Shown here: one piece after another, positions 1 through 64,000 of the stretch
Layout: the number at the start of each line of letters is the position of its first letter
How positions within the stretch are numbered: position 1 is the first letter of the stretch
Assembly: GCA_017544265.1 (NCBI GenBank)
Contig: JAFYEM010000023.1
Span: 188-64,187, forward strand
Source of the DNA: Bacteroidales bacterium
GTDB taxonomy: Bacteria > Bacteroidota > Bacteroidia > Bacteroidales > UBA932
Direction of reading: 5' to 3'
DNA length: 64,000 nucleotides
Program-made: the position numbers and the translations under genes
Notes under the pieces: model-generated
The model's database searches: none
Told to the model about the DNA's origin: nothing
What the model saw: the letters and a program-made list of their open reading frames with translations, nothing else

Positions 1-368
1 TTGTGGATGGCCACGGCATCCTTCCAGCCGGTGGCCTTCAGGACGAAGGAAAGGTTGTCCTCCACGCTGCGGTCCATCAGGAGCTGGAAATCCTGGAAGA
101 CGACGCCGATCTTGCGGCGCAGGTAGGGCACGTCTTTTGTCCGGATTTTCGACAGATCATATCCGCACACCTGCCCGGAGCCCTTGAGAAGCCGGTTCTC
201 GGCCGTGATGGTCCGGAAGATGGAGGTCTTTCCGCTGCCGACCTTGCCGATGATGTAAACGATCTGGCCGGGGTAGACTTGCATGTCGAGACCGTAAACC
301 ACGGTCACGTCCCCGCCGCGGATGTCCGCATCGGAGAAGGAAATGAGCGGTGCGCTGTTTTCTTCCAT
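1..368 (-). CDS. ftsE: Cell-division ABC ATPase FtsE (N-terminal part, runs off the window)
   Basis: Manual translation of the minus strand from ATG at 368: MEENSAPLISFSDADIRGGDVTVVYGLDMQVYPGQIVYIIGKVGSGKTSIF...YLRRKIGVVFQDFQLLMDRSVEDNLSFVLKATGW. It has a Walker A (GKVGSGKT) and the FtsE-typical LRRKIGVVFQDF. Not in the ORF track; the + strand ORF 3..392 is its shadow. Confidence 0.88.
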   Translation of the reverse strand, partial: MEENSAPLISFSDADIRGGDVTVVYGLDMQVYPGQIVYIIGKVGSGKTSIFRTITAENRLLKGSGQVCGYDLSKIRTKDVPYLRRKIGVVFQDFQLLMDRSVEDNLSFVLKATGWKDAVAIH

Positions 369-398
369 AAAGCAGGTGAAAAAGTTGGATGAACCCTA

Positions 399-406
399 CA
401 AATATA
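399..406 (-). promoter_or_regulatory. Bacteroidetes -7 promoter box (TATATTTG) for ftsE
   Basis: caaatata on + matches TAnnTTTG on -, 30 nt upstream of the ftsE ATG. Confidence 0.55.
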
Positions 407-451
407 GCGCAAAAATGAGTAAATTTGTCACTTTAGAAACAGAATAAGCTT

Positions 452-3424
452 ATGAGGTTGAAAACACTGCTGACCACGTTGCTCGCGCTGGCATGCTGCG
501 CCTCGGCGCCCGCGGCCGCCCAGGACGGCGACCTGCGCTCCTGGGAGCAGGCAATGCGCCTTTACGATGACGGGCTCTACGAACAGGCCCGCATTCGTTT
601 CGAGGAGATGCCCGACGGCCCGCTGAGCGACGGCTACGAAGTGCTCTGCGCCCTGAAGATGCAGACGTCCGACAGCGACGCCCTGCTCTCGGCCTACCGC
701 CTGCGCTATCCGTCGTCGCGCCTGAGCGGCGCGCTCCACCTGGAGCAGGCGCGCATCCTCTTCGACCGGAAGAAGTATCAGCAGGCCGCGACCGAGTTCT
801 CTTTTGTGAGCTCGGCGGACCTGGAGCAGGAAGAGCTTGCGGAATACATTTTCAAGTGCGGCTTCTGCGCCTTCAGCCTGGGCCAGTACGCCGAGGCGAC
901 CCGCTTCTTCACCCTGCTGGAGTCGCTCCCGCTGTCGGACTACACGGCTCCGGGGCGCTACTTCACCGGTATCATGCTGTATGAGAACAAGCAGTTCGCC
1001 GAGGCGGAGGCCAATTTCTGGCTGGCCTCGGCCGACAACCGCTTCCAGGCGCTGACGGATTTCTACATCGTCGACTGCGAATTCAACCAGAAGAACTATG
1101 ACTTCGTGATCCGCGAGGGCTCGCGCATCTACGAGAGCCTCCCGCCCGAGCGTCGCGAGCGCGTGGCGCGCGTGCTCTCGGAGTCGTACCTGATCAAAGG
1201 CGAAAAGGAGAAGGCCCGCGAGTACTACGACGACCTCTCGCACGAGGACATGAACCGCAAGGACTTCTTCTACGCGGGTACGGTGCTCTACTCCGTGAAC
1301 GATTATGCCGGCGCCATCGACAATTTCCTGAACATGGGCAGCCGGGCGGATTCGCTCGGCCAGGTGGCCAACTACCTGCTGGCCAACTCCTACATACGCA
1401 CGCACGACCAGGTGTCGGCGATGCAGGCCTTCTACGACGCCTCGAAGGTGGACTTCGACCCGGAAATCACGGAGGACGCCGCATTCAACTACGCCAAGCT
1501 GGCCTTCGACCTCAATAAGGACACCGCCGGCTTCGCCCGCTACATCGAGCGCTGGTCCACGAAGGCGCGCGGCGACATGATCTATGGCTACATGGCCCTG
1601 GCGGCCCTGGTGGACAAGGACTACGCCGGCGCGGTGGCGGCCTACGACAATATCGACGAGCTGACGCCCGACATGCGGAACAACTACACCAAGGCCAACT
1701 TCCTGCGCGGCGAGCAGCTGTTCGCCAGCGGCTCGTACCGCGACGCGGCCCCGTTCTTCCGGGCCACGGCCTACTACGTCCCCCGCACGGACCGGCTCAA
1801 CCAGCTGTCGCGCTACTGGATGGGCGAGGCCTACTACCGTTCCGGGAATTACAAGGACGCCGGCGACGTGTTCACCGAGCTGCACAACGCCGCCGCGCTG
1901 GACGACCGCATCGAGGGTCGGCTGCTGCCGTACAACATCGGCTACAGCTACTTCAAGCGGGGAGAATACGCCGCTGCGGCCCGCTGGTTCGACAGCTACA
2001 TTGCCTCTGGCGACCCGACGGCGCGCGAGGACGCGATGAACCGCCGGGCGGACTGCGACTTCGGCCGCCGCGACTACAAGGCGGCCGTCAATTCCTACCA
2101 GAAGGTGATGACGGAATACTTCACGCCGGACAACATTTACCCGTACTACCAGCAGGCGGTGGCCTATGGCCTGGCGGGCGACAAGCGCCGCAAGGTGTCC
2201 ACGCTCCTGCATGTCGAGGACGCCACCCCCGGCGTCCCCCTCTACGAGGAGGCGCTCTACGAACTGGGCCGCGCGCAGATGGACCAGAAGGACAACAACG
2301 ACGCGGTCCGCACCTTCACCCGGCTGCGTCACAATACCAAGGACAATACCTGGGTGGCGCGGGCGATGATCGGCCTGGGTATGGTGTACCGCAACATGTC
2401 CGAATATGACGCGGCGCTGGAATACAACAAGGAAGTCGTCCGCCTGATGCCGAACAGCGACTACGCCGGCGAGGCGATGGCGGCGATCGAGTCCATTTAC
2501 ACTGCCCGGCGCCAGCCGGAGAAGTTCCTCGAATACGTGGAGCAGAATTCCCTCGCGCAGGGACGCAGCGACGCCGACCGCGAGAAGATGTATTTCAACA
2601 CCGCCGAGCAGCTCTACCTGGCCGGTAACCATCAGCAGTCTGCGGCCACGCTGCGCAAGTACCTGGAAGAGTATCCGGGCGGCGCCGACCGGCTGCTGGC
2701 GGAGTTCTACCTGGCCGAGTGCTACAACGCCCTCGGCGAGAAGGAGCAGGCCGTCAGCCACTACGCCGCCGCGACCGCGGGCGAGTCCGTCTATTCCTTC
2801 TCCGAGATGGCGCGCCTGCGCTATGCTGAGCTCTCGTACGGGCTGGAGCGCTATCAGGACGCCTTCAAGGGCTATCAGGAGCTGCTCGCCACCGCGCGGA
2901 TGGATGCCAACAAGCAGACCGCCCGCGTGGGCATGATGCGCGCCGCCTACCGGAGCAAGGATTACGCGACGGCGATCTCCTCCGCCGACGAGGTGTCCGC
3001 CCTGCGGGGCCTCTCGGGCGATCTGAAGCGCGAGGCGTCCTTCGTCAAGGCGAAGTCCAGCCTGGCCACCTCGCAGCGCGAGCAGGCGATGCGCCTGTTC
3101 CGCGAACTCGCAAGCGATCCTTCGACGGCCATCGGGGCCGAATCCGAATACCTGGTGATCCAGAACCTCTACGACACCGGCAAGTTCGACGCCGTGGGCG
3201 ATGAGGTGTATGCCTTCTCGCAGAAGGCCGGCGACCAGTCCTACTGGCTGGCGCGGGCGTACCTGACGCTGGGCGACTCCTTCGCGGAGCGCGGGCAGTA
3301 CACCCAGGCCAAGGCCACCTTCGAGAGCATCCGGGACGGTTATGAACCCAACAAGGGCGCTGACGACATCCTCGACAGCGTCAAGATGAGACTGGAACGT
3401 CTCGCCACCCTAATGAATGAGTAA
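452..3424 (+). CDS. Large exported tetratricopeptide-repeat protein
   Basis: 990 aa with an N-terminal signal peptide and many TPR-like helical repeats (A..YY.G..YY..G.Y..A). Divergent from ftsE and overlapping an outer-membrane protein gene, a layout I recall as common in Bacteroidetes. Confidence 0.85.
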   Translation: MRLKTLLTTLLALACCASAPAAAQDGDLRSWEQAMRLYDDGLYEQARIRFEEMPDGPLSDGYEVLCALKMQTSDSDALLSAYRLRYPSSRLSGALHLEQARILFDRKKYQQAATEFSFVSSADLEQEELAEYIFKCGFCAFSLGQYAEATRFFTLLESLPLSDYTAPGRYFTGIMLYENKQFAEAEANFWLASADNRFQALTDFYIVDCEFNQKNYDFVIREGSRIYESLPPERRERVARVLSESYLIKGEKEKAREYYDDLSHEDMNRKDFFYAGTVLYSVNDYAGAIDNFLNMGSRADSLGQVANYLLANSYIRTHDQVSAMQAFYDASKVDFDPEITEDAAFNYAKLAFDLNKDTAGFARYIERWSTKARGDMIYGYMALAALVDKDYAGAVAAYDNIDELTPDMRNNYTKANFLRGEQLFASGSYRDAAPFFRATAYYVPRTDRLNQLSRYWMGEAYYRSGNYKDAGDVFTELHNAAALDDRIEGRLLPYNIGYSYFKRGEYAAAARWFDSYIASGDPTAREDAMNRRADCDFGRRDYKAAVNSYQKVMTEYFTPDNIYPYYQQAVAYGLAGDKRRKVSTLLHVEDATPGVPLYEEALYELGRAQMDQKDNNDAVRTFTRLRHNTKDNTWVARAMIGLGMVYRNMSEYDAALEYNKEVVRLMPNSDYAGEAMAAIESIYTARRQPEKFLEYVEQNSLAQGRSDADREKMYFNTAEQLYLAGNHQQSAATLRKYLEEYPGGADRLLAEFYLAECYNALGEKEQAVSHYAAATAGESVYSFSEMARLRYAELSYGLERYQDAFKGYQELLATARMDANKQTARVGMMRAAYRSKDYATAISSADEVSALRGLSGDLKREASFVKAKSSLATSQREQAMRLFRELASDPSTAIGAESEYLVIQNLYDTGKFDAVGDEVYAFSQKAGDQSYWLARAYLTLGDSFAERGQYTQAKATFESIRDGYEPNKGADDILDSVKMRLERLATLMNE

Positions 3425-5075
3425 GCGTATGAAAAGAATCAATCTGGCAATTGCCGTGATGGCGCTCTGCGCGCCGCTTTCCGCACAGAATATCAACCAG
3501 TCCGTGCAGGTGACCAACGATTACGTGTCCCGTTTCTCGGACTTCCAGAAGACGACCATGGGCCTGCAGGTACCGGACTCGCTGTACCGCTTCGACTATG
3601 CGTTCGACTATTCGGTCTTCGAGACGCCCTACAAGGGCTCCTACGAGTTCTCTCCGTACCGGATCGCCGTGACGCCCGAGGCGCGTCTGTATGACGGCAG
3701 CAAGTTCTTCCTGCGCGCCGGAGCGGGCTACTCCATCCATCCGCAGTTCGAGATGGCCTGGCAGATGTTCCAGTCCCAGGACTTTGCCATCGGCGTTTTC
3801 GCCGAAGCGGGGGGCTACGCGGGCAAGTACAGCCGCCGCGGGGTGGCCGACCCCTTCTCCGGCCATGACCTGAGCGGCCGCGTCGGCCTGGGCGGTCAGT
3901 ACCTGCGTCCGGCGACACGCCTGTCCTATCACTTCGGCTACGAAGGCATCTTTGCCGGCATGGACGGGGCGGATCCGTACTATCGCAGCGGCTTCAGCTC
4001 CGTCATCGCGGCGGGCCGCATCCAGTCGCGCGAGCGGCCGGGCAACCAGATGTTCTACGACATAGACGTGCAGTACCGTTACTCCAGCGATGAAGGTCGC
4101 GTGCAGGGGGAAGCCCGCGCTTCGGGTGAGAACAACCTCCGCGTGGCCCTGTCGGCCGGTCCGGTGCTTGCCAGCAAGTATCGCATCCTGGTGGACGGCA
4201 TCTTCGAGCTGGAATCGCTGCGTGGCGAGGATTTCCTTTCGGGTTCCGCCCTGCACGGCGAGATGTTCGGCGGCAGGCGGATGGCCTGTCTGGGGACCAT
4301 CAAGCCGCACGTGGACTTCCTGCTGGGGCCGGTCCGGCTGGACGCTGGCGTCCGGGTGGATTACACCAAGGGAACGGAGCAGGGCGCCTTCACCGTCTCG
4401 CCGGACGTGACGGCCCGGATGGCGCTGCTGGACGCGGATATGGAACTGACGGCCAGCGTGAGCGGCGGACAGTATATCCAGAGCCACTACGCCGTCAAGC
4501 AGATCAACCACTTCGCTTTCCTGAAGGGCTCTTCCGCCAAGATTTCCCGCGAGAAGATCCATATCCGTGCAGGTGTGCAGGGACACGTGCGGTCCCGCCT
4601 GCAGTATGAGATCCAGGCCGGCTATGTCTCCTACCTGGGCATGCCGCTCGCTTCGCTCTACGGTGTGGAGCCGGTGGACTACGATTCCGCTTACATCCAG
4701 GGCCGCTTCTCCTGGCGCGGCCCCCGGCTGGAGCTGGACCTCACGGGCGGATACAGCTACCTCCGCCTGTACGGCAACTCCGCCGCCTACGCCCCGCCCG
4801 CAGCCACGGGCGAGCTGCGCGGCCGTTACAACTGGGACAACCGCTTCTGGCTGGGTCTCTTCGTGGAGGCGCAGTCCTCGCGCCTGTCGCTGGCCGGAGA
4901 CCGCGTGTGGATGCCCTGGTTCGTGAATCCGGGCCTGACGCTCGAGTATCAGGCCAGCGCCCGCTGGAGCTTCTGGGCCGAGGCGGGCAACCTCCTGGGA
5001 ATGGCCATCGAGCGGGCCCCGGGCTTCGTTGAAAAAGGCCAGTACGGGACTGTTGGTTTCAGCCTCAAACTGTAG
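3417..5075 (+). CDS. Outer-membrane beta-barrel protein (TonB-receptor-like/putative porin); start may be ATG 3429
   Basis: Signal peptide, alternating aromatic beta-strand pattern, C-terminal GTVGFSLKL. Overlaps the TPR gene stop. Confidence 0.65.
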   Translation: MSKRMKRINLAIAVMALCAPLSAQNINQSVQVTNDYVSRFSDFQKTTMGLQVPDSLYRFDYAFDYSVFETPYKGSYEFSPYRIAVTPEARLYDGSKFFLRAGAGYSIHPQFEMAWQMFQSQDFAIGVFAEAGGYAGKYSRRGVADPFSGHDLSGRVGLGGQYLRPATRLSYHFGYEGIFAGMDGADPYYRSGFSSVIAAGRIQSRERPGNQMFYDIDVQYRYSSDEGRVQGEARASGENNLRVALSAGPVLASKYRILVDGIFELESLRGEDFLSGSALHGEMFGGRRMACLGTIKPHVDFLLGPVRLDAGVRVDYTKGTEQGAFTVSPDVTARMALLDADMELTASVSGGQYIQSHYAVKQINHFAFLKGSSAKISREKIHIRAGVQGHVRSRLQYEIQAGYVSYLGMPLASLYGVEPVDYDSAYIQGRFSWRGPRLELDLTGGYSYLRLYGNSAAYAPPAATGELRGRYNWDNRFWLGLFVEAQSSRLSLAGDRVWMPWFVNPGLTLEYQASARWSFWAEAGNLLGMAIERAPGFVEKGQYGTVGFSLKL

Positions 5076-5095
5076 GAAAATCCGGTAGAATTTCG

Positions 5096-5103
5096 TACCT
5101 TTG
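5096..5103 (+). promoter_or_regulatory. -7 promoter box (TACCTTTG) for gyrB
   Basis: Matches TAnnTTTG, 27 nt upstream of the ATG. Confidence 0.55.
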
Positions 5104-5124
5104 ACGGATTTTAAGAGATACTAA

Positions 5125-7140
<2,016 letters not shown>

Positions 7141-7145
7141 AAAGC

Positions 7146-7171
7146 TTGTCATCCCGAGCATAAGAGATCTC
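7146..7171 (+). repeat. Single REP-like element (TTGTCATCCCGAGC...AGAGATCTC)
   Basis: Shares the TGTCATCYCGA head and an AGAGA tail with the reverse complement of the repeats at 43567-43629. Lies in the gyrB 3' intergenic gap. Confidence 0.45.
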
Positions 7172-7188
7172 AAAACCAATAACAAACA

Positions 7189-8451
7189 ATGCTGGACATA
7201 TTTGACAGAATAGAAAGAGATTCCGGAGGCCCCATCGGACAGTATTTCGAGCAGGGATTCGGCTACTACATGTATCCCCGCCTGGAAGGAGAACTCGGCC
7301 CCCACATGACCTTCAACGGCATTCCGGTGCTGAACTGGAGCCTTAACAACTACCTCGGACTGGCGAACCATCCCGAAGTGCGCAAAGCGGACGCGGAAGC
7401 TGCCGCCCAGTGGGGCCTGGCCTATCCCATGGGCGCCCGCATGATGTCCGGGCATACCCGCTATCACGAAAAGCTCGAGAAAATCTTCGCCGGTTTCGAG
7501 AAGAAGGAAGACGCCTTCCTGTTCAACTTCGGTTACCAGGGAATAGTTTCCGCGATAGACGCCCTCACCGCCCGTCATGACGTGATTGTCTATGACGCCG
7601 AATGCCACGCCTGCCTTCTGGACGGCATCCGCCTGCACATAGGCAGCAAGTACAAATACCGTCACAACAACATGGCGGACTGCGAGAAAGTCCTCGCCAG
7701 AGCCTGTGCCGAGGCCGATGAATCCGGCGGCGGCGTGCTTCTGATAACCGAGGGTGTCTATGGCATGACCGGCGCTCTTGGAAAGCTGGACGGAATCGTG
7801 GCCCTGAAGAAAAAATATCCTTTCCGCATACTGATCGACGACGCCCACGGTTTCGGGCTTCTCGGCGAGCACGGCCGCGGCACCTCCGAGCATTTCGGGG
7901 TGATGGACGAAATAGACCTGTATATCGGCGCTTTCGCGAAGAGCATGGCCTCCATCGGCGGTTTCATAGCCGGGCCTCACTCCATCATAAACTATCTGAG
8001 GATGAACATGCGCTCGCAGATGTACGCCAAGAGCCTTCCCATGGCGCTCGTCCTGGGCAATATAAAGCGTATGGAAATTATAGATTCCCCGGAGGGCGAC
8101 GAGCTGCGCGCAAAGTGCTGGAAGATTACCCATGCCATCCAGGACGGCTTCAGGGCCGAGGGCTTTGATATCGGCGAGGCAGAGGCATGCGTTACGCCGG
8201 TTCATATCAAGGGCGGCGTCGCCCAGGCTACCAAGATGGCCAAGGACCTTCGTGAGAACTACCGCATCTTCTGCTCCATGGTGATTTATCCCGTCATTCC
8301 GAAGGGCATGATTATTTTCCGCATCGTTTCCACGGCGGCACACAGCATGGAGGATGTCGAGTACACCCTCAGGGCCTTCAAGGAGATTAAGGCCAAACTG
8401 GATGCAGGCGCCTATGACGGCGACGATATAGCCGAAATGAAGATAGAGTAA
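7189..8451 (+). CDS. sulA: PLP-dependent alpha-oxoamine synthase, probably cysteate acyl-ACP transferase (SulA/CapB-like, sulfonolipid synthesis)
   Basis: SLNNYLGLANHP, DDAHGFG, PLP lysine in AFAK(251)S, plus RSQMYAK(281)SLP. These resemble my recollection of Alistipes SulA/Flavobacterium CFAT rather than BioF or Bacteroides serine palmitoyltransferase (FSKS). AOS family is certain; substrate is inferred. Confidence 0.7.
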   Translation: MLDIFDRIERDSGGPIGQYFEQGFGYYMYPRLEGELGPHMTFNGIPVLNWSLNNYLGLANHPEVRKADAEAAAQWGLAYPMGARMMSGHTRYHEKLEKIFAGFEKKEDAFLFNFGYQGIVSAIDALTARHDVIVYDAECHACLLDGIRLHIGSKYKYRHNNMADCEKVLARACAEADESGGGVLLITEGVYGMTGALGKLDGIVALKKKYPFRILIDDAHGFGLLGEHGRGTSEHFGVMDEIDLYIGAFAKSMASIGGFIAGPHSIINYLRMNMRSQMYAKSLPMALVLGNIKRMEIIDSPEGDELRAKCWKITHAIQDGFRAEGFDIGEAEACVTPVHIKGGVAQATKMAKDLRENYRIFCSMVIYPVIPKGMIIFRIVSTAAHSMEDVEYTLRAFKEIKAKLDAGAYDGDDIAEMKIE

Positions 8452-9258
8452 ATGGATTTTTTCAAGGATAAGGTCGTAATAGTCACAGGGGCGAGCAGCG
8501 GAATCGGGCTTGCTGCGGCGAGGCGTTTCGGCTCCGCCGGCGCGAAGGTCGTGATGGCTGCGCGTTCGCTGGATAAAATGCTGGACCTTGCTCCTTCGGT
8601 GGGGGAGGATGTGCTCTGCGTCAAGGCGGACGTGAGCGTCGAGTCGGATTGCCGCGAGATTATAGACCAGACTATCGCGCGCTGGGGCCGCATAGACATA
8701 CTTGTCAATAATGCGGGGCTGTCCATGAGGGCGATGGTGCGCGACATGGACCTTTCCGTCATCCGCCGTCTTATGGACGTAAATTTCTGGGGCACAGTTT
8801 ATTGCACTAAATATGCTCTGCCTCATCTGCTTGCGTCCAAAGGTCAGGTGGTGGGTGTCGTAAGTATCGCCGCTTACAGCGCACTGCCAGCCCGCAGCGG
8901 TTACAGCTCCTCCAAATATGCCGTCCGGGGCTTCCTGGACACCCTTCGCATCGAGCATCTTAAAGACGGTCTCGGGGTGCTTGTGTTCGCTCCGGGCTAC
9001 ACTTCCTCCAATGTCCGAAATGCCGCCCTGACTGCTGACGGTACGCCCCAGGGCGAGACTCCGCTGGAGGAGGGCAAACTGATGAGCGCCGAGGAGTGTG
9101 CGGACATTCTCGCACGAGCCCTTTCGAAACGCCGTTCAGAGGTGATTCTTACCCCTCTGGGGAAAGCTACTGTGTTCATGCACAGGCTCTTCCCCCGCCT
9201 GACAGACAGGATGACCTACAGTTTTATCGCCAAAGAGAAAGACAGTCCCTTCAAATGA
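8452..9258 (+). CDS. Short-chain dehydrogenase/reductase, candidate 3-dehydrocapnine reductase
   Basis: TGASSGIG, NNAG and YSSSK catalytic motifs. Starts immediately after the AOS stop codon. Confidence 0.85.
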   Translation: MDFFKDKVVIVTGASSGIGLAAARRFGSAGAKVVMAARSLDKMLDLAPSVGEDVLCVKADVSVESDCREIIDQTIARWGRIDILVNNAGLSMRAMVRDMDLSVIRRLMDVNFWGTVYCTKYALPHLLASKGQVVGVVSIAAYSALPARSGYSSSKYAVRGFLDTLRIEHLKDGLGVLVFAPGYTSSNVRNAALTADGTPQGETPLEEGKLMSAEECADILARALSKRRSEVILTPLGKATVFMHRLFPRLTDRMTYSFIAKEKDSPFK

Positions 9259-11291
9259 AACCTCCGAAAATACGCCGCACTTTCATTCCGCTGATAATCG
9301 TTTTCGTCATCCTTTCGCTGATTATGCCCAGGACGGCGAAGTTTGGTTATGACTACCGCAAAGGCTCTCCCTGGCCCTACGAAACCCTGATTTCCCAGTT
9401 CGATTTTCCTCTTCTGAAGACTGAAGAAGAGATGCTCCAGGAGATGGAACAGCGCTCGGAGCGGGTCATTCCCTATTTCCGTTTCAGCGAGGAGGTGGTG
9501 AATACGGTTCAGAAAAATCTTTCCGCCCTGGATCTCAGCGACTATCCTTCGGTGAAGCAGGCCGCTGCCCTGAAGATTTCGGAGATATACTCCCGAGGAG
9601 TTATTTCAGATTCAAAGCTGAAGCTGGACAAAGGCTCTGAAGCGGTTTCCACCGAAGTCCTCTATATCCAGAAAAACAAACGCGTATCCAAACATCCCTA
9701 TTCCGAGGTCTATAAGGTCTCGGATGCCAGGGAAAAACTCTCGGCAGACCTTTCCCGGCAGTTTTCGTCAGTGAATGTGGATTCGCTGCTGAAAAAGAGG
9801 GGAGTGCCGGACATAATAGTCCCGAACCTCATTTTCGACAAGTCGATGACCGAACTCAGTTTCGCGGAGTTCTCAGACCAGGTGTCACCCACTTCCGGCT
9901 ACATCAGCGCGGACCGGAAGATCGTCTCCAAAGGGGAGATCGTAACTCCGGAGATAGCCCAGATGCTGGATTCCTATAAGGCTGAATACAACAAAGTCTT
10001 CGGCTACGACGGCCCGAGAATACTCCTGTACATAGGAAATGTGCTTATGGCCCTGGCTCTGGTGGTGATACTCTACTTCTGCATTTTCTTCACCAATCCC
10101 AACATATTCCGCGACTGGAACCGATATCTCTACCTGCTGACCATTTTCCTGCTTTCCAGCGTCGCGGCCTTCACATTTGAGAAAATAAATCCGGACCTTC
10201 TGTATCTGGTGCCCTTCTCGGTATTCGCCCTCTATCTGATGGCCTTCTTCTCCACCAGGGTAGTTATACCGGTCTATATCCTGTCGTTGCTGCCGCTGCT
10301 GATTTTCTCCTCCGGCGGGGCCGAGCTTTTCGTCATTTACCTGATCGGCGGAGTCATATCCCTCAGCTCCTTCAAGTCCTTCGGCAGGGGTTGGCTGCAG
10401 TTCGTCCATGCACTTATCGTTTTCCTCGTGCAGATCGTGGTCTATTCGGCCTTCCGCTTCATAGACGCCGGCTCCGCCAGCGTACTGCGTCCGGCGGTAT
10501 TCCTTTTCCTGGGGTCTATGCTGTCGGTGGCCGCCTATCCGCTGATTTATCTCTTCGAGAAGATTTTCAACCTGGTGTCCACTACGCGCCTCAGGGAGCT
10601 TGCGGACACCAACAACCGTCTTCTCCAGCAGCTTTCTGCCAAGGCTCCCGGAACCTTCCAGCACTGCCTCCAGGTCATGAACATGGCCGATGCAGCTGCC
10701 CGTTCGCTGGATGCCAATGTGCCCCTTATACGCGCAGGAGCCCTTTATCACGATCTCGGAAAGATGAAGAATCCGCTCTGTTTCATTGAGAATGAATCCA
10801 CCAATCCGGGAGCAGAGGGCTATCATTCCAGCCTTACTCCAAGGGAAAGCGCCCGCGACATTATCCGTCACGTGCCTGACGGAATCGAGATTGCCAGGGC
10901 GGAAGGCCTTCCCCAGGTGATTCAGGATTTCATTCTCACTCATCACGGCACAACCTGTACCAAGTACTTTTATACCAAATACCTGAATGAAGGCGGAGAT
11001 CCTGCCGAGACCTCGGATTTCTTCTATCCCGGCCGCAAGCCCACCTCCAAGGAGCAGATAATACTCATGGTCTGCGATTCTGTCGAGGCGGCTTCCCGTA
11101 CCCTCAAGAGTTACACTCCGGAGGCCTTCGACAAGTTCGTCGAAGATATAGTCGCCGGCAAGATGGAAGAAGGCCAGTTCGAGAATGCTGATATATCCAT
11201 ACGCGAAATCACCACACTCAAGAGTGTGCTCAAGACCTATCTCTCCCAGATTTATCATGAGAGGGTAGAATACCCCCATCCGAAAAATTAA
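9255..11291 (+). CDS. 7TM-HD membrane phosphohydrolase (PgpH-like)
   Basis: Real start MKPPK at 9255 (ATGA overlap with the SDR stop). N-terminal TM, extracellular domain, about 7 TM helices, then PGTFQH...LYHDLGK...HHGT...DSVEAA. Confidence 0.88.
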   Translation: MKPPKIRRTFIPLIIVFVILSLIMPRTAKFGYDYRKGSPWPYETLISQFDFPLLKTEEEMLQEMEQRSERVIPYFRFSEEVVNTVQKNLSALDLSDYPSVKQAAALKISEIYSRGVISDSKLKLDKGSEAVSTEVLYIQKNKRVSKHPYSEVYKVSDAREKLSADLSRQFSSVNVDSLLKKRGVPDIIVPNLIFDKSMTELSFAEFSDQVSPTSGYISADRKIVSKGEIVTPEIAQMLDSYKAEYNKVFGYDGPRILLYIGNVLMALALVVILYFCIFFTNPNIFRDWNRYLYLLTIFLLSSVAAFTFEKINPDLLYLVPFSVFALYLMAFFSTRVVIPVYILSLLPLLIFSSGGAELFVIYLIGGVISLSSFKSFGRGWLQFVHALIVFLVQIVVYSAFRFIDAGSASVLRPAVFLFLGSMLSVAAYPLIYLFEKIFNLVSTTRLRELADTNNRLLQQLSAKAPGTFQHCLQVMNMADAAARSLDANVPLIRAGALYHDLGKMKNPLCFIENESTNPGAEGYHSSLTPRESARDIIRHVPDGIEIARAEGLPQVIQDFILTHHGTTCTKYFYTKYLNEGGDPAETSDFFYPGRKPTSKEQIILMVCDSVEAASRTLKSYTPEAFDKFVEDIVAGKMEEGQFENADISIREITTLKSVLKTYLSQIYHERVEYPHPKN

Positions 11292-11308
11292 TCAATCAAA
11301 AATACAGT

Positions 11309-12622
11309 ATGAACCTTATCAAAAACCAGATTGACGAAAACAATCTCACACTGACCATCGAAATTGCGGCGGCGGACTATGCCGAGGCAGAGAAGAAGCG
11401 CCTGAACGAGTACCGCCGCAGGGCCGACATCAAAGGTTTCCGCCGCGGAATGGCCCCCGCGAGCCTTATCAAACGTCTCTATGGAGCCGAAGCGCTTTAT
11501 CAGAGCGTCAATTCAGTTGTCTCCGAGGCTCTGAACAATTTTATCCGCGATGAGAAACTCCGCGTAGTCGGCGAGCCTCTTCCGAGCGCGGACCAGCCGG
11601 AAAACGTATGGGAATCCGGCAAAGATTTCACCTTCAAGTTCGACATCGCCTGGACACCTGAGCTGAAATTCGAAATAGGCAAGGACGACAAGGTAGTCTG
11701 GTACGACATAAACATAACCGAGGCTGCGAAGAAGGACGCCAAAAAGAACCTTCTCCAGCAGTACGGCTCGCTGCAGGAGGGCGAATCCACCAAAGAAGAA
11801 GACTATATCATTGCTGATATCTCCAACGGCGAGCATAGCGCCGAAGGGGTCTATGTGTCCGTACGCAATGTCGCCGAAGCCGCCCGCAGCATGTTCATCG
11901 GCCTGAAAGCCGGCGACAAGGTCACTGTCGATGTGAATGAGGCCTTCGATAACGAGACCGACCGTACTTCCATGCTCAAACTGACCAAAGAGCAGCTTGC
12001 CGCGACAAATCCTTCCTTCACTTTCACTGTGGTCAACGTCAAGACTTTCGTCCCTGCAAGCGAGGGCGAGGAGACCTGGAACCGCATCTACGGCGAAGGT
12101 GCAGTAAAGAGCGCGGAAGAGTTCGAGGCCAAAATCGAGGAGCAGCTCAAGGCAGACCGCGAGCGTGAGGCCTCCTATCGTTTCGCCCGTGACGCCCGTG
12201 AGTATTTCATAAAGAAAGCGGCCCTCACCCTTCCCGAGGCCTTTCTCAAGAGGTGGCTTGTCGAAGTCAACGAAGGCAAGTATTCCGCCGAGCAGGTTGA
12301 GAAGGAATTCCCGGCCTTTATCGAAGACTTCAAGTGGCAGCTTGTGCGCGGTTACATCCTCCGCAAATTCGACATCAAGATCGAGCAGAGCGACATAGAA
12401 GCCGCCGCCGAATCCTACGCCGCCTACCAGTATGCCATGTACGGCATGGGCAATGTCCCCGCGGACATGATCAAGGACTTCGCGAAGCGTATCCTCTCCG
12501 ACGAGAACCAGTCCCGCCGCATCGAGGAGCAGGTCGAAGACAACAAGGCCTTCGAAGCCCTCAAAGGCGCTGTCTCCCTCCAGCACAAGAAAATCAGCGA
12601 AGAAAAATTCAGAGCATTATAG
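11309..12622 (+). CDS. tig: Trigger factor
   Basis: GFRRG ribosome-binding motif (IKGFRRGMAP), Bacteroidetes-type trigger factor, directly upstream of clpP-clpX. Confidence 0.92.
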   Translation: MNLIKNQIDENNLTLTIEIAAADYAEAEKKRLNEYRRRADIKGFRRGMAPASLIKRLYGAEALYQSVNSVVSEALNNFIRDEKLRVVGEPLPSADQPENVWESGKDFTFKFDIAWTPELKFEIGKDDKVVWYDINITEAAKKDAKKNLLQQYGSLQEGESTKEEDYIIADISNGEHSAEGVYVSVRNVAEAARSMFIGLKAGDKVTVDVNEAFDNETDRTSMLKLTKEQLAATNPSFTFTVVNVKTFVPASEGEETWNRIYGEGAVKSAEEFEAKIEEQLKADREREASYRFARDAREYFIKKAALTLPEAFLKRWLVEVNEGKYSAEQVEKEFPAFIEDFKWQLVRGYILRKFDIKIEQSDIEAAAESYAAYQYAMYGMGNVPADMIKDFAKRILSDENQSRRIEEQVEDNKAFEALKGAVSLQHKKISEEKFRAL

Positions 12623-12647
12623 CTGCTATGAAAAAACATAAAATTGT

Positions 12648-13316
12648 ATGAACGAATTTAAAAAGTTTGCAGTGAAAGACAGGGGCATTTCGTCGATGAC
12701 CCTGCATCGCTACGAGTCAGCGTACATCAACCCCACGATTACAGAGGAAAGAAAGCTCAACGTGGCCCAGATGGATGTTTTCAGCCGCCTGATGATGGAC
12801 CGCATCATCTTCCTCGGTGTCCCCATCGATGACGATGTCGCCAATATCATCATGGCCCAGCTGCTGTTCCTTTCATCCAACGTTTCTTCCGCCGATATCT
12901 CCCTGTATATCAATACTCCAGGCGGTCAGGTTTCTTCAGGCCTCGGCATCTATGACACCATGCAGATAGTCGCTCCCGACGTGGCCACTATCTGCACCGG
13001 AATGGCTGCCTCAATGGGTTCCGTACTGCTTTGCGCAGGCACCAAAGGCAAGCGTTCCGCCCTGCCGCACTCCCGTGTGCTGATTCATCAGCCCCTGGGT
13101 GGCGCCCGCGGACAGGCTTCCGACATCCTGATTGCCGCAAAGGAAATAGAGAAACTTCGAGCCGAGCTTTTCGGTATAATAGCGCAGCACTCCGGCCAGA
13201 GTATAGATAAAGTCGCCGCCGACGGTGACCGCGACTACTGGATGACTGCAGAGGAGGCTCTTGCCTACGGTATGGTGGATGAAATCCTGACTGGAAATGG
13301 CAGGAAAAACGCATAA
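12648..13316 (+). CDS. clpP: ATP-dependent Clp protease proteolytic subunit
   Basis: [29 protein letters not shown] (catalytic Ser), IHQP, RDYWM. Confidence 0.97.
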
Positions 13317-14511
13317 TCACTGCATGTTCTGCGGCAGGGACGAGTCTGAAGTCCCGATGATGCTTTCCGGCCAGGATGGCTTCATCTGCAGTGACTGCGT
13401 CACCCTCGCCGCAGATTACCTGAAGAGCCTTGAAAATGGGCAGGGCGGCAAGGCGCCCGCGCCAGTGGACCTCTCCAAGGCCCCGAAGCCCGCGGAGATA
13501 AAGGCCTTCCTGGACCAGTATGTGATTGGGCAGGACAGGGCGAAGACAGTCCTTTCCGTCGCAGTTTACAACCACTACAAGCGTCTTGCCCACAAGGATG
13601 ACAAGTCCTCCGGCGACGTTGAACTGGATAAGTCCAATGTGCTGCTCGTGGGGCCCACCGGCACCGGAAAGACCCTGCTCGCAAGGACCATCGCCAAGAT
13701 GCTGGACGTCCCCTTTACGATAGTGGACGCGACTGTGCTGACCGAGGCGGGATATGTGGGCGAGGATGTGGAAAGTATCCTTACCAGACTGCTTCAGGAG
13801 GCTGATTTCGACCTTGCAAAGGCGGAGAGGGGAATAGTCTTTATAGACGAGATAGACAAGATTTCGCGCAAAAGCGACAATCCTTCCATAACCCGCGACG
13901 TCTCCGGCGAGGGCGTGCAGCAGGCGATGCTGAAACTCCTCGAAGGAACCATAGTCAATGTGCCTCCCAAAGGCGGCCGCAAGCATCCCGAGCAGGAATT
14001 CGTACATGTGAACACTGAGAATATACTGTTCATCTGCGGCGGCGCTTTCGAAGGGATTGAACGCAACATAGGCCTGCGCCTGAACACCAGCGTCATAGGT
14101 TTCGGCGCTGAAGACAGGCAGCGCATAGACAAGGACAACCTGCTGCAGTACATCGAGCCGCAGGACCTTCGAAGCTATGGGCTGATTCCGGAAATTGTCG
14201 GCCGCCTCCCGGTGGTGACCTATCTTGAGCACCTGAGCCGAGAGTCTCTCAAACGGATTCTTACGGAACCTAAAAACGCAATTCTGCGTCAGTACAGGAG
14301 GCTTTTCGAGATGGATGGCATAAAGCTGGAAATAGACGATGATGTCATGGACCTGATTGTGGACACGGCCATAGGCAACCGCCTTGGCGCCAGGGGACTG
14401 CGTTCCATCTGCGAGAAGATACTCTCCGACGCGATGTTCTCCGCTCCGTCATCAAAAAAGCGGGTCTTCCATCTGACCCGCTCTTATGCAGAAGAAAAAC
14501 TCCGCGGCTGA
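13297..14511 (+). CDS. clpX: ATP-dependent Clp protease ATP-binding subunit
   Basis: C4 zinc finger (CMFC...CSDC), Walker [32 protein letters not shown]. Confidence 0.97.
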
Positions 14512-14523
14512 GTTTTTTTATTT

Positions 14524-15936
14524 TCAGCCGATAATCTTTCTGGCGATTCCGATAACCTCGCCGGCGAGCGCTTCGGCTGCTTCGAGAGTCGGAGCCTCCG
14601 AATAGATACGGATGATAGGCTCGGTGTTGGAGCGGCGCAGATGGACCCATTTGCGCTCTGCTTCGAAACTGATTTTCACCCCGTCGATCGTGTTCACATC
14701 CTCGGCGGCATAGACCTTCTTGAGTTCGCTTAAAATTCTGTCTATCAGGGCGCTGTCGCTGAGTTCAATTTTGTTCTTGGCTATGAAATACTGCGGATAG
14801 GTCTGTTTCAGTTCGCTGACTTTTAGCTTCTTGTGCGCGAGATTGGAAAGGAAGAGGGCGACTCCGACCATGGCGTCGCGACCGGCGTGGATGGCGGGAT
14901 AGATTACCCCGCCGTTACCCTCTCCGCCGATAAGTGCACCGACTTCGTGCATCTTTGTGGTGACATTGACTTCCCCGACTGCAGAAGCGTAATATTTTCC
15001 GCCGTGTTTTTCGGTGACGTCGCGAAGGGCCCTTGTCGATGACAGGTTGGACACAGTAGCAATGGGCTTTCCGACTTTTTCGGCGAGTTCGCAGAGATAG
15101 TCCGCGACAGACACCAGGGTGTATTCCTCCACGAAGGGTTGACCGTCCTCGCATATAAAAGCCAGCCGGTCCACATCCGGGTCTACGGAAACTCCGAGGT
15201 CCGCTTTCTTCCTGACTACGGTTTCGCACAGTTCCACCAGATTCTGTGGCAGCGGCTCGGGATTATGGGCAAAGTCCCCGGTGGGATTGCAGTTGAGCTC
15301 TATACATTTGACACCAAGGCGTTTAAGCAGCCTCGGCATAATAATTCCCCCGACGGAATTGATGGCATCCACGACCACGGTGAATCCCGCCGCCTTTATG
15401 GCTGGGACATCCACGGCCTCAAGGGCGAGCACAGCGTCCAGATGGCGGTCTGTGAAGTCTTCTTCGGTGATTGTTCCGAGCTGGTCGACTTCGGCGAAAT
15501 CAAAGTCTTCCTTCTCTGCAAGGTCAAGTACTGCCTGCCCCTGCGCTGCGGTGAGAAATTCTCCCTTGTCGTTCAGAAGTTTAAGGGCGTTCCACTGGCG
15601 GGGGTTGTGCGACGCCGTAAGTATGATACCTCCGTCGGCCTCCGCGAACAACACTGCCATTTCAGTAGTGGGGGTGGATGCAAAACCGCATTTTACCACA
15701 TCTATACCGCATCCGATAAGGGTTCCGACCACCAGCTGTTCCACCATGTCTCCCGACAGACGGGCGTCTTTTCCGACGACTATCTTGTATTTCGCTCCGT
15801 TCGGGCTGGGTTTTCTTATGGGGAGAGTGGCGGCATAGGCCGCGGTGAATTTGACGACATCAACCGGAGTCAGAGCTCCGCCCGGCTTCCCGCCGATGGT
15901 TCCGCGGATACCGGAAATGGATTTTATAAGTGTCAT
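14524..15936 (-). CDS. glmM: Phosphoglucosamine mutase / phosphohexomutase
   Basis: Real start MTLIKSISGIRG at 15936. TASHNP, DPDVDR, GEGNGG and RRSNTEP motifs. Confidence 0.85.
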   Translation of the reverse strand: MTLIKSISGIRGTIGGKPGGALTPVDVVKFTAAYAATLPIRKPSPNGAKYKIVVGKDARLSGDMVEQLVVGTLIGCGIDVVKCGFASTPTTEMAVLFAEADGGIILTASHNPRQWNALKLLNDKGEFLTAAQGQAVLDLAEKEDFDFAEVDQLGTITEEDFTDRHLDAVLALEAVDVPAIKAAGFTVVVDAINSVGGIIMPRLLKRLGVKCIELNCNPTGDFAHNPEPLPQNLVELCETVVRKKADLGVSVDPDVDRLAFICEDGQPFVEEYTLVSVADYLCELAEKVGKPIATVSNLSSTRALRDVTEKHGGKYYASAVGEVNVTTKMHEVGALIGGEGNGGVIYPAIHAGRDAMVGVALFLSNLAHKKLKVSELKQTYPQYFIAKNKIELSDSALIDRILSELKKVYAAEDVNTIDGVKISFEAERKWVHLRRSNTEPIIRIYSEAPTLEAAEALAGEVIGIARKIIG

Positions 15937-15959
15937 AGGCAAGTACTTGGTTAGTCTTG

Positions 15960-15967
15960 CAAAGATA
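15960..15967 (-). promoter_or_regulatory. -7 promoter box (TATCTTTG) for the phosphohexomutase gene
   Basis: caaagata on +, 23 nt upstream of the ATG at 15936. Confidence 0.55.
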
Positions 15968-16102
15968 GCAAAAACGCGTAAGTAAGTCTGAAAAAACTTG
16001 CAAAATGGACTAAAAAATTGCGAAAACAACTAAAAACTTGCAAGAAAACGGAAAAGTTTTGTCAAGTCGGTGCCGCCTTCCTAACTTTCCTGAAAAAAGA
16101 CT

Positions 16103-17215
16103 ATGGAAGACAAGGTCGCCGCGCTTGCGATCAGCAAGTATTTTCAATTGAATCCGCTTAAGGCCTATAAGCTCTGGGCAGGGGAAGGCGGCTCCTGGGA
16201 AGGAGCGTTGAATCTGGCTTCCAACCTTGGGATGCCGCCGTCAGCCCTCTCTGACGCCGCGAGGGAGCTTGAAAAGGCAGAATGTCTGGGAGTGCGCTAC
16301 ATCCCGATTTCCGACGAAGACTATCCTGCGCTTTTGCGTGAGTGTACCGATCCGCCAATCGGTATTTATCTGAAGTCGGGCTCCTCGCCTGCGGAAATAT
16401 TCTCCCTGCGGCCCGCCGTCGCGATAGTCGGGACCCGGGATATGTCGCCCTACGGCAGGGAGTGGTGCGAAAGGATTGTCGATGCGCTGTCCATGGCAGA
16501 ACTAAAACCTGTGATAGTCAGCGGCCTGGCCTTCGGGATAGACTCCGTCGCGCACCGCCGCAGCCTGGAGAGGGGCCTGCCTACAATCGCGGTTATGGCA
16601 ACCGGTCCGGAAGAGGTCTATCCCTTCCGGCACCGTTCCCTGGCGGCGTCCATAGCCTCATCCCCGGGGAGTGCTCTTTTGACCAGCTATCCTATGGGTT
16701 CGCAGCCAGTCGCGGTAAGTTTTCTGTGCCGCAACAGGATAATAGCCGGCCTCAGCCGGGCGGTCATAGTGATAGAATCCAAGAAGAAGGGCGGAAGCCT
16801 GGTTACGGCGAAATATGCCATAGACTACGACCGTGAGGTCTATGCGCTTCCGGGAAGGCTGGGAGATCTCCGTTCCATGGGATGCAACTCTCTTATCCGA
16901 ACTTCGATGGCGGAACTGATTGCTGACCCGGAAGATTTGGTGGAGCGTCTCGGGCTGCGTCGCAGCAGGGCCCGCAGAAGGGTGGTGGACCTGGGGCAGG
17001 ACGCCCTCTCGCACTATCTCGAGACTAACTCGGACGGGCAGGCTTCGAAGATAGTGGACGTGCTCCTTACAGTGCGTTCCAACGCCGGAATAACGGCCGA
17101 AGGCATATCGCGCCTCACCGCCCTGCCGCTGCCGGAGGCAATCAGCATCTGCGGCCTGCTGGAATCCGACGGCTATATCACCATGGATATCCTGCAGCGC
17201 TTCTTCGTGAAATAG
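16103..17215 (+). CDS. dprA: DNA-protecting protein DprA
   Basis: VAIVGTR, VSGLAFGID, RNRIIAGLS, GGSLVTA and GCNSLI motifs. Confidence 0.93.
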   Translation: MEDKVAALAISKYFQLNPLKAYKLWAGEGGSWEGALNLASNLGMPPSALSDAARELEKAECLGVRYIPISDEDYPALLRECTDPPIGIYLKSGSSPAEIFSLRPAVAIVGTRDMSPYGREWCERIVDALSMAELKPVIVSGLAFGIDSVAHRRSLERGLPTIAVMATGPEEVYPFRHRSLAASIASSPGSALLTSYPMGSQPVAVSFLCRNRIIAGLSRAVIVIESKKKGGSLVTAKYAIDYDREVYALPGRLGDLRSMGCNSLIRTSMAELIADPEDLVERLGLRRSRARRRVVDLGQDALSHYLETNSDGQASKIVDVLLTVRSNAGITAEGISRLTALPLPEAISICGLLESDGYITMDILQRFFVK

Positions 17216-17224
17216 AGTCTGGTT

Positions 17225-18274
17225 TTAGATAATCAGCATCGCGTCGCCGTACGGGCCGAAGTTGTAACCTTCGTCGAGGGCGACCTTATAGGCATTCATC
17301 ACTTTCTCGTATCCTCCGAAGGCGGTGACAGCCATCAGCATGGTGGAAAGGGGAAGGTGGAAGTTGGACACTATTGCGTCTGGAATGGCGTACTGATACG
17401 GCGGGAAGATGAATTTGTTGGTCCAGCCGTTGAAGGGATTCACTTCGCAGTTGGTGGTGACGTAGGTCTCCAGCGCGCGCATTACAGTGACTCCCACCGC
17501 TACAATCTTGTGGCCGCTGTGCTTTGCGGCGTTGATTTCGCTTGCAGCCTGCTCGGAGATAATTACCTGCTCCGAGTCCATGCGGTGTTTGGAAAGGTCT
17601 TCCACGTCCACTCCCCGGAAATGCCCGATTCCCATGTGGACAGTGATAAATGTCTTGTCTATATCCTTGAGAATCATTCGGTTGAACAGCTCGCGGCTGA
17701 AATGCAGACCGGCTGCGGGAGCAGAGACGGCGCCTTCGTGAGCGGCGAAAATGGTCTGGAAATTCTCCTCGTCCTGAGGCTCTACCTTGTCTTTTACCCA
17801 TTCCGGGACGGGCATTTCGCCAAGGTCGAAGAGGGCCTTCTTGAACTCGTCGTAGTCTCCGTCGAACAGGAAACGCAGGGTCCTGCCGCGGGAGGTGGTA
17901 TTGTCTATGACCTCGGCCACGAGCGCGTCGTCATCGCCGAAATAGAGCTTGTTGCCTATGCGTATCTTGCGGGCAGGCTCAACAATCACGTCCCAGAGTC
18001 TCTGTTCGCGGTTGAGTTCCCTCAGAAGGAATACGATAATGTCCGCTCCTGTCTTTTCTTTTTTGCCGTAGAGACGGGCAGGGAAGACCTTGGTGTCGTT
18101 CAGCACGAAGCGGTCTCTCTTGCCGAAATACTCCACGATGTCCTTGAACAGCCTGTGCTCGATTTCTCCGGTCTTGCGGTTCAGTACCAGCATCCTGCAC
18201 TCGTCCCTCCAGCGGGGGGGATTCTGTGCTATCCTTTCCTTGGGAAGTTCAAAATCAAATTGCGAGAGTTTCAT
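17225..18274 (-). CDS. queA: S-adenosylmethionine:tRNA ribosyltransferase-isomerase
   Basis: Real start MKLSQFDFELP at 18274. LNDTKVFPARL, APAAGLHF, SNFHLP, YGDAMLII. Confidence 0.93.
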   Translation of the reverse strand: MKLSQFDFELPKERIAQNPPRWRDECRMLVLNRKTGEIEHRLFKDIVEYFGKRDRFVLNDTKVFPARLYGKKEKTGADIIVFLLRELNREQRLWDVIVEPARKIRIGNKLYFGDDDALVAEVIDNTTSRGRTLRFLFDGDYDEFKKALFDLGEMPVPEWVKDKVEPQDEENFQTIFAAHEGAVSAPAAGLHFSRELFNRMILKDIDKTFITVHMGIGHFRGVDVEDLSKHRMDSEQVIISEQAASEINAAKHSGHKIVAVGVTVMRALETYVTTNCEVNPFNGWTNKFIFPPYQYAIPDAIVSNFHLPLSTMLMAVTAFGGYEKVMNAYKVALDEGYNFGPYGDAMLII

Positions 18275-18324
18275 ATCCTTTCTGTTAACATCTATTATAA
18301 TACGACTGCCATGGGAAAAAAGTT

Positions 18325-18936
18325 TCAGATGTGAGCTTCCCGGAATACTTCCTGGATTGAAGGATAGGTATTTTTGAGGAAAGGAGGAAGGCTGGATTTC
18401 GCGACCCAGGCTGCCTTGGTGATATCTTCCTCGCGCTGAGGCGTCAGATTGGTGGGGTCCGTGTAGAGCATGTCGTACCAGTAGGTATGCTTGAGGTGCC
18501 ATACACCGCCCCGCAGGTAGCAGTGGTCGGTGACGCATATAAGCCTCCTGAGCTGCAGGTCCAGCACACCGGTCTCTTCCTGCACCTCTCTCAGGGCTGT
18601 CACCTCGATGTCTTCGCCTTCCTCCTGATGGCCCTTGGGCAGGTCCCAGAGGCCGTTTCTGGAAATAAGCAGGTAGTCGCCCCTGCGGTTGGAAACCAGC
18701 CCGCCGGCGGCATTTACCTCGCGGAACTCGGAGCAGATCCTGCGGTATGTCCTTTCAATGTCGTCGGAAGGAATGTATATTCTCTGGAGGGTCCCCTGGC
18801 TCTCGAAAAGTCTCACGAAGTGGCCGGCGTCTATTTTCTCCCCGGGGTGGTACAGCACGCAGTTCGGGTCGCCCATCGCCTCGTCGGAGGGGCTGCATAT
18901 AACAATCGACCGCTTTTCGAAATATATTTTGTGCAT
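18325..18936 (-). CDS. NUDIX hydrolase
   Basis: Nudix box GHQEEGEDIEVTALREVQEETG preceded by WDLPK. Likely start MHKIYF at 18936. Confidence 0.9.
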   Translation of the reverse strand: MHKIYFEKRSIVICSPSDEAMGDPNCVLYHPGEKIDAGHFVRLFESQGTLQRIYIPSDDIERTYRRICSEFREVNAAGGLVSNRRGDYLLISRNGLWDLPKGHQEEGEDIEVTALREVQEETGVLDLQLRRLICVTDHCYLRGGVWHLKHTYWYDMLYTDPTNLTPQREEDITKAAWVAKSSLPPFLKNTYPSIQEVFREAHI

Positions 18937-18942
18937 TCTTAT

Positions 18943-18950
18943 TATCTTTG
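18943..18950 (+). promoter_or_regulatory. -7 promoter box (TATCTTTG) for the SRPBCC-rsmF unit
   Basis: Matches TAnnTTTG, 22 nt upstream of ATG 18973. Confidence 0.55.
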
Positions 18951-18972
18951 CAGGACGCAAATATAGCAAAAT

Positions 18973-19425
18973 ATGGTACAAGTTGAAAGCAAAACAGGCA
19001 GGGTGCACCGACCTCCTTACGAACTTTACATGTCATTTACCGACCTGAGGAATCTGGTCGCCATGCTGCCGGAAGACAAGAAAAAAGACGTCACAGCGGA
19101 TTATGACACCCTCCAGGCAAGCGTGCAGGGCATGTCTATAGGCGTAAAAGTCCATGAAAGAGTGCCTTATTCCCGCCTTGAACTGGTCGATTACGGTGCG
19201 CCTTTCGCCTTCCATATAGTCCTTCATTTCGACGGAATTCCCGATGAGCCGGCTAAAACCGATTTCCATATTTCCCTCGAGGCGGATCTTAATTTCATGA
19301 TGAAAATGCTCCTTGGCTCAAAATTGCAGGGTGTGCTGGACAAGATTGTGGATTCGCTGGTGGATGTCTCGCTTGGGAAGATGCCGGAGGGCTTCGATCC
19401 TTCCAAGTTCGGCGCGAGTGTATAG
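18973..19425 (+). CDS. SRPBCC/START-like family protein
   Basis: 150 aa with the pattern ...YMSFTDLRNL...LEADLNFMMKM, resembling Bacteroidetes SRPBCC proteins. Confidence 0.6.
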   Translation: MVQVESKTGRVHRPPYELYMSFTDLRNLVAMLPEDKKKDVTADYDTLQASVQGMSIGVKVHERVPYSRLELVDYGAPFAFHIVLHFDGIPDEPAKTDFHISLEADLNFMMKMLLGSKLQGVLDKIVDSLVDVSLGKMPEGFDPSKFGASV

Positions 19426-20836
19426 CCGCTTCTTCATAGACCTGCTGACTGAATCTGTCGGGAAAGATGCTGCCGGGGCCGCTCTGGAGGCCTTTTCCGC
19501 GCCGCCTTCCGTGTCTGTCAGGCTGAACCCCGCGAAGTCTTCCGCCCTGAGTCTGGATGGTGTCCGGCAGGAGCCTGTCCCGTGGAGTCCGCATGGCTTT
19601 TTCCTCTCCGGGAGGCCGTCCTTTACCCTTGACCCGCTCTTTCATGCGGGAGCGTATTATGTCCAGGATTCTTCTGCGATGGCTGTCGGTGCGGTTTTCC
19701 GCGAGTTTGCGGCCCGTTACCGGGAATGCAGTGTTCTCAAGGTGCTGGACCTATGTGCGGCTCCTGGAGGTAAAACTACTGATCTGGCTGCGTCTCTCAG
19801 GGAAATCTGCGGGGATGATTTTCTCGTTGCCGCGAACGAGGTGGTGCGAGCCAGGGCGCTCGTGCTCAGGGAGAATGTCGCCTGATGGGGGGACCCCAAT
19901 GTGGTGGTCACTTCTGCGGATCCTTCTGCTTTTTCTTCGCTGGAAGGTTTTTTCGATATTGTCGTCGCTGATGTTCCGTGTTCGGGGGAGGGAATGTTCC
20001 GGAAGGAGCCTGATGCTGTTCGCGACTGGTCTCCGGAGACCGTAAAGCTCTGTGCGTCAAGGCAGAGAAGAATTATTGCTGATGTCTGGCCTGCGCTTCG
20101 TCCCGGGGGGCTCATGATTTATTCCACCTGTACTTTCAACCATTTTGAAAACGGGGACAATGTGCGGTGGATTGCGGAGGAGCTCGGGGCGGAGATTCTG
20201 AGTCCGGCTTCCTGTGCGGGAGTTGTCAAGACTGCTGAAGGCCTGTCACTTGTTCCCGGCCTTGTCCGCGGCGAAGGCCAGTTCGTCGCCGCCCTTGAAA
20301 AATGCCCGGGCGCTGCCGAGCGACGATGCCGTCCCGGTGGGATTTACAGGGGGTCTATGCCCCCCGAAACGGCCCTGTCGTTGTCATCGCACGCACACCG
20401 ATGCCGTCCAGGTGGGATTTACAGGGGGTCTATGCCCCCCGAAACGGCATCGGTGCTTGCCTTTACGGCAAGCTTTTCGCTGCGGGGGGACACTCTGATA
20501 GCAGTTCCGGCGGCGATTGAAAAGGAAGTTCAGGAACTTGGATCCCTGCATCCGATGTCAACGGGAGTCGCCATCGGCACGCTTAAAGGCGATACGCTCG
20601 TGCCTTCAGCGGACCTCGCCCTCTCGACGGGCCTCAGGGCCGGTGCTTTCCCGCGCTTCAATCTTTCCGAGGAGGAGGCCGTCCGCTTCCTCCGCAGGGA
20701 CTCAATCCTTACACCCGGCGCTCCGAATGGCTATGTACTGGTATGCTTCCGCGATACGCCGCTGGGATTCGTGAAGAATCTCGGGAACCGCTGCAACAAT
20801 CTTCATCCTGCTTCCCGCAGGATACTTCAGCGTTAG
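19418..20836 (+). pseudogene. rsmF: RsmF/NOL1/NOP2 rRNA m5C methyltransferase interrupted by an in-frame TGA (19883-19885)
   Basis: ORFs 19313..19885 and 19901..20836 are in the same frame (offset 588 nt). Together they give YYVQDSSAM, VLDLCAAPGGKT, NE, DVPCSGEG, YSTCT, GEGQF and a C-terminal PUA-like NNLHP..RI. Likely GTG start at 19418. Confidence 0.8.
20324..20455. repeat. Two 50-bp direct repeats (20324-20373, 20399-20448; period 75 bp, 1 mismatch) inside rsmF; copy 2 is framed by a 12-bp inverted repeat
   Basis: cgatgccgtcc(c/a)ggtgggatttacagggggtctatgccccccgaaacggc twice. IR caccgatgccgt (20396-20407) / acggcatcggtg (20444-20455). Confidence 0.92.
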
Positions 20837-20874
20837 AAGCTGTTTAAGTATGCTCGGCATAGAAAAAAAGTGAT

Positions 20875-20882
20875 TATATTTG
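20875..20882 (+). promoter_or_regulatory. -7 promoter box (TATATTTG) for the M13 peptidase-lolE unit
   Basis: Matches TAnnTTTG, 28 nt upstream of ATG 20911. Confidence 0.55.
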
Positions 20883-20910
20883 CACATTATATGAGCGAAC
20901 TGTTTACCGT

Positions 20911-22914
20911 ATGAAAAAATTACTGATTATCATGGCGACTATTGTTGCTGCAGCCGGCTGCAAGAATGCAGCTCCGGCTCTTGATTTGAAGAATCTTGAC
21001 AAGTCCGTAAGTCCGAAGGAGGACTTCTACGCCTATTCCACGGGCGGATGGCAGAAACGCAATCCCCTGAAGCCGGAATTTGCAAGGTTCGGGAGTTTTG
21101 ATTTTATCGCCGAAAATACCCGCGAGCAGCTTAACGAGCTCTTTTCCTCGATGACCAGGATGGAAACTGAGCCCGGAAGCGTGGAACAGAAGATTTCCGA
21201 CCTCTACAAGATGGGACTAGACTCTGCTTCCCGCAATGCGGCCGGAGCTGCTCCGATACTTGGTTATATCTCTGAAATCCAGGCTATAGACAGCAAGGAT
21301 GCCTTTATGGCGAAAGTTGCCGAGTTGCACAACAACGGTGTCGGGACTCTGTTCGGAGCCGGTGTGGAGGCTGATTTCCTTGACAGCGACAGCCAGATTC
21401 TCTTCCTCGGCCAGGGCGGCCTCGGAATGCATGACAGGGACTATTATCTCAACCCTGAGAACGCTGCCATAAAAGAGGGCTACAGAAACTATCTTGAGAA
21501 GATTTTCAATCTTTCGGGTCTTGACGCTGCGGCTCAGAGGGCAGCGAACGTGCTCGAAGTTGAAGACTCGCTTGCCGTGTGCTCCTGGACAAAAGAGCAG
21601 AACCGCAATATCCCCGCCCTGTACAATCCACGCTCCAGCGCGCAGACCGTCTCTGCATGGCCTTCGCTCCGCCTTGATTCATACTATTCCATCCGCGGAA
21701 TCGAACCTCAGGACAAGCTTATCGTGGCGCAGCCGTCGTTCTTCGACGGTCTGGACAAAATCATAGACACGACTCCTCTGGACAAGCTTATAGATTACCT
21801 TCTCGCGCAGTTTATCGGCGATGCTGCATCTGCGCTCAGCGAGGATTTCTATCTTGCCAGCTGGGATTTCTTCAGCCGTCAGATGGCGGGCACGAAAGAG
21901 CCCCAGCCGCTGTGGAAGAGGGCGATGGGCGTTCCTAACGGAATTCTCGGCGAGGCTGTCGGAAAGATGTACGTGGAGCGCTATTTCCCTGAATCTTCGA
22001 AGCAGAAGATGCTTGCGCTGGTGGAGAACCTCCGCACCGCCCTCGGAGAGCACATAGACTCGCTGGACTGGATGGGTGACGAGACCAAGGCAGCTGCGAG
22101 GGAAAAACTCGCGGCATTCACGGTGAAAATCGGCTATCCGGACAAGTGGAAGGACTACAGTACCCTTGTTGTGGATCCTGAAAAATCCTACTTCGAGAAT
22201 CTTCGCAGCGCCAGCATCTGGTACGTCCGGGACAATATGTCCAAGCTCGGCAAGCCTACCGACAAGACTGAATGGGGCATGACTCCGCAGACGGTCAACG
22301 CCTATTACAACCCCACCACCAACGAGATTTGCTTCCCCGCCGCAATACTCCAGCGTCCTTTCTTCAATCCGGATGCTGACGAGGCTGTAAACTACGGCGG
22401 CATCGGCGTCGTCATAGGCCACGAGATGTCCCACGGCTTCGACGACCAGGGCCGTCAGTTCGACGGGGCCGGCAACATGGTCAACTGGTGGACTCCCGAA
22501 GACGAGGCCCGCTTCAATGAAAAGGCCGAAAAACTTGCGGCCCAGTTCGATGAGGTGGAGATCGTCCCCGGCGTTAAAGCGAACGGCCACTTTACCCTCG
22601 GCGAGAATATCGGCGACCACGGCGGGCTTTCAATAGCATACACTGCCATGCACAACGCCATTGCGGACAACGACCCAGGCCTTATCGACGGTCTCACTCC
22701 CGACCAGAGGTTCTATCTCTCCTACGGCGCAATCTGGGCGCAGAACATTACCGACGAGGAAAAGGTGCGCCTGACCAATCTGGACGTCCATTCTCTCGCG
22801 CGCAACCGCGTGAATGTGTCCCTGCGCAACTTCCAGACCTTCTTCGACGCATTTGACATCAAGGAAGGCGACCCTATGTTCAGGCCTGAGAGCGAGCGCG
22901 TTCACATCTGGTAG
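20911..22914 (+). CDS. M13 family metalloendopeptidase (PepO/neprilysin-like), lipoprotein
   Basis: Lipobox AAGC, VNAYY, GHEMSHGFD (HExxH), GENIGD, and a C-terminal RVHIW. Confidence 0.94.
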   Translation: MKKLLIIMATIVAAAGCKNAAPALDLKNLDKSVSPKEDFYAYSTGGWQKRNPLKPEFARFGSFDFIAENTREQLNELFSSMTRMETEPGSVEQKISDLYKMGLDSASRNAAGAAPILGYISEIQAIDSKDAFMAKVAELHNNGVGTLFGAGVEADFLDSDSQILFLGQGGLGMHDRDYYLNPENAAIKEGYRNYLEKIFNLSGLDAAAQRAANVLEVEDSLAVCSWTKEQNRNIPALYNPRSSAQTVSAWPSLRLDSYYSIRGIEPQDKLIVAQPSFFDGLDKIIDTTPLDKLIDYLLAQFIGDAASALSEDFYLASWDFFSRQMAGTKEPQPLWKRAMGVPNGILGEAVGKMYVERYFPESSKQKMLALVENLRTALGEHIDSLDWMGDETKAAAREKLAAFTVKIGYPDKWKDYSTLVVDPEKSYFENLRSASIWYVRDNMSKLGKPTDKTEWGMTPQTVNAYYNPTTNEICFPAAILQRPFFNPDADEAVNYGGIGVVIGHEMSHGFDDQGRQFDGAGNMVNWWTPEDEARFNEKAEKLAAQFDEVEIVPGVKANGHFTLGENIGDHGGLSIAYTAMHNAIADNDPGLIDGLTPDQRFYLSYGAIWAQNITDEEKVRLTNLDVHSLARNRVNVSLRNFQTFFDAFDIKEGDPMFRPESERVHIW

Positions 22915-24078
22915 ATGAACGCCTCCGGCTTCATAGCTTCCAGACTCAAATTCCAGGGGAAACTTGCGGTGGCGGCAGTCGCCGTGAGTTTCCTTGTAAT
23001 TATCGTATCAATTTCCATTTCCTCCGGTTTCCGCCATACCATCCGCGACGGTGTGGCGTCCATAGCCGGGGATATCACTATTGTCCGGAATTCCTCCTCA
23101 TCCACCCTGGAAGACGATCCGATAGTGTCGGAACTTCCTTCCCGTTCCGATATAGCCGGACTCCCCGGAGTCGTGTCCATCCGTCCGGTTGTGCAGCGTC
23201 CTGCTATAATCCGCAGCGGAGGAGTAATCCACGGAGTTATGGTCAAGGGTGTAGAAGGTCGTGCGGATACCCTCTCCGGAGTGTCTATACCTTCGCGGCT
23301 GGCTTCCCTCACCGGACTTTCGGCGGGTGATGAGATGATAACATATTTCGTGGGCGAAAGGCTGAAGGTCCGCAAGTTCCGCGTTCTGGACGTCTATTCC
23401 GACAACATAGCCCCGGATGAGAACCTGATTGTCTATGCGCCCATCGAGGCCATGCGCCGCGTCCAGGGCTGGGGCCCCGACGAGGCTTCGGCCCTGGAAG
23501 TGGAACTGCATCCTTCATTCCGAATTGCCGGGGCTATGGAAGGACTCCGTCAAAGAGTCGGGGCAATCCTTGCCGGAAGTCCTCATCCCGAGGAAAACAT
23601 CCTTCTGGCAAGCAGTTCCAGAACCCGTTATCCGCAGCTTTTCGACTGGCTTTCCCTGCTGGATTTCAATGTGCTGGCAATACTGTTGCTGATGACCGCA
23701 GTGGCCGGATTCAACATGGTTTCGGGCCTTCTGATAGTGCTGCTGCGGAACATATCCACAATCGGCATACTCAAGACTCTCGGAATGACAGACAGGGCAA
23801 TAGCAAAAGTCTTTCTTAAAGTGTCCTCCGGGGTGGTGCTGAAGGGTATTCTGATCGGGGCCGGAACAGCCCTGGGACTTTGCCTGATTCAGATGTTTAC
23901 CCACGTCGTTAAGCTCAATCCGGCGAACTATTACGTCTCATTTGTGCCCGTGCACATAGACCTGCCGTTCATTCTCGTGGCGACTTTAATAGCCTATGCA
24001 GTTATAATGCTGATTTTGCTTCTTCCAACGCTCTACATTTCCAGAATCGATCCTGCTTCCACCGTCAGGAGTCTATAA
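22915..24078 (+). CDS. ABC transporter permease, LolC/LolE (lipoprotein-releasing) family
   Basis: N-terminal TM, periplasmic domain, FtsX-type IGILKTLGM motif, NPANYYVSFVP, C-terminal DPA..RS. Confidence 0.85.
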   Translation: MNASGFIASRLKFQGKLAVAAVAVSFLVIIVSISISSGFRHTIRDGVASIAGDITIVRNSSSSTLEDDPIVSELPSRSDIAGLPGVVSIRPVVQRPAIIRSGGVIHGVMVKGVEGRADTLSGVSIPSRLASLTGLSAGDEMITYFVGERLKVRKFRVLDVYSDNIAPDENLIVYAPIEAMRRVQGWGPDEASALEVELHPSFRIAGAMEGLRQRVGAILAGSPHPEENILLASSSRTRYPQLFDWLSLLDFNVLAILLLMTAVAGFNMVSGLLIVLLRNISTIGILKTLGMTDRAIAKVFLKVSSGVVLKGILIGAGTALGLCLIQMFTHVVKLNPANYYVSFVPVHIDLPFILVATLIAYAVIMLILLLPTLYISRIDPASTVRSL

Positions 24079-24154
24079 ACTAGCACTTAAGCACCTGAAT
24101 ATCTTCAATGCTCATGCCGGTAAGAGATGCGATTGTCTCAATCCCAAGATGATC

Positions 24155-24294
24155 GGATTTCCGGCAATTTTGAAGAATCTGAAAGAATTTCCGGAAGATA
24201 ATCTGGAAGGTCTGCTGAAGACTTGCAGACCTTCCTTGATTTTGCCGGAAAACCCTGGATAGTCTGCTAAATATTTGCAGACCTTCCAGGGTTT
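24155..24294. repeat. Tandem palindrome cluster between convergent genes (likely bidirectional terminator/REP-like)
   Basis: Perfect 11-bp stem ggaaggtctgc (24205-24215) / gcagaccttcc (24225-24235). Second stem 24250-24294 with the same gtctgc-N9-gcagac core. Outer tttccgg(c/a)a / ttgccggaaa arms. Confidence 0.75.
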
Positions 24295-24314
24295 AGAAGT
24301 GGAAGTATTATATC

Positions 24315-26390
24315 TTATAAGATAGCGGGGGATTGGGCTTTTTTAAATGTCATTTTGCTTCTTTCAGAAGGAACAACCTGATAGGTTGCGCGGACTTTGT
24401 GCTCAGGTTCAATCTCGACGCAGTTCTTTTTTGCATCGATACTCTTTGTGCCCTTTGCGAACTTCTTAAGGTTCTTGCTTGCAGAGGCTGCAGCGACTGC
24501 TTCATCCGGTGTCGGATAGATATCCGGATCTGCAAGAAGGATAGAGCGATACCCGGCAACTGTTGTGTACAGTTTATCTTCCTCTCCTTCTTCTTCAGCA
24601 AGCTGATATACATTGAACAAAATGCCGTCAAAGTTTATACCATAGTCGTTGCTATATTGTGGATAACCAACGAGTGCAATCAAACCTTCAGCAACATAAG
24701 CTCCGATAAGCGCGTAATTCAAGCTATAGAACGAATCTACGTTTGAAGCATAGAATTCAGGAATAAATCCAAGTCCGGCTAATTGCGGGATGGCAGACTC
24801 TTGATAGTCAGCTTTGTGAGAGTAGATTAATCCATTATATAAATCGAATACCACTGAATCGTCGTACTGATAGTATCCGCCTACGCCTAATCCGGGAAGT
24901 GAGTAGTAATCCTGACCCAAATCAGTGAATTGAGTGGAAAGTTGATACTCAACTTCGCTACCCCAGCCTTCCTTACCAAGAGCGATTGCGTAGACATCAT
25001 ATGTTTTATCTGTCAGCGCTTCAGCACTCAGCGGACCGACAAAATCAGCGGCTGAGTAGTCATCAATTGTGAGAGGATCCGGTTCGCCGACAAGGAAAGT
25101 CTCGTAGGCAATGAATTCAGGCTGGGCTTCGCCTTCAGCAAATGGAACCACAACTACAGTGTAGAAGGAGTTTGGTTCGAGAGCTATGCGGGCCTCGCCA
25201 CTGGCCTTGAGTTCAATAACTACCGGCCCGGCAGGCTCTTCACCTTCTTCTGATGCCCCGCCTTCTTCTGTTTCCTCATCACCTGAAGGAATGATTATAT
25301 CAATACCTGGTTGAGGATTCTTGCCCGGAACAAGAGCAACCTTTGCGGTTTCGACGTCCTTGCCAACAAAGTTGACATCAAACATGGCGAAGAGAGTGCC
25401 ATCAAGTTTGGAGTAAAGTCCAGTATACTCAACAGAAAGAGTGTAATCACCAAGAATGGCACCAGGAAGAGCGATACGGAATTTTCCGGCTTGATCGGCA
25501 TAATACAAACCATCATCATCCCCATAAATCATCTTCCCTTTAGGCATGGTGATTATTTTATCTTTAAGCCATCCGGTGTTTCCGGCCGTTTTTTGATCTT
25601 CAACAGTACTTCCATTTGCAATTGCATATCCGGCCAAGCTGCCTATACTCATCGATCCATATCCCCAGTCAAGAGAGTATGTAGTAATAGGAATCCAAAC
25701 GGCATCAGGATTTTCAGCGTGAACGTAGAAAAAGTTTTCCGCTTCTTTCGCAGGATCATATTTGGCGTCAGGATTATTGGCGTTATATGGAAACTTGTCA
25801 CCATAGGGGCTCTCTAATTTGTAGTAACCCTCATCGCTCATCCAAATATCCAGTTCATACTCAACTGCATCCATTTGATACATCGGGGCTACCATACTTT
25901 CGCGGAATTTCGCTTTTCCCTTGAGTTTAACCCATTCCTTTGGGGCTTCGGGACCAACAAAAACGATGCTCAGTCCATTTCCTCCGTAAGGTGTCGCACC
26001 CGCGGAAATTGCTATGTCAAGCCCGTATTTTTTAGACGGTTCAAACTTAGATGGATCCACAGGAATAACGATGTCGGCAGTTTCTGCTTCAGCATCAAAA
26101 ACAACTTCAATTTCCCCAATGCCTTCAGAATAAATGAGTTTTGTCGTATCAGTGATAGCAACTGTAGCAGTAACTGCCTCACTGGTGTTTCGACGATTAA
26201 GTTTGACAGTAATATCTTCCGACTCATCAGTCAAGGGAAAAGACTTAATCGTATTGGGATCGAAGAAGAATAATGGAGAGCTGGTATCTTCCGGCTCCGC
26301 CGGGACGTAGATGCCCTCCTTTACGGAGCAGGAATAAATCGCAGCACCGACAGTGAGGAAACTTACAATAAATATAATATATTTTTTCAT
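24315..26390 (-). CDS. Surface lipoprotein of left SusCD cassette (unknown function, Ig-like domains)
   Basis: Lipobox IYSC followed by an acidic export-signal-like stretch. Third gene of the left cassette, loosely paralogous to 37028..39211. Confidence 0.72.
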   Translation of the reverse strand: MKKYIIFIVSFLTVGAAIYSCSVKEGIYVPAEPEDTSSPLFFFDPNTIKSFPLTDESEDITVKLNRRNTSEAVTATVAITDTTKLIYSEGIGEIEVVFDAEAETADIVIPVDPSKFEPSKKYGLDIAISAGATPYGGNGLSIVFVGPEAPKEWVKLKGKAKFRESMVAPMYQMDAVEYELDIWMSDEGYYKLESPYGDKFPYNANNPDAKYDPAKEAENFFYVHAENPDAVWIPITTYSLDWGYGSMSIGSLAGYAIANGSTVEDQKTAGNTGWLKDKIITMPKGKMIYGDDDGLYYADQAGKFRIALPGAILGDYTLSVEYTGLYSKLDGTLFAMFDVNFVGKDVETAKVALVPGKNPQPGIDIIIPSGDEETEEGGASEEGEEPAGPVVIELKASGEARIALEPNSFYTVVVVPFAEGEAQPEFIAYETFLVGEPDPLTIDDYSAADFVGPLSAEALTDKTYDVYAIALGKEGWGSEVEYQLSTQFTDLGQDYYSLPGLGVGGYYQYDDSVVFDLYNGLIYSHKADYQESAIPQLAGLGFIPEFYASNVDSFYSLNYALIGAYVAEGLIALVGYPQYSNDYGINFDGILFNVYQLAEEEGEEDKLYTTVAGYRSILLADPDIYPTPDEAVAAASASKNLKKFAKGTKSIDAKKNCVEIEPEHKVRATYQVVPSERSKMTFKKAQSPAIL

Positions 26391-26407
26391 AATCTTCGAT
26401 TGTTAAA

Positions 26408-28024
26408 TTATGCATCTTCGTCTTCAACTGCTTTAGGAGAAGGAGCGGCAGGGTTGTTGTCAGCGTCGCTGAGCTTCTTGTTTGCGTTGATTTCAGTTTC
26501 AGGAATACGGTAAAGAAGAATGTCTGAACCCGCAGGAATATTAAATACTGCAGTTTTAGGGAATCCTGCACCACGGCGGTCAACATCTTTATTAAGACGC
26601 ATGATATCGAACCATGAAATACCTTCACCCCAGAATTCTATCCTTCTCTGACGGTATACCTCTTCTGCAATCTCATCACCGTCGGTTGAATCGAAAGCAT
26701 ATTCCGTATCACGGTATGTCTTAACAAAACCGGTGAGGGTTTCAAGGGCTGTCGCAGGATTGGTGTGTGCTTCGGCCTCAGCCTTAATCAGATAAAGTTC
26801 CTCAACACGGATAAGAGGGAGATCGTTAGCATTAACGGTTGTGCTGGCTTCATCCCTATAGGGAGCGAACTTGACTTGAGTGTATGGTTCATTACCAAAA
26901 TGGCTATCCATAACTTTGGCAAAATCCGCATTAAGAATATCAGAATGGCCTTCGGCATCCAACCACCATCCGTGTCGTGCATCAGAGATGGAAATCAAGC
27001 CGAACAGCTTCTTTGATATCAGGCGTCCACCTGAATACCAACCGTAACCGTAACTGAGGGATCCCATGTGGGAAGGAAAGTTGCAGATAGCAGACTCGAC
27101 AACATCATCCTTCTCATCAATGACATCTGCCCAAAGATAGGATGTCTCGTTAGCTGAATCCCAAAATAGCGGTCCTGATTTGAGTGTTGCAATCGAATAT
27201 GGGGCAAGCTTCTCTTTTTCAGCAAGAGCAAGAGCCTTGGCGGCATCTTCAGCTGCAGCTGTCCAGTTCTCGGTTGTCAGATTGAATCGGGCACGGAGAG
27301 CGTATGCGACAGCACTGTTGACATACCTTTTATCGATACGTTTATCGCCAGCAGCTTCTGCTTTTTCAAGAAAAGCAATAGCGTTGTCGATATCGGAGAA
27401 AATCTGCTCATAAACTTCTTTAACAGTGCTTCTGCCAATACCATCGTTAGCAGCCTCGAGAGCATTCTCGTCTGTTATAAGAGGAACGCATGGTGCATCC
27501 TGATGATCTGCATAATTAAACTGGAAAAGTTGAGCGAGTACCCAGTAGTCAAAAGCACGAACAGCGTATGCCTGTCCGATTAGTGACTGTACAGATACGA
27601 GAGGAGAATCCTTATCGTAGCTTTCAAGAAGTCCATTTGCTATCTTTAACTGCTTGTACATCCACATCCATATCATGTAAACCTCGTCACTGGAATAGTT
27701 GCGGCTTGAATACGTTACGGAAGCAGCAAACCAGTTATAACCAGAAGTGGAAGAAACCATATCGTAACCATTGCCGTCCAAAAGGAGCATGAGTCCGCCA
27801 TAACCGATATCGTTATGGTTACCGGAAATAGCACTCTGATATTCGTGGAACTGGAAATAGAGAGAATTGACGCCGGCGGTGGCTTTGGCGGGATCACGCT
27901 GGAGGACAGTCTCTTTCTGTTTAGTGGTGATAGTCGCACCGGAAGGTTCTGTCTCCAAAAAGTCGGAGCAACTGCTAAATACTAAAGCGGTCGCAAGGAG
28001 TGAAATGATATATCTTGTTTTCAT
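26408..28024 (-). CDS. SusD/RagB family lipoprotein (left cassette)
   Basis: Lipobox FSSC-SDFLETEP, GQAYAVRAFDYWVLAQLF, RVEELYLIKAEA, QRRIEFWGEGISWFDIMR. Confidence 0.93.
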   Translation of the reverse strand: MKTRYIISLLATALVFSSCSDFLETEPSGATITTKQKETVLQRDPAKATAGVNSLYFQFHEYQSAISGNHNDIGYGGLMLLLDGNGYDMVSSTSGYNWFAASVTYSSRNYSSDEVYMIWMWMYKQLKIANGLLESYDKDSPLVSVQSLIGQAYAVRAFDYWVLAQLFQFNYADHQDAPCVPLITDENALEAANDGIGRSTVKEVYEQIFSDIDNAIAFLEKAEAAGDKRIDKRYVNSAVAYALRARFNLTTENWTAAAEDAAKALALAEKEKLAPYSIATLKSGPLFWDSANETSYLWADVIDEKDDVVESAICNFPSHMGSLSYGYGWYSGGRLISKKLFGLISISDARHGWWLDAEGHSDILNADFAKVMDSHFGNEPYTQVKFAPYRDEASTTVNANDLPLIRVEELYLIKAEAEAHTNPATALETLTGFVKTYRDTEYAFDSTDGDEIAEEVYRQRRIEFWGEGISWFDIMRLNKDVDRRGAGFPKTAVFNIPAGSDILLYRIPETEINANKKLSDADNNPAAPSPKAVEDEDA

Positions 28025-28037
28025 ATCTCTCGGCGTT

Positions 28038-31000
28038 TTAGAAAGTTATATTAAGACCTCCTGATACGGTGCGGATAGGCGTGTATCTGGCTGTTGTTGA
28101 AGAAACATAGCTTTGGCGAGGGTCCAGGCCCTTGCGTGCAGATATAAGAGCTACATTGTCAGCTGTCACATAAATGCGGACCTTTGACAAGCCAATCTTA
28201 GAAATCCATTTCTCAGGAAGAGAATATCCGAAAGTAATATTATTCAGTGAGAGGTAATTAGAACTGGTCAAGAACCTTGTTGTAGTACCGTTGGAATACC
28301 TGTCCTCGCCGTTGATACGAGGAATATCGGTATCGGTATTCTCAGGAGTCCATGCTTTGCGGATATCTATGTGCCAGTTTTGACCCATGTAGTAGTAGTA
28401 TCCACTGTGCATCAGGCGCTGATAACCGGAGTCAAACATTTTTCCGCCGAGTTGATAGGACAGTGAAATGGATAAGTCAAATCCATACGCAGATACAGAA
28501 GTCCCAAAACCGCCGTAAACCTTAGGCATCAGGTTATCGGTGGCAATTTTGTGCTCTGAAGCTACCTGATAATCGGTGGTGGTGACGCGACTACCATCTT
28601 TGTCAGTTGTATAGAATAAAGGTGCGCCGGTCGCTTTGTCAACACCAGCCCATTCAACAAGGTAGAGTCTGTACATTGAGTAGCCTTCCTCAAGTATGGA
28701 GGTGCCGTCAATCATGCGATGACGTCCGTCTTCTACGGGAAGGTCGGGTGAAAGGCTGATAATCTTGTTATTGATGTTTGTGAAGTTGAAGAAAGCAGAC
28801 CAAACAACGTTGTTGGTGCGGATTATATCTCCTTTAAGTTCTAATTCGAGACCGTAGTTCTTCATTGAACCAATATTCATCGGAAGAGACGAATAACCAC
28901 TCACAAGAGGGGTCGGTTTGTAGTAGAGCATATTGTTAGACTGACGTCCGAAATACTCGATGGAACCTGAGAGACGGTCTTCAAATAAGGAGAAGTCTAA
29001 ACCAACATTGTAAGAGATTGATTTTTCCCATGTGAGGTCAGGATTACCCTTGAATGAAAGAACGCCGTCGGAGAAGAATCCGTTGGAACCGGAGAGTGAA
29101 TACTGGTCGAGGTAAGCATAGTTATTTCCGATCGCGTCATTGCCCTGCTGGCCGAAAGAGGCCTTAAGTTTGAGAAGGTTGACCCAGTTAACACTGTCCA
29201 TGAAACCTTCGGATGAGATCACCCACGCGGCAGATCCGTTGAGGAAGGCGCCCCAGCGGTTCTTGGGAGCGAATCTTGATGACGCATCCTCGCGGAAGCC
29301 GAAGCTCACCAGATACTTGTCGGCGAAACTATAGTTGGCCCTTGCAATGATTCCCAAAGTCGCGTATTTAGAAGCGCTGCCATAACCGTTCTTCTGGTCA
29401 ATTGCATTGCTGATATAGTATGACTGGGGGTCATAGAGATTTTGGCCCTGCGCACTCAGATTGGTGACTTTTAGCTGATAAGCATCAACACCGGCTGTAA
29501 AATCGAACTTGTGGATATTCTTGATAGCGAATTCGTAGTTTGCTATAAGCTGAAAGTCTAGGCCGCGGGTACGGGCAGAACTCTGGTATGCGGTTCCACC
29601 ATATTCTGCACTTTGGCCTATGTAAGCATTGCCGAGGTAGTTGTGACGGGTAAATTCAATGTCCATAGATGCATTGGCGTTGAGTGTGAAGCCCTTGAAT
29701 GGCTTTAACTCCGCGAAAGCAGAAAGTGCGAAAATATCCTTGCAGTATTCTTCCTTATTCCAGATGAGATCACCGACAGGATTGGCGATTTGCATGAATG
29801 TACGTTTTGAGGGAGATATTTTTCCGTCGCCGTAATCATAGACTTTTCGACCATTGTTCATCATAATATTTCCCTCTGCATCTCGGACATATACAGGATA
29901 TACCGGAGCGACAAAGTTTGCTATATAAAAAGCATTTACAGAAGACGTTGTGTTAGTCTGCTCGTCAGGATACTGGCTAAATGAGGAGCTATACGCAATG
30001 TTCCCGCCAATTTTGAGCCAATTCTTAACCTTATAGTCGGCCTTCAAACGGGCAGTCTCTCTGCGGAATCCTGAGTTAGAGATAACACCCTTGTCATCAA
30101 GGAAGCCGGCAGAAGCATAGAAACTGTAACGGTCGTTACCTGCCGTGGCGGAGACATTATATTCTTGACGAATTTTGTCCGCGAAGGTCTCCTTTGTCCA
30201 GTCATCGGGAGTGTAGTAGAAATTCCCATCACTGTAACCAAGGGTAGCTTTAGGGTTAATCTTACCATTTGCGCCAACGAGGTACTCGCCCTTTGGAACG
30301 GTAAAAATGGTGTAACCATAACCATAATCCCCACCGTTAAGGGCATATTTACTTGAAATACCTCCGTAGCTAACACCGTTGACCATTGCGGCAGCGGTGG
30401 CAGGGGAAGTACCGGCAGAAATAAGTTGATTATAAATCGCCAGGTAAGCAAGTTCTGTGTACTCGAAAGGAGAACTGAGTACGTCATAGTTCGTGACAGC
30501 TCGGCTATTGACACCAACACGTGCATCAATGTTGATTACCGCATGGCCGGCTTTACCTTTCTTGGTAGTAATGGTTACAACACCGTTCGCGCCACGGGCA
30601 CCATAGAGAGAGGTGGTAGCAGCATCTTTGGCAACCGTAATGGATTCGATGTCTTGAGCGTTGATGGAGGAAATGTCACCGTCGAAAGGGCGTCCATCCA
30701 CAACGTATAGCGGGTTGGCATCGGCATTGATGGAACCCACACCACGTACTCGGATAGTTGAACCCACGCCCGGCTGTCCGTTGTTACTGAGCACCTGAAC
30801 ACCTGCCATAGTTCCGGCCAGAGCATTGGTAACATTGGAGACCTGACGTTTTTCGATGGTCTCGGAATCCATCGAGCTCACTGAACCCGTGAACGTGCCT
30901 TTGGTGGAAGTACCATAGGCGGTAATAACGACCTCTTTCAAGAGTTTGGAGTCGGGTTCGAGGCTGATTAGGATGTCCGCCCCGGCATCCACTTCCTGAG

Positions 31001-31241
31001 ATTTCATTCCAATGAATGACACCAGAAGTTTTGCTCCGGAAGGAACATTGTTGAGGGTAAACGAACCGTCAACGTCTGAAACCGTTCCCTTGAGGTCTGT
31101 ACCCTGAACTGTAATGACTGCTCCGGCAACGGGCTCTCCGTCATCTGATGAACGAATCACGCCATGCACACGATTCTGTGCAAATGCGCTTATCGCCACT
31201 GCCAGAAAGCAGGTCAGGGTTAGCAAGATTTTTCTTGTCAT
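28038..31241 (-). CDS. SusC/RagA family TonB-dependent transporter (left cassette)
   Basis: LKEVVITAYG TonB box, PLYVVDG, KDAATTSLYGARGANGV, NPDLTWEK, C-terminal SGGLNITF. Confidence 0.96.
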   Translation of the reverse strand: MTRKILLTLTCFLAVAISAFAQNRVHGVIRSSDDGEPVAGAVITVQGTDLKGTVSDVDGSFTLNNVPSGAKLLVSFIGMKSQEVDAGADILISLEPDSKLLKEVVITAYGTSTKGTFTGSVSSMDSETIEKRQVSNVTNALAGTMAGVQVLSNNGQPGVGSTIRVRGVGSINADANPLYVVDGRPFDGDISSINAQDIESITVAKDAATTSLYGARGANGVVTITTKKGKAGHAVINIDARVGVNSRAVTNYDVLSSPFEYTELAYLAIYNQLISAGTSPATAAAMVNGVSYGGISSKYALNGGDYGYGYTIFTVPKGEYLVGANGKINPKATLGYSDGNFYYTPDDWTKETFADKIRQEYNVSATAGNDRYSFYASAGFLDDKGVISNSGFRRETARLKADYKVKNWLKIGGNIAYSSSFSQYPDEQTNTTSSVNAFYIANFVAPVYPVYVRDAEGNIMMNNGRKVYDYGDGKISPSKRTFMQIANPVGDLIWNKEEYCKDIFALSAFAELKPFKGFTLNANASMDIEFTRHNYLGNAYIGQSAEYGGTAYQSSARTRGLDFQLIANYEFAIKNIHKFDFTAGVDAYQLKVTNLSAQGQNLYDPQSYYISNAIDQKNGYGSASKYATLGIIARANYSFADKYLVSFGFREDASSRFAPKNRWGAFLNGSAAWVISSEGFMDSVNWVNLLKLKASFGQQGNDAIGNNYAYLDQYSLSGSNGFFSDGVLSFKGNPDLTWEKSISYNVGLDFSLFEDRLSGSIEYFGRQSNNMLYYKPTPLVSGYSSLPMNIGSMKNYGLELELKGDIIRTNNVVWSAFFNFTNINNKIISLSPDLPVEDGRHRMIDGTSILEEGYSMYRLYLVEWAGVDKATGAPLFYTTDKDGSRVTTTDYQVASEHKIATDNLMPKVYGGFGTSVSAYGFDLSISLSYQLGGKMFDSGYQRLMHSGYYYYMGQNWHIDIRKAWTPENTDTDIPRINGEDRYSNGTTTRFLTSSNYLSLNNITFGYSLPEKWISKIGLSKVRIYVTADNVALISARKGLDPRQSYVSSTTARYTPIRTVSGGLNITF

Positions 31242-31259
31242 AACAAAACGATTAGTTAA
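31230..31259. repeat. 30-bp perfect inverted repeat with 32166-32195 (shared 5'UTR + start codon of the two susC genes)
   Basis: ttttcttgtcataacaaaacgattagttaa is the reverse complement of ttaactaatcgttttgttatgacaagaaaa. A further 14-bp IR lies at 31266-31279 / 32151-32164. Confidence 0.95.
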
Positions 31260-31286
31260 GTTTAAAATAAATACACTACCAACCGG

Positions 31287-31312
31287 ATTAAGAAAACGTC
31301 CGTTTTCTTGTT
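31287..31312 (-). promoter_or_regulatory. Left serine-invertase crossover site (hix/gix/Mpi-like)
   Basis: attaagaaaacg-TC-cgttttcttgtt: 9-bp palindromic arms around an asymmetric dinucleotide (31299-31300). Contains AAACGTCCGT. Confidence 0.82.
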
Positions 31313-31916
31313 ACACATTGATAATGTCATTGATGAACCTCCTTACTGTTTGTCTGGACACCTTTAATTTTCGCGCTGCTTCGGAAATCGTCACGCCCGC
31401 CTCTATCATTTCTTTCAATTGCTGCCTTTTTGAGTAGAGCTTGTAGCACCGAGGAGATGATTTATGACCGGCGGGGCGTCCTAGTATAACGCCTTCCGCA
31501 CGCTTGCGTTGAAGTGCTTCTTTTGTTCTTTGGCTGATCAGATTTCGCTCTATTTCTGCAGACAACCCGAATGCAAAGGCAAGAACCTTGCTTTGGATAT
31601 CGTCGCCAAGACGATAGCCATCCTTTATAGTCCAAACCTTACAACCGCGTGACATACAGAAACTTAATACCTCCATAATCATAAAAAGGCTTCGTCCCAA
31701 TCGCGAAAGTTCTGTGCAAATCATAATGTCTCCTCTATGCAATTGCTGCAGAAGTCTTCCAAGACGGCGTTGCTTGTAGTTTTTTAGTCCACTGGTTGTT
31801 TCTTCAATCCAGAAATCGATTCTCAAGCCATTTGAAATACAGAATTGATTTATCTCAAATCTTTGATTATCAAGGGTCTGTTTATCGCTGCTGACCCGCA
31901 TGTAGCCATAAATCAT
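31311..31916 (-). CDS. mpi: Serine recombinase, Mpi-like DNA invertase
   Basis: MIYGYMRVSSDKQ (catalytic Ser), ELSRLGRS, YRLGDDIQSKVLAFAFGLSAEIERNLISQRTKEAL, LGRP and a C-terminal HTH. Closely matches my recollection of Bacteroides fragilis Mpi. Confidence 0.9.
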   Translation of the reverse strand: MIYGYMRVSSDKQTLDNQRFEINQFCISNGLRIDFWIEETTSGLKNYKQRRLGRLLQQLHRGDIMICTELSRLGRSLFMIMEVLSFCMSRGCKVWTIKDGYRLGDDIQSKVLAFAFGLSAEIERNLISQRTKEALQRKRAEGVILGRPAGHKSSPRCYKLYSKRQQLKEMIEAGVTISEAARKLKVSRQTVRRFINDIINV

Positions 31917-32070
31917 AGCAAGTTTGGTTTAAAAGTTTTAAGTTAAGATATGTTATTAAATAAGGGAAATAACTGTCGATTTGAAAGTGAAATTTAGGGA
32001 ATTTTATCTGTTTTTTTAGAAAAATACGGCTAATTCTCGCATTCAGACGCAATTAGGGCTGAAATTACAA

Positions 32071-32102
32071 TTTGTAATTCTAATTTTTTTTTTCCAACTT
32101 TG
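32071..32102 (+). promoter_or_regulatory. Bacteroidetes sigma-A-type promoter inside the invertible segment, currently facing the right susC
   Basis: TTTG at 32071-32074, a 20-nt spacer, then CAACTTTG at 32095-32102 (one mismatch to TAnnTTTG). Ends 13 nt before the right crossover site. Confidence 0.7.
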
Positions 32103-32115
32103 CGCGTAAATCCGG

Positions 32116-32141
32116 TTTGAAAAAACGGACGTTTGATCCGA
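32116..32141 (+). promoter_or_regulatory. Right serine-invertase crossover site (hix/gix/Mpi-like)
   Basis: tttgaaaaaacg-GA-cgtttgatccga, central GA at 32128-32129. Its reverse complement contains AAACGTCCGT. Confidence 0.82.
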
Positions 32142-32183
32142 CCGGGTTGTGTAGTGTATTTATTATTAACTAATCGTTTTGTT

Positions 32184-35100
32184 ATGACAAGAAAACTACT
32201 GCTTGTTCTGACCTGTACGATAATGGGGATGGGCATTGCCCTCGCACAGTCCCGCGTGAGCGGTACCGTTGTGTCCTCAGAAGACGGTGAACCGGTTGCC
32301 GGTGCCATCGTTACCGTGCAGGGAACAGACCTGAAAGGAACTGTCACGGACGCTGAAGGACGCTTCTCCATCGACAAGGTCGCGTCCGGTGCCACCCTCC
32401 AGATTTCTTTCATCGGTATGAAAACGAAAGAAGTTGCAGCGGGAGCCAATCTGGATATTGTGCTCGAGCCCGATAGCAAACTTCTGAAGGAAGTCGTCAT
32501 CACGGCCTACGGTACCTCCACAAAGGGAACGTTCACAGGCTCCGTGAGTTCGATGGATGCCGAGACCATTGAAAAACGTCAGGTCTCCAATGTCACCAAC
32601 GCCCTCTCCGGTACTATGGCCGGTGTCCAGGTACTCAATTCCAACGGACAGCCGGGCGTAGGTTCCACAGTCCGCATCCGCGGTGTGGGTTCCATCAACG
32701 CCGGTTCCGCCCCTCTGTACATCGTGGACGGTATGCCTTTCGACGGTGACATTTCCTCAATCAATTCGCAGGACATCGAGTCCATTACGGTTGCAAAGGA
32801 TGCTGCCACCACCTCTCTCTACGGTGCGCGCGGTGCCAACGGTATCGTCATCATCCAGACCAAGAAAGGTAAGGCCGGAAGGGCTGTCGTGAATATCGAC
32901 GCCCGCGTCGGTGTGAACAGCCGTGCAATCAAGAACTACGACGTCCTCTCCTCGCCGGACGAGTACACCGAGCTCGCTTACAAGGCAATCTACAACCAGC
33001 TGCTTGCGACCTACGACCCTGCGACCGCGCAGGCTTATGCCAATGGTCCCATCTACGGCGGTATTGCTTCCAGCAGCGATATCGGCATCACAGGTATTTC
33101 CGCAGGTTACGGTTATCCTATTTACACCGTTCCCCAGGGTCAGTATCTGATTGGTACCGACGGTCGCCTGAATCCCCACGCGACCCTCGGCTACAGCGAC
33201 GGAACGTACTATTACACTCCCGACGACTGGGCCAAGTACACCTTCAAGGATCAGATCCGCCAGGAATACAACGCCAGCGTCTCCGCGGGCGGCGACCGCT
33301 ACAGCATCTACGCTTCCGCGGGCTACCTGGACGACAAGGGTGTCATCCGCAATTCCGGGTTCAACCGTACCAGCGCCCGTTTGAAAGCTGACTATAAGGT
33401 AAAGGACTGGCTCAAGATCGGCGGTAACGTCGCTTATTCATTCTCATACAGCCAGTATCCGGACGAGCAGACCAATACCACCTCTTCCGGCAACGCCTTC
33501 TTTGTCGCGAACTTCATCGCTCCCGTCTATCCGATTTTCGTGCGCGACACCAAAGGCAATATCGTTACCTCCAACGGCCGTCAGGTCTATGACTATGGTG
33601 ACGGCGTTTCCGCCGGAAACTCCCGTGCCTTCATGTCCATCGCGAACCCTGCCGGTGACCTTATATATAATAAGGAAGAATACTGCATGGATATCTTCTC
33701 GCTGGGCGCCTTCGTCGAGTTGAAACCCTTCAAGGGCTTCACCCTCACCGGGAACTTCGGCATGGACCTGGATTTCACCCGCTACAACAACCTCGGCAAC
33801 GCATATTTCGGACAGAGTGCGAGCTACGGCGGTACTGCCTACCAGGCATCCTCCCGTACCCGCGGATTCGACTATCAGGTCATAGCCAACTACGAGGTCG
33901 CCATCAAGGCTCTCCACAAACTGGACTTCACCCTCGGTATCGACAACTACGAGTACAAGTATGCGACCATCAGCGCACAGGGGCAGAACCTGTACAATCC
34001 CGAGTCCTTCTATGTCTCGAACTCCATCGACCAGAAGAACGGCTACGGCAGCGCCACCACATACAAGACCTTCGGCGCCTTCTTCAGGGCCAACTACAGC
34101 TATGCTGACAAATATCTCGTGAGTCTTGGTTTCCGCGAGGACGGTTCTTCCCGCTTCGCTCCCAAGAAGCGCTGGGGTTCCTTCCTTTCCGGTTCCGCGG
34201 CATGGGTAATCTCCTCCGAGGGCTTCATGGACGGCGTGGACTGGGTCAACCTCCTGAAACTCAAGGCTTCCTACGGACAGCAGGGTAATGACGACATCGG
34301 CAACTACTACGCCTACCTGGACCAGTATTCAGTTTCCGGTGCCAACGGCCTCTTCTCCGACAGCGTTCTTGCCTACAAGGGTAATCCCGACCTGACCTGG
34401 GAAAAATCCATTTCCTACAACATCGGTCTCGACTTCTCTCTCTTCGACGACCGTCTGAGCGGTTCCATCGAATACTTCGGCCGTCAGTCCAACGACATGC
34501 TTTACTACAAGCCCACTCCTCTGGTGAGCGGTTACTCATCCATCCCCATGAACGTCGGTTCCATGAAGAACTACGGCGTAGAGCTCGAACTCAAGGGAGA
34601 CATGGTCCGCACCCAGGACATCGTCTGGTCTGCGTATCTGAACCTCACCAACGTCAACAACAAGATCGTCAAGCTCCACGAGGACCTCGGCGGCAAGTGG
34701 ATCAACGGCGCCTTCATCTATGAAGAGGGCCAGTCCCGCTACCGTATGTACATAGTCGAATGGGCTGGCGTCGACAAGGAGACAGGTGCACCTCTCTTCT
34801 ACACGGTCAAGGATGGCGAGAGGGTGACCACCACCAACTACCAGAATGCATCCGAGAACGGCCTTATAGCGACCGACAACCTGATGCCCAAGGTCTATGG
34901 CGGTTTCGGTACCTCTCTCCAGGCTTTCGGCTTCGACCTCTCCGTATCGCTTTCCTACCAGCTTGGCGGAAAGATCTACGACAGCGGTTATGCCCGCCTG
35001 ATGCACAGCGGTTACAAATCCTACATGGGTAACAACTGGCACAAGGATATCCGCAAGGCATGGACTCCCGAGAACACCGACACGGATGTTCCCCGTCTGA

Positions 35101-35375
35101 ATGCTGCCGACCAGTATTCAAACTACACTTCCACAAGGTTCCTGACCAGCTCCAACTATCTCTCGCTGGACAACATCACCTTCGGTTACTCCCTTCCCCA
35201 GAAGTGGCTGTCAAAGGCGCACATCTCCAAGATCCGTATCTATGCGACCGCGGACAATGTCGCCCTTCTCTCCGCCCGCAAGGGCCTCGACCCCCGTCAG
35301 AGCTTCACCTCTGCGACTACGGCTCTCTATACGCCGATCCGTACCATCTCCGGTGGTCTTAACATAACCTTCTAA
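32184..35375 (+). CDS. SusC/RagA family TonB-dependent transporter (right cassette)
   Basis: Real start MTRKLL at 32184. Same motifs as the left susC (LKEVVITAYG, NPDLTWEK, SGGLNITF), with long identical peptide stretches. Confidence 0.96.
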   Translation: MTRKLLLVLTCTIMGMGIALAQSRVSGTVVSSEDGEPVAGAIVTVQGTDLKGTVTDAEGRFSIDKVASGATLQISFIGMKTKEVAAGANLDIVLEPDSKLLKEVVITAYGTSTKGTFTGSVSSMDAETIEKRQVSNVTNALSGTMAGVQVLNSNGQPGVGSTVRIRGVGSINAGSAPLYIVDGMPFDGDISSINSQDIESITVAKDAATTSLYGARGANGIVIIQTKKGKAGRAVVNIDARVGVNSRAIKNYDVLSSPDEYTELAYKAIYNQLLATYDPATAQAYANGPIYGGIASSSDIGITGISAGYGYPIYTVPQGQYLIGTDGRLNPHATLGYSDGTYYYTPDDWAKYTFKDQIRQEYNASVSAGGDRYSIYASAGYLDDKGVIRNSGFNRTSARLKADYKVKDWLKIGGNVAYSFSYSQYPDEQTNTTSSGNAFFVANFIAPVYPIFVRDTKGNIVTSNGRQVYDYGDGVSAGNSRAFMSIANPAGDLIYNKEEYCMDIFSLGAFVELKPFKGFTLTGNFGMDLDFTRYNNLGNAYFGQSASYGGTAYQASSRTRGFDYQVIANYEVAIKALHKLDFTLGIDNYEYKYATISAQGQNLYNPESFYVSNSIDQKNGYGSATTYKTFGAFFRANYSYADKYLVSLGFREDGSSRFAPKKRWGSFLSGSAAWVISSEGFMDGVDWVNLLKLKASYGQQGNDDIGNYYAYLDQYSVSGANGLFSDSVLAYKGNPDLTWEKSISYNIGLDFSLFDDRLSGSIEYFGRQSNDMLYYKPTPLVSGYSSIPMNVGSMKNYGVELELKGDMVRTQDIVWSAYLNLTNVNNKIVKLHEDLGGKWINGAFIYEEGQSRYRMYIVEWAGVDKETGAPLFYTVKDGERVTTTNYQNASENGLIATDNLMPKVYGGFGTSLQAFGFDLSVSLSYQLGGKIYDSGYARLMHSGYKSYMGNNWHKDIRKAWTPENTDTDVPRLNAADQYSNYTSTRFLTSSNYLSLDNITFGYSLPQKWLSKAHISKIRIYATADNVALLSARKGLDPRQSFTSATTALYTPIRTISGGLNITF

Positions 35376-35388
35376 TATGCAGCGCGAT

Positions 35389-37008
35389 ATGAAAACAAGA
35401 TTTATCACAGTTTCCATTCTTGCCGGAGCTCTCTGCCTCTGGAGCTGCTCTGACATGCTTGAGACCGAGCCCAATGGCTCGACCATCACTGCTTCGCAGA
35501 AAGAGAAGACACTTAAGAATGACCCTTCCAAGTCATCTGCAGGCGTCAACTCCCTCTACGCACAGTTCAATGAGGTCTTCGGTGTCGTTTCGGGCGACCG
35601 CCACAACGATATCGGTTTCCCTGCGAACATAATTTTCATGGACGCCAACGGCGAGGACCTCGTTTCCGCCGGTAACGGATACAACTGGTTCAACTCCTCG
35701 GTGGATTTCTCTTCGAGAGACTATCAGGACGAAGCCGCAATCCTTGTCTGGTCCAACCTTTACAAGATAATCGCCAACTGCAACAACATCCTTGCCGTTG
35801 CAGACCGCGAAACCTCGAATCCCGATGCCCTTTCCGCTAACGGACAGGCTCTCGCCCTCCGTGCATTCGCGTACTGGGAACTGGCCCAGTTGTATGCCTT
35901 CCACATCAAGGGACATGAGACTGACGCCTGCGTTCCGCTCGTGCTTGAGTCCAATAAGGACGAACTTGCCCTTATGGGTATCGAAAGGAGCACCGTCGCC
36001 AAAGTCTATGAGCAGATTACTGAAGACATCGACGAAGCCATCGTGGCCCTGGATAAGGCTGCTGCCGAAAAGGTAAAGCGTGGTGACAAACGTTATATCA
36101 ACAACACAGTCGCCTACGGTCTCCGTGCTCGTATCAACCTTACGTTGGAGAACTGGTCTGCTGCCGCGTCCGATGCCGCCAAGGCAATCGAACTTGCCGA
36201 AGCTGAAGGTATCAGGCCTTATTCCATCAAGGAACTTGCCGATCCGTCAAGCTTCATCCTCATGGATTCAAGTGAGCCTTCTTACGTCTGGGCTGACATA
36301 ATCGCCGAAACCGACGACGTGGTCGAGACCGGTATCTGCAACTTCTCCTCCCACATGGGTTCCATGAACTATGGCTACGCCTCCTACGCCGAGGGTCGTG
36401 CAATCAGCAAGAAACTGTTTGCCACTATCGCCGACAACGACGTCCGCAAGGGCTGGTGGCTGGATGAGAGCGGTCTTTCCGCCAATATCTCCGCCGAGGC
36501 CAACGCCTACATGGCAGACAACTATTCCAACCTTGCCCGCCTCCAGGTCAAGTACGGCCCCTACAAGGGTGAACTCGGTACTTCCACCAATGCCTGCGAC
36601 GTCCCGCTCATGCGCGTGGAGGAACTCTATCTCATCAAGGCGGAAGCTCTTGGCCGCGACAACACCTCCGCAGGTGTTAGTGCTCTCAATGATTTCGTTT
36701 CCACCTACCGTCAGCCGGGTTACTCCTTCGCTGCTTCCAGCGCCGACGCTTTTGTCGACGAGGTTTTCCGCCAGAGGAGAATCGAACTCTGGGGAGAGGG
36801 CCTGAACTGGTTTGATATTATGCGTCTGAACAAGGGTATCGACCGCCGCGGCTGCGGATTCGAAGCTACCGCTGTATTCAATATTCCCGCCGGGGCCCAG
36901 ATTCTGCTCTGGAGAATTCCCAAGGCTGAAATTGAATCCAACCCGAAGATCTCCGAATCCGACAACAACCCTTCGGCTGATAAACCGGAACCTGTCAAGG
37001 ATATTTAA
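35389..37008 (+). CDS. SusD/RagB family lipoprotein (right cassette)
   Basis: Start MKTRFI at 35389 (or 35377). Lipobox LWSC-SDMLETEP, GQALALRAFAYWELAQLY, RVEELYLIKAEA, QRRIELWGEGLNWFDIMR. Confidence 0.93.
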   Translation: MKTRFITVSILAGALCLWSCSDMLETEPNGSTITASQKEKTLKNDPSKSSAGVNSLYAQFNEVFGVVSGDRHNDIGFPANIIFMDANGEDLVSAGNGYNWFNSSVDFSSRDYQDEAAILVWSNLYKIIANCNNILAVADRETSNPDALSANGQALALRAFAYWELAQLYAFHIKGHETDACVPLVLESNKDELALMGIERSTVAKVYEQITEDIDEAIVALDKAAAEKVKRGDKRYINNTVAYGLRARINLTLENWSAAASDAAKAIELAEAEGIRPYSIKELADPSSFILMDSSEPSYVWADIIAETDDVVETGICNFSSHMGSMNYGYASYAEGRAISKKLFATIADNDVRKGWWLDESGLSANISAEANAYMADNYSNLARLQVKYGPYKGELGTSTNACDVPLMRVEELYLIKAEALGRDNTSAGVSALNDFVSTYRQPGYSFAASSADAFVDEVFRQRRIELWGEGLNWFDIMRLNKGIDRRGCGFEATAVFNIPAGAQILLWRIPKAEIESNPKISESDNNPSADKPEPVKDI

Positions 37009-37027
37009 TCATTAACGGGCTAAGATT

Positions 37028-39211
37028 ATGAAAACATTCAAATATTTAGTTTATACCCTTGCCGCGGCCTTGACCGTCGCGTCCTGCGCCAAGGAAAAGG
37101 AGAACGAGTACCAGGCTGTTCCGGCCCCGAAAGGGGACGAGGTTATTTTCGCTCCCATCTCCGAACTTGAGAACTTCGACAAGGTTACGGGTGTCGTCAG
37201 CCTTACCGGCAATGAAGACGGCTACTTCAATGTCTTTCTCAAGAGAGAGAAGGCGGAGAAGATGTCCCTTGTGCAGGTCGAGTCCTCCGCAGATGAAATC
37301 TTTACCGTGCCCTCTTCCGCCATCTTCGAGAAAGGCGAGAAACAGACTGCAATAAAGATTGAATTCGACCCCGAGGAAATCGAGTCTCAGAAAGCCTACG
37401 ACTTCACCCTCACCATCAGCGGAGCACCTGTCTCCAAATATGCTGTCTCCACTATCAACTTCCAGGCCGGCGACGTCCTTCCCCTGGAATGGCACAAGTG
37501 GAAGAAGGGTCACATGACGGAAGGTTTCTGGGGTGAAGAAGAGGATGAGGATATGTACTATGCGGTTGTGGACGCCGACAAGGATTCCAAAGAACTTTTT
37601 GCAAGTTTTGCCGGTGAAAGCGATCCTATCACAGCTTTCCAGAAGGAATGGAAACCTGGCGACAACAGTTATCTCGACCTCTACTGCTATATTGAGAACT
37701 GCTTCGACACTATGGGCGATGCCGATCCCACGAATTACTATTTTACCTGGCATCTGAAAGACAACTCCATTTCTATTGCGCCGCAGTACATGGGTTGGAC
37801 TAATTCTTCTGGAGTTCCTGTCTATTTCCTCGATGCGGCTCATTATCCTATGACTGCGGCAGGATGGGATGAAGCTCGGGCTATAGCCTGGGCAAAGAGC
37901 AACGGCTTAGCTCTTCCTTATTATGATGGAAACGGCGGATTCTATCTCGCAGACTGGTACATGACAAATATCGCCACCGGCAACGGTTATCAATTTGGTG
38001 GCAATCCCGATGTCTTCATTGCCGAAGGCTTCGTCCGCACCGTGGATTACAACCCTTCCAAAGAGGTCTATTCTTACAAAGACTTCATGTCCGGTTCCGT
38101 TGAATCCATCGGCCTTGGCCGCAGCTGGGAAGATCAACCGCTTCAGATTAATGAATATGCTGCTTCGAGCGATGACAAGGCCCTCTACTATCTTCCCGAC
38201 TACTTCGGTGAGGACCTGGGCCTTGCTTTCACCGGACCCCTGCAGGGCAACCTCAAGGACGGTCTTCCTATCCAGGGCGTAGCCAACGAGCAGCCCACCG
38301 GCATGGAGTATGGCGGAAAGCCCCTCTTTGCTGTGGTTACCGGCGGCAAGATCACCGTTGAAGACGGTAATTACGTATTCACCATCAAAGTCCAGTACGA
38401 GACCATGGCCCCGAGCGAGGACGATCCCGAAAAGCTTGTTGTCTTTGGCACCCTTCCCGAGGTCGAGGAAATCTTCACTTCCAGCTATGTCGCCGAGTAC
38501 TATTCGGACTACCAGATTGAGCCTGTAAAGAGCAAGAGGGATTTGTTCGGTGTTTACAAAGCAACAGCTACTTCTTTCTTAAACGGTCCTCTCGATCTTG
38601 AACTTACCATCACTGAAGGTTACTGGAACGAAGACCGTACCGAGCAGTATGTAAATATCTCCGGCCTTACCGGGGGCAATCTTCCGATTGACGATACCGT
38701 TTACGCTCTTTATGAGGACGGATTTATTGTACTTGAGGCCCAGACCTTCTTCGGCCCGTATATGGCTGGTGCTTACTACTGCCTGGTGGATCCTCTGGCA
38801 TCTGCTGATTTGGCGACAAGTACCAACCTTATCGGCGGTATCTACACCGACCCTGACACCAAGGCCCAGAAGCTGGTCTTTGTGGGCGACGGCTCCTTTA
38901 CCGATGGTTTCTATTTCTACCCGTATTCTCCATCTTCCGGTCCTGCAGGGACTTTCGACTTCGTGTTTGATGTCTTTGCGGACTATACCGGTCACGAAGT
39001 TATCGAGGAGGAGGTTGATGAGCCCGCTGCGGCTCCCGCCAAGCTCTCCCTTCCCAAGAACAGCAAGCCTGCCGTTTCTTTCGACGGCAATATGCTCCGC
39101 AATCTTGGAAAGAAGAGCCACAAGGCCGTCCCTTCCCGTTCCTTCGCGCTTACTTTCCCTGAAAGAGGTTCAAGGAATCTGGAACCTAAATCTTTTGTAA
39201 GTATCCGTTAA
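37028..39211 (+). CDS. Surface lipoprotein of right cassette (unknown function)
   Basis: Lipobox VASC-AKEKENE, acidic, with an N-terminal Ig-like region similar in layout to 24315..26390. Confidence 0.72.
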   Translation: MKTFKYLVYTLAAALTVASCAKEKENEYQAVPAPKGDEVIFAPISELENFDKVTGVVSLTGNEDGYFNVFLKREKAEKMSLVQVESSADEIFTVPSSAIFEKGEKQTAIKIEFDPEEIESQKAYDFTLTISGAPVSKYAVSTINFQAGDVLPLEWHKWKKGHMTEGFWGEEEDEDMYYAVVDADKDSKELFASFAGESDPITAFQKEWKPGDNSYLDLYCYIENCFDTMGDADPTNYYFTWHLKDNSISIAPQYMGWTNSSGVPVYFLDAAHYPMTAAGWDEARAIAWAKSNGLALPYYDGNGGFYLADWYMTNIATGNGYQFGGNPDVFIAEGFVRTVDYNPSKEVYSYKDFMSGSVESIGLGRSWEDQPLQINEYAASSDDKALYYLPDYFGEDLGLAFTGPLQGNLKDGLPIQGVANEQPTGMEYGGKPLFAVVTGGKITVEDGNYVFTIKVQYETMAPSEDDPEKLVVFGTLPEVEEIFTSSYVAEYYSDYQIEPVKSKRDLFGVYKATATSFLNGPLDLELTITEGYWNEDRTEQYVNISGLTGGNLPIDDTVYALYEDGFIVLEAQTFFGPYMAGAYYCLVDPLASADLATSTNLIGGIYTDPDTKAQKLVFVGDGSFTDGFYFYPYSPSSGPAGTFDFVFDVFADYTGHEVIEEEVDEPAAAPAKLSLPKNSKPAVSFDGNMLRNLGKKSHKAVPSRSFALTFPERGSRNLEPKSFVSIR

Positions 39212-39230
39212 ACCCTGAATCTTCCAAGTT

Positions 39231-41429
39231 ATGAAAAAGTATATTTATTATCTTATGGCCTTTGCCGCGCTGGCAGCAGTTTCCTGCCAGCCGGAGAAGA
39301 AGCAGGCTGAGGAGGAAGAGATTGAAGGTTCTGTGGAATTTTCGGTCAACCCCACCTGCGTGGTTCCCGCCGATGGTGCCGAGGCTGTCGAACTGAGCGT
39401 AATCTCCAATGTTCCCTTCGAACCGATTATTGAAGAGGGCGCCGATTGGCTTCGCCTCGTGGAAGATGGAAAGGCTGAGACTGCAGCATCTTCTTTCATC
39501 ATTTCCGTTGATCCCCAGCCCGATGCTGACAGTCCTTCCCGTTCTGCGGTAATTACCTTCAAAAATACTGAGTCCCTTGAAGTCATATCGACCAAGATGT
39601 CTGTGCTGACTGTTATCCAGACGGATGCCAAGGGCCTTTCGATATCCATTACCCAGCCCGGTGCCGTCAGCTTCGAGGGTGCATTCCTTGATGATGATGA
39701 TGCACTTGAAGTAAAGTACAAGTCCAATATTCCGATTGCTCCTTATTTCCCTCCTCTCAAAGAGGGTGCTTCAGCAAAGGAATTTGCTGAGTACGAGGCT
39801 GCTTACGGCTGGATTGAGTGGGATGAAGAGGATAGTTCCTACGATGCGGCTAAAGGTGAGGGCGTTTTCGTTTTCGAAATCGACTCCAATGATACTTCCA
39901 AGGAACGTTCTGCGACTCTCGGAATCATCCGTCTGGACAAGGAATTCGCCAAGGAAGAGGATGCCATCGTCGAAGGCAAGAGCATAGTCATCTCCCAGGA
40001 AGCCAAAATCGGCCAGATGATTTTGTCTATTGAAGATGGAGCTGTCCTCAGTGCCCTGGATATTCTTCCTCCTGCAGGCGGTGATGCATCGTTCGACTAT
40101 TATGCAACCTGCCCTGTGGAGCCTTACTTCGCGGAAGGCGGCGAACTTGAGTATGAAATCATTGCCGGTGCTCCCCTCAACACTATTAAATTCAAGGTCC
40201 CTGCAAACTCCTCTGAGGAAGCTGTCGCTTACCTTATATATTTCAAGGATGCAAGCGAGCCTGAGAAGGAAGAAGGCGACGAGCCCAAGTCCGCGAGGGC
40301 CAAAAAAGAGGTCGTCCTTCTCAGGGATATTTACACCGGAGAGTTGATTTCCGCGAATATCCTTGTCCAGGCAGGTCTCATCGGTTTTGAACTGGCGGAG
40401 AAAGATCCCTTCGATCTTGAGTTCGGAAATTCAATAGCCCTGACGCCCGTATTCAATCCCGAGGGAGCCGGCGACGGCCGTGTGATTGAATGGACTTCAT
40501 CCGATCCCGAAGTTCTCTCCGTGGAGGACGGTATGGTGACCGCAGTCGGTGTCGGCACCGCCACAATCACCGCCGAGGTCGAAGACTTCTCTGCAAGCGT
40601 TGAAATCACCGTTCCTTGGGCTGTTGCGCTTGATCAGGATGAACTTGAACTAATCGTTGGTAAGAGCGCTACCCTTGTGGCAAGCTTCCTTCCTGAGGAA
40701 CTTGCAGATGTCAAGACTATTGAGTGGTCTTCATCAGATGAGTCAGTAGCTACTGTTGTTGACGGTGTCGTTACTGCTGTCGCAGAAGGTGATGCTGTCA
40801 TCTATGCAACGTCTGGTGATAAGTCTGCCAAATGCGCAGTCAGTGTCTTCCAGTACATCGCATTGTACGCGAATGACCTGAATGAGAGTCTTGAGGGTTG
40901 GTTAATCTTTGATGAAGATGATGACGGAAATACATGGGGATGGTATTATCTGACCGATCAGATTGCGGATCCTGTACTTAAGAGCTTCTCTTGGTCCAGC
41001 GGTGCACTGAATCCTGACAACTGGGCGTTATCTCCAGCAGTTGAACTTATGGAAGATTCCAATTATCTCACTCTTGATATCATAGACAGCGGATACAAGG
41101 ATAACATGGCAATATATGTTGCAGATGCAGAGGCAGTCGAAGCAAATGAAACTGATCCGTTGTCAGAGTTTAAGGATGTCCTGATTGATCAGGCTTTTGA
41201 TGGATGGGATACTTATACCTTCCCGATTCCTGAGAAGTTCAACGGCAAGTCTGTAATGTTTGCTTTCCGCCACTATAATTGCACTGATCTCTACTGGATT
41301 GCTATTAATGATATTCTTGTTTCCTATGGTAATCCTTACCCTGATGTGGCACCAGCTCCTGCAAAGCGCAATATTTCCTTTGCGTCAAGCCGTGAGGCCA
41401 GGGTTATTGAATCAGTTATAGCGAAATAG
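39231..41429 (+). CDS. Surface lipoprotein with BACON-like repeats, two Big_2 Ig domains and a C-terminal cleaved-adhesin (gingipain/haemagglutinin-like) domain
   Basis: Lipobox AVSC-QPEKKQAEEEE. Two W(T/S)SSD..V..V.DG.VTAV repeats. C-terminal GWLIFDEDDDGNTW...LNPDNWALSP...FAFRHYNCTDLYWIAINDI. Confidence 0.75.
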   Translation: MKKYIYYLMAFAALAAVSCQPEKKQAEEEEIEGSVEFSVNPTCVVPADGAEAVELSVISNVPFEPIIEEGADWLRLVEDGKAETAASSFIISVDPQPDADSPSRSAVITFKNTESLEVISTKMSVLTVIQTDAKGLSISITQPGAVSFEGAFLDDDDALEVKYKSNIPIAPYFPPLKEGASAKEFAEYEAAYGWIEWDEEDSSYDAAKGEGVFVFEIDSNDTSKERSATLGIIRLDKEFAKEEDAIVEGKSIVISQEAKIGQMILSIEDGAVLSALDILPPAGGDASFDYYATCPVEPYFAEGGELEYEIIAGAPLNTIKFKVPANSSEEAVAYLIYFKDASEPEKEEGDEPKSARAKKEVVLLRDIYTGELISANILVQAGLIGFELAEKDPFDLEFGNSIALTPVFNPEGAGDGRVIEWTSSDPEVLSVEDGMVTAVGVGTATITAEVEDFSASVEITVPWAVALDQDELELIVGKSATLVASFLPEELADVKTIEWSSSDESVATVVDGVVTAVAEGDAVIYATSGDKSAKCAVSVFQYIALYANDLNESLEGWLIFDEDDDGNTWGWYYLTDQIADPVLKSFSWSSGALNPDNWALSPAVELMEDSNYLTLDIIDSGYKDNMAIYVADAEAVEANETDPLSEFKDVLIDQAFDGWDTYTFPIPEKFNGKSVMFAFRHYNCTDLYWIAINDILVSYGNPYPDVAPAPAKRNISFASSREARVIESVIAK

Positions 41430-41449
41430 TTTATCACATCTTTCTAATC

Positions 41450-41482
41450 GACCGGTCCGTTTTTTGCGGACCGGTCTTTTTT
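41450..41482 (+). terminator. Rho-independent terminator closing the right cassette
   Basis: 10-bp stem gaccggtccg / cggaccggtc followed by T6. Confidence 0.88.
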
Positions 41483-41485
41483 GTA

Positions 41486-41493
41486 TAACTTTG
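41486..41493 (+). promoter_or_regulatory. -7 promoter box (TAACTTTG), 4 nt before the ATG at 41498
   Basis: Exact TAnnTTTG match immediately after the terminator. Confidence 0.6.
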
Positions 41494-41497
41494 CAGC

Positions 41498-42346
41498 ATG
41501 ATGAAACGACTCATTACAATCCTTGTGGTGCTGCTGCCGCTCGTGGCCTCGGCGCAGGGAAAGATTACCACGAAAAAATACCGTATCGCAGATTTCCGGG
41601 ATAAAGTCACCAAAGTCGTGCTTACCGGAAATGAAGTTATGGACAGTGCCCTGAAGCAGGAAATCATTACCCGCTGGAGCGCATCTCCCTATGAGTTCGC
41701 CACTGCTGCTGAGTTCGAGGCCCTGAAAAGCAGCGACGCTTTTTACTTCCTTCTCATCACCAACAGTTTCGACAAGGACGAGAACAACCGCGGAATAGAA
41801 TTCCTCTCGCTTGTGAAAGGCGGTCCCGAGGCCGCAAAAGGCCTGGAGGCAATGACCGATGTGGCCACCATTCCGCTGCGCCCTGACGGAATTTCCTCCG
41901 GGAGGGAATTTGTCTATCTGCCCGCGCTGATAGACATACTGCAGGCCTTCGCATCCGCCGCGATGGACACGGATTTCAAGGGCTATGCAGGGCTCGGCGT
42001 ATTCAATGTCAATTTCCGCCGCAGCGGCGCAACCAAACGTATCTATATTTCCGAGGACGACCTGTCGGAAAAAGTTGACCAGCAGATACTGGAGAAGTAT
42101 CTGGACGAGGATATGCTGATTTGCGATGAAGACGACGCCGACGCTGTCTTCATGGACGGGGAACTCAATACCCTCGTGAGCTACGTGGTGTCGCCGGAGA
42201 GTCCTGCGCCAGGGAAGTTCTTCTATGTCATGCTGATCTCTTCTGACACCCACGAACTCTATTACTACAAGAAGTACAAGATTTCCAGGAAGGCGGCTCC
42301 CGGCTTCCTTGAATCTGATTTCAAGATTCTCTCTTCCATAAGATGA
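41498..42346 (+). CDS. Conserved hypothetical exported protein
   Basis: 282 aa, signal peptide (PLVASA-Q), host-like codon usage, ATGA overlap with the next gene. Confidence 0.7.
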   Translation: MMKRLITILVVLLPLVASAQGKITTKKYRIADFRDKVTKVVLTGNEVMDSALKQEIITRWSASPYEFATAAEFEALKSSDAFYFLLITNSFDKDENNRGIEFLSLVKGGPEAAKGLEAMTDVATIPLRPDGISSGREFVYLPALIDILQAFASAAMDTDFKGYAGLGVFNVNFRRSGATKRIYISEDDLSEKVDQQILEKYLDEDMLICDEDDADAVFMDGELNTLVSYVVSPESPAPGKFFYVMLISSDTHELYYYKKYKISRKAAPGFLESDFKILSSIR

Positions 42347-43563
42347 AAGAAGGAATTCTGTCTTCCGGGCTACGCTATGCCGTTTTGAGAAGGAGTGGCG
42401 CCGCAGCGTTTGCGGCGCTTCATATTAGTTGCGGCACCCGCGACGAGGAGCCTTTCCATGAAGGAATCGCCCATTTCACCGAGCATACCCTCTTCCGGGG
42501 AACGAAGCGTCACGGCGCTTCGTACATCGCCTCCTGCCTGGACCGCCTTGGCGGAGAACTCAATGCGTACACGACCAAGGAGGAAATAGTCCTTCACGCT
42601 ACTGTGCTTAAGGAAGATGTGCGCAGGGCCGCGGCACTGCTGCTGGAACTCGCCCTCGAGCCGTCATTCCCGGAAAATGAAGTGGAAACCGAGAGGGGAG
42701 TGGTGATAGACGAGATTATATCCTACCGGGACAATCCTCCGGAGGAGATTTATGACAACTTTGAAGGCCGGCTTTTTCCCGATCACCCGCTCGGAAGGAA
42801 TATACTTGGCTCTCCGGAGAGCGTTGCAGAGATATCTTCAGAGGAACTGAGGGCTTTTGTCTCCCGGCATTTCACTCCGGAGAATATGGTGCTCACTATA
42901 GTTGCGGACCACGATGAAGCTGAACTTGAGAAACTGATTTCCCGCGTGGCAGCATCTCCGCTTTCAGCCCTTCCCGCCTTCATCATCCCTGATTTCGCTG
43001 CCCCGAAGCCGCTTGAAGCGTTTTCAAAGGAATGCGAGACGGGAAACAACGAAGTCAATGTGGTGCTTGGCGGCAGGGCTCCTTCGCTCTATGGCGGCGC
43101 CCGCAGAGTCGCAGCCGCACTGCTTGCTGCAATTCTCGGCGGTCCCGCGGCGAATTCCCTCCTCGGTAGGGAGCTCCGCGAAAAGCACGGCTGGGTCTAT
43201 GGTGTCGAGTGCTCCTATACCCAGTACCGCGATTCAGGCGTTATGGCAGTCACTTTCGGCTGCGATGCCCCAAACCTGAAAAAGTGCCTCAGGGCGACAG
43301 CAAGGGTAATTTCCGGGATGATGGAAAGGCCTATGTCAGAAGCAGCGCTCAAAGCTGCCCGCCGGCAGGCCCTCGGCCAGATGGCGATTGCTTCCGACAG
43401 CGGCGAAGCCCAGTGCCTCTCCATGGGTAAGAGCATGCTTTCCTTCGGCCGCGTCATTACTCCCGCCGAAACCCGCGATGCCGTCTCCGCCATTACCCCC
43501 GTCGACATACAGTCCGTCGCCGTGGAAATCTTCTCCGCCCCTTCCCTTCTTATTTACCGTTGA
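42343..43563 (+). CDS. M16 family zinc peptidase
   Basis: GIAHFTEHTLFRGT (inverted HxxEH), LNAYTTKE, ELREKHGWVY. Confidence 0.92.
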   Translation: MKEGILSSGLRYAVLRRSGAAAFAALHISCGTRDEEPFHEGIAHFTEHTLFRGTKRHGASYIASCLDRLGGELNAYTTKEEIVLHATVLKEDVRRAAALLLELALEPSFPENEVETERGVVIDEIISYRDNPPEEIYDNFEGRLFPDHPLGRNILGSPESVAEISSEELRAFVSRHFTPENMVLTIVADHDEAELEKLISRVAASPLSALPAFIIPDFAAPKPLEAFSKECETGNNEVNVVLGGRAPSLYGGARRVAAALLAAILGGPAANSLLGRELREKHGWVYGVECSYTQYRDSGVMAVTFGCDAPNLKKCLRATARVISGMMERPMSEAALKAARRQALGQMAIASDSGEAQCLSMGKSMLSFGRVITPAETRDAVSAITPVDIQSVAVEIFSAPSLLIYR

Positions 43564-43566
43564 AAG

Positions 43567-43700
43567 TGTCTCTCCGCTTGCTTCGCCCGGTCGAGATGAC
43601 AGGTTTGTTTCCCCGGTCGAGATGACAGGGGGGCGGCTGCAGCGGCAGAACGGGGGCTTTATAGTGGGTCGATGCCCCCTTATCTGCCGCTGCTGCCGCC
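43567..43700. repeat. Intergenic REP-like composite: two 18-bp direct repeats plus an 18-bp-arm palindrome
   Basis: cccggtcgagatgacagg at 43586-43603 and 43612-43629. Arms ggcggctgcagcggcaga (43632-43649) / tctgccgctgctgccgcc (43683-43700) pair at 17/18. Confidence 0.85.
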
Positions 43701-43789
43701 TGCAGTGAAGGCCGTAAGTCTGCTGACGCATGCAGTGAGGGCAGAATAAAGAAACTGAAAAAAAATTTGGTGAATTGAATAAAGAATTG

Positions 43790-43797
43790 TAGATTTG
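43790..43797 (+). promoter_or_regulatory. -7 promoter box (TAGATTTG) for tRNA-Leu
   Basis: Exact TAnnTTTG, 15 nt upstream of the tRNA. Confidence 0.65.
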
Positions 43798-43812
43798 CAG
43801 TCCCAAAGTATT

Positions 43813-43895
43813 GCGGATGTGGTGAAATGGTAGACACGCTACTTTGAGGGGGTAGTGGGCGATGGCCCGTGAGAGTTCGACTCTCTCCATCCGCA
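43813..43895 (+). tRNA. tRNA-Leu(GAG)
   Basis: Acceptor GCGGATG/CATCCGC, D-loop TGGTAGAC, anticodon arm CTACT-TTGAGGG-GGTAG, long variable arm, T-loop GTTCGACT, discriminator A. CCA is not encoded. Confidence 0.95.
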
Positions 43896-43896
43896 C

Positions 43897-43927
43897 AAAA
43901 AAAACCGACTCTCGAGCCGGTTTTTCT
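43897..43927. terminator. Bidirectional Rho-independent terminator between the tRNA and the convergent lipoprotein gene
   Basis: A-run + ccg ... cgg + T-run (aaaaaaaaccgactctcgagccggttttt). Confidence 0.6.
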
Positions 43928-43943
43928 GTTGTCATAGACCAGA

Positions 43944-44735
43944 TTAGCTTGCCGGATTCAGTTCGATAGTCCTGCTCACAGCACCAATCTTGTTCTGGAT
44001 TTCGCCAGAGATATCTTCACCGTAGCCAAGAGTAGCCTTGATGGTAATCTTTCCGGTGCAGCCGGCCTTAGGAGTGAGTTTCAGGAGAGTGTGCAACTTC
44101 TCGACATCATATTTTGATGCATCAGGCCCGCTGATTTCCCATTTGAGGCCAGTGTACTGGTCCTTGCTGTCCTTGAAACCGATTCTGATGCCGGTTCCTT
44201 TGGTCTTCTCGTCCTCACCGACCACACGGCCGTTCTTCACAGGCTTCTTGCTGCTGTCTATTTCGCTCATGCCGATATAGACAGTCTTGCCGGGAGTGTA
44301 TCTGTTATCATCCTCGACAGTCCTGAGGTCCACCTGATAAGGAGCGAGGCACCAGCCCTTGATAGTTGTCTTTTCGTTCTTTTCTTCTGCCGTGATATCC
44401 TCGTAATTGTTTGCATAGATAGTGATGTCCCTGTAGGTCTGGGAATCTTTGAGTTTGACAGAGAGGCGGACATTGCCCTTGTCGGACTGGTCGATGTCGG
44501 AAACGGGTTTGCCGTCCTTGTCAAGATAGTCAAATCTTGCAATACCTTCATTCAATACTTCCTCGCTGAAGTGCCACTCATAGAAACAGGAACCCAGGCG
44601 GGTGATTCGGTAAATCTGTCCGTCATACAATTTCTCGGGAATGTTGAAAAGAGGATCCGTAATAAGAGCTTCGAGAACTGCTCCGCAGGAAGTCACGGCG
44701 AGCGCGATGGCCGCTCCAATCAGAAATTTTTTCAT
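43944..44735 (-). CDS. Hypothetical lipoprotein
   Basis: Lipobox AVTSC after a hydrophobic stretch. No recognisable family motif. Confidence 0.7.
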   Translation of the reverse strand: MKKFLIGAAIALAVTSCGAVLEALITDPLFNIPEKLYDGQIYRITRLGSCFYEWHFSEEVLNEGIARFDYLDKDGKPVSDIDQSDKGNVRLSVKLKDSQTYRDITIYANNYEDITAEEKNEKTTIKGWCLAPYQVDLRTVEDDNRYTPGKTVYIGMSEIDSSKKPVKNGRVVGEDEKTKGTGIRIGFKDSKDQYTGLKWEISGPDASKYDVEKLHTLLKLTPKAGCTGKITIKATLGYGEDISGEIQNKIGAVSRTIELNPAS

Positions 44736-44744
44736 AGTCTTGAA

Positions 44745-45698
44745 TTATTTGTTGTTAATGATATTCTTTGCATACTGCGCTATATGTGCTGCGTCCAGAT
44801 TATATTCCTTCATAAGGGCGGAAGGAGTGCCGCTCTGGCCGAAACGGTCTCCGCCGTTGATAAATGCAATCGGCGCAGGATGCGACGCTGCAAGGACTCC
44901 GGCAATCGCTTCGCCAAGCCCGCCGGCCATGTTGTGCTCCTCCGCCACGACAGCGCAGCCCGTCTTCTCCACAGACTCGACCACAGCTTCCGCATCCAGA
45001 GGCTTGATGCTGGCTATGTCTATTACCTCAGCGCTTATGCCCTCATCTTCAAGCGCCTGGGCAGCCTGAAGCGCCTCCCAGACCAAATGGCCGGTGGCAA
45101 AGAGAGTTACGTCCGTGCCCTCGTTCATTATAATCGCCTTGCCGATTTCGAAGGGGGCGTCGGCAGGCGTGAAATTAGGCACGCCCGGGCGTCCGAAGCG
45201 AAGATAGACAGGCCCGTTGTATTTCGCGGCAGCGATGGTCGCTGCTTTGGTCTGGTTGAAATCGCAGGGATTCAGCACCACCATCTCCGGAAGGGCCCTC
45301 ATCAGGGCGATGTCCTCCATGGTCTGGTGGGTGGCGCCGTCCTCGCCGAGGGTGATTCCGGCGTGCGAAGACGCTATCTTCACGTTGGTGCAGCCGTAGG
45401 CGACTTCCTGGCGGAGCTGGTCATAGACCCTGCCGGTCACGAATTCCGCGAAGGAACCGATGAAAGGGATCTTCCCGGTAATGGCGAGCCCGGCCGCCAC
45501 ACCGACCATATTCGCCTCTGCGATTCCGCACTGGATGAATCTTTCAGGAAAAGCTTCCGCGAAGGCATCCATCTTGAGTGAGCCCTTGAGGTCAGCGGTC
45601 AGGGCGACAACCCTGGGATCCGCTTTCCCGGCCTCGAGCAGCCCGGCGCCGAAACCGCTCCGGGTGTCTTTCTTGCCTGTGTCGATATATTTTTTCAT
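44745..45698 (-). CDS. Transketolase C-terminal (pyrimidine-binding) subunit
   Basis: GIAEANMVG, GEDGATHQ, YLRFGR and EEHNMAGGLG motifs. Confidence 0.93.
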   Translation of the reverse strand: MKKYIDTGKKDTRSGFGAGLLEAGKADPRVVALTADLKGSLKMDAFAEAFPERFIQCGIAEANMVGVAAGLAITGKIPFIGSFAEFVTGRVYDQLRQEVAYGCTNVKIASSHAGITLGEDGATHQTMEDIALMRALPEMVVLNPCDFNQTKAATIAAAKYNGPVYLRFGRPGVPNFTPADAPFEIGKAIIMNEGTDVTLFATGHLVWEALQAAQALEDEGISAEVIDIASIKPLDAEAVVESVEKTGCAVVAEEHNMAGGLGEAIAGVLAASHPAPIAFINGGDRFGQSGTPSALMKEYNLDAAHIAQYAKNIINNK

Positions 45699-45701
45699 AG
45701 C

Positions 45702-46550
45702 CTAAAAATCTCCGAGGGTTGTGCTGCCAAGCTGGTTCAGGGCTTCCTGCTCCTGTTCGGGAGAAGGAACTTTCCCGTGCCATTTGTGAGTGCCGGCCAT
45801 GAAGTCTATTCCGCGGCCCATGTCGGTGCGGAAGAGAATCATCGTGGGAAGGCCGCTGCCGACATTCTGCTTTGCTTTGGAATAGGCCCCGAGAATGGAG
45901 TCGAAGTCATGCCCGTCGGCGATAACCGTATTCCAGCCGAAGGCTTTCCATTTGGCTTCCAGGTCGCCTTCTCCGGCGACTGCGCTCACCGGGCCGTCAA
46001 TCTGCTGGCCGTTCCAGTCGGTGATGGCAATCAGGTTGTCCAGATGGTGGTGGGAGGCGAACATTCCCGCTTCCCATATCTGCCCCTCTTCGCTTTCTCC
46101 GTCCCCGCACAGCACCCATACTATATGTGGGTCGCCGGAAAGTTTCTTTCCGAGCGCGGCGCCGGCTGCGGCGCTGAGTCCCTGACCGAGGGAACCGGAT
46201 GCCTGGAACACTCCGGGAAGGTCTTTCCGCACGGAGGGATGTCCCTGGAGACGGGAGCCAAGGCGGCGGAATGTGGCGAGTTCAGATGCGGGGAAATAGC
46301 CGCTCCTGGAGAGGGTGGAGTAATAGACCGGGGTCAGGTGACCGGCGGAAAGGATGAACATGTCCTGTCCTTCGCCGCTGCGTTTCCAACTGGCGGGATC
46401 GTGGTCCATTACATCGTGGTACAGGGCCGTGAGGAAGTCTGCGCTGGACAGGGAGCCGCCGGGGTGGCCGCTGCCCGCGAGGGCTACCATGCGGATGATG
46501 TCCCTCCTGACCTGGCGCGCAAGTTCGCTGAGTTCTGTGTACTTTGTCAT
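45702..46550 (-). CDS. Transketolase N-terminal (ThDP-binding) subunit
   Basis: SGHPGGSLS, LQGHP, GSLGQGLS, GDGESEEGQIWE. Confidence 0.93.
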   Translation of the reverse strand: MTKYTELSELARQVRRDIIRMVALAGSGHPGGSLSSADFLTALYHDVMDHDPASWKRSGEGQDMFILSAGHLTPVYYSTLSRSGYFPASELATFRRLGSRLQGHPSVRKDLPGVFQASGSLGQGLSAAAGAALGKKLSGDPHIVWVLCGDGESEEGQIWEAGMFASHHHLDNLIAITDWNGQQIDGPVSAVAGEGDLEAKWKAFGWNTVIADGHDFDSILGAYSKAKQNVGSGLPTMILFRTDMGRGIDFMAGTHKWHGKVPSPEQEQEALNQLGSTTLGDF

Positions 46551-46551
46551 A

Positions 46552-47541
46552 TTACAGGTTTACCACTGACATTATTTGCTGATACTGCCTCCGGAGGGAT
46601 GTCCCGAAGGGGTCTCCTTCCGCGAAACTGTCCTCCAGGGTGCCTCCGTCCACTCCGATTGAAATGGATATCGCGCCTTTTTCCATAATTGCGCGCAGTT
46701 CGTCCAGCTTCGGATAGACATAGACAAAATTGTCCTCGTCACGGGTCTGCTGCAGTTTTATGCTGCTCCCGTCGCCGAGGGTGATTACCACCGGGGCGTC
46801 GTAGGGGACGTGCCAGATGGAGTCCGAACCAATCATGAAGGATATGTCGAAGTCTTCGGAGTTGCTGTTCTTGTAGTAGATGTATGTCAGACAGATGTTG
46901 TAGGAGCATCTGGCGCCTTTCGCGGGGATGGGCTTGGCGGTTATCATCAGGCTGGACGCGCCGTCTGAATAGTTTCCGAGGCTGCCGCTGAGCTGCTCAG
47001 TCTTTTCAGCGGCGGTGTATATGTCCGAACACTGCTGCTTGAGTGTCAGTGCGAATTCATCGCCGGGAAAGGACAGTTGGATGTAGTCGTCCGGATCCCA
47101 GCCGGTGATTACGTCAATGGATTTGACTCCCTTGACCATTTTCTCCATCTCCTTGGTTTCCACGAGGTATTTCGTGTGGTTCCAATAGACGCGCTCCTTT
47201 TTGGAATTCATGAACGCGCGGCGGGTGGGGTCGTCGGAGGACATCTGCTCGAAGCGGAGAATCTTTCCTCCGGCGAGCGTAACGGCCATTTTCACTCCCT
47301 TTGGGACGTTCCTCACTGTCTTTTCCTCATAGTTTATATGAAGCAGGTAGGCGGTGGAGCCGTCCGGGAAGCCGACCAGTTCGGTGGCCAGGTGGAAAGG
47401 AACCGCGGCCTTGTCTATATAGACATAGTCCGAAAGGATGTGGGTGACTCCGGAACTGGTCCGGTAGTTGGAGCGTATCCCCGCGCCGGATGCGGCGCAG
47501 GTGACGAGAATTGCGGCAATGAGTGATAAGATTCTTCTCAT
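46552..47541 (-). CDS. Hypothetical exported protein with an apparent two-domain internal duplication
   Basis: Likely start MRRILSL at 47541, signal peptide. The two halves share a pattern (...VTLAGGKILRFEQ / ...ITLGDGSSIKLQQ). Confidence 0.65.
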   Translation of the reverse strand: MRRILSLIAAILVTCAASGAGIRSNYRTSSGVTHILSDYVYIDKAAVPFHLATELVGFPDGSTAYLLHINYEEKTVRNVPKGVKMAVTLAGGKILRFEQMSSDDPTRRAFMNSKKERVYWNHTKYLVETKEMEKMVKGVKSIDVITGWDPDDYIQLSFPGDEFALTLKQQCSDIYTAAEKTEQLSGSLGNYSDGASSLMITAKPIPAKGARCSYNICLTYIYYKNSNSEDFDISFMIGSDSIWHVPYDAPVVITLGDGSSIKLQQTRDEDNFVYVYPKLDELRAIMEKGAISISIGVDGGTLEDSFAEGDPFGTSLRRQYQQIMSVVNL

Positions 47542-47579
47542 ATCCCGCAAATATACATAATACTTGTCAAAAAAAGAAA

Positions 47580-47822
47580 TTACGGTACGGGGTCATAGCC
47601 GCTTCCGCCCCAGGGGTGGCAGCGCAGTATTCGCTTAAGGGCGAGCCATGAGCCTTTGAATGGGCCGTATTTTCGGAGGGCTTCCAGGGCGTACTGGGAA
47701 CAAGTCGGAGTGAAACGGCAGCTAGGCGGAGTGAAGGGCGAAATACATATCTGGTAGAGCTTGACCAGAAGTATAAGCGGAAAGGCGAGAATCTTCCCCA
47801 GGATATGCAGCAGCTTTTTCAC
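47580..47822 (-). CDS. yidD: Membrane protein insertion efficiency factor YidD
   Basis: [10 protein letters not shown]...[17 protein letters not shown]. Confidence 0.95.
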
Positions 47823-48169
47823 GCTTCAATGCCGCAGAGGGCGGAGCGCACGGCCTTCTCGATTTCCCCGAATGGCAGCAGCTCGCGCTCTGTGTAGATG
47901 AAAAGAATGTCCGTCGGAGTGCTCAGAAGGGCTTTGTTGAGCCTGTAGGCCTCCCGGATGCGCCGTTTCAGGAGATTCCGCTTTACTGCCCGCTTGAAAT
48001 TGCGCTTTGGCACGGAAACCAGTATCCGGGACATCCCTGACGGGGAGGGAAGCACCGCGAATCTCAGGCAGCCAGCACTGTGATAGACACCACACCTGAC
48101 CAGACGGGCAATGTCGGTCCTGCTGCATACTTTTTCCGCTTTGGAAAGGGTATGGCGCAAATCAGGCAT
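47819..48169 (-). CDS. rnpA: Ribonuclease P protein component
   Basis: [29 protein letters not shown] (RNR motif), adjacent to yidD. Confidence 0.93.
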
Positions 48170-48905
48170 TCTCCTTGAGGTAGGATTCGATGGCCTTTGC
48201 TACTGAAGGAATTTCCGGAGTGGGGGCTTTCACGGCAATCTCGATGCCGGCTTCTTCCATGGCCTTGACGCTGGATTTTCCGAAAGATATGAATTTGATG
48301 TCACCCTGCTTGAAATCAGGGAAGTTGTCCTGGAGGGAACGTACGTCGGAAGAGTGATAGAAGACAATCATGTCGTAGTCTCCGAGATTCACCCCGGTGA
48401 GGTCGCGGCTGACGGATTTCACTATTTCAGCAACCGTGCAGTCAAGTTTCTTCTCTTTAAGGAGCCCGGAAAGAGTCTCCACCGAACTTGCGTCCGAGGT
48501 GGTCAGAAGGAATTTCTCCCCCTTGTGCTTGGGGCCTATCAGGGCGACTATGCTGTCCGGAGTGCCGGTGCCGTAGAAAATCTTGCGTTTGCGATAGACT
48601 ATATGTTTCTGAAGATACATGGCGACAGCTTCCGTGGAGCAGAAATACTTCATGGTCTCGGGAATCTTGACCCTCATTTCTTCAGCAAGATGGAAAAATG
48701 CGTCTATGCAGTGGCGCGAAGAAAATATTATTGCCGTGTAGTCGGCAAGGTTGACCCTCTGGGTGCGGAACTCCCTGGAAGAGAGAGGCTCGATAGTGAA
48801 GAACGGATTGAAATCGAACTCCACGCCGAATTTTTCCGTAAGGCTCTGATAGGGGGACATCAGCCTTGGGGCATTCTGGGAAATAAGTATTTTTTTAATA
48901 GGCAT
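48162..48905 (-). CDS. hemD: Uroporphyrinogen-III synthase-like protein (Bacteroidetes type)
   Basis: MPIKKILISQ, YLQKHIVYRKRKIF; typical position upstream of rnpA in Bacteroidetes. Confidence 0.75.
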   Translation of the reverse strand: MPIKKILISQNAPRLMSPYQSLTEKFGVEFDFNPFFTIEPLSSREFRTQRVNLADYTAIIFSSRHCIDAFFHLAEEMRVKIPETMKYFCSTEAVAMYLQKHIVYRKRKIFYGTGTPDSIVALIGPKHKGEKFLLTTSDASSVETLSGLLKEKKLDCTVAEIVKSVSRDLTGVNLGDYDMIVFYHSSDVRSLQDNFPDFKQGDIKFISFGKSSVKAMEEAGIEIAVKAPTPEIPSVAKAIESYLKENA

Positions 48906-48908
48906 AGT

Positions 48909-49532
48909 CTAAAAAATCATCGAAGTTGCCACCAAAATCGCAGTTGGCAGCAATTCGAGCCCGCAAAGGTACAAAAAAGTTGTCAAAGAAGCACAACTCT
49001 GTGAAATAATTTGTCCTCTTCGCAGAAGCAAAAGCAGATAGACTATGATTAATTCTATTTTGATTATCAGGGAAATAAGCTTGTCCGGGGCCCCGAAAAC
49101 GGCAAGAAGGCCAGTAGAAGGCAGAATCAGCGTCGCCGCCAGCACAAGGAAGGTATAGGGAAGCCTGGATGCGTAGGTCCATGAGTCCGAACTTCTCCGC
49201 GGGCGCAGCACGAGTTCCAAAAATTCCCGCAGCAGCAGATAGACGACTATGGCGGCGGAGGTGAGGCCTATCGCCCCGTCGGCGGAAAAATTTTCGAGAA
49301 AATCAGGATTCCACAGTCTGTAGCGCCAGCACAGAAGCACCGTCGCAGGAAGCAGCGACAGTGCGAGAAAATTGCGGTCCCGGCTCATCCGTACGCTGCC
49401 TTCTATCGTGGAAGCGGCCCTCGGAGTCACGATGTGCCGCATCAGCTCGGGGAGCATACGGACGTAGGTTCCCGTGAGAATCAGGGCCAGAATAGTCGCG
49501 ACTATGGCCAGGATATGAAAAGTGACGCTCAA
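48909..49532 (-). CDS. DUF4271-like membrane protein
   Basis: Multiple TM segments, C-terminal FLYLCGLELLP, located next to the hemD-like gene. Confidence 0.7.
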   Translation of the reverse strand: MSVTFHILAIVATILALILTGTYVRMLPELMRHIVTPRAASTIEGSVRMSRDRNFLALSLLPATVLLCWRYRLWNPDFLENFSADGAIGLTSAAIVVYLLLREFLELVLRPRRSSDSWTYASRLPYTFLVLAATLILPSTGLLAVFGAPDKLISLIIKIELIIVYLLLLLRRGQIISQSCASLTTFLYLCGLELLPTAILVATSMIF

Positions 49533-49870
49533 TTTCCGCGCTTGGATTTATATCCGAGTTCCTGGAGAATTGCGACGACCTTGTCCCGGAAGTCGCCCTG
49601 GATGGTGATATCTCCGTCTTTCGCGCTGCCGCCGACGCCCAGTCTGGTCTTGAGCTTGCGGCACAGTTCCTTCGCGTCGTCCTGGTTTCCGACGAAGCCG
49701 CTCACCAGGGTAACCTGCTTTCCGCCCCTGTTGCGGCGGTCAATTCCGACGATAAGCCGCTGGCGCTCCGGGGGAAGCGTTTCGGCCCCGGTTTCGGCCG
49801 CCGTCTGATATTGAAAGTCCGGATTGGTGGAATACACCACGCCCAGACGGGATTTCCAGTCGTTTTCCAT
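49529..49870 (-). CDS. SUI1/YciH translation initiation factor
   Basis: VVYSTNPDF, RGGKQVTLV, LGVGGSAKDG, IQGD. Confidence 0.92.
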   Translation of the reverse strand: MENDWKSRLGVVYSTNPDFQYQTAAETGAETLPPERQRLIVGIDRRNRGGKQVTLVSGFVGNQDDAKELCRKLKTRLGVGGSAKDGDITIQGDFRDKVVAILQELGYKSKRGN

Positions 49871-49871
49871 C

Positions 49872-51659
49872 TCAATCTAATTTGAGTACAGCCATGAACG
49901 CGCTCTGGGGGACCTGGACGGTACCTATCTGGCGCATACGCTTCTTGCCTTCCTTCTGCTTTTCAAGCAGTTTTCGCTTGCGGGTGACATCGCCGCCGTA
50001 GCATTTGGCGGTGACGTCCTTACGCACCTGGCGGACAGTTTCACGGGCGATGATCTTGGCGCCGATAGCCGCCTGGATTGCAATGTCGAACTGCTGGCGG
50101 GGAATCAGGTCCTTAAGTTTCAGGCATATCTTGCGTCCGAACTCATAGGCGTGATCCTCGTGAATCAGAGTTGAAAGCGCGTCCGCAGGGTCTCCGTTCA
50201 GCAGTATGTCCAGTTTCACGAGCCTCGCGGGCCGGAATCCGGTGATATGGTAATCGAAGGAGGCGTAGCCCTTGGATATGGATTTGAGCCGGTCATAGAA
50301 GTCGAACACGACCTCAGAGAGCGGCATGTCGTAGGTCAGTTCCACCCGGTCGGTGGTTATGTAGTGCTGTCCGACAAGGGTTCCCCTCTTGTCCATGCAC
50401 AGCTTCATTATAGGCCCGTAGAAGTCCGATTTGGAGATAATCTGGGCGCGTATATACGGTTCTTCGATATGGTCTATCACGCTGGGGGAAGGAAGGCCTG
50501 ACGGATTGTGGACGTCTATGACCTCGCCCTTGGTGGTAAAGACCTTGTAGGTTACGTTCGGCACCGTGGTGATTACGTCCATGTTGAACTCGCGGAAAAG
50601 CCGCTCCTGGACTATTTCGAGGTGCAGCAGCCCAAGGAAACCGCAGCGGAAGCCGAAGCCCAGCGCCAGCGAGCTTTCGGGCTCATAGACGAATGAGGCG
50701 TCGTTCAGCTGGAATTTTTCGAGTGTGGCGCGCAGTTCTTCGAATTTGGATGCGTCCACCGGGTAAAGACCCGCGAAAACCATGGGCTTGACCTCTTCGA
50801 AGCCGGCTATTGCCTCCCGGCAGGGCTCTTCCACGTGGGTTATGGTGTCTCCGACCTTGACCTCCACCGCGGCCTTGATTCCGGAGATAATGTAGCCGAC
50901 GTCGCCTGTCTGCACCTCTCCGGTGGGGTTCAGCTTGAGCTTGAGGGAGCCGATTTCCTCGGCTTCGTACTCCTTTCCGGTGGCGAAGAATTTGACCTTG
51001 TCCCCGGTCCGGATGGAGCCGTTGACAACTTTGAAGTAGGCGATGATTCCCCTGAAGGAATTGAAAACCGAATCGAAAATAAGGGCCTGGAGTGGAGCCT
51101 CGGGGTCACCCTTCGGCGAAGGAATCTTGTCCACGATAGCGTCCAGCACGGCCTGGACACCTTCTCCGGTGCGGGCCGATACCTTATAGACGTCTTCGCA
51201 TTCGCAGCCGAGAAGGTCGCAGACCTGGTCCGTCACGAGTTCCACCTGGGCGGATTCCATGTCTATCTTGTTCAGCACAGGGATAATCTCAAGACCGTGG
51301 TCCACGGCCTGGTAGAGATTGGATATGGTCTGGGCCTGGATGCCCTGCGATGCGTCCACCACCAGCAGCGCGCCTTCGCAGGAAGCGATGCTGCGGGACA
51401 CTTCATAACTGAAGTCAACGTGCCCGGGAGTGTCTATAAGGTTGAGCCGGTAGAGCTCTCCGCCGCGGCGGTATTCCATCTGGATGGCGTGGCTTTTTAT
51501 GGTAATGCCCTTCTCCCTTTCCAGGTCCATGTCGTCCAGCACCTGATTCTCCATTTCGCGGTCCGAAACGGTTCGGGTGAGTTCCAGAAGCCTGTCGGCA
51601 AGGGTACTCTTGCCGTGGTCTATATGGGCGATTATAGAGAAATTCCGGATGTTTTTCAT
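49872..51659 (-). CDS. lepA: Elongation factor 4
   Basis: [59 protein letters not shown]. Confidence 0.98.
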
Positions 51660-52309
51660 AGGAATAAACCGTCTTTCATTGTTTCGGTGCGGTCGCAGAG
51701 TCCCGCGAGGGAACTGTCGTGGGTGACGATCACGAAGGTCTGCCCTCTCTTTTCCCGGAGTGAAAATATCAGGCTGTGTATGTCTTCCTTGGTATGGCTG
51801 TCCAGGTTGCCGGTGGGTTCGTCCGCGAAGACAATCGCAGGATTCCCGACGAGCGAGCGGGCGATTGCCACCCTCTGCTGCTCTCCGCCGGAAAGTTCTG
51901 AGGGCTTGTGCTCCATGCGCCCTTCAAGCCCGACTTCCCGGAGAAGGCCCGCGGCCTCTTCCCTGGCCTCGGAAGCCCCTCTTGACGCTATCAGCGAGGG
52001 AATCATTACGTTTTCGAGGGCAGTGAATTCCGGAAGCAGGTGGTGGGCCTGGAAGACAAAGCCGATTTTCAGGCTGCGGAAAGAGGCAAGTTCCTTTTCT
52101 TTCATCGAGCTGACCTCTTTCCCGTCTATGACGACGCTGCCGGCGTCTGCACTCATAAGCGTTCCGAGAATCTGCAGAAGCGTCGATTTGCCAGCGCCGG
52201 AGGCACCCATTATAGACACGACTTCGCCTTTGTCTGCATGAAAATCAACTCCCCGGAGCACTTCCAGAGAGCCGAAACTCTTGCGTATTCCACTGGCCTC
52301 GAGTATCAT
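51656..52309 (-). CDS. lolD: ABC ATPase, LolD-like
   Basis: [49 protein letters not shown]. Confidence 0.82.
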
Positions 52310-53584
52310 CTACAGCGATTTTAGCAGTTCCACGGCCCTGGGGATGTCTTCTTCGGAGAGGACCATGGATATGGACAGTTCCTCGCCGCCCTGCGCAGAT
52401 GCGATGATGCTTATGCCGGCGTTGCCGAGGGTGTCGTAGATTCGTGCCGATACGCCGGGGACGTTTTTCATCCTGTCGCCGAATACGGTCACGGTGCCGG
52501 CCTTCCTGTTCTGCACCAGCACATCGTCCATCGGAAGCAGGGGATTGCCCTCGAAAAGGCCTTTCAGGCCGCCCAGGGCCTTGTCCGTGTCTTCGTCGCG
52601 TACCGCGAAACTGATGCTGTATTCAGATGATGTCTGGGAAATGAAGCGTATGTTCACTCCGAGTCCGGAAAGGCGGGAGAAAATGGCCGAGGACATGCCT
52701 ATCTGGCCGGGCAGGCCGGTGCCATAGACAGTGATTAGGCTGAGCGAGGAGTCTGAAATGACTCCGGTGAACAGTTTGCCGCGGTCCGGGCCCTTCTGGT
52801 CGCTGACCCTGGTCCCCTCAAAGGCCGGGTTATGGATGTTCTTGATAATTACCGGTATGTTCGCGGTCCTCAGGGGCCAGAGGGCGGTGGGGGAGATAGC
52901 CGAGGCGTTGTCCGCGCAGAAATGCGCCATCTCGTCATAGGTGATCGCTTCCAGTCCCTGGACTCCGTCCGCTTCGACGAAACTCTCCAGTTTCTCGGCG
53001 CCGAGTGCGGCAGCTATGAGAGAGGCCATAAGGTGGGCTCCGCCGCGTCCCAGACGAACCACGTATCCGGTTTTCAGGCGGCCGTATCCGCCGGGCACGA
53101 CAGTTCTCGTGACGCCTTTTAGACGGAGGATTATCTGTTCGCGGGAAAGGTTCCATTCCACGGCGGGAATTCCGTTCTCCTCGCGGCATATCAGCAGTTC
53201 AGTGCCGTCCACCACATTTGCGCCTATGGAGTCTGCAACGGCCTCCGAGAGGGCTCGGGCGCATTTTGCGAGCACATAGTCCTCCACAGCGCTGACATCC
53301 GAAAGGACGTACATCGCCTGGCTCAGATAAGATGCCACGTCGGAAATGATCCTGGCGGATTTTTCCCTGTAGTCCGGGTCGTCGGAAAGGGATTCGAAAT
53401 ATGCATTTATGGCTTTGAACTCTTCCGTGGCTGGCTTCTTCCCGATGATGGTACGGCTTACGGCCTGTCTGAAAAGGTTTTCGACCGGCTTTTCAGGACG
53501 GATTACCGCTATGCAGTTCTCGGTGCAGAGGCTTTTGACCTGCCTGATGTTGTCTTGTCTGAGACGGAAGGAACGGACAATCAT
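52310..53584 (-). CDS. Aspartokinase-like protein with two ACT domains and degenerate kinase motifs
   Basis: ACT domains are intact (LITVYG.G..G..G.SSAIF..L...GVNIRFISQTSSEYSISF). The kinase domain keeps only LGRGG; KFGG, SD and TDVDG are not preserved. Likely start MIVRSF at 53584. Confidence 0.75.
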   Translation of the reverse strand: MIVRSFRLRQDNIRQVKSLCTENCIAVIRPEKPVENLFRQAVSRTIIGKKPATEEFKAINAYFESLSDDPDYREKSARIISDVASYLSQAMYVLSDVSAVEDYVLAKCARALSEAVADSIGANVVDGTELLICREENGIPAVEWNLSREQIILRLKGVTRTVVPGGYGRLKTGYVVRLGRGGAHLMASLIAAALGAEKLESFVEADGVQGLEAITYDEMAHFCADNASAISPTALWPLRTANIPVIIKNIHNPAFEGTRVSDQKGPDRGKLFTGVISDSSLSLITVYGTGLPGQIGMSSAIFSRLSGLGVNIRFISQTSSEYSISFAVRDEDTDKALGGLKGLFEGNPLLPMDDVLVQNRKAGTVTVFGDRMKNVPGVSARIYDTLGNAGISIIASAQGGEELSISMVLSEEDIPRAVELLKSL

Positions 53585-53602
53585 AATTGAAATAAATTTC
53601 AG

Positions 53603-53631
53603 CAAATATAACTAAATATTTCATATCTTTG
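53603..53631. promoter_or_regulatory. Back-to-back -7 boxes for the aspartokinase-like gene (53603-53610, -) and ftsY (53624-53631, +)
   Basis: TATATTTG on - and TATCTTTG on +. Confidence 0.55.
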
Positions 53632-53651
53632 CATGATAATAACGCATCGCA

Positions 53652-54578
53652 ATGGGTATTTTCGACAAAGGTGTTAAAAAAACCAATCTGAATTTCTTCC
53701 AGAAACTCGGCCGGGCGATTGTGGGCCGCACCAAGATAGACGATGACGTGCTGGATGCCCTGGAGGAGGCGCTTATTGGCTCGGATATGGGTGTGGACAC
53801 CACCCTGAAGGTGCTGGACAATATCCAGGACAGGGTCGAGAAGGACCGCTACGTGTCTATGGACGAACTGGTCGATATCATCCGCGATGAAATAAGCCGG
53901 CTGCTCGGGCCTGAAAATGACGCTCCGGTGTTCGACTTCTCGCACAAGCCGCTGGTGATGCTGGTGGTGGGAGTGAACGGGGTCGGAAAGACCACCACCA
54001 TCGGCAAGATCGCCTCCATGCTGCGCTCCATGGGCAAGAAGGTCGTCATCGGCGCGGCGGATACTTTCCGGGCCGCCGCCGTGGATCAGCTCGTTATATG
54101 GGCGGAGCGCGCCGGGGCGGAGATTGTCAAGCAGCCCATGGGCTCGGACCCTGCAGCCGTCGCGTTCGACACGGTCTCTTCCGCCGTCGCGAAGGGGGCT
54201 GACGTCGTTCTTATAGACACTGCCGGGCGGCTCCACAACCGGGTGGATCTTATGAACGAGCTCACGAAAATCCGCAATGTGATACGCCGGGTGGTTCCGG
54301 ACGGCCCCCACGAGGTGCTGCTGGTGCTGGATTCCACTACCGGCCAGAATGCTTTCGTGCAGGCCCGCGAGTTCTCCCGCGCCACGTCTGTGACCTCCCT
54401 TGCGGTCACCAAGCTGGACGGAAGCGCCAAGGGCGGCGTGGTGGTGGGTATTGCGGACCAGTTCCAGATTCCCATCAAATTCATAGGAATAGGGGAGGGC
54501 GTGGATGACCTGAAGGTCTTTGACAAGGCCTCGTTCGCGGATTCCCTCTTCTCCAAGGAAGATTTAACGAAAAACTAG
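53652..54578 (+). CDS. ftsY: Signal recognition particle receptor FtsY (short form)
   Basis: GVNGVGKTTTIGK, DTFRAAA, DTAGRL, TKLDGSAKGG. Confidence 0.97.
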   Translation: MGIFDKGVKKTNLNFFQKLGRAIVGRTKIDDDVLDALEEALIGSDMGVDTTLKVLDNIQDRVEKDRYVSMDELVDIIRDEISRLLGPENDAPVFDFSHKPLVMLVVGVNGVGKTTTIGKIASMLRSMGKKVVIGAADTFRAAAVDQLVIWAERAGAEIVKQPMGSDPAAVAFDTVSSAVAKGADVVLIDTAGRLHNRVDLMNELTKIRNVIRRVVPDGPHEVLLVLDSTTGQNAFVQAREFSRATSVTSLAVTKLDGSAKGGVVVGIADQFQIPIKFIGIGEGVDDLKVFDKASFADSLFSKEDLTKN

Positions 54579-54580
54579 AT

Positions 54581-57022
54581 ATGAAACTTTCTTACAATTG
54601 GTTAAAGGATTATCTCAAGTGTGACCTGACTCCTTCCCAGGTAGCGGAGGCAATGACTTCAATCGGTATCGAGGTGGACTCTGTGGAAACCGTGGAGCAG
54701 ATTCCCGGCGGACTTGCAGGAGTGGTGGTGGCAGAGGTGCTGACCTGCATCCCCCATCCGGATTCGGACCATCTCCATATCACGACTGTCAATGACGGTA
54801 CCCCCGAGCCGCTTACCGTGGTCTGCGGCGCCCCCAATGTCGCGGCGGGGCAGAAAGTGCTCTTCGCCCGCATAGGCACGGTACTTCCGGGAGATTTCAA
54901 GATAAAGAAATCCAAAATCCGCGGAGTGGAGTCCTTCGGAATGATATGCGCAGAGGATGAACTCGGAATCGGTTCTTCCCACGAAGGTATAATGGTGCTG
55001 CCCGGGGAGGCTGTTGTCGGTACTCCGGCGAAAGAATATCTCGGCCTCGGCGAAGAAGCAGTTATCGAATATGAGATTACCGCCAACCGTATTGACGCTT
55101 CGTCGCATATCGGCGTCGCCCGCGACCTGTATGCCTATCTGCGCAGCCGCGACCTGCCCGCCAGGCTCGAGATTCCCTCAGTCAGCTCTTTCTGCGAAGG
55201 TCCGGGGGAAAGCATCCCGGTGGAACTTGCCGCACCGGACGGCGCCCCGCATTACACCGGCATCACCATCCGCGGGGTGAAAGTCGCGCCCTCACCGTCA
55301 TGGCTGCAGGAAAAACTGCTTTCAATAGGCCTCAGGCCGATAAACAATATAGTCGATATCTCCAACTTCGTGCTTTTTGAAATCGGCGCTCCGCTGCATA
55401 CTTTCGACGCGGACAAGATACGCGGCGGCCGAGTCATCGTTCGCCGTGCGGCCGAGGGCGAGAAGATAGTCACTCTGGACGGACTCACCCGCACTCTTTG
55501 CGACCGCGATATGGTCATTGCCGATGCCGAAGGACCCATGTGCCTTGCCGGTGTGTTCGGCGGAGAGGACTCCGGGGTGACGGACAGCACCGTCAACGTC
55601 TTCATCGAGTCCGCGTGGTTCGATCCGGCGTCTATCCGCCGTACCGCCAAGAAAGAGCAGCTCTCCACCGACGCTTCCTTCCGCTTCGAGCGCGGTGCGG
55701 ACCCGGGCGCTGTCTATTATGCCGGACGTCGCGCCGCCCTGCTGATTCAGGAAATCGCCGGCGGCGAGGTCGTCGGAAAGGTACGCGACGAGTGCGGAAA
55801 GCCCTATGCCAAGGCGCTGATAGACATAGATTTCGACAGGATAGAGCGTTTCGCCGGCAAGAAGCTCGGCCACGCCACCATAAACAAAATACTGGACGCG
55901 CTGGATTATGAGGTTCTCGACCGCGACGGGTCCAAGGCGCTGGTCTCTCCTCCCTCATACATGGTCGATGTGTACCGCGAGTGCGACGTCGTGGAGGAAA
56001 TCCTGCGTATCTACGGTTACGACAACATAGAACTCCCTTCCCGCATAAGGATGTCGGTCTCGTCTCCCGATACTCCTGAACCGGAGGCCCTGCGCAATGC
56101 GATTTCCAATTTCTTCGCGTCGCTGGGATTCAACGAGACCATGAACAACTCACTTACCAAAGGGGCTTATTACGACGCTCTGCAGACCTTCCCGGCCGAA
56201 CGCTGCGTCCGCATAGTCAATCCGCTTTCCACGGATTTGAATGTGCTCCGCCAGACTCTGATACTGAGCGGGCTGGAGGTGGTCGCCTACAATGCCAACC
56301 GTCAGGCCGGGTATCTGAGGACTTTCGAGTATGGATCTGTCTATCAGAGGCTTCCGGAAAAAGGCGGAGAGACTTTGGAGGGATATGAAGAGCATCAGTG
56401 CTTCTGCCTCATGCTTTCCGGAGCCCCGGAGAAAGTCTGGAGGGCACCTGCGGCAAAGAGTAATTTCTTCGAGCTCAAGGGCTATGTGGAGCTGCTTCTG
56501 AGGCGTTACCGCATAGACCCGGCTATGCTCGTTGCGGATGCCGCTCCTTCCGACATTTTCTCCGAAGGCGTCGTCTGGAGCCTTCCCGGCTCGGGGAAGC
56601 AGCTTGTCTGTTTCGGCACCGTGAACCAGAAACTCTGCCGTTCTTTCGGCGTAAAGCAGCCTGTGTTCGCGGCTGAGATTTCCTGGCAGGTGCTGCTGGA
56701 GCTTATCCGCAGGGATAAGTTCTCCTTCAGGGAACTACCGCGCTTCCCTGAGGTAAGGCGCGATCTGGCTCTGCTGCTGGACGAGGCGGTCGCTTATTCT
56801 GACCTTCGCCGCGCCAGTTTCAAGGCCGCGAAGAAACTTCTCCGGAGCGTTTCCCTCTTCGACGTTTACCGCGGCGACAAGATTCCCGCGGGAAAGAAGC
56901 AGTATGCACTCAATTTCGTGCTTCAGGACACTGAACGTACACTTACCGACGCTGATGTGGAGGGTGCCATGACAAAGATACTCTCTGCACTGCAGAATGA
57001 ATTCGGTGCACAGCTCAGATAA
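54581..57022 (+). CDS. pheT: Phenylalanine-tRNA ligase beta subunit
   Basis: HPDSDHL, VCGAPNV, IRGVESFGMIC, RFERG, RDLAL, YRGDKIPAGKKQYA. Confidence 0.97.
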   Translation: MKLSYNWLKDYLKCDLTPSQVAEAMTSIGIEVDSVETVEQIPGGLAGVVVAEVLTCIPHPDSDHLHITTVNDGTPEPLTVVCGAPNVAAGQKVLFARIGTVLPGDFKIKKSKIRGVESFGMICAEDELGIGSSHEGIMVLPGEAVVGTPAKEYLGLGEEAVIEYEITANRIDASSHIGVARDLYAYLRSRDLPARLEIPSVSSFCEGPGESIPVELAAPDGAPHYTGITIRGVKVAPSPSWLQEKLLSIGLRPINNIVDISNFVLFEIGAPLHTFDADKIRGGRVIVRRAAEGEKIVTLDGLTRTLCDRDMVIADAEGPMCLAGVFGGEDSGVTDSTVNVFIESAWFDPASIRRTAKKEQLSTDASFRFERGADPGAVYYAGRRAALLIQEIAGGEVVGKVRDECGKPYAKALIDIDFDRIERFAGKKLGHATINKILDALDYEVLDRDGSKALVSPPSYMVDVYRECDVVEEILRIYGYDNIELPSRIRMSVSSPDTPEPEALRNAISNFFASLGFNETMNNSLTKGAYYDALQTFPAERCVRIVNPLSTDLNVLRQTLILSGLEVVAYNANRQAGYLRTFEYGSVYQRLPEKGGETLEGYEEHQCFCLMLSGAPEKVWRAPAAKSNFFELKGYVELLLRRYRIDPAMLVADAAPSDIFSEGVVWSLPGSGKQLVCFGTVNQKLCRSFGVKQPVFAAEISWQVLLELIRRDKFSFRELPRFPEVRRDLALLLDEAVAYSDLRRASFKAAKKLLRSVSLFDVYRGDKIPAGKKQYALNFVLQDTERTLTDADVEGAMTKILSALQNEFGAQLR

Positions 57023-57743
57023 TGCGTCTTCGGAAAGCATATCTTCTGATTGCCATCCTGGCGCTTCTGCTGCCGGGCTGCAGGCGTCATGCGAAGATGA
57101 TTTCGCGTTCAGATATGATTTCCATTTATTCGGAGATGCTGCTGGTGGACCAGGCGATACGGGAAGACCGTTCTCTGAAGAAAAGCGCCGACACTTCGCT
57201 GGTTTACGAGCCGATTTTCGAAAAATATGGCTACAATACCGACGATTACCTGTACAGCGTGTCTGTCTATATGAAGAGCCCGGACAAGTATTCCAAACTG
57301 CTGAAGGCCGTGTCCAGGAATCTGGACGCCGAGAGTGAAAGCTCCAGAAACAGCTGGATTTCCTGGATAAGGTCGAGGGGCTGCGAGGCGTAGAGGGTAT
57401 GTCCATAGACTCGCTGCTGGCGGTTTTCTCTTGTGATTCGCTCTATATAGGCCGTCCGGAAATAGTGGTGGACCGCTTCTTCCAGTTCTCCTTCAGGGAC
57501 AGGGATTCGCTGCCTCCCGGCTGCGCTGCTGCACTGCTCCGGGATTCGCTGGAGGCCCGGATGAGGGATTCGCTGCTAGCGGCTGACATGGTGCGTGATT
57601 CGCTGGCGGCGGCTGTCGCTGATTCATTGCGGATGGCGGCTGATTCGGCTTCAGTATCGGCTGATTCGGCTTCAGTATCGGCTGATTCGGCTTCAGTATC
57701 GGTGGCGGATTCGCTGCTGATGGAAAAAACAGATTCGTTATGA
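57022..57743 (+). pseudogene. DUF4296-like lipoprotein split by a 1-bp frameshift near 57338-57341
   Basis: ORF 57022..57393 (lipobox LPGC, ...YEPIFEKYGY..DDYLYS..YM..PDKY) continues in the -1 frame as KLQKQLDFLDKVEGLRGVEG into ORF 57399..57743. Confidence 0.68.
57639..57701 (+). repeat. Coding tandem repeat, 3 x 21 bp (ADSASVS)
   Basis: gctgattcggcttcagtatcg, three perfect copies. Confidence 0.95.
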
Positions 57744-58486
57744 TGCGGGAGGATACAGTTTTCGGGCCGATATTTTCGCGTCGTCTCGGCAGTTCGCTGG
57801 GCATCAACCTGCTTCCCAGGAATGGCAAACTGTGCAACTTCGACTGCATCTACTGCGAATGTGGCTGGAATGCGGATGGCCGCGGGGATACGGCGCTTCC
57901 GACTGCTTCCGACGTGCAATGCGCGCTTCGCGAAAAACTCGCCTCCTGCCGCGATGGGGGCGTCCAGATAGATTCCATTACTTTCAGCGGAGACGGCGAA
58001 CCGACTCTGAATCCGCAGTTTCCCGAGATTATAGACCTTACTCTTTCGCTTCGCGACGAGTTTTATCCCGATGCGAAGGTTTCGGTCCTTTCCAATGCCA
58101 CTGCTCTCGGCCGCAACGGCGTTTTCGAGGCTCTTCGCAAGGTGGACAATCCCATTATGAAGCTTGACGCTGCTACGGACGAGGATGTGCGCCGCATAAA
58201 CCGCCCGTCCGGGCACTATCGCGTTGAGGAAGTGGTCCGTTCGCTGGAGCGTTTCGAAGGGGATTTCATACTCCAGACCATGTTCCTGCAGGCTCCTGAC
58301 TGGAATTCCTCTTCAATGGTGGAGAGGTGGATGGACATAGTCCGCCGGCTCCGCCCCAGGGAGATAATGGTCTATACGATAGCCCGCGAGACTCCGATGG
58401 CAGGGCTTCTGAAATACAGCCCTGAGGAGATGCGCGCGCTTGTGCAGCCCCTTATAGATGAAGGATTCAATATTCAAATAAGATAA
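57740..58486 (+). CDS. Radical SAM protein (COG0731/TYW1-like Fe-S oxidoreductase)
   Basis: FGPIFSRRLGSSLG, CNFDCIYC (CxxxCxxC), FSGDGEPTL. Confidence 0.88.
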   Translation: MMREDTVFGPIFSRRLGSSLGINLLPRNGKLCNFDCIYCECGWNADGRGDTALPTASDVQCALREKLASCRDGGVQIDSITFSGDGEPTLNPQFPEIIDLTLSLRDEFYPDAKVSVLSNATALGRNGVFEALRKVDNPIMKLDAATDEDVRRINRPSGHYRVEEVVRSLERFEGDFILQTMFLQAPDWNSSSMVERWMDIVRRLRPREIMVYTIARETPMAGLLKYSPEEMRALVQPLIDEGFNIQIR

Positions 58487-58487
58487 T

Positions 58488-59381
58488 ATGGACAGACTTT
58501 GTAAAAAGTACGCTTATTCTCCCGACGTGGAGGATATCCAGCGCCATCTGGACATAATCGCGTCCAATCTCGAGAAGGTTGTCAATGACGACATCCTGAA
58601 GAAGTGCTTTGCGATAATGGACCTTACGACTCTTTCGACTACGGACTCGGTGGAATCTGTCTCCCGTCTGGCCCGCAAGGTCAATCTCTTCGCCGCGGAC
58701 TATCCCCAGTGGCCTCACCCCGCATCAATCTGCGTCTATCCCAATTTCGCCTCCACTCTGCGCTCCGTCCTCGCTGTTCCGGGTGTTCATGTCACCACAG
58801 TCGCAGGATGCTTCCCGACTTCCCAGAGTTTCCTCGAGGTGAAGCTCAAGGAGATTGAAATGGCCGTCGAGGGAGGTGCGGATGAAATAGACATAGTGCT
58901 GGCTCTCAATTCTTTCCTTGCCGGCGATTATGCAGCTGCCGGGCATGAGATTGCGGAGTCCAGGAGAGTCATAGACGCCGTCGCGGAGCGTCTCGGGCGC
59001 AAGGTCGTGCTCAAGGTCATCATCGAGACCGGGCTTCTTGTCAGTGCCGAGAATATCGCCGAGGCTTCCTTCCTCGCCATGGAAAACGGCGCGGACTTCA
59101 TCAAGACTTCCACAGGGAAAGTCAGCGTGAACGCTACTCCCATGGCTGCCTACATCATGTGCCAGTGCATTGCGAAGTACTATGAGAGGACTGGCATTAA
59201 AGTGGGTTTCAAGGCTGCCGGAGGCATTTCTTCCGCCATGGATGCAGTTTGCTACTACTGCATAGTCTCTGCCGTCCTCGGAGAGCAGTGGCTGAATCCC
59301 GAACTCTTCCGTTTCGGCGTTTCCCGCCTTGCCAACCAGCTCCTTTCCGCCTCCGCAGGCCAGACTGTGGCATACTTCTAG
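58488..59381 (+). CDS. deoC: Deoxyribose-phosphate aldolase
   Basis: DLTTL, GADEIDIV, LKVIIETG, GADFIKTSTGK, GFKAAGG, FRFGVS. Confidence 0.95.
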   Translation: MDRLCKKYAYSPDVEDIQRHLDIIASNLEKVVNDDILKKCFAIMDLTTLSTTDSVESVSRLARKVNLFAADYPQWPHPASICVYPNFASTLRSVLAVPGVHVTTVAGCFPTSQSFLEVKLKEIEMAVEGGADEIDIVLALNSFLAGDYAAAGHEIAESRRVIDAVAERLGRKVVLKVIIETGLLVSAENIAEASFLAMENGADFIKTSTGKVSVNATPMAAYIMCQCIAKYYERTGIKVGFKAAGGISSAMDAVCYYCIVSAVLGEQWLNPELFRFGVSRLANQLLSASAGQTVAYF

Positions 59382-59391
59382 ATTCCCTGTC

Positions 59392-59886
59392 ATGGAAGTT
59401 ATTCAGAGTTTTACCATAGACCACACCCGTCTGAAGCCGGGAATCTATGTGTCCCGCGTGGATAAGGGCTTTACTACCTTCGATTTGCGCATTACGGAGC
59501 CGAACAGGGAACCGGCCGTGGCCCCCGCCGCGATGCACAGCATCGAGCACCTGATGGCTACGTGGTTCCGCAATTCTGCTGCGAAGGAGGATGTGGTGTA
59601 CGTCGGCCCGATGGGTTGCCTCACCGGAATGTATATAATAATGACCGGAGCCTACACTGTCGAAGATATGAGGCGCCTGACGCTGGAGTGCCTGGAATGG
59701 ATTCTCTCCCAGGATGCGGTGCCGGCCACGGAACCGGAAACCTGCGGCAACTATCTGCTTCACGACCTTCCGATGTGCAAGTGGGAGTGCCGGCGTTATC
59801 ATGAGCGCCTGCTGAATGACTTCCACTGCGAATATACCAAACTGCATGTCACACTCGGTGACGGAAGGGTATTCGCCGACGCCTAA
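59392..59886 (+). CDS. luxS: S-ribosylhomocysteine lyase (AI-2 synthase)
   Basis: Start MEVIQSFTIDH at 59392. FDLR..EPN, HSIEH, GPMGCLTG, CGNY. Confidence 0.94.
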   Translation: MEVIQSFTIDHTRLKPGIYVSRVDKGFTTFDLRITEPNREPAVAPAAMHSIEHLMATWFRNSAAKEDVVYVGPMGCLTGMYIIMTGAYTVEDMRRLTLECLEWILSQDAVPATEPETCGNYLLHDLPMCKWECRRYHERLLNDFHCEYTKLHVTLGDGRVFADA

Positions 59887-59898
59887 GTCTTTTATGCC

Positions 59899-60729
59899 AT
59901 GAAGCTGAACAACGGTTATGAAATTCCTTCGCCGGGTTTCGGAACTTTCAAGATTCCCGACGGAGATATCTGCGTAGAATCTGTCCGCGAAGCCATCGCG
60001 GCGGGTTATACACATATAGACACTGCAGCTGTCTATGCTAATGAACGTTCGGTCGGCGAGGGTATCCGACGCAGCGGTGTTCCGCGTGAGAAACTCTTCA
60101 TTACCAGCAAGGTATGGAATTCTGAGCGGGGCTACGACAAGACCCTGAAAGCCTGCGAAAAATCGCTTTCCGATATCGGGACTGACTATCTGGACCTTTA
60201 TCTGATTCACTGGCCAGCCAACAACTTGCAGTTCGGCGACAGGGCTGAAGCCGTCAATATTGACACTTGGCGAGCTTTGGAAAGGCTTGTGGAGGAAAAA
60301 GTCATTCGCTCCGCGGGACTCAGCAATTTCTATGCTTCCCACCTCGGGCCGGTGCTTTCATCGGCCAATATCTGTCCTGCGGCGGACCAGATTGAATATC
60401 ATCCCGGCCTGCTGCAGCAGGAGACTGTCGATCTTTGCCGCCGCAACGGTATTCTTGTGGAGGCCTGGAGCCCTCTGGGCCGCGGTTTTCTTCTGGAAGA
60501 CGAAACCGTCCGCAGGATTGCGGCCGAAGTTGGAAAGACGGCTTCCCAGGTGCTTCTGAGGTGGTGTGTCCAGAATGATACCCTGCCGTTGGTGAAATCC
60601 GTCCATGCTGAACGGATAAGGGAGAATCTCGACATTTTCAGTTTTTCCCTGAGCGAGGGGCAGATGAAAGAAATATCGGCCCTGCCGGAATTCCGCTACG
60701 GCTCGCATCCGGATACTGCAACTTTCTGA
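59899..60729 (+). CDS. Aldo/keto reductase
   Basis: PGFGTF, GYTHIDTAAVY, LFITSKVW, YLDLYLIHWP, GLSNF. Confidence 0.94.
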   Translation: MKLNNGYEIPSPGFGTFKIPDGDICVESVREAIAAGYTHIDTAAVYANERSVGEGIRRSGVPREKLFITSKVWNSERGYDKTLKACEKSLSDIGTDYLDLYLIHWPANNLQFGDRAEAVNIDTWRALERLVEEKVIRSAGLSNFYASHLGPVLSSANICPAADQIEYHPGLLQQETVDLCRRNGILVEAWSPLGRGFLLEDETVRRIAAEVGKTASQVLLRWCVQNDTLPLVKSVHAERIRENLDIFSFSLSEGQMKEISALPEFRYGSHPDTATF

Positions 60730-60750
60730 CAAAAAACTGATAATGTGTCC

Positions 60751-60781
60751 AAATGGTCCTCGAATTTGAGGACCATTTTTC
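60751..60781 (+). terminator. Rho-independent terminator
   Basis: 11-bp stem aaatggtcctc / gaggaccattt followed by T's. Confidence 0.8.
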
Positions 60782-60832
60782 TTATTTCGCCACATTCTTT
60801 CTGCCCTGCAGCTGTCTCCAGCCTGTTTTTTC

Positions 60833-60884
60833 GGGGGAAAAACCATGGACGGCCTCCCTACATGGATTTTCCCCCTTAGCTTTG
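60833..60884 (+). promoter_or_regulatory. 15-bp inverted repeat (operator-like) abutting a -7 box (TAGCTTTG, 60877-60884)
   Basis: gggggaaaaaccatg (60833-60847) / catggattttccccc (60861-60875) pair at 14/15 with a 13-nt spacer. Confidence 0.6.
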
Positions 60885-60910
60885 CGGTCGTAACATAAAA
60901 AGTTTTTGTC

Positions 60911-62482
60911 ATGAAAAAAATTGCGTTATTCCTTTCCGTTCTGCTGCTGGCTGGCTGCCACGGCGACGACCTCCCCGGGGGCTCGGGACACGACGTCGAG
61001 GGTGTCTATCATGGCATGATAGAACTCGGCGAGAAACTCGAAGACCCCTATTCTGTAACAAATGTTACCAAGGCTATAGAAGCCCTGTATCCTACCAAGG
61101 CAGGTACGGTGCAGCTGTCTCCGACTAATATCTATGTGCGCTTCCTGCCCGAAAATGAAGAGCAGTTCGAGACTCTCAGGCGCACCGGAGCCGTGCTCTT
61201 GGACCATCCTGTCGATTACCGCATCGTGCGTGAGGGAGATTATTACCATGACCCTTCCATAGACGAAGAAAATATAACCTGGCAGTACGCCGTAGTGTCG
61301 CCAGATTATGTCTATCCGGAGGGAATCTATTACGAAAAACTCGATGACTGCTACATCGCCGAAAACGACCCTGCGACGCGTTCGGGGGCGGACGGTATCG
61401 ACTGGGAGGCGGTGGAGCGCCAGGCGTATTTCATGACCGGCAACGGAGATTTGTATGTTCCGCCTACAAAGGCCAGCAGCGCCGTTCCGGAAGGGCGCAT
61501 TACGATTGTGGATCCGGATTTCAACGGAGGCCAGCCCTTCGGAGTCTCGGGAGTCATGGTCTCCTGCAATTCTTTTGTCAAGTTCGACCATTGCTACTGC
61601 GACCGTGACGGGTACTACAAAATGAAAAAGAAATACTCTGCAAAACCGCGTTACAGGCTGGTGTTCGCCAATTCCAAGGGTTTCAACATCGGATTCAACC
61701 TGGTGCTGATACCTGGCTCGATCTCCACGCTCGGGAAAGGCAGCCCGTCCGGAATGGATGCCGAAATCACTTCTTCCTCGGACGGCTACCTGTGGCGCCG
61801 CAGCTGCGTGAACAACGCCGCCTATGACTATCTTTCCCGCTGTGCGGAAAGCGACATGGACCTGACTCCGCCTCCCGGTGGCATCCGTTTCTGGATTTTC
61901 AAGGACCTGGACGCGTCGTCTGCAGTGATGATGCACCACGGGGCCTTCCTGGAGGGCGGACTTATCCAGAAATATCTGGGGCCGTATATGTCTCTTATCA
62001 AGATATTCCTCCCGGACATCACCATCGGGACCAAGAACAACGACTCCTATGCGGACATCTATTCCACCGTATGCCATGAGCTTTCCCATGCTTCCCATTA
62101 TTCCCAGGTCGGCAATTCCTACTGGAACAAGTATATAGACTACATTGCGAAGTCGTACCTTTCTTCCGGCGGGAAGACCTACGGGAACGGTACGGACGAG
62201 GGTGCCGGGTATTGTGAAGTGGGGGAGACATGGGCCTATTTTATGCAGAGCATAATGTATCAGGAGCGCTATGGCGGCACAGTCCCTTCGTTCGGGACTT
62301 CCTTCTGGTTCCATCCCCAGGTACTGCGCTATTTATATGAAAGAGGTATGAAGCGTTCCGAGATTCTCGCGGCCCTGACTCCGGAAGTGACGTCCATGGA
62401 TGATTTCAAGGACCAGCTGGTGTCGCTCTACCCGGAGAGGGAGACTCTGATAGACCAGGTGTTCGGCAGATATTTGAGATAG
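60911..62482 (+). CDS. Hypothetical lipoprotein with an HExxH zinc-metallopeptidase-like motif
   Basis: Lipobox LAGC; STVCHELSHASHY with a downstream Glu (YCEVGETWA). Confidence 0.65.
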   Translation: MKKIALFLSVLLLAGCHGDDLPGGSGHDVEGVYHGMIELGEKLEDPYSVTNVTKAIEALYPTKAGTVQLSPTNIYVRFLPENEEQFETLRRTGAVLLDHPVDYRIVREGDYYHDPSIDEENITWQYAVVSPDYVYPEGIYYEKLDDCYIAENDPATRSGADGIDWEAVERQAYFMTGNGDLYVPPTKASSAVPEGRITIVDPDFNGGQPFGVSGVMVSCNSFVKFDHCYCDRDGYYKMKKKYSAKPRYRLVFANSKGFNIGFNLVLIPGSISTLGKGSPSGMDAEITSSSDGYLWRRSCVNNAAYDYLSRCAESDMDLTPPPGGIRFWIFKDLDASSAVMMHHGAFLEGGLIQKYLGPYMSLIKIFLPDITIGTKNNDSYADIYSTVCHELSHASHYSQVGNSYWNKYIDYIAKSYLSSGGKTYGNGTDEGAGYCEVGETWAYFMQSIMYQERYGGTVPSFGTSFWFHPQVLRYLYERGMKRSEILAALTPEVTSMDDFKDQLVSLYPERETLIDQVFGRYLR

Positions 62483-62483
62483 C

Positions 62484-63038
62484 ATGAGGCGGTTTTGGAT
62501 TTTGGTGGCGGCAGCTATGGTGCTGTCGCTGCCTCTGCCGGCCCAGAAGTTCTCTATAGGCACAAACCTGGTGGACTATGCGAATTTCGGCACTTTGAAC
62601 ATTCAGGGCTCATGGTCTTTCGCCCGCCATTGGTCTCTGGTGGGGGATGTGAAATACAATCCTTTTTCCTATAAAACAAAAATCGGCAGCGACCTTTCAG
62701 CGAAGCAGCGCCTTTTTGCCCTGGGCAGCAGATACTGGCCCTGGCATGTCTATTCGGGCTGGTGGATAGGCGGGAAACTGCAGTACCAGGAATATAACCG
62801 CGGAGGTATAAAATCGGCCCGGACAGAGGAGGGGGACCGATACGGGGCAGGTTTGTCGGCCGGTTTTTCGTATATGCTGCTGCCGCATCTGAATCTGGAT
62901 GTGGGCGCCGGGGTCTGGGGCGGCTACAATGTTTACCGGGTATATTCCTGCCCGGTGTGCGGGCTCACTGAAAAAGCTTCGGAAGGCTTCTTTATCCTTC
63001 CGACGGATCTGATAATATCGCTTGCCTATGTTTTCTGA
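62484..63038 (+). CDS. DUF3575-like outer-membrane beta-barrel protein
   Basis: KFSIGTNL..YANFGTLN, YNPF, RYWPW, GAGLSAGFS, C-terminal ISLAYVF. Confidence 0.82.
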   Translation: MRRFWILVAAAMVLSLPLPAQKFSIGTNLVDYANFGTLNIQGSWSFARHWSLVGDVKYNPFSYKTKIGSDLSAKQRLFALGSRYWPWHVYSGWWIGGKLQYQEYNRGGIKSARTEEGDRYGAGLSAGFSYMLLPHLNLDVGAGVWGGYNVYRVYSCPVCGLTEKASEGFFILPTDLIISLAYVF

Positions 63039-63807
63039 CCGGCTTTGTCTGCTGCTCTGTCTTCTGGCGCTATTGTGTTCTTGTTCGGTAAAAGAGGACA
63101 GGAACCGTTGTCCCTGCACTGTTTCGCTTAATATAGACCGGCTTCCCGCTGTTGCGACAGTGCGTGACGGTGGCGGGAATGTCCTCTCGCGGACGCTTGT
63201 GGAAACCTCCCCGGCAGTGATTGAAGTGCCGCATGGGCTGCTTTCATTTTCTTTCGGGGCGATGGATTCATCAGCGGAGCCTCCGGCTGATGAGATTTTT
63301 GCTGAGGACGGAGCAGTTCAGATTGAGCCGGGTGAGGAATGCCCGAAAGTATGGTTGGAATACTGCGGCGCTATGGACACTTCGGGGGAGCTGGTGGAGT
63401 TGTCCCCGGTCCTGCACCGCAGTTTTGCTCTTCTAACGCTGAATATTGTCCATCCGGAGGGGGAGACGGTGCCCTATGATGTATCCATTGATGGGGAAGT
63501 GGATGGGTACGGACCGGATTGCGCTCCCTCGGAAGGGGCATTCGGGGTGAGGCTGGCTGTGGACGAGAGATTTTCCTGCTCCCTTTCCCTGCCGCGCCAG
63601 AGGGACAATTCCCTGATGCTGCATATTGTGTCGGGGGAGCGCATCCTGCGTTCTTTCGCTCTCGGGGAGACACTTTCGGCGAACGGATACGACTGGTCGG
63701 CCCCGGATCTTTCAGATATTGAAGTGACTATAGACTATCGCTTCAGTATGATTACTCTCGGGACCGACCTGTGGTCGATATCTGTTCCACTTGAAATAGT
63801 GGTCTGA
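63028..63807 (+). CDS. Hypothetical lipoprotein, possibly FimB/Mfa2-like
   Basis: Lipobox LCSC-SVKEDR..CPC, follows the DUF3575-like gene. Confidence 0.55.
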   Translation: MFSDRLCLLLCLLALLCSCSVKEDRNRCPCTVSLNIDRLPAVATVRDGGGNVLSRTLVETSPAVIEVPHGLLSFSFGAMDSSAEPPADEIFAEDGAVQIEPGEECPKVWLEYCGAMDTSGELVELSPVLHRSFALLTLNIVHPEGETVPYDVSIDGEVDGYGPDCAPSEGAFGVRLAVDERFSCSLSLPRQRDNSLMLHIVSGERILRSFALGETLSANGYDWSAPDLSDIEVTIDYRFSMITLGTDLWSISVPLEIVV

Positions 63808-63823
63808 ACTGTATTATTCTGCC

Positions 63824-64000
63824 TTATTCGCTGATGATGCGGAATTTGCCGACAAGGGGCAGAGCTTTGTTTTCACCCTTGGCTGCATTGATAATGCCCA
63901 TGATGGCGAGGACAAGGATGGCGATATTGAGAATCCAGGAGATTGCTCCAAGTCCGTGGATACGGCCGATGCAGAAACTTACAATACTGCAAATGAACAG
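63824..64000 (-). CDS. Membrane protein C-terminus (DUF4870-like), partial
   Basis: Manual translation: LFICSIVSFCIGRIHGLGAISWILNIAILVLAIMGIINAAKGENKALPLVGKFRIISE*. The IMGIINA.KG...LPLVG pattern is typical of the family. Confidence 0.75.
   Translation of the reverse strand: MFICSIVSFCIGRIHGLGAISWILNIAILVLAIMGIINAAKGENKALPLVGKFRIISE

Follow-up and report, generated by a model that had tools for sequence, protein, structure and literature searches.

Sulfonolipids, bioactive lipids of the outer membrane, have effects on TLR4, are antagonists of the von Willebrand factor receptor and trigger rosette formation in choanoflagellates; most discussion of them has centred on Alistipes, Odoribacter and Flavobacteriia. 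Two abutting genes in a 64,000-nucleotide stretch of DNA from a Bacteroidales MAG (the window) raise the question of whether this bacterium makes sulfonolipids and, if so, by which enzymes. In our reading, to which we assign a probability of roughly 0.78, the pair encodes steps 2 and 3 of the pathway to capnine, the sulfonolipid long-chain base.

The gene pair and its host

The first gene, sulA/cfat, is an open frame on the forward strand (7189–8451) that translates to a protein of 420 amino acids. A Pfam search placed this protein in Aminotran_1_2, and PDB scores, active-site residues, clade and genome context together make for a well-supported prediction that it is a SulA/CapB-type cysteate acyl-ACP (C-fatty acyl) transferase (CFAT), a PLP-dependent alpha-oxoamine synthase (AOS). 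It matched A. finegoldii SulA (PDB 7u7h) with 563.5 bits and C. ochracea CFAT (PDB 28eh) with 543.3 bits, in both cases over the full length, whereas the top serine palmitoyltransferase (SPT) among its PDB matches, 3a2b, reached 211 bits. The SulA of family f90, the nearest from another family, itself scored no more than 577 bits against 7u7h. The motif AFAKS starts at residue 248 and QMYAKSLP at residue 277, which puts their lysines at positions 251 and 281; K251 aligns to the PLP lysine of both 7u7h and 28eh. The initial annotation had picked out these two lysines and an SDR directly downstream, all of which are present in the open frames, and its statement that SulA carries Lys251 and Lys281 agrees with the published enzyme (Radka et al., 2022, PMC9304779). 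It had also expected automated pipelines to mislabel the gene bioF, but the NCBI name of the protein cluster is the generic "aminotransferase class I/II-fold".

The second gene (8452–9258, forward strand, 268 amino acids) begins with an ATG at 8452 that directly abuts the TAA stop of sulA (8449–8451). Its product carries TGASSGIG at residue 12, NNAG at residue 86, Ser138 and Y151-x3-K155, which identifies it as a classical SDR with an intact catalytic tetrad and Rossmann motif. The Pfam model adh_short scored 164.6 bits, and the NCBIfam model NF004825/PRK06181 scored 294 bits at a cut-off of 215. No other SDR of the MAG is of the PRK06181 type; the next in line shares 37% identity with it.

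In public data, the loci nearest to this one come from rumen MAGs that bear the name Bacteroidales or Candidatus Cryptobacteroides, which excludes Alistipes as the source of the DNA; the host is an uncultured, Candidatus Cryptobacteroides-like rumen bacterium. Completeness of the MAG stands at 90.5% and contamination at 2.4%. A spacer of 48 bp (7141–7188) separates sulA from gyrB and lies in, or just past, a compositional junction across which GC3 drops from 0.89 on the upstream side to 0.73 and then 0.66 downstream. The 7 kb on the 5' side of sulA look like an assembly chimera, and the composition of sulA and the SDR gene matches that of the bulk genome. A scan for consensus promoters and terminators from gyrB to the 7TM-HD gene returned none, with counts at or below those in shuffled sequences, and says little because Bacteroidota promoters do not follow the sigma-70 consensus.

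Linkage and co-occurrence of the SDR with sulA

Direct homology searches gave the SDR no more specific name. A protein homologue search retrieved only close relatives named 'SDR family oxidoreductase', a search of the ESM Atlas gave generic SDR clusters only, and a PDB search turned up no close relative, with a best match of 126 bits; the PDB holds no entry for CapC or the AF_/CG_KCR proteins. Linkage and co-occurrence suggest that the SDR is a probable 3-ketocapnine (3-dehydrocapnine) reductase. By description rather than by sequence, it resembles the known 3-ketocapnine reductases, namely CapC of Ornithobacterium rhinotracheale (QAR30703.1) and the KCRs of C. gleum and A. finegoldii (Liu, 2022; Wu, 2024, PMC11211663): it is a classical SDR of the NAD(P)H type with an intact Ser-Tyr-Lys, predicted to act directly after CFAT.

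The main competing account accepts the SulA assignment but has the adjacent SDR acting on another carbonyl substrate, with 3-ketocapnine reduced by at least one unlinked, promiscuous SDR. We regard this as unlikely. In its favour, three active 3-ketocapnine reductases each have been described in A. finegoldii and C. gleum, none of them clustered with cfat (Wu, 2024, PMC11211663). The present locus is arranged differently, since the start of the SDR gene abuts the stop of sulA. Among 80 related species, all close relatives, 77 share the order gyrB-sulA-SDR; the other three keep sulA without this SDR, and none of them has a PRK06181 match over cut-off, which favours the competing account. Among the relatives the SDR is also far less conserved than SulA (64–81% identity versus 89–95%). 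Against this stands the recurrence of the linkage in four families and three arrangements: in f1 and f124 the SDR gene adjoins sulA on the same strand, in f11 the two are divergent, and in f90 they form a cluster of sulA, a thrC-like gene and the SDR gene.

Co-occurrence points the same way. PRK06181 exceeded its cut-off in 200 of 228 SulA-positive but only 9 of 73 SulA-negative sampled Bacteroidales genomes, counts that were tallied by hand from two tables and come from genomes that are not phylogenetically independent. The contrast holds within genus and within family; for instance, G269, a 100% complete genome of the same genus, lacks both SulA and the SDR. Of the nine SulA-negative genomes with PRK06181, five are at most 91% complete. 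The 28 SulA-positive genomes without a PRK06181 match over cut-off favour the competing account, and the lack of any other PRK06181-type SDR in the present genome speaks against it. On balance, we retain the reading of 8452–9258 as the probable 3-ketocapnine reductase. Published candidates for this step are scattered and redundant, and the linkage and co-occurrence data nominate a single SDR family, PRK06181, as the reductase of the pathway.

Active site and phylogeny of the predicted acyltransferase

A second alternative concerns the AOS itself. Were it an SPT, the pair would supply sphingolipid synthesis with dihydrosphingosine, in the manner of BT_0870 and BT_0972 of Bacteroides. The protein does share its fold and PLP chemistry with the Bacteroidota SPTs (BT_0870 type, NF047600; PDB 3A2B), along with N53, H140, K251 and R378; it is 35–36% identical to true SPTs, and the Bacteroidota SPT model NF047600 gives it 279.9 bits. 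This score is far below the cut-off of 640, however, which true SPTs of sister families clear with 684–707 bits, and every NCBIfam model for SPT, Kbl and BioF stays under its cut-off on this protein.

The active site separates the two enzymes further. All residues named by Radka (2022) and Pang (2026) are found: N53, F114-G115-Y116, H140, C142, E188, D217, H220, A250, K251, K281 and R378. Lys281, where SPT has Ala, is the single active-site difference that has been named (Radka et al., 2022, PMC9304779). In our alignment, column 281 is Lys in 30 of 30 SulA-like proteins, Ala in five of five true SPTs, Asn in Kbl and Thr in a third AOS group. C142, A250, Y116 and E188, which are of the CFAT type, are likewise invariant in all 30 SulA-like proteins and different in all five SPTs; residues of the first shell are remodelled relative to SPT.

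The protein also compares closely with the two characterised enzymes. A. finegoldii SulA (Alfi_1224, PDB 7U7H; Radka et al., 2022, PMC9304779) has the same start, and its Lys251, Lys281, Asn53 and His140 are identically numbered; its Arg376 corresponds to Arg378 here, and the present protein differs from it by a two-residue insertion near residue 302 and by Ala248 in place of Thr. In C. ochracea CapB/CO-CFAT (PDB 28EH/28FA; Pang et al., 2026, PMC13692747; Liu et al., 2022), the set F113-G114-Y115, C141, E187 and A249 recurs here at an offset of +1. The exception is Thr247, which is Ala248 here; Phe278 of CO-CFAT is Tyr279, as in SulA. Ala248 is common to 12 of the 30 clade members, and the T247A variant of CO-CFAT retains 19–48% of its activity (Pang et al., 2026, PMC13692747).

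A quick IQ-TREE analysis of 42 sequences, with SH-aLRT support, recovered a SulA-like clade (99%) that includes the AOS protein, apart from an SPT clade (98%); the CFAT clade was anchored by the PDB scores of two of its members against 7u7h and 28eh. The comparison with SulA, SPT, BioF and Kbl that had been proposed for this protein thus groups it with SulA/CapB. The genomic context also argues against an SPT, as the genome encodes a cysteate synthase, and a search of the 90.5% complete MAG for an SPT found none. Furthermore, PRK06181 had no match over cut-off in the control genome, that of B. thetaiotaomicron, which indicates that the SDR differs in kind from BT_0972. The SPT reading is highly improbable: the sequence contradicts it, and it fails on the curated HMM cut-offs, at the diagnostic residues and in the tree.

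A loosely annotated BioF or Kbl of biotin or threonine metabolism is barely conceivable: the Kbl models (285.1 and 251.7 bits) and the BioF model (263.1 bits) do register on the protein, and the PDB entry of SulA is itself titled '7-keto-8-aminopelargonate synthetase-like', but the curated cut-offs (460 and 493 for Kbl, 426 for BioF), the diagnostic residue 281 and the tree, which sets Kbl and the third AOS group apart in clades of their own with strong support, rule both out, and a bona fide Kbl, the sole other AOS gene of the MAG, lies separately on contig C65 (620 bits on TIGR01822).

A predicted sulfonolipid pathway and its distribution

A SulA/CapB-type enzyme would need a supply of cysteate. 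The initial annotation had reported the window to be free of a cysteate synthase, which holds, and had suggested looking for capA elsewhere in the genome. Contig C14 of the MAG does encode a cysteate synthase, the one protein of the genome to exceed the cut-off of TIGR03844 (445 bits, cut-off 324.9), with 506 bits to the cysteate synthase in PDB 9k3c; it is of the archaeal type rather than the CapA type. An archaeal-type cysteate synthase is likewise described for Alistipes, whereas CapA, the cysteate supplier of Capnocytophaga, is said to be no more than a distant relative of that type (PMC10191378). The present genome thus resembles Alistipes in pairing SulA with an archaeal-type cysteate synthase and in having no SPT. 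It differs from A. finegoldii in belonging to a rumen MAG of the Candidatus Cryptobacteroides type, in a GTDB family different from that of its closest sampled neighbours. The C14 gene is flanked by genes for a Ca/Na antiporter and MscS rather than by an Hdr-like sulfite module, and genes for CCG-domain proteins were found on other contigs of the MAG.

The substrates, products and cofactor of the following scheme, and the role of the SDR in it, are those we infer from these sequences. The C14 enzyme would first convert phosphoserine and sulfite into L-cysteate. SulA, carrying PLP on Lys251, would then form the external aldimine of cysteate, decarboxylate it and condense it with an acyl-ACP, probably an iso-branched C15, to give 3-ketocapnine, with Lys281 of the partner protomer closing the active site. 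In the third step, the SDR would use NAD(P)H to reduce the 3-keto group and so yield capnine, from which an N-acyltransferase would finally make outer-membrane sulfonolipids of the sulfobacin type. With a SulA/CapB-type gene directly followed by that of a probable keto-reductase, the bacterium very likely makes sulfonolipids.

It would be far from alone in doing so. The view taken at the outset, that sulfonolipid makers are known mainly from Alistipes, Odoribacter and Flavobacteriales, proved too narrow: a SulA-like gene is present in 228 of the 301 Bacteroidales genomes sampled, or about three quarters. With the pathway known and common across the order, the find is an ordinary one; as the enzyme family, its chemistry and its broad distribution have already been published, it adds knowledge at the level of annotation rather than a discovery. 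A literature search found no paper in the library searched that connects Cryptobacteroides with sulfonolipids, and no such connection for RC9 among the results listed.

A wider proposition, which we advance tentatively and at slightly less than even odds, is that Bacteroidales have in the PRK06181-type SDR their dedicated, co-inherited reductase for 3-ketocapnine, that its abutment with sulA is one of several independent operon-like arrangements, and that most Bacteroidales families, the very abundant rumen Cryptobacteroides included, by default make sulfonolipids, not sphingolipids, as their long-chain-base lipid. At the level of this organism, the gene pair and the unlinked cysteate synthase predict sulfonolipids in a very common lineage of the rumen and hindgut. 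This prediction is relevant to rumen lipidomics and to host-microbe signalling in livestock.

Identity of the SulA-like enzyme

An uninterrupted open reading frame (ORF) at 7189–8451 on the forward strand encodes a 420-residue α-oxoamine synthase (AOS; Pfam Aminotran_1_2), and a second ORF at 8452–9258 (+) encodes a 268-residue short-chain dehydrogenase/reductase (SDR; Pfam adh_short). Translation of the first ORF places AFAKS from residue 248 and QMYAKSLP from residue 277, confirming Lys251 and Lys281 as read in the initial annotation. The SDR was also said to follow immediately, and its ATG indeed comes straight after the TAA stop of the AOS gene. The SDR protein contains TGASSGIG, NNAG, Ser138 and Tyr151-x3-Lys155, the classical SDR signature.

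A PDB search with the AOS protein returned two full-length matches, 7u7h (563.5 bits) and 28eh, "Cysteate-C-fatty acyltransferase" (543.3 bits), followed by serine palmitoyltransferases (SPTs; 211 bits) and Kbl (206 bits). 7u7h is Alistipes finegoldii SulA, titled "7-keto-8-aminopelargonate synthetase-like enzyme", and 28eh is the Capnocytophaga ochracea cysteate acyltransferase (CO-CFAT) of Pang et al., 2026 (PMC13692747). None of the NCBIfam equivalog models reached its cut-off on the AOS protein; the Kbl model scored 285 bits (cut-off 460), the Bacteroidota SPT model 280 bits (cut-off 640) and the BioF model 263 bits (cut-off 426). On true SPTs of sister families the SPT model scored 684–707 bits, and B. 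thetaiotaomicron was the named control genome above its cut-off.

[quoted passage not shown] The published SulA/CFAT residues are present in the AOS protein as N53, F114-G115-Y116, H140, C142, E188, D217, H220, A250, K251, K281 and R378; the sole one missing is CO-CFAT Thr247, which is replaced by Ala248. Our alignment set 30 SulA-like proteins, drawn from 24 GTDB families, against true SPTs (n = 5), Kbl (n = 4) and other AOS proteins (n = 3). Position 281 is Lys in all 30 SulA-like sequences, Ala in 5/5 SPTs, Asn in 4/4 Kbl and Thr in 3/3 other AOS proteins; C142, A250, Y116 and E188 are likewise specific to the SulA-like clade in these 42 sequences. Because Ala248 is shared by 12 of the 30 clade members and T247A in CO-CFAT kept 19–48% activity (Pang et al., 2026; PMC13692747), it is treated here as a tolerated variant.

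In a quick maximum-likelihood tree, the AOS protein fell within the SulA-like clade (99% SH-aLRT, long stem), and the SPT (98%) and Kbl (100%) clades stood apart. The proposed comparison with SulA, SPT, BioF and Kbl thus came out for SulA in both structure matches and tree. Identity as SPT, BioF or Kbl was rejected on the scores below all cut-offs, the Lys at position 281 and the separate clades. We assign the AOS gene as sulA with a probability of about 0.93.

The adjacent SDR as candidate reductase

The SDR matches NCBIfam NF004825 (PRK06181, "SDR family oxidoreductase") at 294 bits (cut-off 215); the PDB search found no close solved structure. Its stretch after the second β-strand, VVMAARS, contains an Arg of the type expected in classical SDRs that prefer NADP(H). 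The metagenome-assembled genome (MAG) holds a single PRK06181-type copy, the next-best SDR being 37% identical.

Of 80 related species-level genomes, 76 share the order gyrB–sulA–SDR; a 77th has an SDR that begins at the contig end. Genomes of the order-wide sample with the SDR directly 3′ of sulA are G006 and G152, from the family to which the window belongs, and G124 and G244, from family f124. In family f11 (G011, G274) the two genes are divergent neighbours, as read from coordinates (61% identity). Family f90 has sulA, then a threonine-synthase-like PALP gene, then a PRK06181 SDR at 232.7 bits (loci L127:34–2292 in G090 and L089:1495–2763 in G219). The 419-residue PALP enzyme scores just 120 bits on the cysteate synthase model TIGR03844; since neither f90 genome has a TIGR03844-type enzyme, its gene may encode a second type of cysteate synthase.

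Co-occurrence was counted in 301 Bacteroidales genomes, sampled evenly by family; 228 have a SulA-like match (E ≤1e-119) and 73 have none. PRK06181 was above cut-off in 209 genomes, namely 200/228 SulA-positive versus 9/73 SulA-negative ones (counted by hand; relatives are non-independent). Five of these nine are ≤91% complete, and three of the five have SulA-positive congeners. G269, a 100% complete same-genus genome without SulA, has no PRK06181 match. Among families with both SulA states, seven contrasts agree with co-occurrence; two solid contrasts (G290, G121) disagree, as do five from genomes that are incomplete.

Several observations speak against the SDR as 3-ketocapnine reductase. A. 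finegoldii and C. gleum each have three active, unlinked reductases (Wu et al., 2024; PMC11211663), and PRK06181 above cut-off is absent in 28 of the 228 SulA-positive genomes. Moreover, the close relatives L045, L058 and L082 keep sulA without an SDR after it (in the inspected locus L045:7265–9304, a 7TM-HD gene follows directly), and the best PRK06181 scores in their genomes are 129–213 bits, all below cut-off, which makes the reductase replaceable or redundant. Genomic context nevertheless makes the SDR probably the reductase of the pathway.

Downstream, a 7TM-HD (7TMR-HDED / 7TM-7TMR_HD / HD) membrane phosphohydrolase gene at 9255–11291 (+) overlaps the SDR stop at ATGA, and tig comes next, followed by what are presumably clpP and clpX. 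The gene 3′ of sulA in the SDR-less L045 is homologous to this 7TM-HD gene.

Pathway and genome context

The MAG spans 1.87 Mb (65 contigs, 90.5% completeness, 2.4% contamination), and the window is part of its contig C2. The initial annotation had suggested a search for capA elsewhere in the genome; a cysteate synthase is encoded on contig C14 (445 bits on TIGR03844, cut-off 324.9; 506 bits to PDB 9k3c, "Cysteate synthase"), but it is the archaeal-type enzyme, not CapA. The gene sits beside those for a Ca/Na antiporter and MscS and is thus not linked to the rest of the pathway. The archaeal type, rather than CapA, has been ascribed to Alistipes and Odoribacter (PMC10191378), and this MAG encodes it as well. 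Besides sulA, the MAG carries just one further AOS gene, a bona fide Kbl on contig C65 (620 bits on TIGR01822). A genome-wide AOS search found no SPT, in keeping with the report that sphingolipids and sulfonolipids exclude each other (PMC10191378).

Family, residues, linkage and partner gene are shown directly; the chemistry of the steps we infer. Cysteate would be made from phosphoserine and sulfite and would condense with acyl-ACP in a PLP-dependent, decarboxylative Claisen reaction that yields 3-ketocapnine, which the SDR would reduce to capnine, with N-acylation by a further enzyme.

Upstream of sulA, positions 1–7140 (TPR protein, beta-barrel-like protein, gyrB) have a GC3 of 0.85–0.90, against 0.64–0.73 from sulA onward. 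A single 5-kb stretch of the MAG exceeds 60% GC, and it falls within these first 7 kb. In relatives, composition is uniform over this locus. A second TPR/beta-barrel/gyrB block opens contig C10 (1–6400), its gyrB cut at the contig end (residues 1–581, 83% identical, GC3 0.75), and the relatives that match GyrB best (96–97% identity) rank with the most divergent ones in SulA (about 90%). Taken together, these features make it most likely that the first 7 kb belong to a higher-GC congener and were joined chimerically in assembly, between about 6870 and 7189. The composition of the sulA–SDR pair is that of the bulk genome, and both lineages have the genes in the same order; the conclusion on the pair therefore stands. 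The putatively chimeric part also encodes a 552-residue protein (3417–5075, +) with a signal-peptide-like N-terminus, a beta-barrel-like repeat pattern and no Pfam or NCBIfam match. Elsewhere, a low-GC island at 24315–31916 (−; GC 0.45 versus 0.54) encodes a SusC-like TonB receptor and a SusD-like protein, together with a 691-residue protein without a Pfam match and, at its edge, a serine recombinase (resolvase); it may represent a polysaccharide-utilisation locus that is mobile or invertible.

Host lineage and distribution

The closest 80 public loci (SulA 89–95% identical) come from rumen, omasum and gut MAGs of cattle, buffalo, yak, goat, sheep, deer and reindeer. Their titles name Bacteroidales or Candidatus Cryptobacteroides, and Alistipes was rejected as host on these titles. 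The NCBI protein cluster of the window SulA has 2651 members; its name is generic and not bioF, the mislabelling that had been expected, and under-annotates the SulA function.

The sulfonolipid pathway and the CFAT family are already published, the latter as widely distributed (Pang et al., 2026; PMC13692747). In the literature collection searched, no paper connects sulfonolipids with Cryptobacteroides, nor does any of the results listed for RC9. Sulfonolipids are usually cited for Alistipes, Odoribacter and Flavobacteriales; with 228/301 genomes positive and SulA-like genes 56–75% identical, the distribution of these genes is far wider. Our analysis adds a Candidatus Cryptobacteroides-like host lineage for SulA, a SulA prevalence of ~76% in sampled Bacteroidales, and PRK06181 as a candidate dedicated reductase family.

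Follow-up and report, generated by a model that had tools for sequence, protein, structure and literature searches.

The genome of an uncultured ruminant-gut Bacteroidales bacterium carries two outer-membrane transporter operons back to back, with a segment of about 830 bp between them, and the locus raises the question of whether this segment is a genetic switch that determines which operon is expressed. Bacteroidota take up nutrients chiefly through SusC/SusD complexes, which also serve as phage receptors and antigens. The window referred to below is the whole stretch of DNA that was analysed, 64 kb in length, and the features of the locus are listed here by position, strand and basis.

24315-26390, minus strand: third gene of the left cassette, predicted surface lipoprotein, 691 aa (open reading frame; signal peptide followed by Cys)
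26408-28024, minus strand: left SusD-like lipoprotein, 538 aa (Pfam SusD-like_3 and SusD_RagB)
28038-31241, minus strand: left SusC/RagA TonB-dependent transporter, 1067 aa (TIGR04056, 739 bits)
31242-31292, minus strand: left 5' leader, paralogous to the right leader (flank alignment, inverted repeat, family alignment)
31293-31306, no strand: left recombination site AAAACG-TC-CGTTTT, 14 bp, predicted crossover dinucleotide 31299-31300 (inverted repeat; contigs break at 31294 and 31306)
31311-31916, minus strand: Mpi-family serine DNA invertase, 201 aa (NCBIfam NF009949, Pfam Resolvase and HTH)
31917-32121, no strand: intergenic control region inside the segment, containing the predicted outward promoter
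32071-32102, plus strand: predicted outward Bacteroides-type promoter (sequence scan and conservation)
32122-32135, no strand: right recombination site AAAACG-GA-CGTTTg, 14 bp, predicted crossover dinucleotide 32128-32129 (inverted repeat; contigs break at 32122 and 32134)
32136-32183, plus strand: right 5' leader (flank alignment, family alignment)
32184-35375, plus strand: right SusC/RagA transporter, 1063 aa (TIGR04056, 769 bits)
35377-37008, plus strand: right SusD-like lipoprotein, 543 aa (Pfam)
37028-39211, plus strand: right predicted lipoprotein, 727 aa (open reading frame, no family match)
39231-41429, plus strand: right lipoprotein, 732 aa, with BACON, Big_2, Cleaved_Adhesin and choice-of-anchor J domains (profile matches)
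41450-41476, plus strand: strong intrinsic terminator at the end of the right operon (11-bp stem with 8 G-C pairs, T run)

All elements that the first-pass annotation described were located at the positions it gave. As it had proposed, the segment is flanked by two paralogous cassettes that point outward, namely diverging SusC/SusD/lipoprotein operons of three genes on the left and four on the right, with left-to-right identities of 75% for SusC and 53% for SusD. The leaders and the SusC 5' regions of the two sides form inverted repeats that are 71-79% identical, and the left leader carries the motifs AGTGTAT and TATTTAT..TTAAAC. The right SusC has been taken to start at the ATG at 32184, which is the homologous start, where the open reading frame list opens the frame at the TTG at 32133. 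No relationship between the accessory lipoproteins of the two sides was detected by blastp, and the 691-aa and 727-aa proteins gave no sequence match in Pfam, NCBIfam or PDB, even at E=1. No regulator gene lies beside either operon.

The assignment of the enzyme in the centre to the Mpi family of serine invertases has been borne out. The protein scores 311 bits on NF009949 ('master DNA invertase Mpi family'), above the cut-off of 272, and comprises a Pfam Resolvase domain (residues 2-143) and an intact C-terminal HTH (161-197), aligning end to end with gamma-delta resolvase and Gin, with an intact serine, Ser9 (in YMRVSS), at the catalytic position. Its median identity to Mpi-clade proteins is 67%, compared with about 80% among the members of that clade. 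A genome-collection scan gave, among the matches listed, at least 80 Mpi-clade loci 63-69% identical to the invertase; at the 80 loci listed there was no SusC within 10 kb, no site motif around the gene and no gene-flanking repeat of 15 nt or more, the longest being 14 nt. A repeat just downstream of the mpi genes, sought as the cause of the contig ends there, was not found. The window gene is located inside its own invertible segment and does not share the placement outside flipped regions of a 'master' Mpi, although its enzyme may also act on sites beyond the 64 kb. An IS607-like transposon was considered and rejected, as the domain order is catalytic-then-HTH, the IS607 model gives 41 bits against a cut-off of 110 and the segment is fixed at one locus.

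The segment is bounded by a perfect 13-nt inverted repeat, with AAACGTCCGTTTT at 31294-31306 and its reverse complement at 32122-32134, and no further copy of this 13-mer occurs within the 64-kb window. Each site is dyad symmetric in a 6+2+6 arrangement around a TC/GA centre. The inverted repeat of Bacteroides fragilis Mpi, in the form quoted in PMC8375218, is ARACGTTCGTN, and the half-sites AAACG/CGTTT of the window match the repeat so quoted. When the site AAACGTCCGT is set against the consensus in the form ARACGTWCGT, nine of ten positions agree, and the mismatch falls on the W, in the predicted central crossover dinucleotide, which is TC here and not TT or TA.

Evidence of inversion comes from assembled contigs and unitigs of metagenomes that contain several strains. 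A Logan contig found in three samples (L083) agrees with the window flipped in silico at 2085 of 2105 ungapped positions, compared with 1494 of 2105 for the native form, and for a second contig (L084) the corresponding values are 996 and 405 of 1011; both have exactly the flipped arrangement. A third contig (L085) consists of the inner segment alone (31308-32120), broken at both sites. Three metagenomes hold native and inverted junctions together. In sample X9 all four junction types were recovered as 47-nt unitigs, at depths of 3.5 and 9.7 for the native and 9.6 and 2.1 for the inverted junctions, while the native and inverted depths were 2.6-5.7 and 3.4 in X4 and 2.0 and 4.1 in X13; the ratios of the orientations are rough, since they were derived from assemblies and not from raw reads. 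The inverted junctions bear the allele of their own sample (31282T in X9, 31282A in X4), which argues for flipping in situ. The junction sequences map the exchange point to within 13 nt at the window sites, and the flank bases outside this core stay put, so that the exchange lies inside it. The segment thus inverts in natural populations, with the crossover confined to the 13-nt core. The first-pass annotation had named breakpoints at 31299 and 32129 and had suggested looking there for both orientations and elsewhere for the flipped state; the central TC/GA lies exactly at these positions (31299-31300 and 32128-32129), and whole contigs in the flipped state as well as both junction types within single metagenomes were found. 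Given that the predicted rearrangement is physically seen in public data, the feature is far beyond chance, and the presence of both orientations in public metagenomes marks it as a real genetic switch.

A predicted promoter within the control region reads outward to the right, with a -33 element TTTG (32071-32074), a 20-nt spacer and a -7 box CAACTTTG (32095-32102) that agrees with five of the six specified positions of TAnnTTTG. In the window and in four diverged relatives (L089, L086, L101/102 and L104) alike, the -33 TTG and the -7 CTTTG are unchanged and keep a distance of 21 nt to the site core. To judge by this sequence conservation, the pair is presumably the single outward promoter that the first-pass annotation had placed in the centre. 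In strain variants, 31920-32046 is swapped for unrelated sequence. The leftward promoter of the invertase must also lie in 31917-32121, and invertase and outward promoter diverge in the window. When metagenomes were scanned for the promoter/site module TTTTNNCAACTTTG-N21-AACGNACG, seven matches were obtained, none with an invertase or SusC, and these were set aside as chance occurrences.

Related modules have been found in other uncultured gut Bacteroidales, where a sister clade (L086 and L100-L114) comprises Mpi-like invertases about 45% identical to the window enzyme, scoring 248-265 bits on NF009949 and therefore falling under its cut-off. The genes lie in a promoter/site module upstream of SusC/SusD operons, and the modules resemble the window in their homologous promoter (-33 TTG, -7 CTTTG), the 21-nt spacing to an ACGGAC-type core and homologous leaders. 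They differ in that the invertase is co-directed with the promoter, a truly Hin-like arrangement, whereas the window invertase diverges from it. Several of the modules are two-sided, L110 is one-sided, and L107 and L112 are possibly decayed. One sister-clade locus has been assembled in both orientations (L101 as against L102 and L103): its two sites have no more than TATACGGAC in common, the half-sites specific to each flank change places immediately behind the central GA, and the exchange (L101/L102) maps to within 9 nt, ending just after GA. The central dinucleotide is GA in the window, L086, L101 and L104, AA in L110 and GT in L100. Among the invertase/promoter/SusC modules, the window is the sole case found with an Mpi-proper enzyme. 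The pair L097/L098, with a SusC 60% identical, was rejected as a member, since its divergent SusC genes are separated by 548 nt that contain neither an invertase nor an Mpi-like site. The first-pass annotation had described the layout as Hin-like and without a known example; no published description of the window layout or of the sister-clade form was found in the literature consulted, but related modules do exist, and the divergence of invertase and promoter sets the window apart from Hin.

Taken together, the locus is probably a site-specific inversion switch, in which an Mpi-family invertase and an outward promoter share a segment of about 830 bp and alternate two operons. In such a mechanism the invertase would bind both sites, cut at the asymmetric central dinucleotide (TC/GA, in inverted orientation) and rotate the segment. 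In the orientation of the window, transcription from the promoter would cross the right site and a leader of 49 nt before entering the right operon (SusC, SusD and the 727-aa and 732-aa lipoproteins), and after inversion the same promoter would drive the left one (SusC, SusD and the 691-aa lipoprotein) by way of the left site and a paralogous leader of 52 nt. Since one promoter would alternately serve two operons, the population would split into two surface types, with cells displaying one or the other set of transporter and surface lipoproteins.

The alternation may be incomplete. The stop of the invertase gene (31311) is separated from the left site by 4 nt and from the start of the left SusC by 69 nt, and no hairpin resembling a terminator was found between the stop and that start. 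The gene reads toward the left SusC, and the 'off' cassette may therefore not be silent; given this arrangement, low-level read-through into whichever cassette is 'off' is probable. It is conceivable, if rather unlikely, that transcription of both cassettes never ceases, with the strong outward promoter serving one and read-through from the invertase gene the other, and that inversion exchanges high and low output. Recombinase genes are usually expressed weakly, which speaks against such a graded swap, and in the sister clade the co-directed invertase means that the off cassette receives nothing. In two metatranscriptomes (X26 and X27), moreover, the right cassette is represented by three fully matching contigs each and the left by none, and over the rest of the window contigs of the same strain are sparse in these samples. 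These six contigs of low depth weakly favour alternative expression, and mutually exclusive expression of the cassettes would be in keeping with them. The either/or choice of the first-pass annotation accordingly stands in part, as the transcripts lean toward it while no terminator separates the invertase gene from the 'off' cassette into which it reads, and for the output of the window locus a swap of high and low is as accurate a description.

A less probable explanation, and one we regard as doubtful, is that the embedded gene is a passenger and that the segment is inverted in trans by a recombinase from another part of the genome, such as a global Mpi. There is a precedent in B. fragilis, where Mpi works in trans on 13 regions and is located in none of them (PMC4747536), the window half-sites resemble the Mpi consensus, and the view of this genome extends over 64 kb, so that a second, global Mpi could be the real catalyst. 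Against this, the invertase belongs to a diverged lineage found only with this segment, the site centre differs from the TT/TA of the Mpi consensus, and every sampled sister-clade relative is physically coupled to its own promoter/site module. We infer that the embedded enzyme performs the flipping.

Much less likely still is that the two orientations belong to coexisting strains which differ by an old, static rearrangement. All of the evidence comes from metagenomes whose SNPs reveal several strains, and contigs cannot show reversibility; however, in no fewer than three independent samples the two orientations coexist at intermediate ratios, the inverted junctions carry local alleles, the same two-state pattern is seen at another locus in another organism (L101 as against L102/L103), and the invertase reading frame and both sites are intact. 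A last alternative is that RecA mediates homologous recombination of the paralogous leaders and the 5' ends of the SusC genes, in the manner of the sap inversion of Campylobacter fetus. Such a process has the inverted repeats at its disposal and is nevertheless scarcely credible, as flank-specific bases just outside the 13-nt core are unmoved in the junctions and the sequence shared in L101/L102 is 9 nt, which is far too short for it and has at its centre a dyad-symmetric site of the kind characteristic of serine recombinases.

With the inversion switch as the preferred reading, a module that flips one promoter between two transporter/lipoprotein sets would provide simple, heritable and reversible diversification of the surface without a regulator. 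Such modules seem to occur commonly in lineages of the ruminant gut for which there are no cultured models. On a wider reading, for which our confidence is evenly balanced, the window may exemplify a class of autonomous switches that is widespread among uncultured gut Bacteroidales and has so far gone undescribed, a class in which an Mpi-like invertase and a promoter between dyad sites toggle or turn on SusC/SusD and lipoprotein operons, with shared half-sites and module-specific centres, and the window would then be a hybrid with an Mpi-proper enzyme, reversed, in place of the sister-clade one. If so, the differing central dinucleotides would allow many switches to share a cell with each other and with the global Mpi regulon free of cross-reaction, which suggests a rule whereby the crossover dinucleotide sets site orthogonality and hence the number of serine-invertase switches that can coexist per genome. 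Inverton surveys in which repeat spacing is capped below 830-1040 bp, the range of sizes seen here, would have missed these segments. A self-contained module of about 0.83 kb could also serve as a portable two-output toggle for Bacteroides engineering.

Several known systems share parts of this design. The Tsr0667-type SusC/SusD shufflons of B. fragilis and B. thetaiotaomicron use a tyrosine recombinase and AGTYYYN4GDACT repeats, and gene segments move relative to a fixed promoter; in 24315-41482, where all genes are annotated, there is no tyrosine recombinase gene, and the motif has a single, chance-level match, at 48474, so that the window locus does not belong to this type. The sapA locus of C. 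fetus has the same either/or logic, with one promoter on an invertible segment between opposed paralogous surface-protein cassettes. Its inversion is RecA-dependent, takes place within conserved 5' coding regions and involves a 6.2-kb element with no dedicated invertase. The Salmonella Hin/hix/fljBA system likewise has an invertible segment, of about 1 kb, that encodes a small serine invertase and carries a promoter facing outward; its short inverted sites have a 2-bp crossover centre, as is predicted for the window sites, and its inversion changes the surface protein made, as is probable here. The defining arrangement of Hin and Gin, an invertase and a predicted promoter between inverted sites on a segment seen in both orientations, is found in the window as well. 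Hin, however, switches one operon ON or OFF, with the alternative flagellin repressed by FljA, whereas the window promoter would meet a second complete operon; its invertase and promoter are co-directed where those of the window diverge, and its hix sites span 26 bp, compared with the 14-bp Mpi-type dyads. With the B. fragilis Mpi system the window shares the NF009949 family, the half-sites AAACG/CGTTT, a promoter-bearing region of about 200 bp and surface structures as targets. That Mpi is a global enzyme acting in trans on invertible ON/OFF promoter regions, mostly of capsule loci, from a gene head-to-head with tsr19 and outside every region flipped (PMC4747536), whereas the window has its gene inside the segment, a TC centre in place of TT/TA, SusC/SusD targets and a two-sided switch. 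The locus would thereby add private switches encoded in cis to what has been the biology of a 'master' enzyme acting in trans.

The locus at 24315-41482 consists of two operons facing away from each other, with a serine invertase gene at its centre:

24315-26390, minus strand, left 691-aa lipoprotein without family match
26408-28024, minus strand, left SusD-like lipoprotein
28038-31241, minus strand, left SusC/RagA transporter (TIGR04056, 739 bits)
31311-31916, minus strand, 201-aa small serine recombinase ORF (Pfam Resolvase plus a C-terminal HTH)
32184-35375, plus strand, right SusC (769 bits)
35377-37008, plus strand, right SusD
37028-39211, plus strand, right 727-aa lipoprotein without family match
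39231-41429, plus strand, right 732-aa lipoprotein (BACON, Big_2, Cleaved_Adhesin and choice-of-anchor-J domains)
41450-41476, strong terminator at the end of the right operon

Left and right SusC share 75% identity and the SusD proteins 53%, and no relationship between the accessory lipoproteins of the two sides was detected by blastp. The leaders of 49-52 nt outside the recombination sites are paralogous between the sides, as are the SusC 5' ends. Adjoining genes encode peptidases and an FtsX-type permease, with no regulators among them, and a single tRNA gene (43813-43895) is the sole Rfam match in the window. The first-pass annotation had proposed here an Mpi-type invertible promoter switch choosing between two divergent SusC/SusD/lipoprotein cassettes, and the arrangement it had observed (two divergent operons, a central invertase and inverted sites) was confirmed as a whole.

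The assignment of the central enzyme to the Mpi family of serine invertases is upheld by a score of 311 bits on the NCBIfam model NF009949, "master DNA invertase Mpi family" (cut-off 272), and by its Resolvase and HTH domains. Its alignment with gamma-delta resolvase and with Gin runs over the full length and puts Ser9 at the catalytic position. Around the gene lies a perfect 13-nt inverted repeat, AAACGTCCGTTTT at 31294-31306 and its reverse complement at 32122-32134, with no further copy of the 13-mer within the 64 kb. The left site forms a 6+2+6 dyad, AAAACG-TC-CGTTTT, and the right site another, AAAACG-GA-CGTTTg; such a layout, in which the central dinucleotide is asymmetric and its direction is reversed from one end to the other, is what one expects where a serine invertase crosses over. 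The site centres fall at 31299/31300 and 32128/32129, in agreement with the breakpoints predicted earlier (31299/32129). The right site and its adjoining T run (32126-32140, minus strand) also score as a terminator-like hairpin for transcription coming in from the right flank. In strain variants (metagenome X8; contigs L089 and L099), about 125 nt of unrelated sequence takes the place of 31920-32046, upstream of the invertase start, with promoter, site and leader retained; both L089 and L099 start at the same position inside the segment.

Inversion of this 830-bp segment has been demonstrated in natural populations. The exact protein of the window invertase is found on five public contigs. Two long scaffolds (L081, L082) are in the window orientation, while L083, a 2106-nt contig from three samples, matches the window flipped in silico at 2085 of 2105 ungapped positions (1494 of 2105 for the native form) and L084 matches it at 996 of 1011 (405 of 1011 for the native form). 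Contig L085 corresponds precisely to the inner segment (31308-32120), broken at both sites, and Logan unitigs from goat and other gut metagenomes end exactly at 31294, 31306, 32122 and 32134. Short native and inverted junction unitigs were found together in gut metagenomes in the same resource: run X9 contains both native and both inverted junctions, and X4 and X13 contain one of each. The flipped contigs and these junctions bear out the earlier claim that the segment is invertible and show it in both orientations. The locus is carried by gut metagenome runs of goat, sheep and bovine origin. Other samples (X1-3, X7 at 16x and X8 at 12x) gave contigs in the window orientation only; contigs lose minor variants, and a single orientation therefore does not equal absence of the inverted form. 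Since the inverted junction in X9 has that run's own allele (31282T) and the one in X4 has 31282A, the data argue that the segment flipped within each population, and not that a single fixed inverted strain was mixed in. The paralogous leaders are ruled out as partners in homologous recombination, as in all inverted junctions the flank-specific bases directly outside the 13-nt core stay with their own flank, so that exchange occurs inside the core.

A candidate Bacteroides-type promoter has been identified in the segment on the plus strand, comprising TTTG at 32071-32074, a 20-nt spacer and CAACTTTG at 32095-32102, and ending 21 nt before the AACGGACG core. It gains weight from an alignment of the window, the strain variant L089 and three diverged relatives (L086, L101/L102 and L104), because the -33 TTG, the -7 CTTTG, the ACGGAC core and the leader motif are invariant and their spacing fixed, the rest having drifted. 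In the window orientation this promoter would drive the right operon, and after inversion it would drive the left operon through the paralogous leader. Metatranscriptomes X26 (sheep) and X27 (bovine) each have three contigs that match the right operon fully and no such contig for the left operon, with few same-strain contigs across the other 40 kb of the window; these six low-depth contigs, from samples whose orientations are not known, are consistent with the right cassette being on and the left one off in the orientation that prevails. We infer that the two cassettes are expressed alternatively, and a toggle function is well motivated. Alternatively, the switch may trade strong for weak expression instead of on for off. 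The end of the invertase gene is 4 nt from the left site and 69 nt from the start of the left SusC, no terminator lies in between, and read-through of the invertase transcript into the cassette that is "off" is therefore probable. All switched SusC 5'UTRs keep leader motifs that lie beyond the crossover (window 32151-32175 and 31250-31279; L086 8819-8875; L101 6860-6920; L104 6830-6890). One, GTAGTGTAT, follows the site core at a distance of 5-6 nt in sister-clade loci and of 21 nt in the window, and another, TATTTATnnTTAAC, sits about 25 nt before the start codon; they are possible RNA leader elements or accessory protein sites.

The window invertase is isolated: its own cluster has three members, and the relatives that come next, thousands of Mpi-family proteins, are 58-70% identical to it. 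At the 80 Mpi-clade genome loci among the matches listed, no SusC was found alongside and no repeats were found around the gene, and B. fragilis mpi is located outside every region it flips (PMC4747536); an Mpi-proper enzyme within its own segment is therefore unusual. Among the same listed loci (L001-L080), assemblies tend to break directly downstream of mpi genes, the contig ending within 200 bp after the invertase stop in 24/80 and within 200 bp before the start in 2/80; no repeat was found downstream in those with long flanks. At L040, two Mpi-clade invertase genes stand in tandem (10001-10585 and 11768-12352), about 1.2 kb apart.

A search with the right SusC reached L086/L087, where a four-gene operon that begins with a 77%-identical SusC faces away from a second SusC/SusD operon. 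The region between the two operons encodes a serine invertase of 208 aa and contains the promoter module known from the window and a perfect 63-nt inverted repeat with AATCGTCCGTTA at its end. The L086 enzyme is about 40% identical to that of the window and scores 264 bits on NF009949, slightly below the cut-off. Its relatives (67-77% identical) form a sister clade scoring 248-265 bits, whose members have a median identity of 73% to each other and of 48% to the Mpi clade. A SusC/SusD operon adjoins L086 and 6/6 sampled members, and the invertases read toward such an operon except at L100, whose contig stops 196 nt beyond the gene. L086, L101-103 and L104 are the three two-sided loci. A one-sided version (L110, L111) has a 932-bp invertase and promoter segment bounded by AAACGTTCGTTTTTT repeats of the canonical Mpi consensus (canonical site AAACGTTCGT in L110), a SusC/SusD operon on one flank only and a gene for an HflX-like GTPase on the opposite flank. 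In one group (L107, L112 and L113), a PDDEXK_2-family gene lies between invertase and left SusC, the right site is degenerate (AAAGGGTCGTTT) and no left partner site was found; the switch there may be locked or decayed. At one locus, assembled from different samples as L101 and as L102/L103, a segment of about 1,040 bp stands in opposite orientations; the two sites have only TATACGGAC in common, and the flank-specific half-sites (CGTATA or CATTTT) swap directly after the central GA, which is the clearest sequence-level evidence of serine-type crossover among these modules. Because half-sites are kept across modules while the centre varies between GA/TC, AA/TT and GT/AC (window 31299-31300 / 32128-32129; L110 5902-5916 / 6819-6833; L100 ~5960, 6740), the centre may insulate the switches from one another. 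Another divergent SusC/SusD operon pair, L097/L098 (with 60% SusC identity to the window), is separated by an AT-rich spacer of 548 nt (4900-5447) with no invertase and no Mpi-like site; a 26-nt inverted repeat there comprises the start codons and 14 nt of leader.

To our knowledge, the SusC/SusD operon variation known so far proceeds via tyrosine recombinases, either as shufflons (Tsr0667) or through small promoters flipped in trans. A 2025 inverton survey (among PMC9881135 and PMC11892184) has reported that an invertase close to an inverton generally lies outside it and cannot be regulated by it. The first-pass annotation knew of no described example of the window's layout; this holds for the literature searched, including two reviews (PMC12632263, PMC11868660) and both surveys, with mention in older papers possible, and is tempered by the related modules in other Bacteroidales (L086, L101-103, L104). 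The window locus apparently belongs to a broader, seemingly undescribed family in uncultured ruminant-gut Bacteroidales. It is a new version of an already known sort of system. As in Hin, invertase and promoter lie inside the segment, and in L086 they also point in the same direction, the true Hin layout; the proposed either/or cassette choice is shared with Campylobacter fetus sap; and the enzyme and sites are of the type of B. fragilis Mpi, but act on SusC/SusD operons.

Follow-up and report, generated by a model that had tools for sequence, protein, structure and literature searches.

An ~829-bp DNA segment carrying a serine recombinase gene flips in gut bacteria, and it does so at both of two predicted 26-bp sites. 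The recombinase gene sits between two divergent SusC/SusD operons in the 64-kb stretch of DNA analyzed here (64,000 nucleotides, hereafter called the window). Our main reading, to which we assign a probability of about 0.8, is that the segment constitutes a self-contained, Hin-like inversion switch in an uncultured ruminant-gut Bacteroidales, toggling one promoter between the two operons. The switch is a new variant of the inversion switches known from Bacteroidales.

Crossover sites and flanking operons

The switch and its surroundings contain the following features.

24315–28024, minus strand: rest of the left operon, with a SusD-like protein (26408–28024) and a 691-aa protein without a Pfam match (24315–26390)
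28038–31241, minus strand: left SusC-like TonB-dependent transporter (Pfam), 1067 aa, with its ATG 45 nt outside the left site
31210–31280, paired with 32145–32215: leader and 5' coding repeat of 71 nt, 79% identical, containing GTAGTGTAT and located outside the sites
31287–31312: left recombination site, ATTAAGAAAACG-TC-CGTTTTCTTGTT, with TC at 31299–31300 and 12-bp half-sites
31294–31306, plus strand: 13-bp core AAACGTCCGTTTT (AAACG-TC-CGTTTT), identical to the reverse complement of 32122–32134
31300–32128: invertible segment of ~829 bp between the central dinucleotides, comprising the recombinase gene and a 200-bp AT-rich control region
31311–31916, minus strand: small serine recombinase of the Mpi family, 201 aa, with a Resolvase domain, a C-terminal HTH, and an RVS9 nucleophile motif
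32116–32141: right recombination site, TTTGAAAAAACG-GA-CGTTTGATCCGA, with GA at 32128–32129, inverted relative to the left site
32184–35375, plus strand: right SusC-like transporter (Pfam), 1063 aa, with its ATG 42 nt outside the right site
35377–41429, plus strand: rest of the right operon, with a SusD-like protein (35377–37008), a 727-aa protein (37028–39211), and a 732-aa BACON/Big_2/Cleaved_Adhesin protein (39231–41429)

An earlier note on this DNA had quoted the sequences of the two sites and their inverse orientation, and these are correct letter for letter. Both 26-bp sites are dyad-symmetric, the left one being a perfect 9+9 palindrome around TC, and the stop codon of the recombinase gene (31311–31313) overlaps the inner half of the left site. 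Within the 64-kb window there are exactly two copies of AAACGTCCGT, one on each strand, and they are the two sites. The chance expectation for the pair is 0.09, and none of 100 shuffles gave two or more matches. No further AAACGNNCGTTT-like site was found in the 64-kb window. Gin and Hin sites are 26 bp in length, with AAAC-N-core-N-GTTT arms around an asymmetric dinucleotide, and the two sites here presumably resemble hix and gix in sequence. As in systems of the Hin/Gin type, inverted dyads of ~26 bp, each built around an asymmetric 2-bp core, bound a segment that contains the invertase gene.

The earlier note also held that both sites resemble the Mpi target consensus. This likeness stands at 9 of 10 positions at both sites, but the mismatch falls in the central dinucleotide, and the 64-kb window contains no exact match (0) to ARACGTWCGT. 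The inverted-repeat consensus of Mpi is ARACGTTCGTN (PMC8375218), and the sites depart from it at a single position, the second base of the central dinucleotide. Neither the Mpi consensus string nor the hix sequence string had a match in the literature searched.

The two flanking operons encode related transporters, with 75% sequence identity between the left and right SusC proteins and 54% between the SusD proteins. The left operon is low in GC content (0.445–0.47; left SusC, 0.47).

Inversion in natural populations

Inversion between the inverted sites had been inferred in the earlier note, which proposed a search for the two hybrid 26-mers, ATTAAGAAAACGTCCGTTTTTTCAAA and AACAAGAAAACGGACGTTTGATCCGA, predicted for the flipped junctions. 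Both occur verbatim in public assemblies, in which the flipped state is evident, and both were also recovered as junction contigs from metagenome runs. Contigs L083 and L084 have the flipped arrangement with both exact 26-mers, and run X11 is also flipped. The native arrangement is found in the window, in contigs L081 and L082, and in runs X1-3, X7, X8, and X9, while runs X4-6, X10, and X13 are of mixed orientation. Contig L085 is cut at both sites. The segment, bounded by inverted repeats, is present in both orientations in natural populations, as is characteristic of invertons. Across independent studies and different host species, flipped junctions account for ~20–60% of the local depth. 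Flipped contigs encode unchanged recombinase and SusC proteins.

Run X10, from goat gut, contains all four junctions, both native and both flipped. Its contigs end at 31306, 31294, 32134, and 32122, which are the edges of the 13-bp core. X4 as well as X10 has contigs that break off at 31306 and others that begin at 31294 at the left site; at the right site, the corresponding positions are 32134 and 32122. The depths in X10 are uneven (9.6–9.7 vs. 2.1–3.5), which suggests mixed strains. In runs X4-6, hybrid junction J1 occurs alongside the native right junction (depth 3.4 vs. 2.6 for the native junction), and the J1 contig consists of 32105–32134 joined to the reverse complement of 31277–31293. 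Run X11 assembled flipped, with a joint at 31306|32121 and 13 nt shared, and hybrid junction J2 is present in X13.

The junction evidence consists of de Bruijn-graph contigs assembled with a word size of 31. As the 13-bp core is shorter than the 31-nt word, each junction word requires real reads that span the core. The crossover lies within 31294–31306, because the J1 and J2 contigs have flank-specific bases on both sides of the core. The crossover is confined to 13 bp in the window cassette and to 9 bp in a relative, for which comparison of L089 with L090 narrows it to G-TC-CGTATA. Dyad symmetry and the general chemistry of serine recombinases suggest that cleavage occurs exactly at TC. Breakpoints in the UTR repeat, the outcome that the earlier note had set against its own proposal, were not observed at these junctions, where flank-specific sequence reaches the 13-bp core. 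The 71-nt UTR repeat, which lies outside the breakpoints, is ruled out as the place of crossover by the junction sequences. A deletion (excision) joint between the two sites was not seen in any run, a weak observation made at the level of contigs.

Related cassettes

Cassettes L086, L089-L093, L095, L109, and L119 are alike in that two divergent SusC-type operons flank an embedded serine recombinase gene, and they share the ACG|GA|CG core, the spacing of the outward candidate promoter, and the GTAGTGTAT leader motif. They are not named in the papers searched. Two of them, L109 and L119, were the only genuine ones among 24 matches to the metagenome pattern CTTTG-N20-25-ACGGACG-N2-20-TAGTGTAT. 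The recombinases of the related cassettes are 45% identical to that of the window and score 248–265 bits, just below the cutoff of the Mpi model. In these relatives the recombinase gene is co-directional with the candidate promoter, whereas in the window it is divergent from it.

In L086, the recombinase gene is located between divergent susC/D operons. The right module is orthologous to that of the window, with the right-operon orthologs in the same order and SusC 77% identical, whereas the partner operon is unrelated, its SusC being only ~29% identical. L089, on the one hand, and L090 and L091, on the other, have the same recombinase protein in opposite orientations, and L092 and L093 are laid out as in the window. 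The cassette ends that were compared all read inner-ACG|GA|CG-outer; the central dinucleotide of L095 is GT/AC.

Candidate promoter and control region

The control region has two further features.

32062–32086: palindrome AATTACAATTTGTAATT, overlapping the −33 element and conserved in strain variants L083, L084, and L088
32071–32102, plus strand: candidate outward promoter P_out, with −33 element TTTG (32071–32074), a 20-nt spacer, and −7 box CAACTTTG (32095–32102)

P_out lies within the segment and is predicted from its sequence to start transcription at ~32107–32110 and to read out through the right site. It is one of only 17 TTTG-N20-CAACTTTG motifs on both strands of the window, several others of which are located just upstream of genes; its −7 box has C where the consensus has T. 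In L086, L089, and L092, as in strain variants L083 and L088, the same −7 box ends 22–23 nt before ACG|GA, and this spacing of box and core holds in four systems. The palindrome could serve as an operator. In the leader region, we found no Rfam element and no strong terminator (a sigma-70/terminator scan gave marginal matches only).

RNA from the window was limited to one weak run (X25, 17% of words), in which both operons were sparsely covered and the switch had a coverage of 0. In the relative L119, RNA contigs cross the site, and a contig from X38 ends at 1337, 5 nt downstream of the −7 box. The ends of the L119 RNA contigs are heterogeneous (1303, 1317, 1337, and 1408/1409), and some of them are breaks of the graph at shared leader repeats, which makes start sites hard to map from these ends.

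The inversion and sites would be the same if the recombinase gene had its own promoter that drove the recombinase and the downstream SusC/D genes as one transcript. This would swap the ON and OFF states, making the left operon the active one in the orientation of the window. We regard this arrangement as unlikely. It is in keeping with the stop codon of the recombinase gene overlapping the left site, with only ~70 nt remaining to the susC ATG, and a convincing terminator was not found between the two genes; in addition, X28, a run labelled WGS, covers the cassette of L119 continuously. However, the other RNA contigs of L119 stop short of the recombinase gene, and the minus-strand promoter matches upstream of the window's recombinase gene (TATTTTTC and TAAATTTC) are weak and have no −33 element. 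In strain variants, the stretch upstream of the recombinase gene has been exchanged entirely, whereas P_out is retained. Moreover, the feature conserved across systems is the outward −7 box 22–23 nt from the site, and in L086, L089, and L092 the recombinase gene is on the other side of the promoter block.

Recombinase

The recombinase has the characteristics of small serine recombinases, including a catalytic domain (Pfam PF00239, 5e-33, residues 2–143) with the RVS serine, a C-terminal HTH (HTH_28, HTH_23, and HTH_7 matches, residues 161–197), and a length within about 180–210 aa. Its Y5-M-R7-V-S9 aligns with Y6-A-R8-V-S10 of γδ resolvase, S9 being the equivalent of S10. The Mpi likeness suggested by the earlier note extends to the protein, which scores 311.1 bits against NCBIfam NF009949, the Mpi equivalog model (cutoff, 272; canonical members, 338–344). 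The nearest named family is Mpi. Sequence identity is 64–70% to canonical Mpi-like proteins and at most 70% to any other known protein. The match to Gin (4m6f, E 1.3e-11) is no better than that to γδ resolvase (8e-12), which places the protein at a distance from Hin and Gin. Unlike Mpi, the recombinase is encoded inside its own invertible segment.

A scan of genome contigs for the recombinase returned 80 loci of 64–69% identity, which were set aside as canonical Mpi-like genes distinct from the window system. All 80 have a conserved downstream gene (ATGAGCGATTTCGTGCAGCAAC...), and none has a SusC within 6 kb.

The recombinase encoded in the cassette is probably the catalyst of inversion. A genome-wide master Mpi could instead act in trans on the sites, with the cassette paralog being inactive or serving another target. 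The core matches the published Mpi repeat at 9 of 10 positions (PMC8375218), 13 dispersed regions are targets of Mpi in B. fragilis (PMC4747536), and canonical Mpi-like genes are near-universal in Bacteroidales. We nevertheless consider catalysis in trans improbable. The one position that departs from the Mpi repeat is in the central dinucleotide, and serine recombinases require the overhangs there to match; the window contains no exact Mpi-consensus site (0). Furthermore, the cassette gene is intact, with its catalytic Ser and Arg, and is 100% conserved in both orientations, and unrelated cassettes of similar layout each encode their own recombinase.

The flipped junctions are very unlikely to be products of RecA-type homologous recombination across the UTR repeat, or chimeras of assembly or PCR: although the segment has an imperfect inverted repeat (79% over 71 nt) on its two sides and the evidence is from graph contigs rather than raw reads, flank-specific sequence continues to the core inside the repeat boundary, core-spanning reads are required by the word size, identical junctions recur in independent studies and host species, and the breaks fall at a dyad-symmetric site that lies next to a recombinase gene.

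Proposed mechanism

In the Hin-like switch that we favor, recombinase dimers would bind both 26-bp sites at the ends of the segment, and the bound sites would synapse and be cut with a 2-nt stagger at the central TC/GA. Since this dinucleotide is non-palindromic and the sites are inverted, inversion is the only outcome that leaves ends fit for ligation. The outward Bacteroides-type promoter, located near the segment end upstream of the recombinase start, would read via the adjacent site and the conserved leader into the adjoining SusC/SusD operon. The right operon would be served in the orientation of the window, and the left operon in the flipped orientation. The predicted outcome is mutually exclusive expression of two outer-membrane transporter complexes that is heritable yet reversible.

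Two further points count against this scheme. The recombinase stop codon abuts the other site without a clear terminator, so that read-through might also transcribe the operon taken to be OFF. In addition, the sites match the Mpi consensus at 9 of 10 positions, and a master Mpi encoded at another place in the genome might act on them.

A broader and tentative idea is that these switches form an exchangeable, plug-in class. A conserved leader-proximal ACG-NN-CG site upstream of a resident SusC/D operon might be a docking point for various Mpi-like invertase cassettes, each arriving with its own partner operon, and the central dinucleotide might act as an orthogonality code. Two related organisms have 45%-identical recombinases, opposite gene order, and unrelated partner modules at an orthologous resident locus, and the partner module and invertase of the window have a foreign GC content. 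If this idea is right, the dinucleotide (TT in Mpi, TC in the window, GT in L095) would keep co-resident switches from cross-recombining and scrambling the chromosome.

Significance

The switch indicates that serine invertases of the Mpi family are not only trans-acting masters of capsule promoters but also form compact, self-contained switches that act in cis. It points to ruminant-gut Bacteroidales choosing directly between one and the other set of major surface and nutrient-uptake proteins, and such choices bear on evasion of phage and antibodies and on substrate preference. Its parts can be tested in reporters: 26-bp sites, a 201-aa enzyme, an invariant asymmetric dinucleotide unlike that of Mpi, and a fixed spacing between promoter and site. 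These make it a candidate orthogonal genetic toggle native to Bacteroidales. That the layout recurs at an orthologous locus, with distantly related recombinases and with partner operons that are unrelated, makes the assembly and exchange of such switches a tractable question.

Comparison with known systems

The switch resembles Mpi of B. fragilis in its recombinase family (NF009949), in its repeat core (AAACG-TC-CGT in the window vs. ARACG-TT-CGT in Mpi), and in having a candidate Bacteroides-type promoter between the repeats. The gene for Mpi lies apart from the regions that it controls, head-to-head with tsr19, and the enzyme works in trans on 13 dispersed promoters, which it flips between ON and OFF (PMC4747536, PMC5903667). 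In contrast, the window gene lies within the single segment that it presumably flips, with no further sites in 64 kb. The window system has TC as its central dinucleotide and SusC/D operons rather than capsule loci as its targets, and it would choose between A and B rather than between ON and OFF.

In layout, the segment is like those of Hin, Gin, Cin, and Pin, and it likewise encodes a small serine recombinase with a C-terminal HTH. The Hin/hix system of Salmonella has a ~1-kb segment with two inverted 26-bp sites, an invertase gene, and an outward promoter, and it controls alternative surface antigens (PMC3798978). The Hin gene order of invertase, promoter, and site is shared by L086, L089, and L092, whereas in the window the invertase gene and the candidate promoter diverge. 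Hin switches a single operon on or off, with the FljA repressor needed for the alternative, whereas the window promoter would pass physically from one divergent operon to the other. The resemblance to Gin in sequence is remote (E ~1e-11).

Phase-variable choice among alternative SusC/SusD proteins by DNA inversion is also the theme of the SusC/SusD shufflons and OMP inversions of B. fragilis and B. thetaiotaomicron, which involve Tsr0667-type tyrosine invertases (PMC4747536, PMC12632263, PMC13064476). The tyrosine recombinases of these systems bring entire genes or parts of genes into an expression site, and they often do so at several loci. The window system differs in having a serine recombinase and a promoter cassette, with its sites in 5' leaders 42–45 nt upstream of the start codons, such that the coding sequences are unchanged.

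Inversion of the cassette

The segment of ~829 bp between the left and right sites inverts in nature, as both its native and its flipped junctions occur in public metagenome contigs, which were aligned to the switch region.

Features of the switch locus (coordinates, strand, description)
26408–28024, minus: left SusD, left operon
28038–31241, minus: left SusC, outside the left site
minus: 691-aa protein, left operon with SusC and SusD
31210–31280 and 32145–32215: copies of a 71-nt leader and 5'-coding repeat (UTR repeat), 79% identical, entirely outside the sites
31287–31312: left site, ATTAAGAAAACG-TC-CGTTTTCTTGTT, read from the sequence
31311–31916, minus: recombinase ORF (201 aa) between the sites, Resolvase catalytic domain and C-terminal HTH
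32071–32074 and 32095–32102: candidate outward promoter P_out (TTTG, 20 nt, CAACTTTG), in an AT-rich stretch
32116–32141: right site, TTTGAAAAAACG-GA-CGTTTGATCCGA, read from the sequence
32184–35375, plus: right SusC, outside the right site
35377–37008, plus: right SusD, right operon
plus: 727-aa protein, right operon
plus: 732-aa BACON/Big_2/Cleaved_Adhesin protein, right operon

Both sites are present in the window letter for letter as quoted in an earlier note. Within the 64-kb window, these sites are the only two places with the sequence AAACGTCCGT, one copy on each strand, compared with a chance expectation of 0.09 (at least two matches in 0 of 100 shuffles). Around its TC, the left site forms a perfect 9+9 palindrome, all four half-sites read nnnnAnAAAACG toward the center, and 13 bp (AAACGTCCGTTTT) show perfect inverted identity (31294–31306 to the reverse complement of 32122–32134). 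A scan of the window for further AAACGNNCGTTT-like sites found none beyond these two, and exact ARACGTWCGT had zero matches in it. A terminator-like hairpin (CGGATCAAACGTCCG followed by TTTTTT; 32126–32140, minus strand) coincides with the right site and reads inward; it could stop flank transcription from running into the cassette. The right site carries G>A at 32135 in sequencing run X8 and public contig L088.

Serine recombinases bind each site as a dimer, assemble a synaptic tetramer, and make phosphoserine-linked double-strand cuts with a 2-nt stagger at the dyad center. An asymmetric core between inverted sites forces inversion. Runs X4–X6, which look like one data set deposited three times, contain a 47-nt contig consisting of 32105–32134 followed by TCTTAATCCGGTTGGTA. 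This tail is the reverse complement of 31277–31293, and the contig is therefore J1, one of two hybrid junctions predicted for the flipped state; its depth is 3.4, versus 2.6 for the native right junction. The adjoining contigs stop at 31306 and 32134, the final bases shared by both forms. Run X10 (goat gut) has a contig for each of the four junctions: native left, native right, J1, and the second predicted hybrid J2, which is TATCAATGTGTAACAAG followed by 32122 onward. Its flank and interior contigs begin or end at 31306, 31294, 32134, and 32122, positions that delimit the 13-bp core in the two sites. Run X11 was assembled flipped, joining 31306 to 32121 on opposite strands with 13 letters shared, and X13 (sheep gut) has a J2 end alongside the native left junction. 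Among contigs that encode the identical recombinase, L081 and L082 are native and L083 and L084 flipped; a further one, L085, is cut at both sites. Both predicted 26-mers occur verbatim, in flipped arrangement, in L083 and L084. As the core is shorter than the assembler word size, each junction word must derive from real spanning reads.

The breakpoints of natural inversion lie inside the 13-bp core, and we infer that TC is the cleavage dinucleotide. The earlier note had named breakpoints in the UTR repeat as an outcome that would count against these crossover sites; that outcome is ruled out because junction sequence is flank-specific as far as the edges of the core. The public metagenome contigs covering the region contained no excision joint.

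The resident recombinase

The segment encodes a serine recombinase of the Mpi family, scoring 311 bits against the NCBI model "master DNA invertase Mpi family" (cutoff 272). Its R7-V-S9 aligns with R8-V-S10 of gamma-delta resolvase, and Gin and gamma-delta resolvase are equally distant from it (E ~1e-11 each). Its stop codon and the inner half of the left site overlap. Very probably, this resident enzyme is the catalyst of inversion. Of 5.8 billion database proteins, 3 form its own cluster, and no relative beyond this cluster exceeds 70% identity. The best 80 genomic relatives (L001–L080, 64–69% identity) are canonical Mpi-like genes that have in common a conserved downstream gene beginning ATGAGCGATTTCGTGCAGCAAC; no SusC was found near these 80. 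They lie very often 20–300 bp from a contig end, and several are in bins labeled Blautia, Akkermansia, or Bifidobacteriaceae, which is likely to reflect mis-binning.

Promoter and effect of inversion

The left and right operons are divergent and both lie outside the sites, with the SusC start codons 42–45 nt away. The two SusC proteins are 75% identical and the two SusD proteins 54%. Inversion alters no coding sequence: the sites fall within leaders, and neither the recombinase nor the SusC proteins differ between the two states. The neighboring genes (20911–22914 and 42343–43563) are for peptidases (M13 and M16), not glycoside hydrolases, so that the two SusC/D systems may fall outside the classical glycan PULs.

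A 200-bp AT-rich stretch separates the recombinase start from the right site. Within it, TTTG-N20-CAACTTTG fits the Bacteroides -33/-7 pattern with one mismatch; this pattern has only 17 matches on both strands of the window, several others of which are just upstream of genes. The -7 box ends 22–23 nt ahead of ACG-GA in the window and in related loci L086, L089, and L092, and is kept in strain variants L083 and L088. The 125 nt directly upstream of the recombinase start (31920–32046) are swapped for unrelated sequence of equal length in X8, X11, X16, X18, and L088, with the promoter block (32046–32141) kept. In the L086/L089/L092 clade, the recombinase gene is on the opposite side, co-directional with the promoter. 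Since the side of this gene differs between clades, the invariant across systems appears to be the outward promoter adjoining the site. A perfect palindrome, AATTACAATTTGTAATT (32062–32086), overlaps the -33 TTTG, is conserved in strain variants, and may bind a regulator.

Bovine rumen metatranscriptome contigs were aligned to a relative, L119 (L089-type). RNA contigs extend from the flank gene over the site into the cassette, ending at 1337 in X38 (5 nt beyond the -7 box), 1317 in X33, 1303 in X35, and 1408 or 1409 in X26 and X29; the single run that continues into the recombinase gene is labeled WGS. These observations support outward transcription borne by the cassette, with ends that are not a clean start-site map because shared leaders break the graph. 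For the window, the one weak RNA run recovered (X25) covered both operons thinly and no part of the switch.

We consider P_out to be the switched promoter with a probability of about 0.7, so that the right operon would be ON in the window orientation and the left ON after flipping. No clear terminator was found between the recombinase stop codon and left SusC, and some read-through into the operon assigned OFF is therefore possible. The minus-strand RNA of 31270–31330 (recombinase 3' end and native left junction) folds into a nested hairpin (-18.1 kcal/mol, z -3.8), in which ACAUUAUCAAU and the GUAGUGU leader form a stem that encloses the site palindrome. For the flipped junction, shuffled sequences fold at least as well (z 0.26).

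Related cassettes

This layout recurs in related cassettes. A search with right SusC identified its ortholog in L086 (77% identity), and the SusD and downstream genes there are orthologous as well. In L086, a serine recombinase likewise lies between two divergent SusC/D operons. The L086 recombinase (208 aa) is 45% identical to that of the window and scores 264 bits, just below the Mpi cutoff; the left module is unrelated to the window's (SusC ~29% identical). Its relatives (67–77% identity) form many clusters, of which some were checked by genomic context. P0277 has a SusC/SusD operon on one side and, on the other, an operon that opens with the gene for an 830-aa protein and continues with a SusC gene, and the same protein has been assembled in both orientations (L089 versus L090 and L091). 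P0262 has a divergent SusC/D operon on either side, the P0245 contig terminates just beyond the cassette, and the arrangement at P0308 differs. In L096 (5001–6776), a relative of the L086 type adjoins a DUF1016/YhcG gene between convergent SusC/D operons, which is not the toggle layout; DUF1016 has been reported to be enriched near programmed inversions (PMC9881135).

The aligned cassette ends all read inner-ACG-GA-CG(T/A)T-outer; next comes a (G)TAGTGTAT leader, to which the larger clade adds TATCAATATTTATGTTTAAC ahead of the SusC ATG. The leader motif GTAGTGTAT (window 31270–31279 and 32150–32158) comes after the recombination site in all related cassettes compared (L086, L089–L092, L109, and L119), 4 nt from the core in the relatives versus 17–19 nt in the window; it had no match in Rfam. 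The four junctions of L089 versus L090 confine crossover to G-TC-CGTATA, 9 bp including the central TC. The inverted sites of L095 (~4950 and ~5740) have the core AACG-GT-C, and this GT/AC center instead of TC/GA hints that the central dinucleotide varies between cassettes.

The left module (operon, from 24315) and the recombinase to 31916 have a GC content of 0.43–0.47 (GC3 0.40–0.50), versus 0.54–0.555 (GC3 0.65–0.73) for right SusC/SusD (32184–37008) and 0.54 for the whole window. This compositional break suggests that the left module and invertase were acquired horizontally. Because of the break, and because the orthologous L086 locus carries another recombinase and another partner module, the cassette and partner operon may be exchangeable. 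A more speculative and less likely reading built on this would be a docking site and a code of orthogonality in the central dinucleotide.

Comparison with known systems

Mpi of B. fragilis acts in trans on 13 dispersed promoter regions, which it flips; its gene is outside the target regions, head-to-head with tsr19, and its repeats are quoted as ARACGTTCGTN (PMC4747536, PMC5903667, PMC8375218). Mpi-family genes are statistically enriched beside predicted programmed inversions (PMC9881135), and SusC/D phase variation in Bacteroides is known to occur through tyrosine recombinases and gene shuffling (PMC4747536). The literature searched, outside of which the key primary papers lie, contained no account of a serine-invertase cassette toggling one promoter between two divergent SusC/D operons.

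By sequence, the window recombinase belongs to the Mpi family, but the system is without two Mpi hallmarks, a trans-acting master gene outside its targets and a TT-core repeat. A single base, the second of the central dinucleotide, sets its sites apart from the Mpi repeat (TC instead of TT). The self-encoded serine invertase, 26-bp sites, and probable promoter switch resemble Hin/hix (Hin being the reference for the serine-recombinase mechanism; PMC3798978), as does the co-directional recombinase gene and promoter of the L086/L089/L092 clade. The enzyme itself is no closer to Hin or Gin than to resolvases.

Follow-up and report, generated by a model that had tools for sequence, protein, structure and literature searches.

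In Salmonella, the H segment is arranged in the order hixL-hin-promoter-hixR-fljBA and is inverted by the serine invertase Hin. In this case no gene is switched on at the opposite side of the segment, and the alternative flagellin is controlled indirectly via the FljA repressor. In the sap locus of Campylobacter fetus, the sapA homologues oppose each other across an invertible segment that bears their only promoter, but inversion proceeds by homologous recombination at conserved 5' regions of the genes, and not through a dedicated invertase acting on short sites. The Hin system has been reviewed (PMC11868660). In Bacteroides fragilis, the master invertase Mpi has 13 distant target regions that it inverts in trans, and the invertible promoters lie inside the inverted segments and possess -7 boxes of the TAnnTTTG type (PMC4747536). 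Inversions of shufflon type, involving Tsr0667, have been described for SusC/SusD in B. fragilis (PMC4747536), and gene-altering susC inversions are documented for Bacteroidales (PMC9881135). These SusC/SusD inversions rely on tyrosine recombinases, by which coding segments are brought into an expression site through transposition of place or recombination.

The window analyzed here, i.e. the whole stretch of 64,000 nucleotides under study (contig JAFYEM010000023.1 of GenBank assembly GCA_017544265.1, positions 188 to 64,187), derives from a Bacteroidales bacterium of the GTDB lineage UBA932. The host bacterium is from ruminant gut. Two divergent susC/susD cassettes are separated by a segment of ~830 bp, whose limits are the crossover centres at 31299/31300 and 32128/32129. 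We consider it likely that an Mpi-family invertase flips this segment and that one outward promoter thereby serves either of the two cassettes. The features are the following:

24315..26390, minus strand: left third gene, 691 aa, without family match
26408..28024, minus strand: left susD, 538 aa
28038..31241, minus strand: left susC, 1067 aa, not behind the putative promoter in this assembly
31242..31286, minus strand: left 5' leader outside the site, sharing inverted repeats I7 and I9 with the right leader
31287..31312, no strand: left recombination site of 26 bp with TC (31299-31300) as its centre
31311..31916, minus strand: gene of the Mpi-family serine invertase, 201 aa, within the invertible segment
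32071..32074, plus strand: candidate -33 element TTTG (ATTTG from 32070), at the modal position for promoters of this genome
32095..32103, plus strand: candidate -7 element of the VAACTTTGC subclass, CAACTTTG plus the next base C, top match with 23.7 bits
32106..32110, plus strand: predicted transcription start region
32116..32141, no strand: right recombination site of 26 bp with GA (32128-32129) as its centre
32142..32183, plus strand: right 5' leader outside the site, near-identical to the left leader
32184..35375, plus strand: right susC (ATG at 32184-32186), 1063 aa, with Plug, TonB_dep_Rec_b-barrel and CarboxypepD_reg domains, downstream of the putative promoter in the assembly
35377..37008, plus strand: right susD, 543 aa, with SusD-like_3 and SusD_RagB domains
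37028..41429, plus strand: right third gene, 727 aa, without family match, and right fourth gene, 732 aa, in which BACON, Big_2 and choice-of-anchor J domains were recognized

The layout is reminiscent of Salmonella Hin. A small serine invertase gene resides inside an invertible segment of roughly 1 kb, which is delimited by sites of 26 bp whose 2-bp core is asymmetric, as in Hin/Gin-type systems, and a lone putative promoter points outward from the far end, just inside one of the sites. As in Salmonella, transcripts are predicted to cross this site into the controlled operon. In contrast to Salmonella, a paralogous cassette with a matching leader is present on the other side, and the promoter appears to be of the Bacteroidetes -33/-7 type. 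The left and right SusC proteins are 75% identical and the SusD proteins 54%, while no homology is detectable between the left and right third genes. With Mpi of B. fragilis, which acts on the capsular polysaccharide PS loci, the system shares the recombinase family and the location of the promoter within the segment. Unlike Mpi, the enzyme is encoded inside its single target, the segment is flanked by SusC/SusD cassettes instead of capsule loci, and the switch would pick between two operons rather than turning one on or off. Site-specific inversion for phase variation of SusC/SusD outer-membrane proteins is also the business of the shufflons, but here neither a tyrosine recombinase nor a crossover in coding sequence was found. 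Instead, a serine invertase would move a promoter, and the crossover falls in the 5' leader, 52-57 nt from either susC ATG and outside both coding regions. What the locus has in common with C. fetus sap is the use of one invertible promoter that would alternately serve two opposed paralogous surface-protein cassettes. As both the Hin layout and invertible promoters can be found in textbooks, the conceptual advance is modest; new is the Hin-like layout in a Bacteroidales setting.

Each recombination site consists of 12-bp half-sites around the asymmetric 2-bp GA/TC core, and the inner half-site of the left site overlaps the stop codon of the invertase gene (31311-31313). The 12-bp core AAACGTCCGTTT is present in exactly two copies in the window, which are inverted relative to each other (31294-31305 on the plus and 32123-32134 on the minus strand). 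Genome-wide there are three copies, of which only these two are inverted and flank a segment; the third copy (C25:28052) stands unpaired in the genome, which is 90% complete. The consensus of the Mpi target repeats is reportedly ARACGTWCGT, as determined by Coyne et al. in 2003. Both sites read AAACGTCCGT and resemble this consensus, matching it in 9 of 10 positions with a C at the W position. Searches for Mpi-like sites across the rest of the genome, using ARACGTWCGT and AACGTNCGTT, returned scattered single matches only.

The invertase itself matches PF00239 (Resolvase) with residues 2–143 (E-value 5e-33), and models of a C-terminal HTH match residues 161–198. The catalytic-serine motif YMRVSSDKQ is contained in the N-terminus MIYGYMRVSSDKQ, so that S9 or S10 would be the active-site serine. 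Residues 1–197 align to positions 1–195 of the 203 positions of the NCBIfam profile NF009949, an equivalog model for the Mpi family, and the score of 311.1 bits exceeds its curated cut-off of 272. Hence, the enzyme belongs to the Mpi family as judged by its sequence, yet it appears to work as a local, dedicated invertase: since the recombinase gene is single copy in the 90%-complete genome and only one inverted pair of sites exists, there is no sign of the 'master' behaviour known from B. fragilis.

Metagenome contigs provided evidence for inversion. Breaks at 31277-31306 and 32105-32134 interrupt the contigs of runs X4 and X8. The loose end following 32134 reads TCTTAATCCGGTTGGTA and matches 31277-31293 in reverse complement, while the loose end preceding 32122 reads TATCAATGTGTAACAAG and matches 31307-31323 in reverse complement. 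Moreover, one contig of 1150 nt in run X12 fuses 32121 to the reverse complement of 31306; the joint connects opposite strands, with 13 letters fitting either side. Contigs from runs X1, X7, X9 and X10 pass both sites unbranched in the orientation of the window. The segment therefore occurs in both orientations in natural populations: as expected for an inverton, inverted repeats flank it, and the loose ends in X4 and X8 and the X12 contig represent recombinant junctions. In the X12 contig the end carrying the putative promoter is joined to the left leader, which agrees with the original inference that the promoter, once flipped, would read through the left site into the near-identical left 5'UTR.

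The candidate promoter had been proposed to lie just inside the right site, in the form of TTTG separated from CAACTTTG by 20 nt. It is indeed found at 32071-32102, where the sequence reads TTTGTAATTCTAATTTTTTTTTTCCAACTTTG, i.e. TTTG, the 20-nt spacer and CAACTTTG (32095-32102; CAACTTTGC at 32095-32103 when the trailing C is included). The box is located inside the segment, ~26 nt ahead of the crossover centre GA of the right site (32128-32129). Bacteroidetes primary-sigma promoters combine a -33 TTTG with a spacing of 19–21 nt, and the 20-nt spacer observed here is also the modal spacing of this genome, whose promoters most often carry their -33 TTTG at -24..-21, counted from where the -7 box starts. 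A C after the box is found in 57% of the promoters. CAACTTTG fits the A at position 2 and the TTTG of the TAnnTTTG motif but has a C at position 1, and consequently the strict TAnnTTTG form has no match at the box; of the 67 bipartite matches in upstream regions of this genome, 57 (~85%) have a -7 box that starts with T. Mutation of the -7 TTTG to AAAC is reported to abolish the activity of Bacteroides promoters (PMC4747536).

Could the box be a chance match in an AT-rich intergenic stretch? The relaxed pattern TTTG-N19-21-NAnnTTTG has three matches in the window where 1.3 are expected, and CAnnTTTG by itself shows no enrichment in front of genes, with 33 occurrences in sense and 32 in antisense, as would suit a fortuitous match. 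However, when scored in full context with a matrix trained on 190 promoter-like sites from the same genome, the box reached 23.7 bits, which equals a typical true promoter (median of the training promoters 23.2 bits), and only 6.3e-5 of the ~1.58 million scored positions on both strands of 15 contigs reach such a score. It is also the best-scoring site on both strands of 31200-32200. Together with the conservation of the element in independent switches with unrelated spacers and its excess over the control across the genus, as detailed below, this renders a chance match very improbable. Strain variants are found at 32084, 32087, 32093 and 32097, which are spacer or 'n' positions, and at 32104/32107. 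They spare the -33 TTTG, A2 and the TTTG of the -7 box, and the lone variant within the -7 box (A>T at 32097) affects an 'n' position. This footprint alone is not significant, as the chance of 9 substitutions in 76 nt missing all 9 constrained positions is estimated at ~0.3. A scan for promoters of the E. coli sigma-70 type yielded six matches versus 2.7 expected; none of them is relevant to Bacteroidetes and they were disregarded. A second contig with a near-identical promoter, seen in runs X1 and X4, is not part of this genome.

By computation, a putative promoter inside the segment thus faces outward across a repeat, as in invertons, and its score and its conservation at related switches support the promoter interpretation as far as sequence evidence reaches. 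Bacteroides -7 boxes of the TAnnTTTG type are centred ~7 nt before the transcription start according to Bayley et al., as cited in PMC4747536. The start region was placed at 32106-32110 because of this established distance. According to the preferred model, the segment would be inverted by the serine invertase encoded within it, and the single, presumably strong Bacteroidetes-type promoter at its right end would fire outward. Transcription would most likely begin ~20 nt before the crossover point, and the transcript would cross the site and the ~55-nt leader into the susC/susD/lipoprotein cassette. In the assembled orientation the right cassette would be served, while inversion would place the same promoter ahead of the left paralogous cassette, whose leader is near-identical. 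We infer the start site, the strength of the promoter, its role as sole driver of the cassettes and the off state of the left cassette.

Additional information came from related switches in the genus. The bipartite element ATTTG-N20-VAACTT(T)GC is kept at five switch ends in four genomes, 23–31 nt before the crossover centre and with unrelated spacers. The right end in the window, the left and right ends of L013 and the left end of L019 read ATTTG-N20-[C/G/A]AACTTTGC at a distance of 23–26 nt to the crossover centre; at the left end of L022 the element is one T short (GAACTT-GC) and is located ~31 nt from the centre. The recombinases of these switches are 41–49% identical to the one in the window. 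Across 121 genomes of the genus, the pattern occurs 28 times versus 6 times for the reversed control. About ten of these matches adjoin switch-like sites with susC-type leaders, while others precede ordinary genes, e.g. rpsP and a metY-like gene, with no site nearby.

The fixed distance of 23–26 nt in four switch ends would also suit an accessory element for recombination, for instance an enhancer or a site bound by an architectural protein, and so would the observation that none of the five examined switch ends has a -7 box beginning with T. But the element has exact promoter geometry, with -33 and -7 boxes at modal spacing and a C after the box, and it is present ahead of rpsP and the metY-like gene, with no site nearby; in the genus, ordinary genes including rpsP can likewise have a -7 box with a first letter other than T. 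Furthermore, an accessory element is expected at every site or between the sites, whereas the element is missing from at least one site per examined locus (present at one of two sites in the window and in L019, and at two of three in L013). We therefore give little credence to a role in recombination and retain the promoter reading.

On a broader scale, the window may be one member of a genus-wide group of self-contained Mpi-type switches in small-genome ruminant-gut Bacteroidales, in which the invertase, the sites and a dedicated promoter subclass (ATTTG-N20-VAACTTTGC) form a module that travels as a unit and is lodged between divergent susC/susD cassettes. This is a tentative idea, which we regard as doubtful at present; it includes the possibility that L013-type loci with three sites and two promoters adopt more than two states. 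If true, an invertase gene always transcribing toward the unselected cassette could couple the switching rate to cassette state. Invertase scans found Mpi-family relatives with 64–69% identity (n=529 for genome contigs and 556 for metagenome contigs), but no orthologous switch with more than 70% identity. Inverted repeats of at least 12 nt were absent within 700 nt of the invertase gene at 80 genome-contig loci.

The two leaders are strikingly conserved: they share a 30-bp perfect inverted repeat including the ATG, plus the GTAGTGTATTTA block. Such conservation fits a shared regulatory element, and each susC might accordingly have its own promoter in the shared leader, in which case inversion would only alter the orientation of the invertase gene or some other property and the box would serve something else or nothing. 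Yet, matrix scan and direct reading revealed no promoter-like site in 31242-31298 (minus strand) or 32142-32183 (plus strand). In the interval from the left core to the start of left susC, the own-genome matrix gave no more than 10.6 bits, a score obtained for TCGTTTTG. This sequence ends 3 nt before the ATG, has a mirror copy on the right side, and its -33 TTG is 24 nt away and thus off-spacing. The claim that no box equivalent to the right one exists between the left site and left susC consequently held up. In addition, the site-adjoining box recurs in independent switches at some sites only, as a movable promoter would. Individual promoters in the leaders are therefore improbable, and a single movable promoter is favored.

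Whether the cassette that is not selected is truly silent is less clear-cut. The invertase gene is co-directional with left susC and located 69 nt upstream, and it always points into the unserved cassette, which may thus receive low read-through rather than none. A consensus scan detected no intrinsic terminator between the two genes. A hairpin of -20.2 kcal/mol followed by AUUUAUUUU was considered as an insulator but rejected, as its z-score is only -1.7 and it is not re-formed in the flipped junction. For these reasons the left cassette may not be off, and the box could be a strong driver of one cassette, with the other kept at a low, non-zero level by transcripts running on from the invertase gene. 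Both SusC/SusD sets would then be present in different amounts, and invertase expression would be tied to the unselected cassette. On the other hand, read-through would be small, as the best minus-strand promoter candidates for the invertase are devoid of a canonical TTTG (TAAATTTC, 16.8 bits).

Metatranscriptomes yielded four specific RNA pieces on right susC (32634-32852, 34136-34245, 34653-34802 and 34973-35123, with 1–4 mismatches) and none on left susC, which is in accord with the right cassette being served and likewise speaks against read-through, albeit at minimal depth and from two metatranscriptomes that may hold the segment in either orientation. The pieces are small Logan contig pieces from mixed communities in which DNA carry-over is possible, and the RNA-type runs, represented by Logan contigs with almost zero coverage, leave 32060-32250 uncovered. 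Runs X26 and X27 resemble low-depth DNA. Read-through of this kind is a serious possibility to which we assign somewhat less than an even chance, and for the switch as a whole 'high versus low' is as likely a description as 'ON versus OFF'.

Bacteroidales take up nutrients mainly through SusC/SusD complexes, which phages frequently use as receptors. With one enzyme, one pair of sites and one promoter, the proposed switch would be unusually easy to read, and its orientation should therefore be scorable directly from metagenomes and relatable to diet, phage load or host. Given its small size, the module of sites, invertase and promoter may also be of use in Bacteroides engineering as a genetic toggle with two outputs. 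For the bacteria themselves, a cell-by-cell choice of one of two diverged SusC/SusD/lipoprotein sets would give standing heterogeneity in surface and uptake functions in rumen populations.

The window carries two paralogous cassettes, which are transcribed in opposite directions, away from one another, and whose products share 75% (SusC) and 54% (SusD) identity between left and right, while the third genes of the two cassettes showed no detectable relationship when compared. The invertase encoded between them scored 311 bits with the NCBIfam model NF009949 "master DNA invertase Mpi family" (cut-off 272) and its gene is single-copy in the genome (1.87 Mb, 90%-complete).

Features of the switch region and its cassettes.
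24315-26390, minus: left cassette 691-aa gene
26408-28024, minus: left susD
28038-31241, minus: left susC
31287-31312: left 26-bp site, centre TC
31311-31916, minus: invertase gene, 201 aa, Resolvase domain and C-terminal HTH
32116-32141: right 26-bp site, centre GA
32184-35375, plus: right susC
35377-37008, plus: right susD
37028-39211, plus: right cassette 727-aa gene
39231-41429, plus: right cassette 732-aa gene

The window contains exactly two copies of the 12-mer AAACGTCCGTTT, in inverted orientation (31294-31305 and 32123-32134), and these form the sole inverted pair genome-wide. The half-sites of the 26-bp sites are related to each other, and the left site extends with its inner half into the stop codon of the invertase gene. 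The ~830-bp invertible segment comprises the invertase gene and a 200-nt region 5' of it. Both susC 5'UTRs share a leader block, GTAGTGTATTTA (TAGTGTA core; 31266-31279 and 32151-32164), which recurs in susC leaders of the related switches L012, L013 and L019 and at two further intergenic spots of the genome (C58:48496, C65:6958). Two related palindromic units lie side by side 3' of the left cassette's final gene (24203-24294, CTGGAAGGTCTGC...GCAGACCTTCCAG), possibly a terminator or REP-like element.

The promoter box predicted just inside the right site is present: TTTG at 32071-32074 is followed after 20 nt by CAACTTTG at 32095-32102. Taken by itself, the pattern is not unusual (3 matches vs 1.3 expected) and it does not match the strict TAnnTTTG form; therefore, a promoter profile was learned from the same genome. 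TAnnTTTG is strongly enriched 5' of genes, with 237 sense matches, far exceeding any other dinucleotide in place of TA, and 99 of the 111 bipartite TTTG-N19-21-TAnnTTTG matches in the genome are intergenic. The profile of 190 promoter-like sites comprises a -33 T-run at -24..-21, a spacer with alternating A and T tracts and, in 57%, a C after the box. In the resulting matrix the first box position was measured (85% T, 6% C), while the other five selected positions were assumed at 0.90-0.92. The candidate box scored 23.7 bits (training-site median 23.2), a value reached or exceeded at 6.3e-5 of the positions scored (~1.58 million, 15 contigs, both strands). It is the top-scoring site of 31200-32200 on both strands: the runner-up plus-strand sites lack TTTG, and the top minus-strand sites, candidate invertase promoters, reach at most 16.8 bits (TAAATTTC at 31996) and are non-canonical. 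The claim that the left side lacks an equivalent box was likewise borne out, as the leaders outside the sites reached at most 10.6 bits with this matrix, in a match (TCGTTTTG) that terminates 3 nt 5' of the ATG on left and right alike. The strict TTTG-N19-21-TAnnTTTG form has only two matches in the window, 43766-43797 and 41463-41493, the latter directly after the last gene of the right cassette and ahead of an ORF at 41498-42346. A 1622-nt contig from the ruminant-gut metagenomes X1 and X4, which belongs outside this genome, matches 32081-32103 and 32182-32199; it carries TAATTTTTTTTTTCCAACTTTGC, then a different leader and ATGAAAAAAG, and 23 nt off, on the other strand, a gene beginning ATGACAAGAAAACTAC, and is probably a related promoter from another organism of the same samples.

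A search for an orthologous switch in the genome and metagenome contig collections returned none, the nearest invertase relatives being 64-69% identical; the check for flanking repeats, limited to the 80 genome_contigs loci of these relatives, also found none. These Mpi-family genes (L024-L183) are extremely widespread. Many of their contigs stop 45-160 nt past the stop codon, and the labels of some bins read Firmicutes, Kiritimatiellae, Akkermansia or Bifidobacteriaceae, a hint that the genes lie in repeated, mobile or invertible surroundings where assemblies break and binning goes astray. Paralogous invertases of the same genus with 41-49% identity (L013, L014, L019, L022) share the order susC(-)/invertase(-)/susC(+) and have their own site pairs.

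Promoter-like boxes at switch ends, with distance to the crossover centre.
Window, right end: ATTTG, N20, CAACTTTGC; about 26 nt
L013, left end: ATTTG, N20, CAACTTTGC; 24 nt
L013, right end: ATTTG, N20, GAACTTTGC; 23 nt
L019, left end: ATTTG, N20, AAACTTTGC; 23 nt
L022, left end: ATTTG, N20, GAACTT-GC (one T short); about 31 nt

In the aligned ends the spacers are unrelated, while the two boxes and their distance are conserved, which is the pattern a promoter requires. Each locus has at least one site without a box: in the window and in L019 one of the two sites carries it, in L013 two of the three. The box of L013 and L019 sits 3' of the invertase and points in the same direction, whereas that of the window sits 5' of the gene and is divergent; thus, the promoter is an independent module outside the invertase's own control region. 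L013 (G007:C86:67861-71445) has three aaatgaccgttt-type sites and two outward boxes, CAACTTTGC facing the left and GAACTTTGC the right susC, which suggests that inversions are nested or alternative and give more than two states. ATTTG-N20-VAACTTTGC gave 28 matches in 121 genomes of the genus, vs 6 for the reversed control. About 10 have a switch-like palindrome and a susC-type leader after them, and several lie a short leader ahead of ordinary genes, among them the one for ribosomal protein S16 (MAVKIRLQRHGKK...) and one resembling metY, indicating that in this genus a non-T-initial -7 box also serves normal genes, even highly expressed ones. Five matches are instances of a single conserved coding sequence and were counted as false positives.

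Distant strains (X9, X10, X12, X13) carry at most 9 substitutions in the 76 nt of 32046-32121, located at 32058-32062, in the spacer (32084, 32087, 32093), at 32097 (an "n" of the box), 32104 and 32107. The -33 TTTG, the A at the second -7 position and the -7 TTTG are all spared, in line with the promoter model, the pattern alone not being significant (p estimated at ~0.3). In X9 and X12, 31920-32046 (125 nt, directly 5' of the invertase ATG) is swapped for 125 unrelated letters, while the block 32046-32121 and the invertase gene are retained, so the invertase's own control region could be exchangeable.

Evidence for inversion came from Logan contigs of ruminant-gut metagenomes mapped to the switch region. 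Contigs of X4 and X8 end at 31306 and 32134 and start at 31277 and 32105, reflecting a branch of the contig graph at the 13-nt core. Their loose ends are both predicted recombinant junctions: past 32134 follows TCTTAATCCGGTTGGTA, the reverse complement of 31277-31293, and ahead of 32122 stands TATCAATGTGTAACAAG, that of 31307-31323. At the base of the first loose end matching 31282, X8 has A and X4 has T; X9, X10, X12 and X13 carry an A>T SNP at this position. A 1150-nt contig of X12 runs through 31618-31920 and 32046-32121, then changes strand and goes from 31306 down to 31000, and thus joins the promoter end to the left susC. Contigs of X1, X7, X9 and X10 are continuous through both sites in the window orientation; those of X13 are broken at both. 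The recombinant junctions together with the uninterrupted runs indicate that natural populations carry both orientations, the window orientation being the commoner among the samples examined.

Judged solely from the -7 geometry of Bacteroides promoters, transcription should start near 32106-32110, ~20 nt 5' of the crossover centre and 75-78 nt 5' of the ATG. Logan contigs of RNA runs, whose coverage excludes the leader, contained four pieces of the right susC (110-219 nt, 1-4 mismatches) in two bovine metatranscriptomes and none of the left susC in the same two. This thin evidence points in the predicted direction (roughly 1/16 under equal expression); the pieces do not distinguish orientations and may include DNA carry-over. 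The invertase gene faces the left susC, with 69 nt from its stop codon to the susC ATG. A consensus scan of this gap found no terminator; folding predicted a hairpin of -20.2 kcal/mol followed by AUUUAUUUU (z-score -1.7), which was not re-formed when the invertase 3' end was joined to the right flank. Since the scan found no terminator and the hairpin is weak and orientation-dependent, low read-through into the unserved cassette is possible. Hence, of the original prediction of right ON and left OFF, the promoter facing right is supported, and the states are better read as "high/low or off".

In Campylobacter fetus, the sap locus uses one promoter between two opposed cassettes and homologous recombination; the logic in the window is likewise a single promoter with opposed cassettes. 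Like the Salmonella H segment, the window has an invertase inside the segment and an outward promoter beside one 26-bp site, but here the far side holds another operon, paralogous to the first and with a matching leader. The sequence of the enzyme places it in the Mpi family of B. fragilis. However, B. fragilis Mpi is a master invertase of 13 distant regions (PMC4747536), whereas the enzyme here has one local target. SusC/SusD phase variation in B. fragilis involves tyrosine recombinases and shufflon-type or gene-altering inversions (PMC4747536; PMC9881135); in the window, by contrast, the crossover lies in the leader and the moving part is the promoter. Taken together, the box at the right site is confirmed, and three independent sequence lines, i.e. 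the own-genome score, conservation at the crossover sites of diverged switches and natural recombinant junctions, support its reading as a single flippable outward promoter. The switch is a neat, self-contained variant of a mechanism that is already well known.
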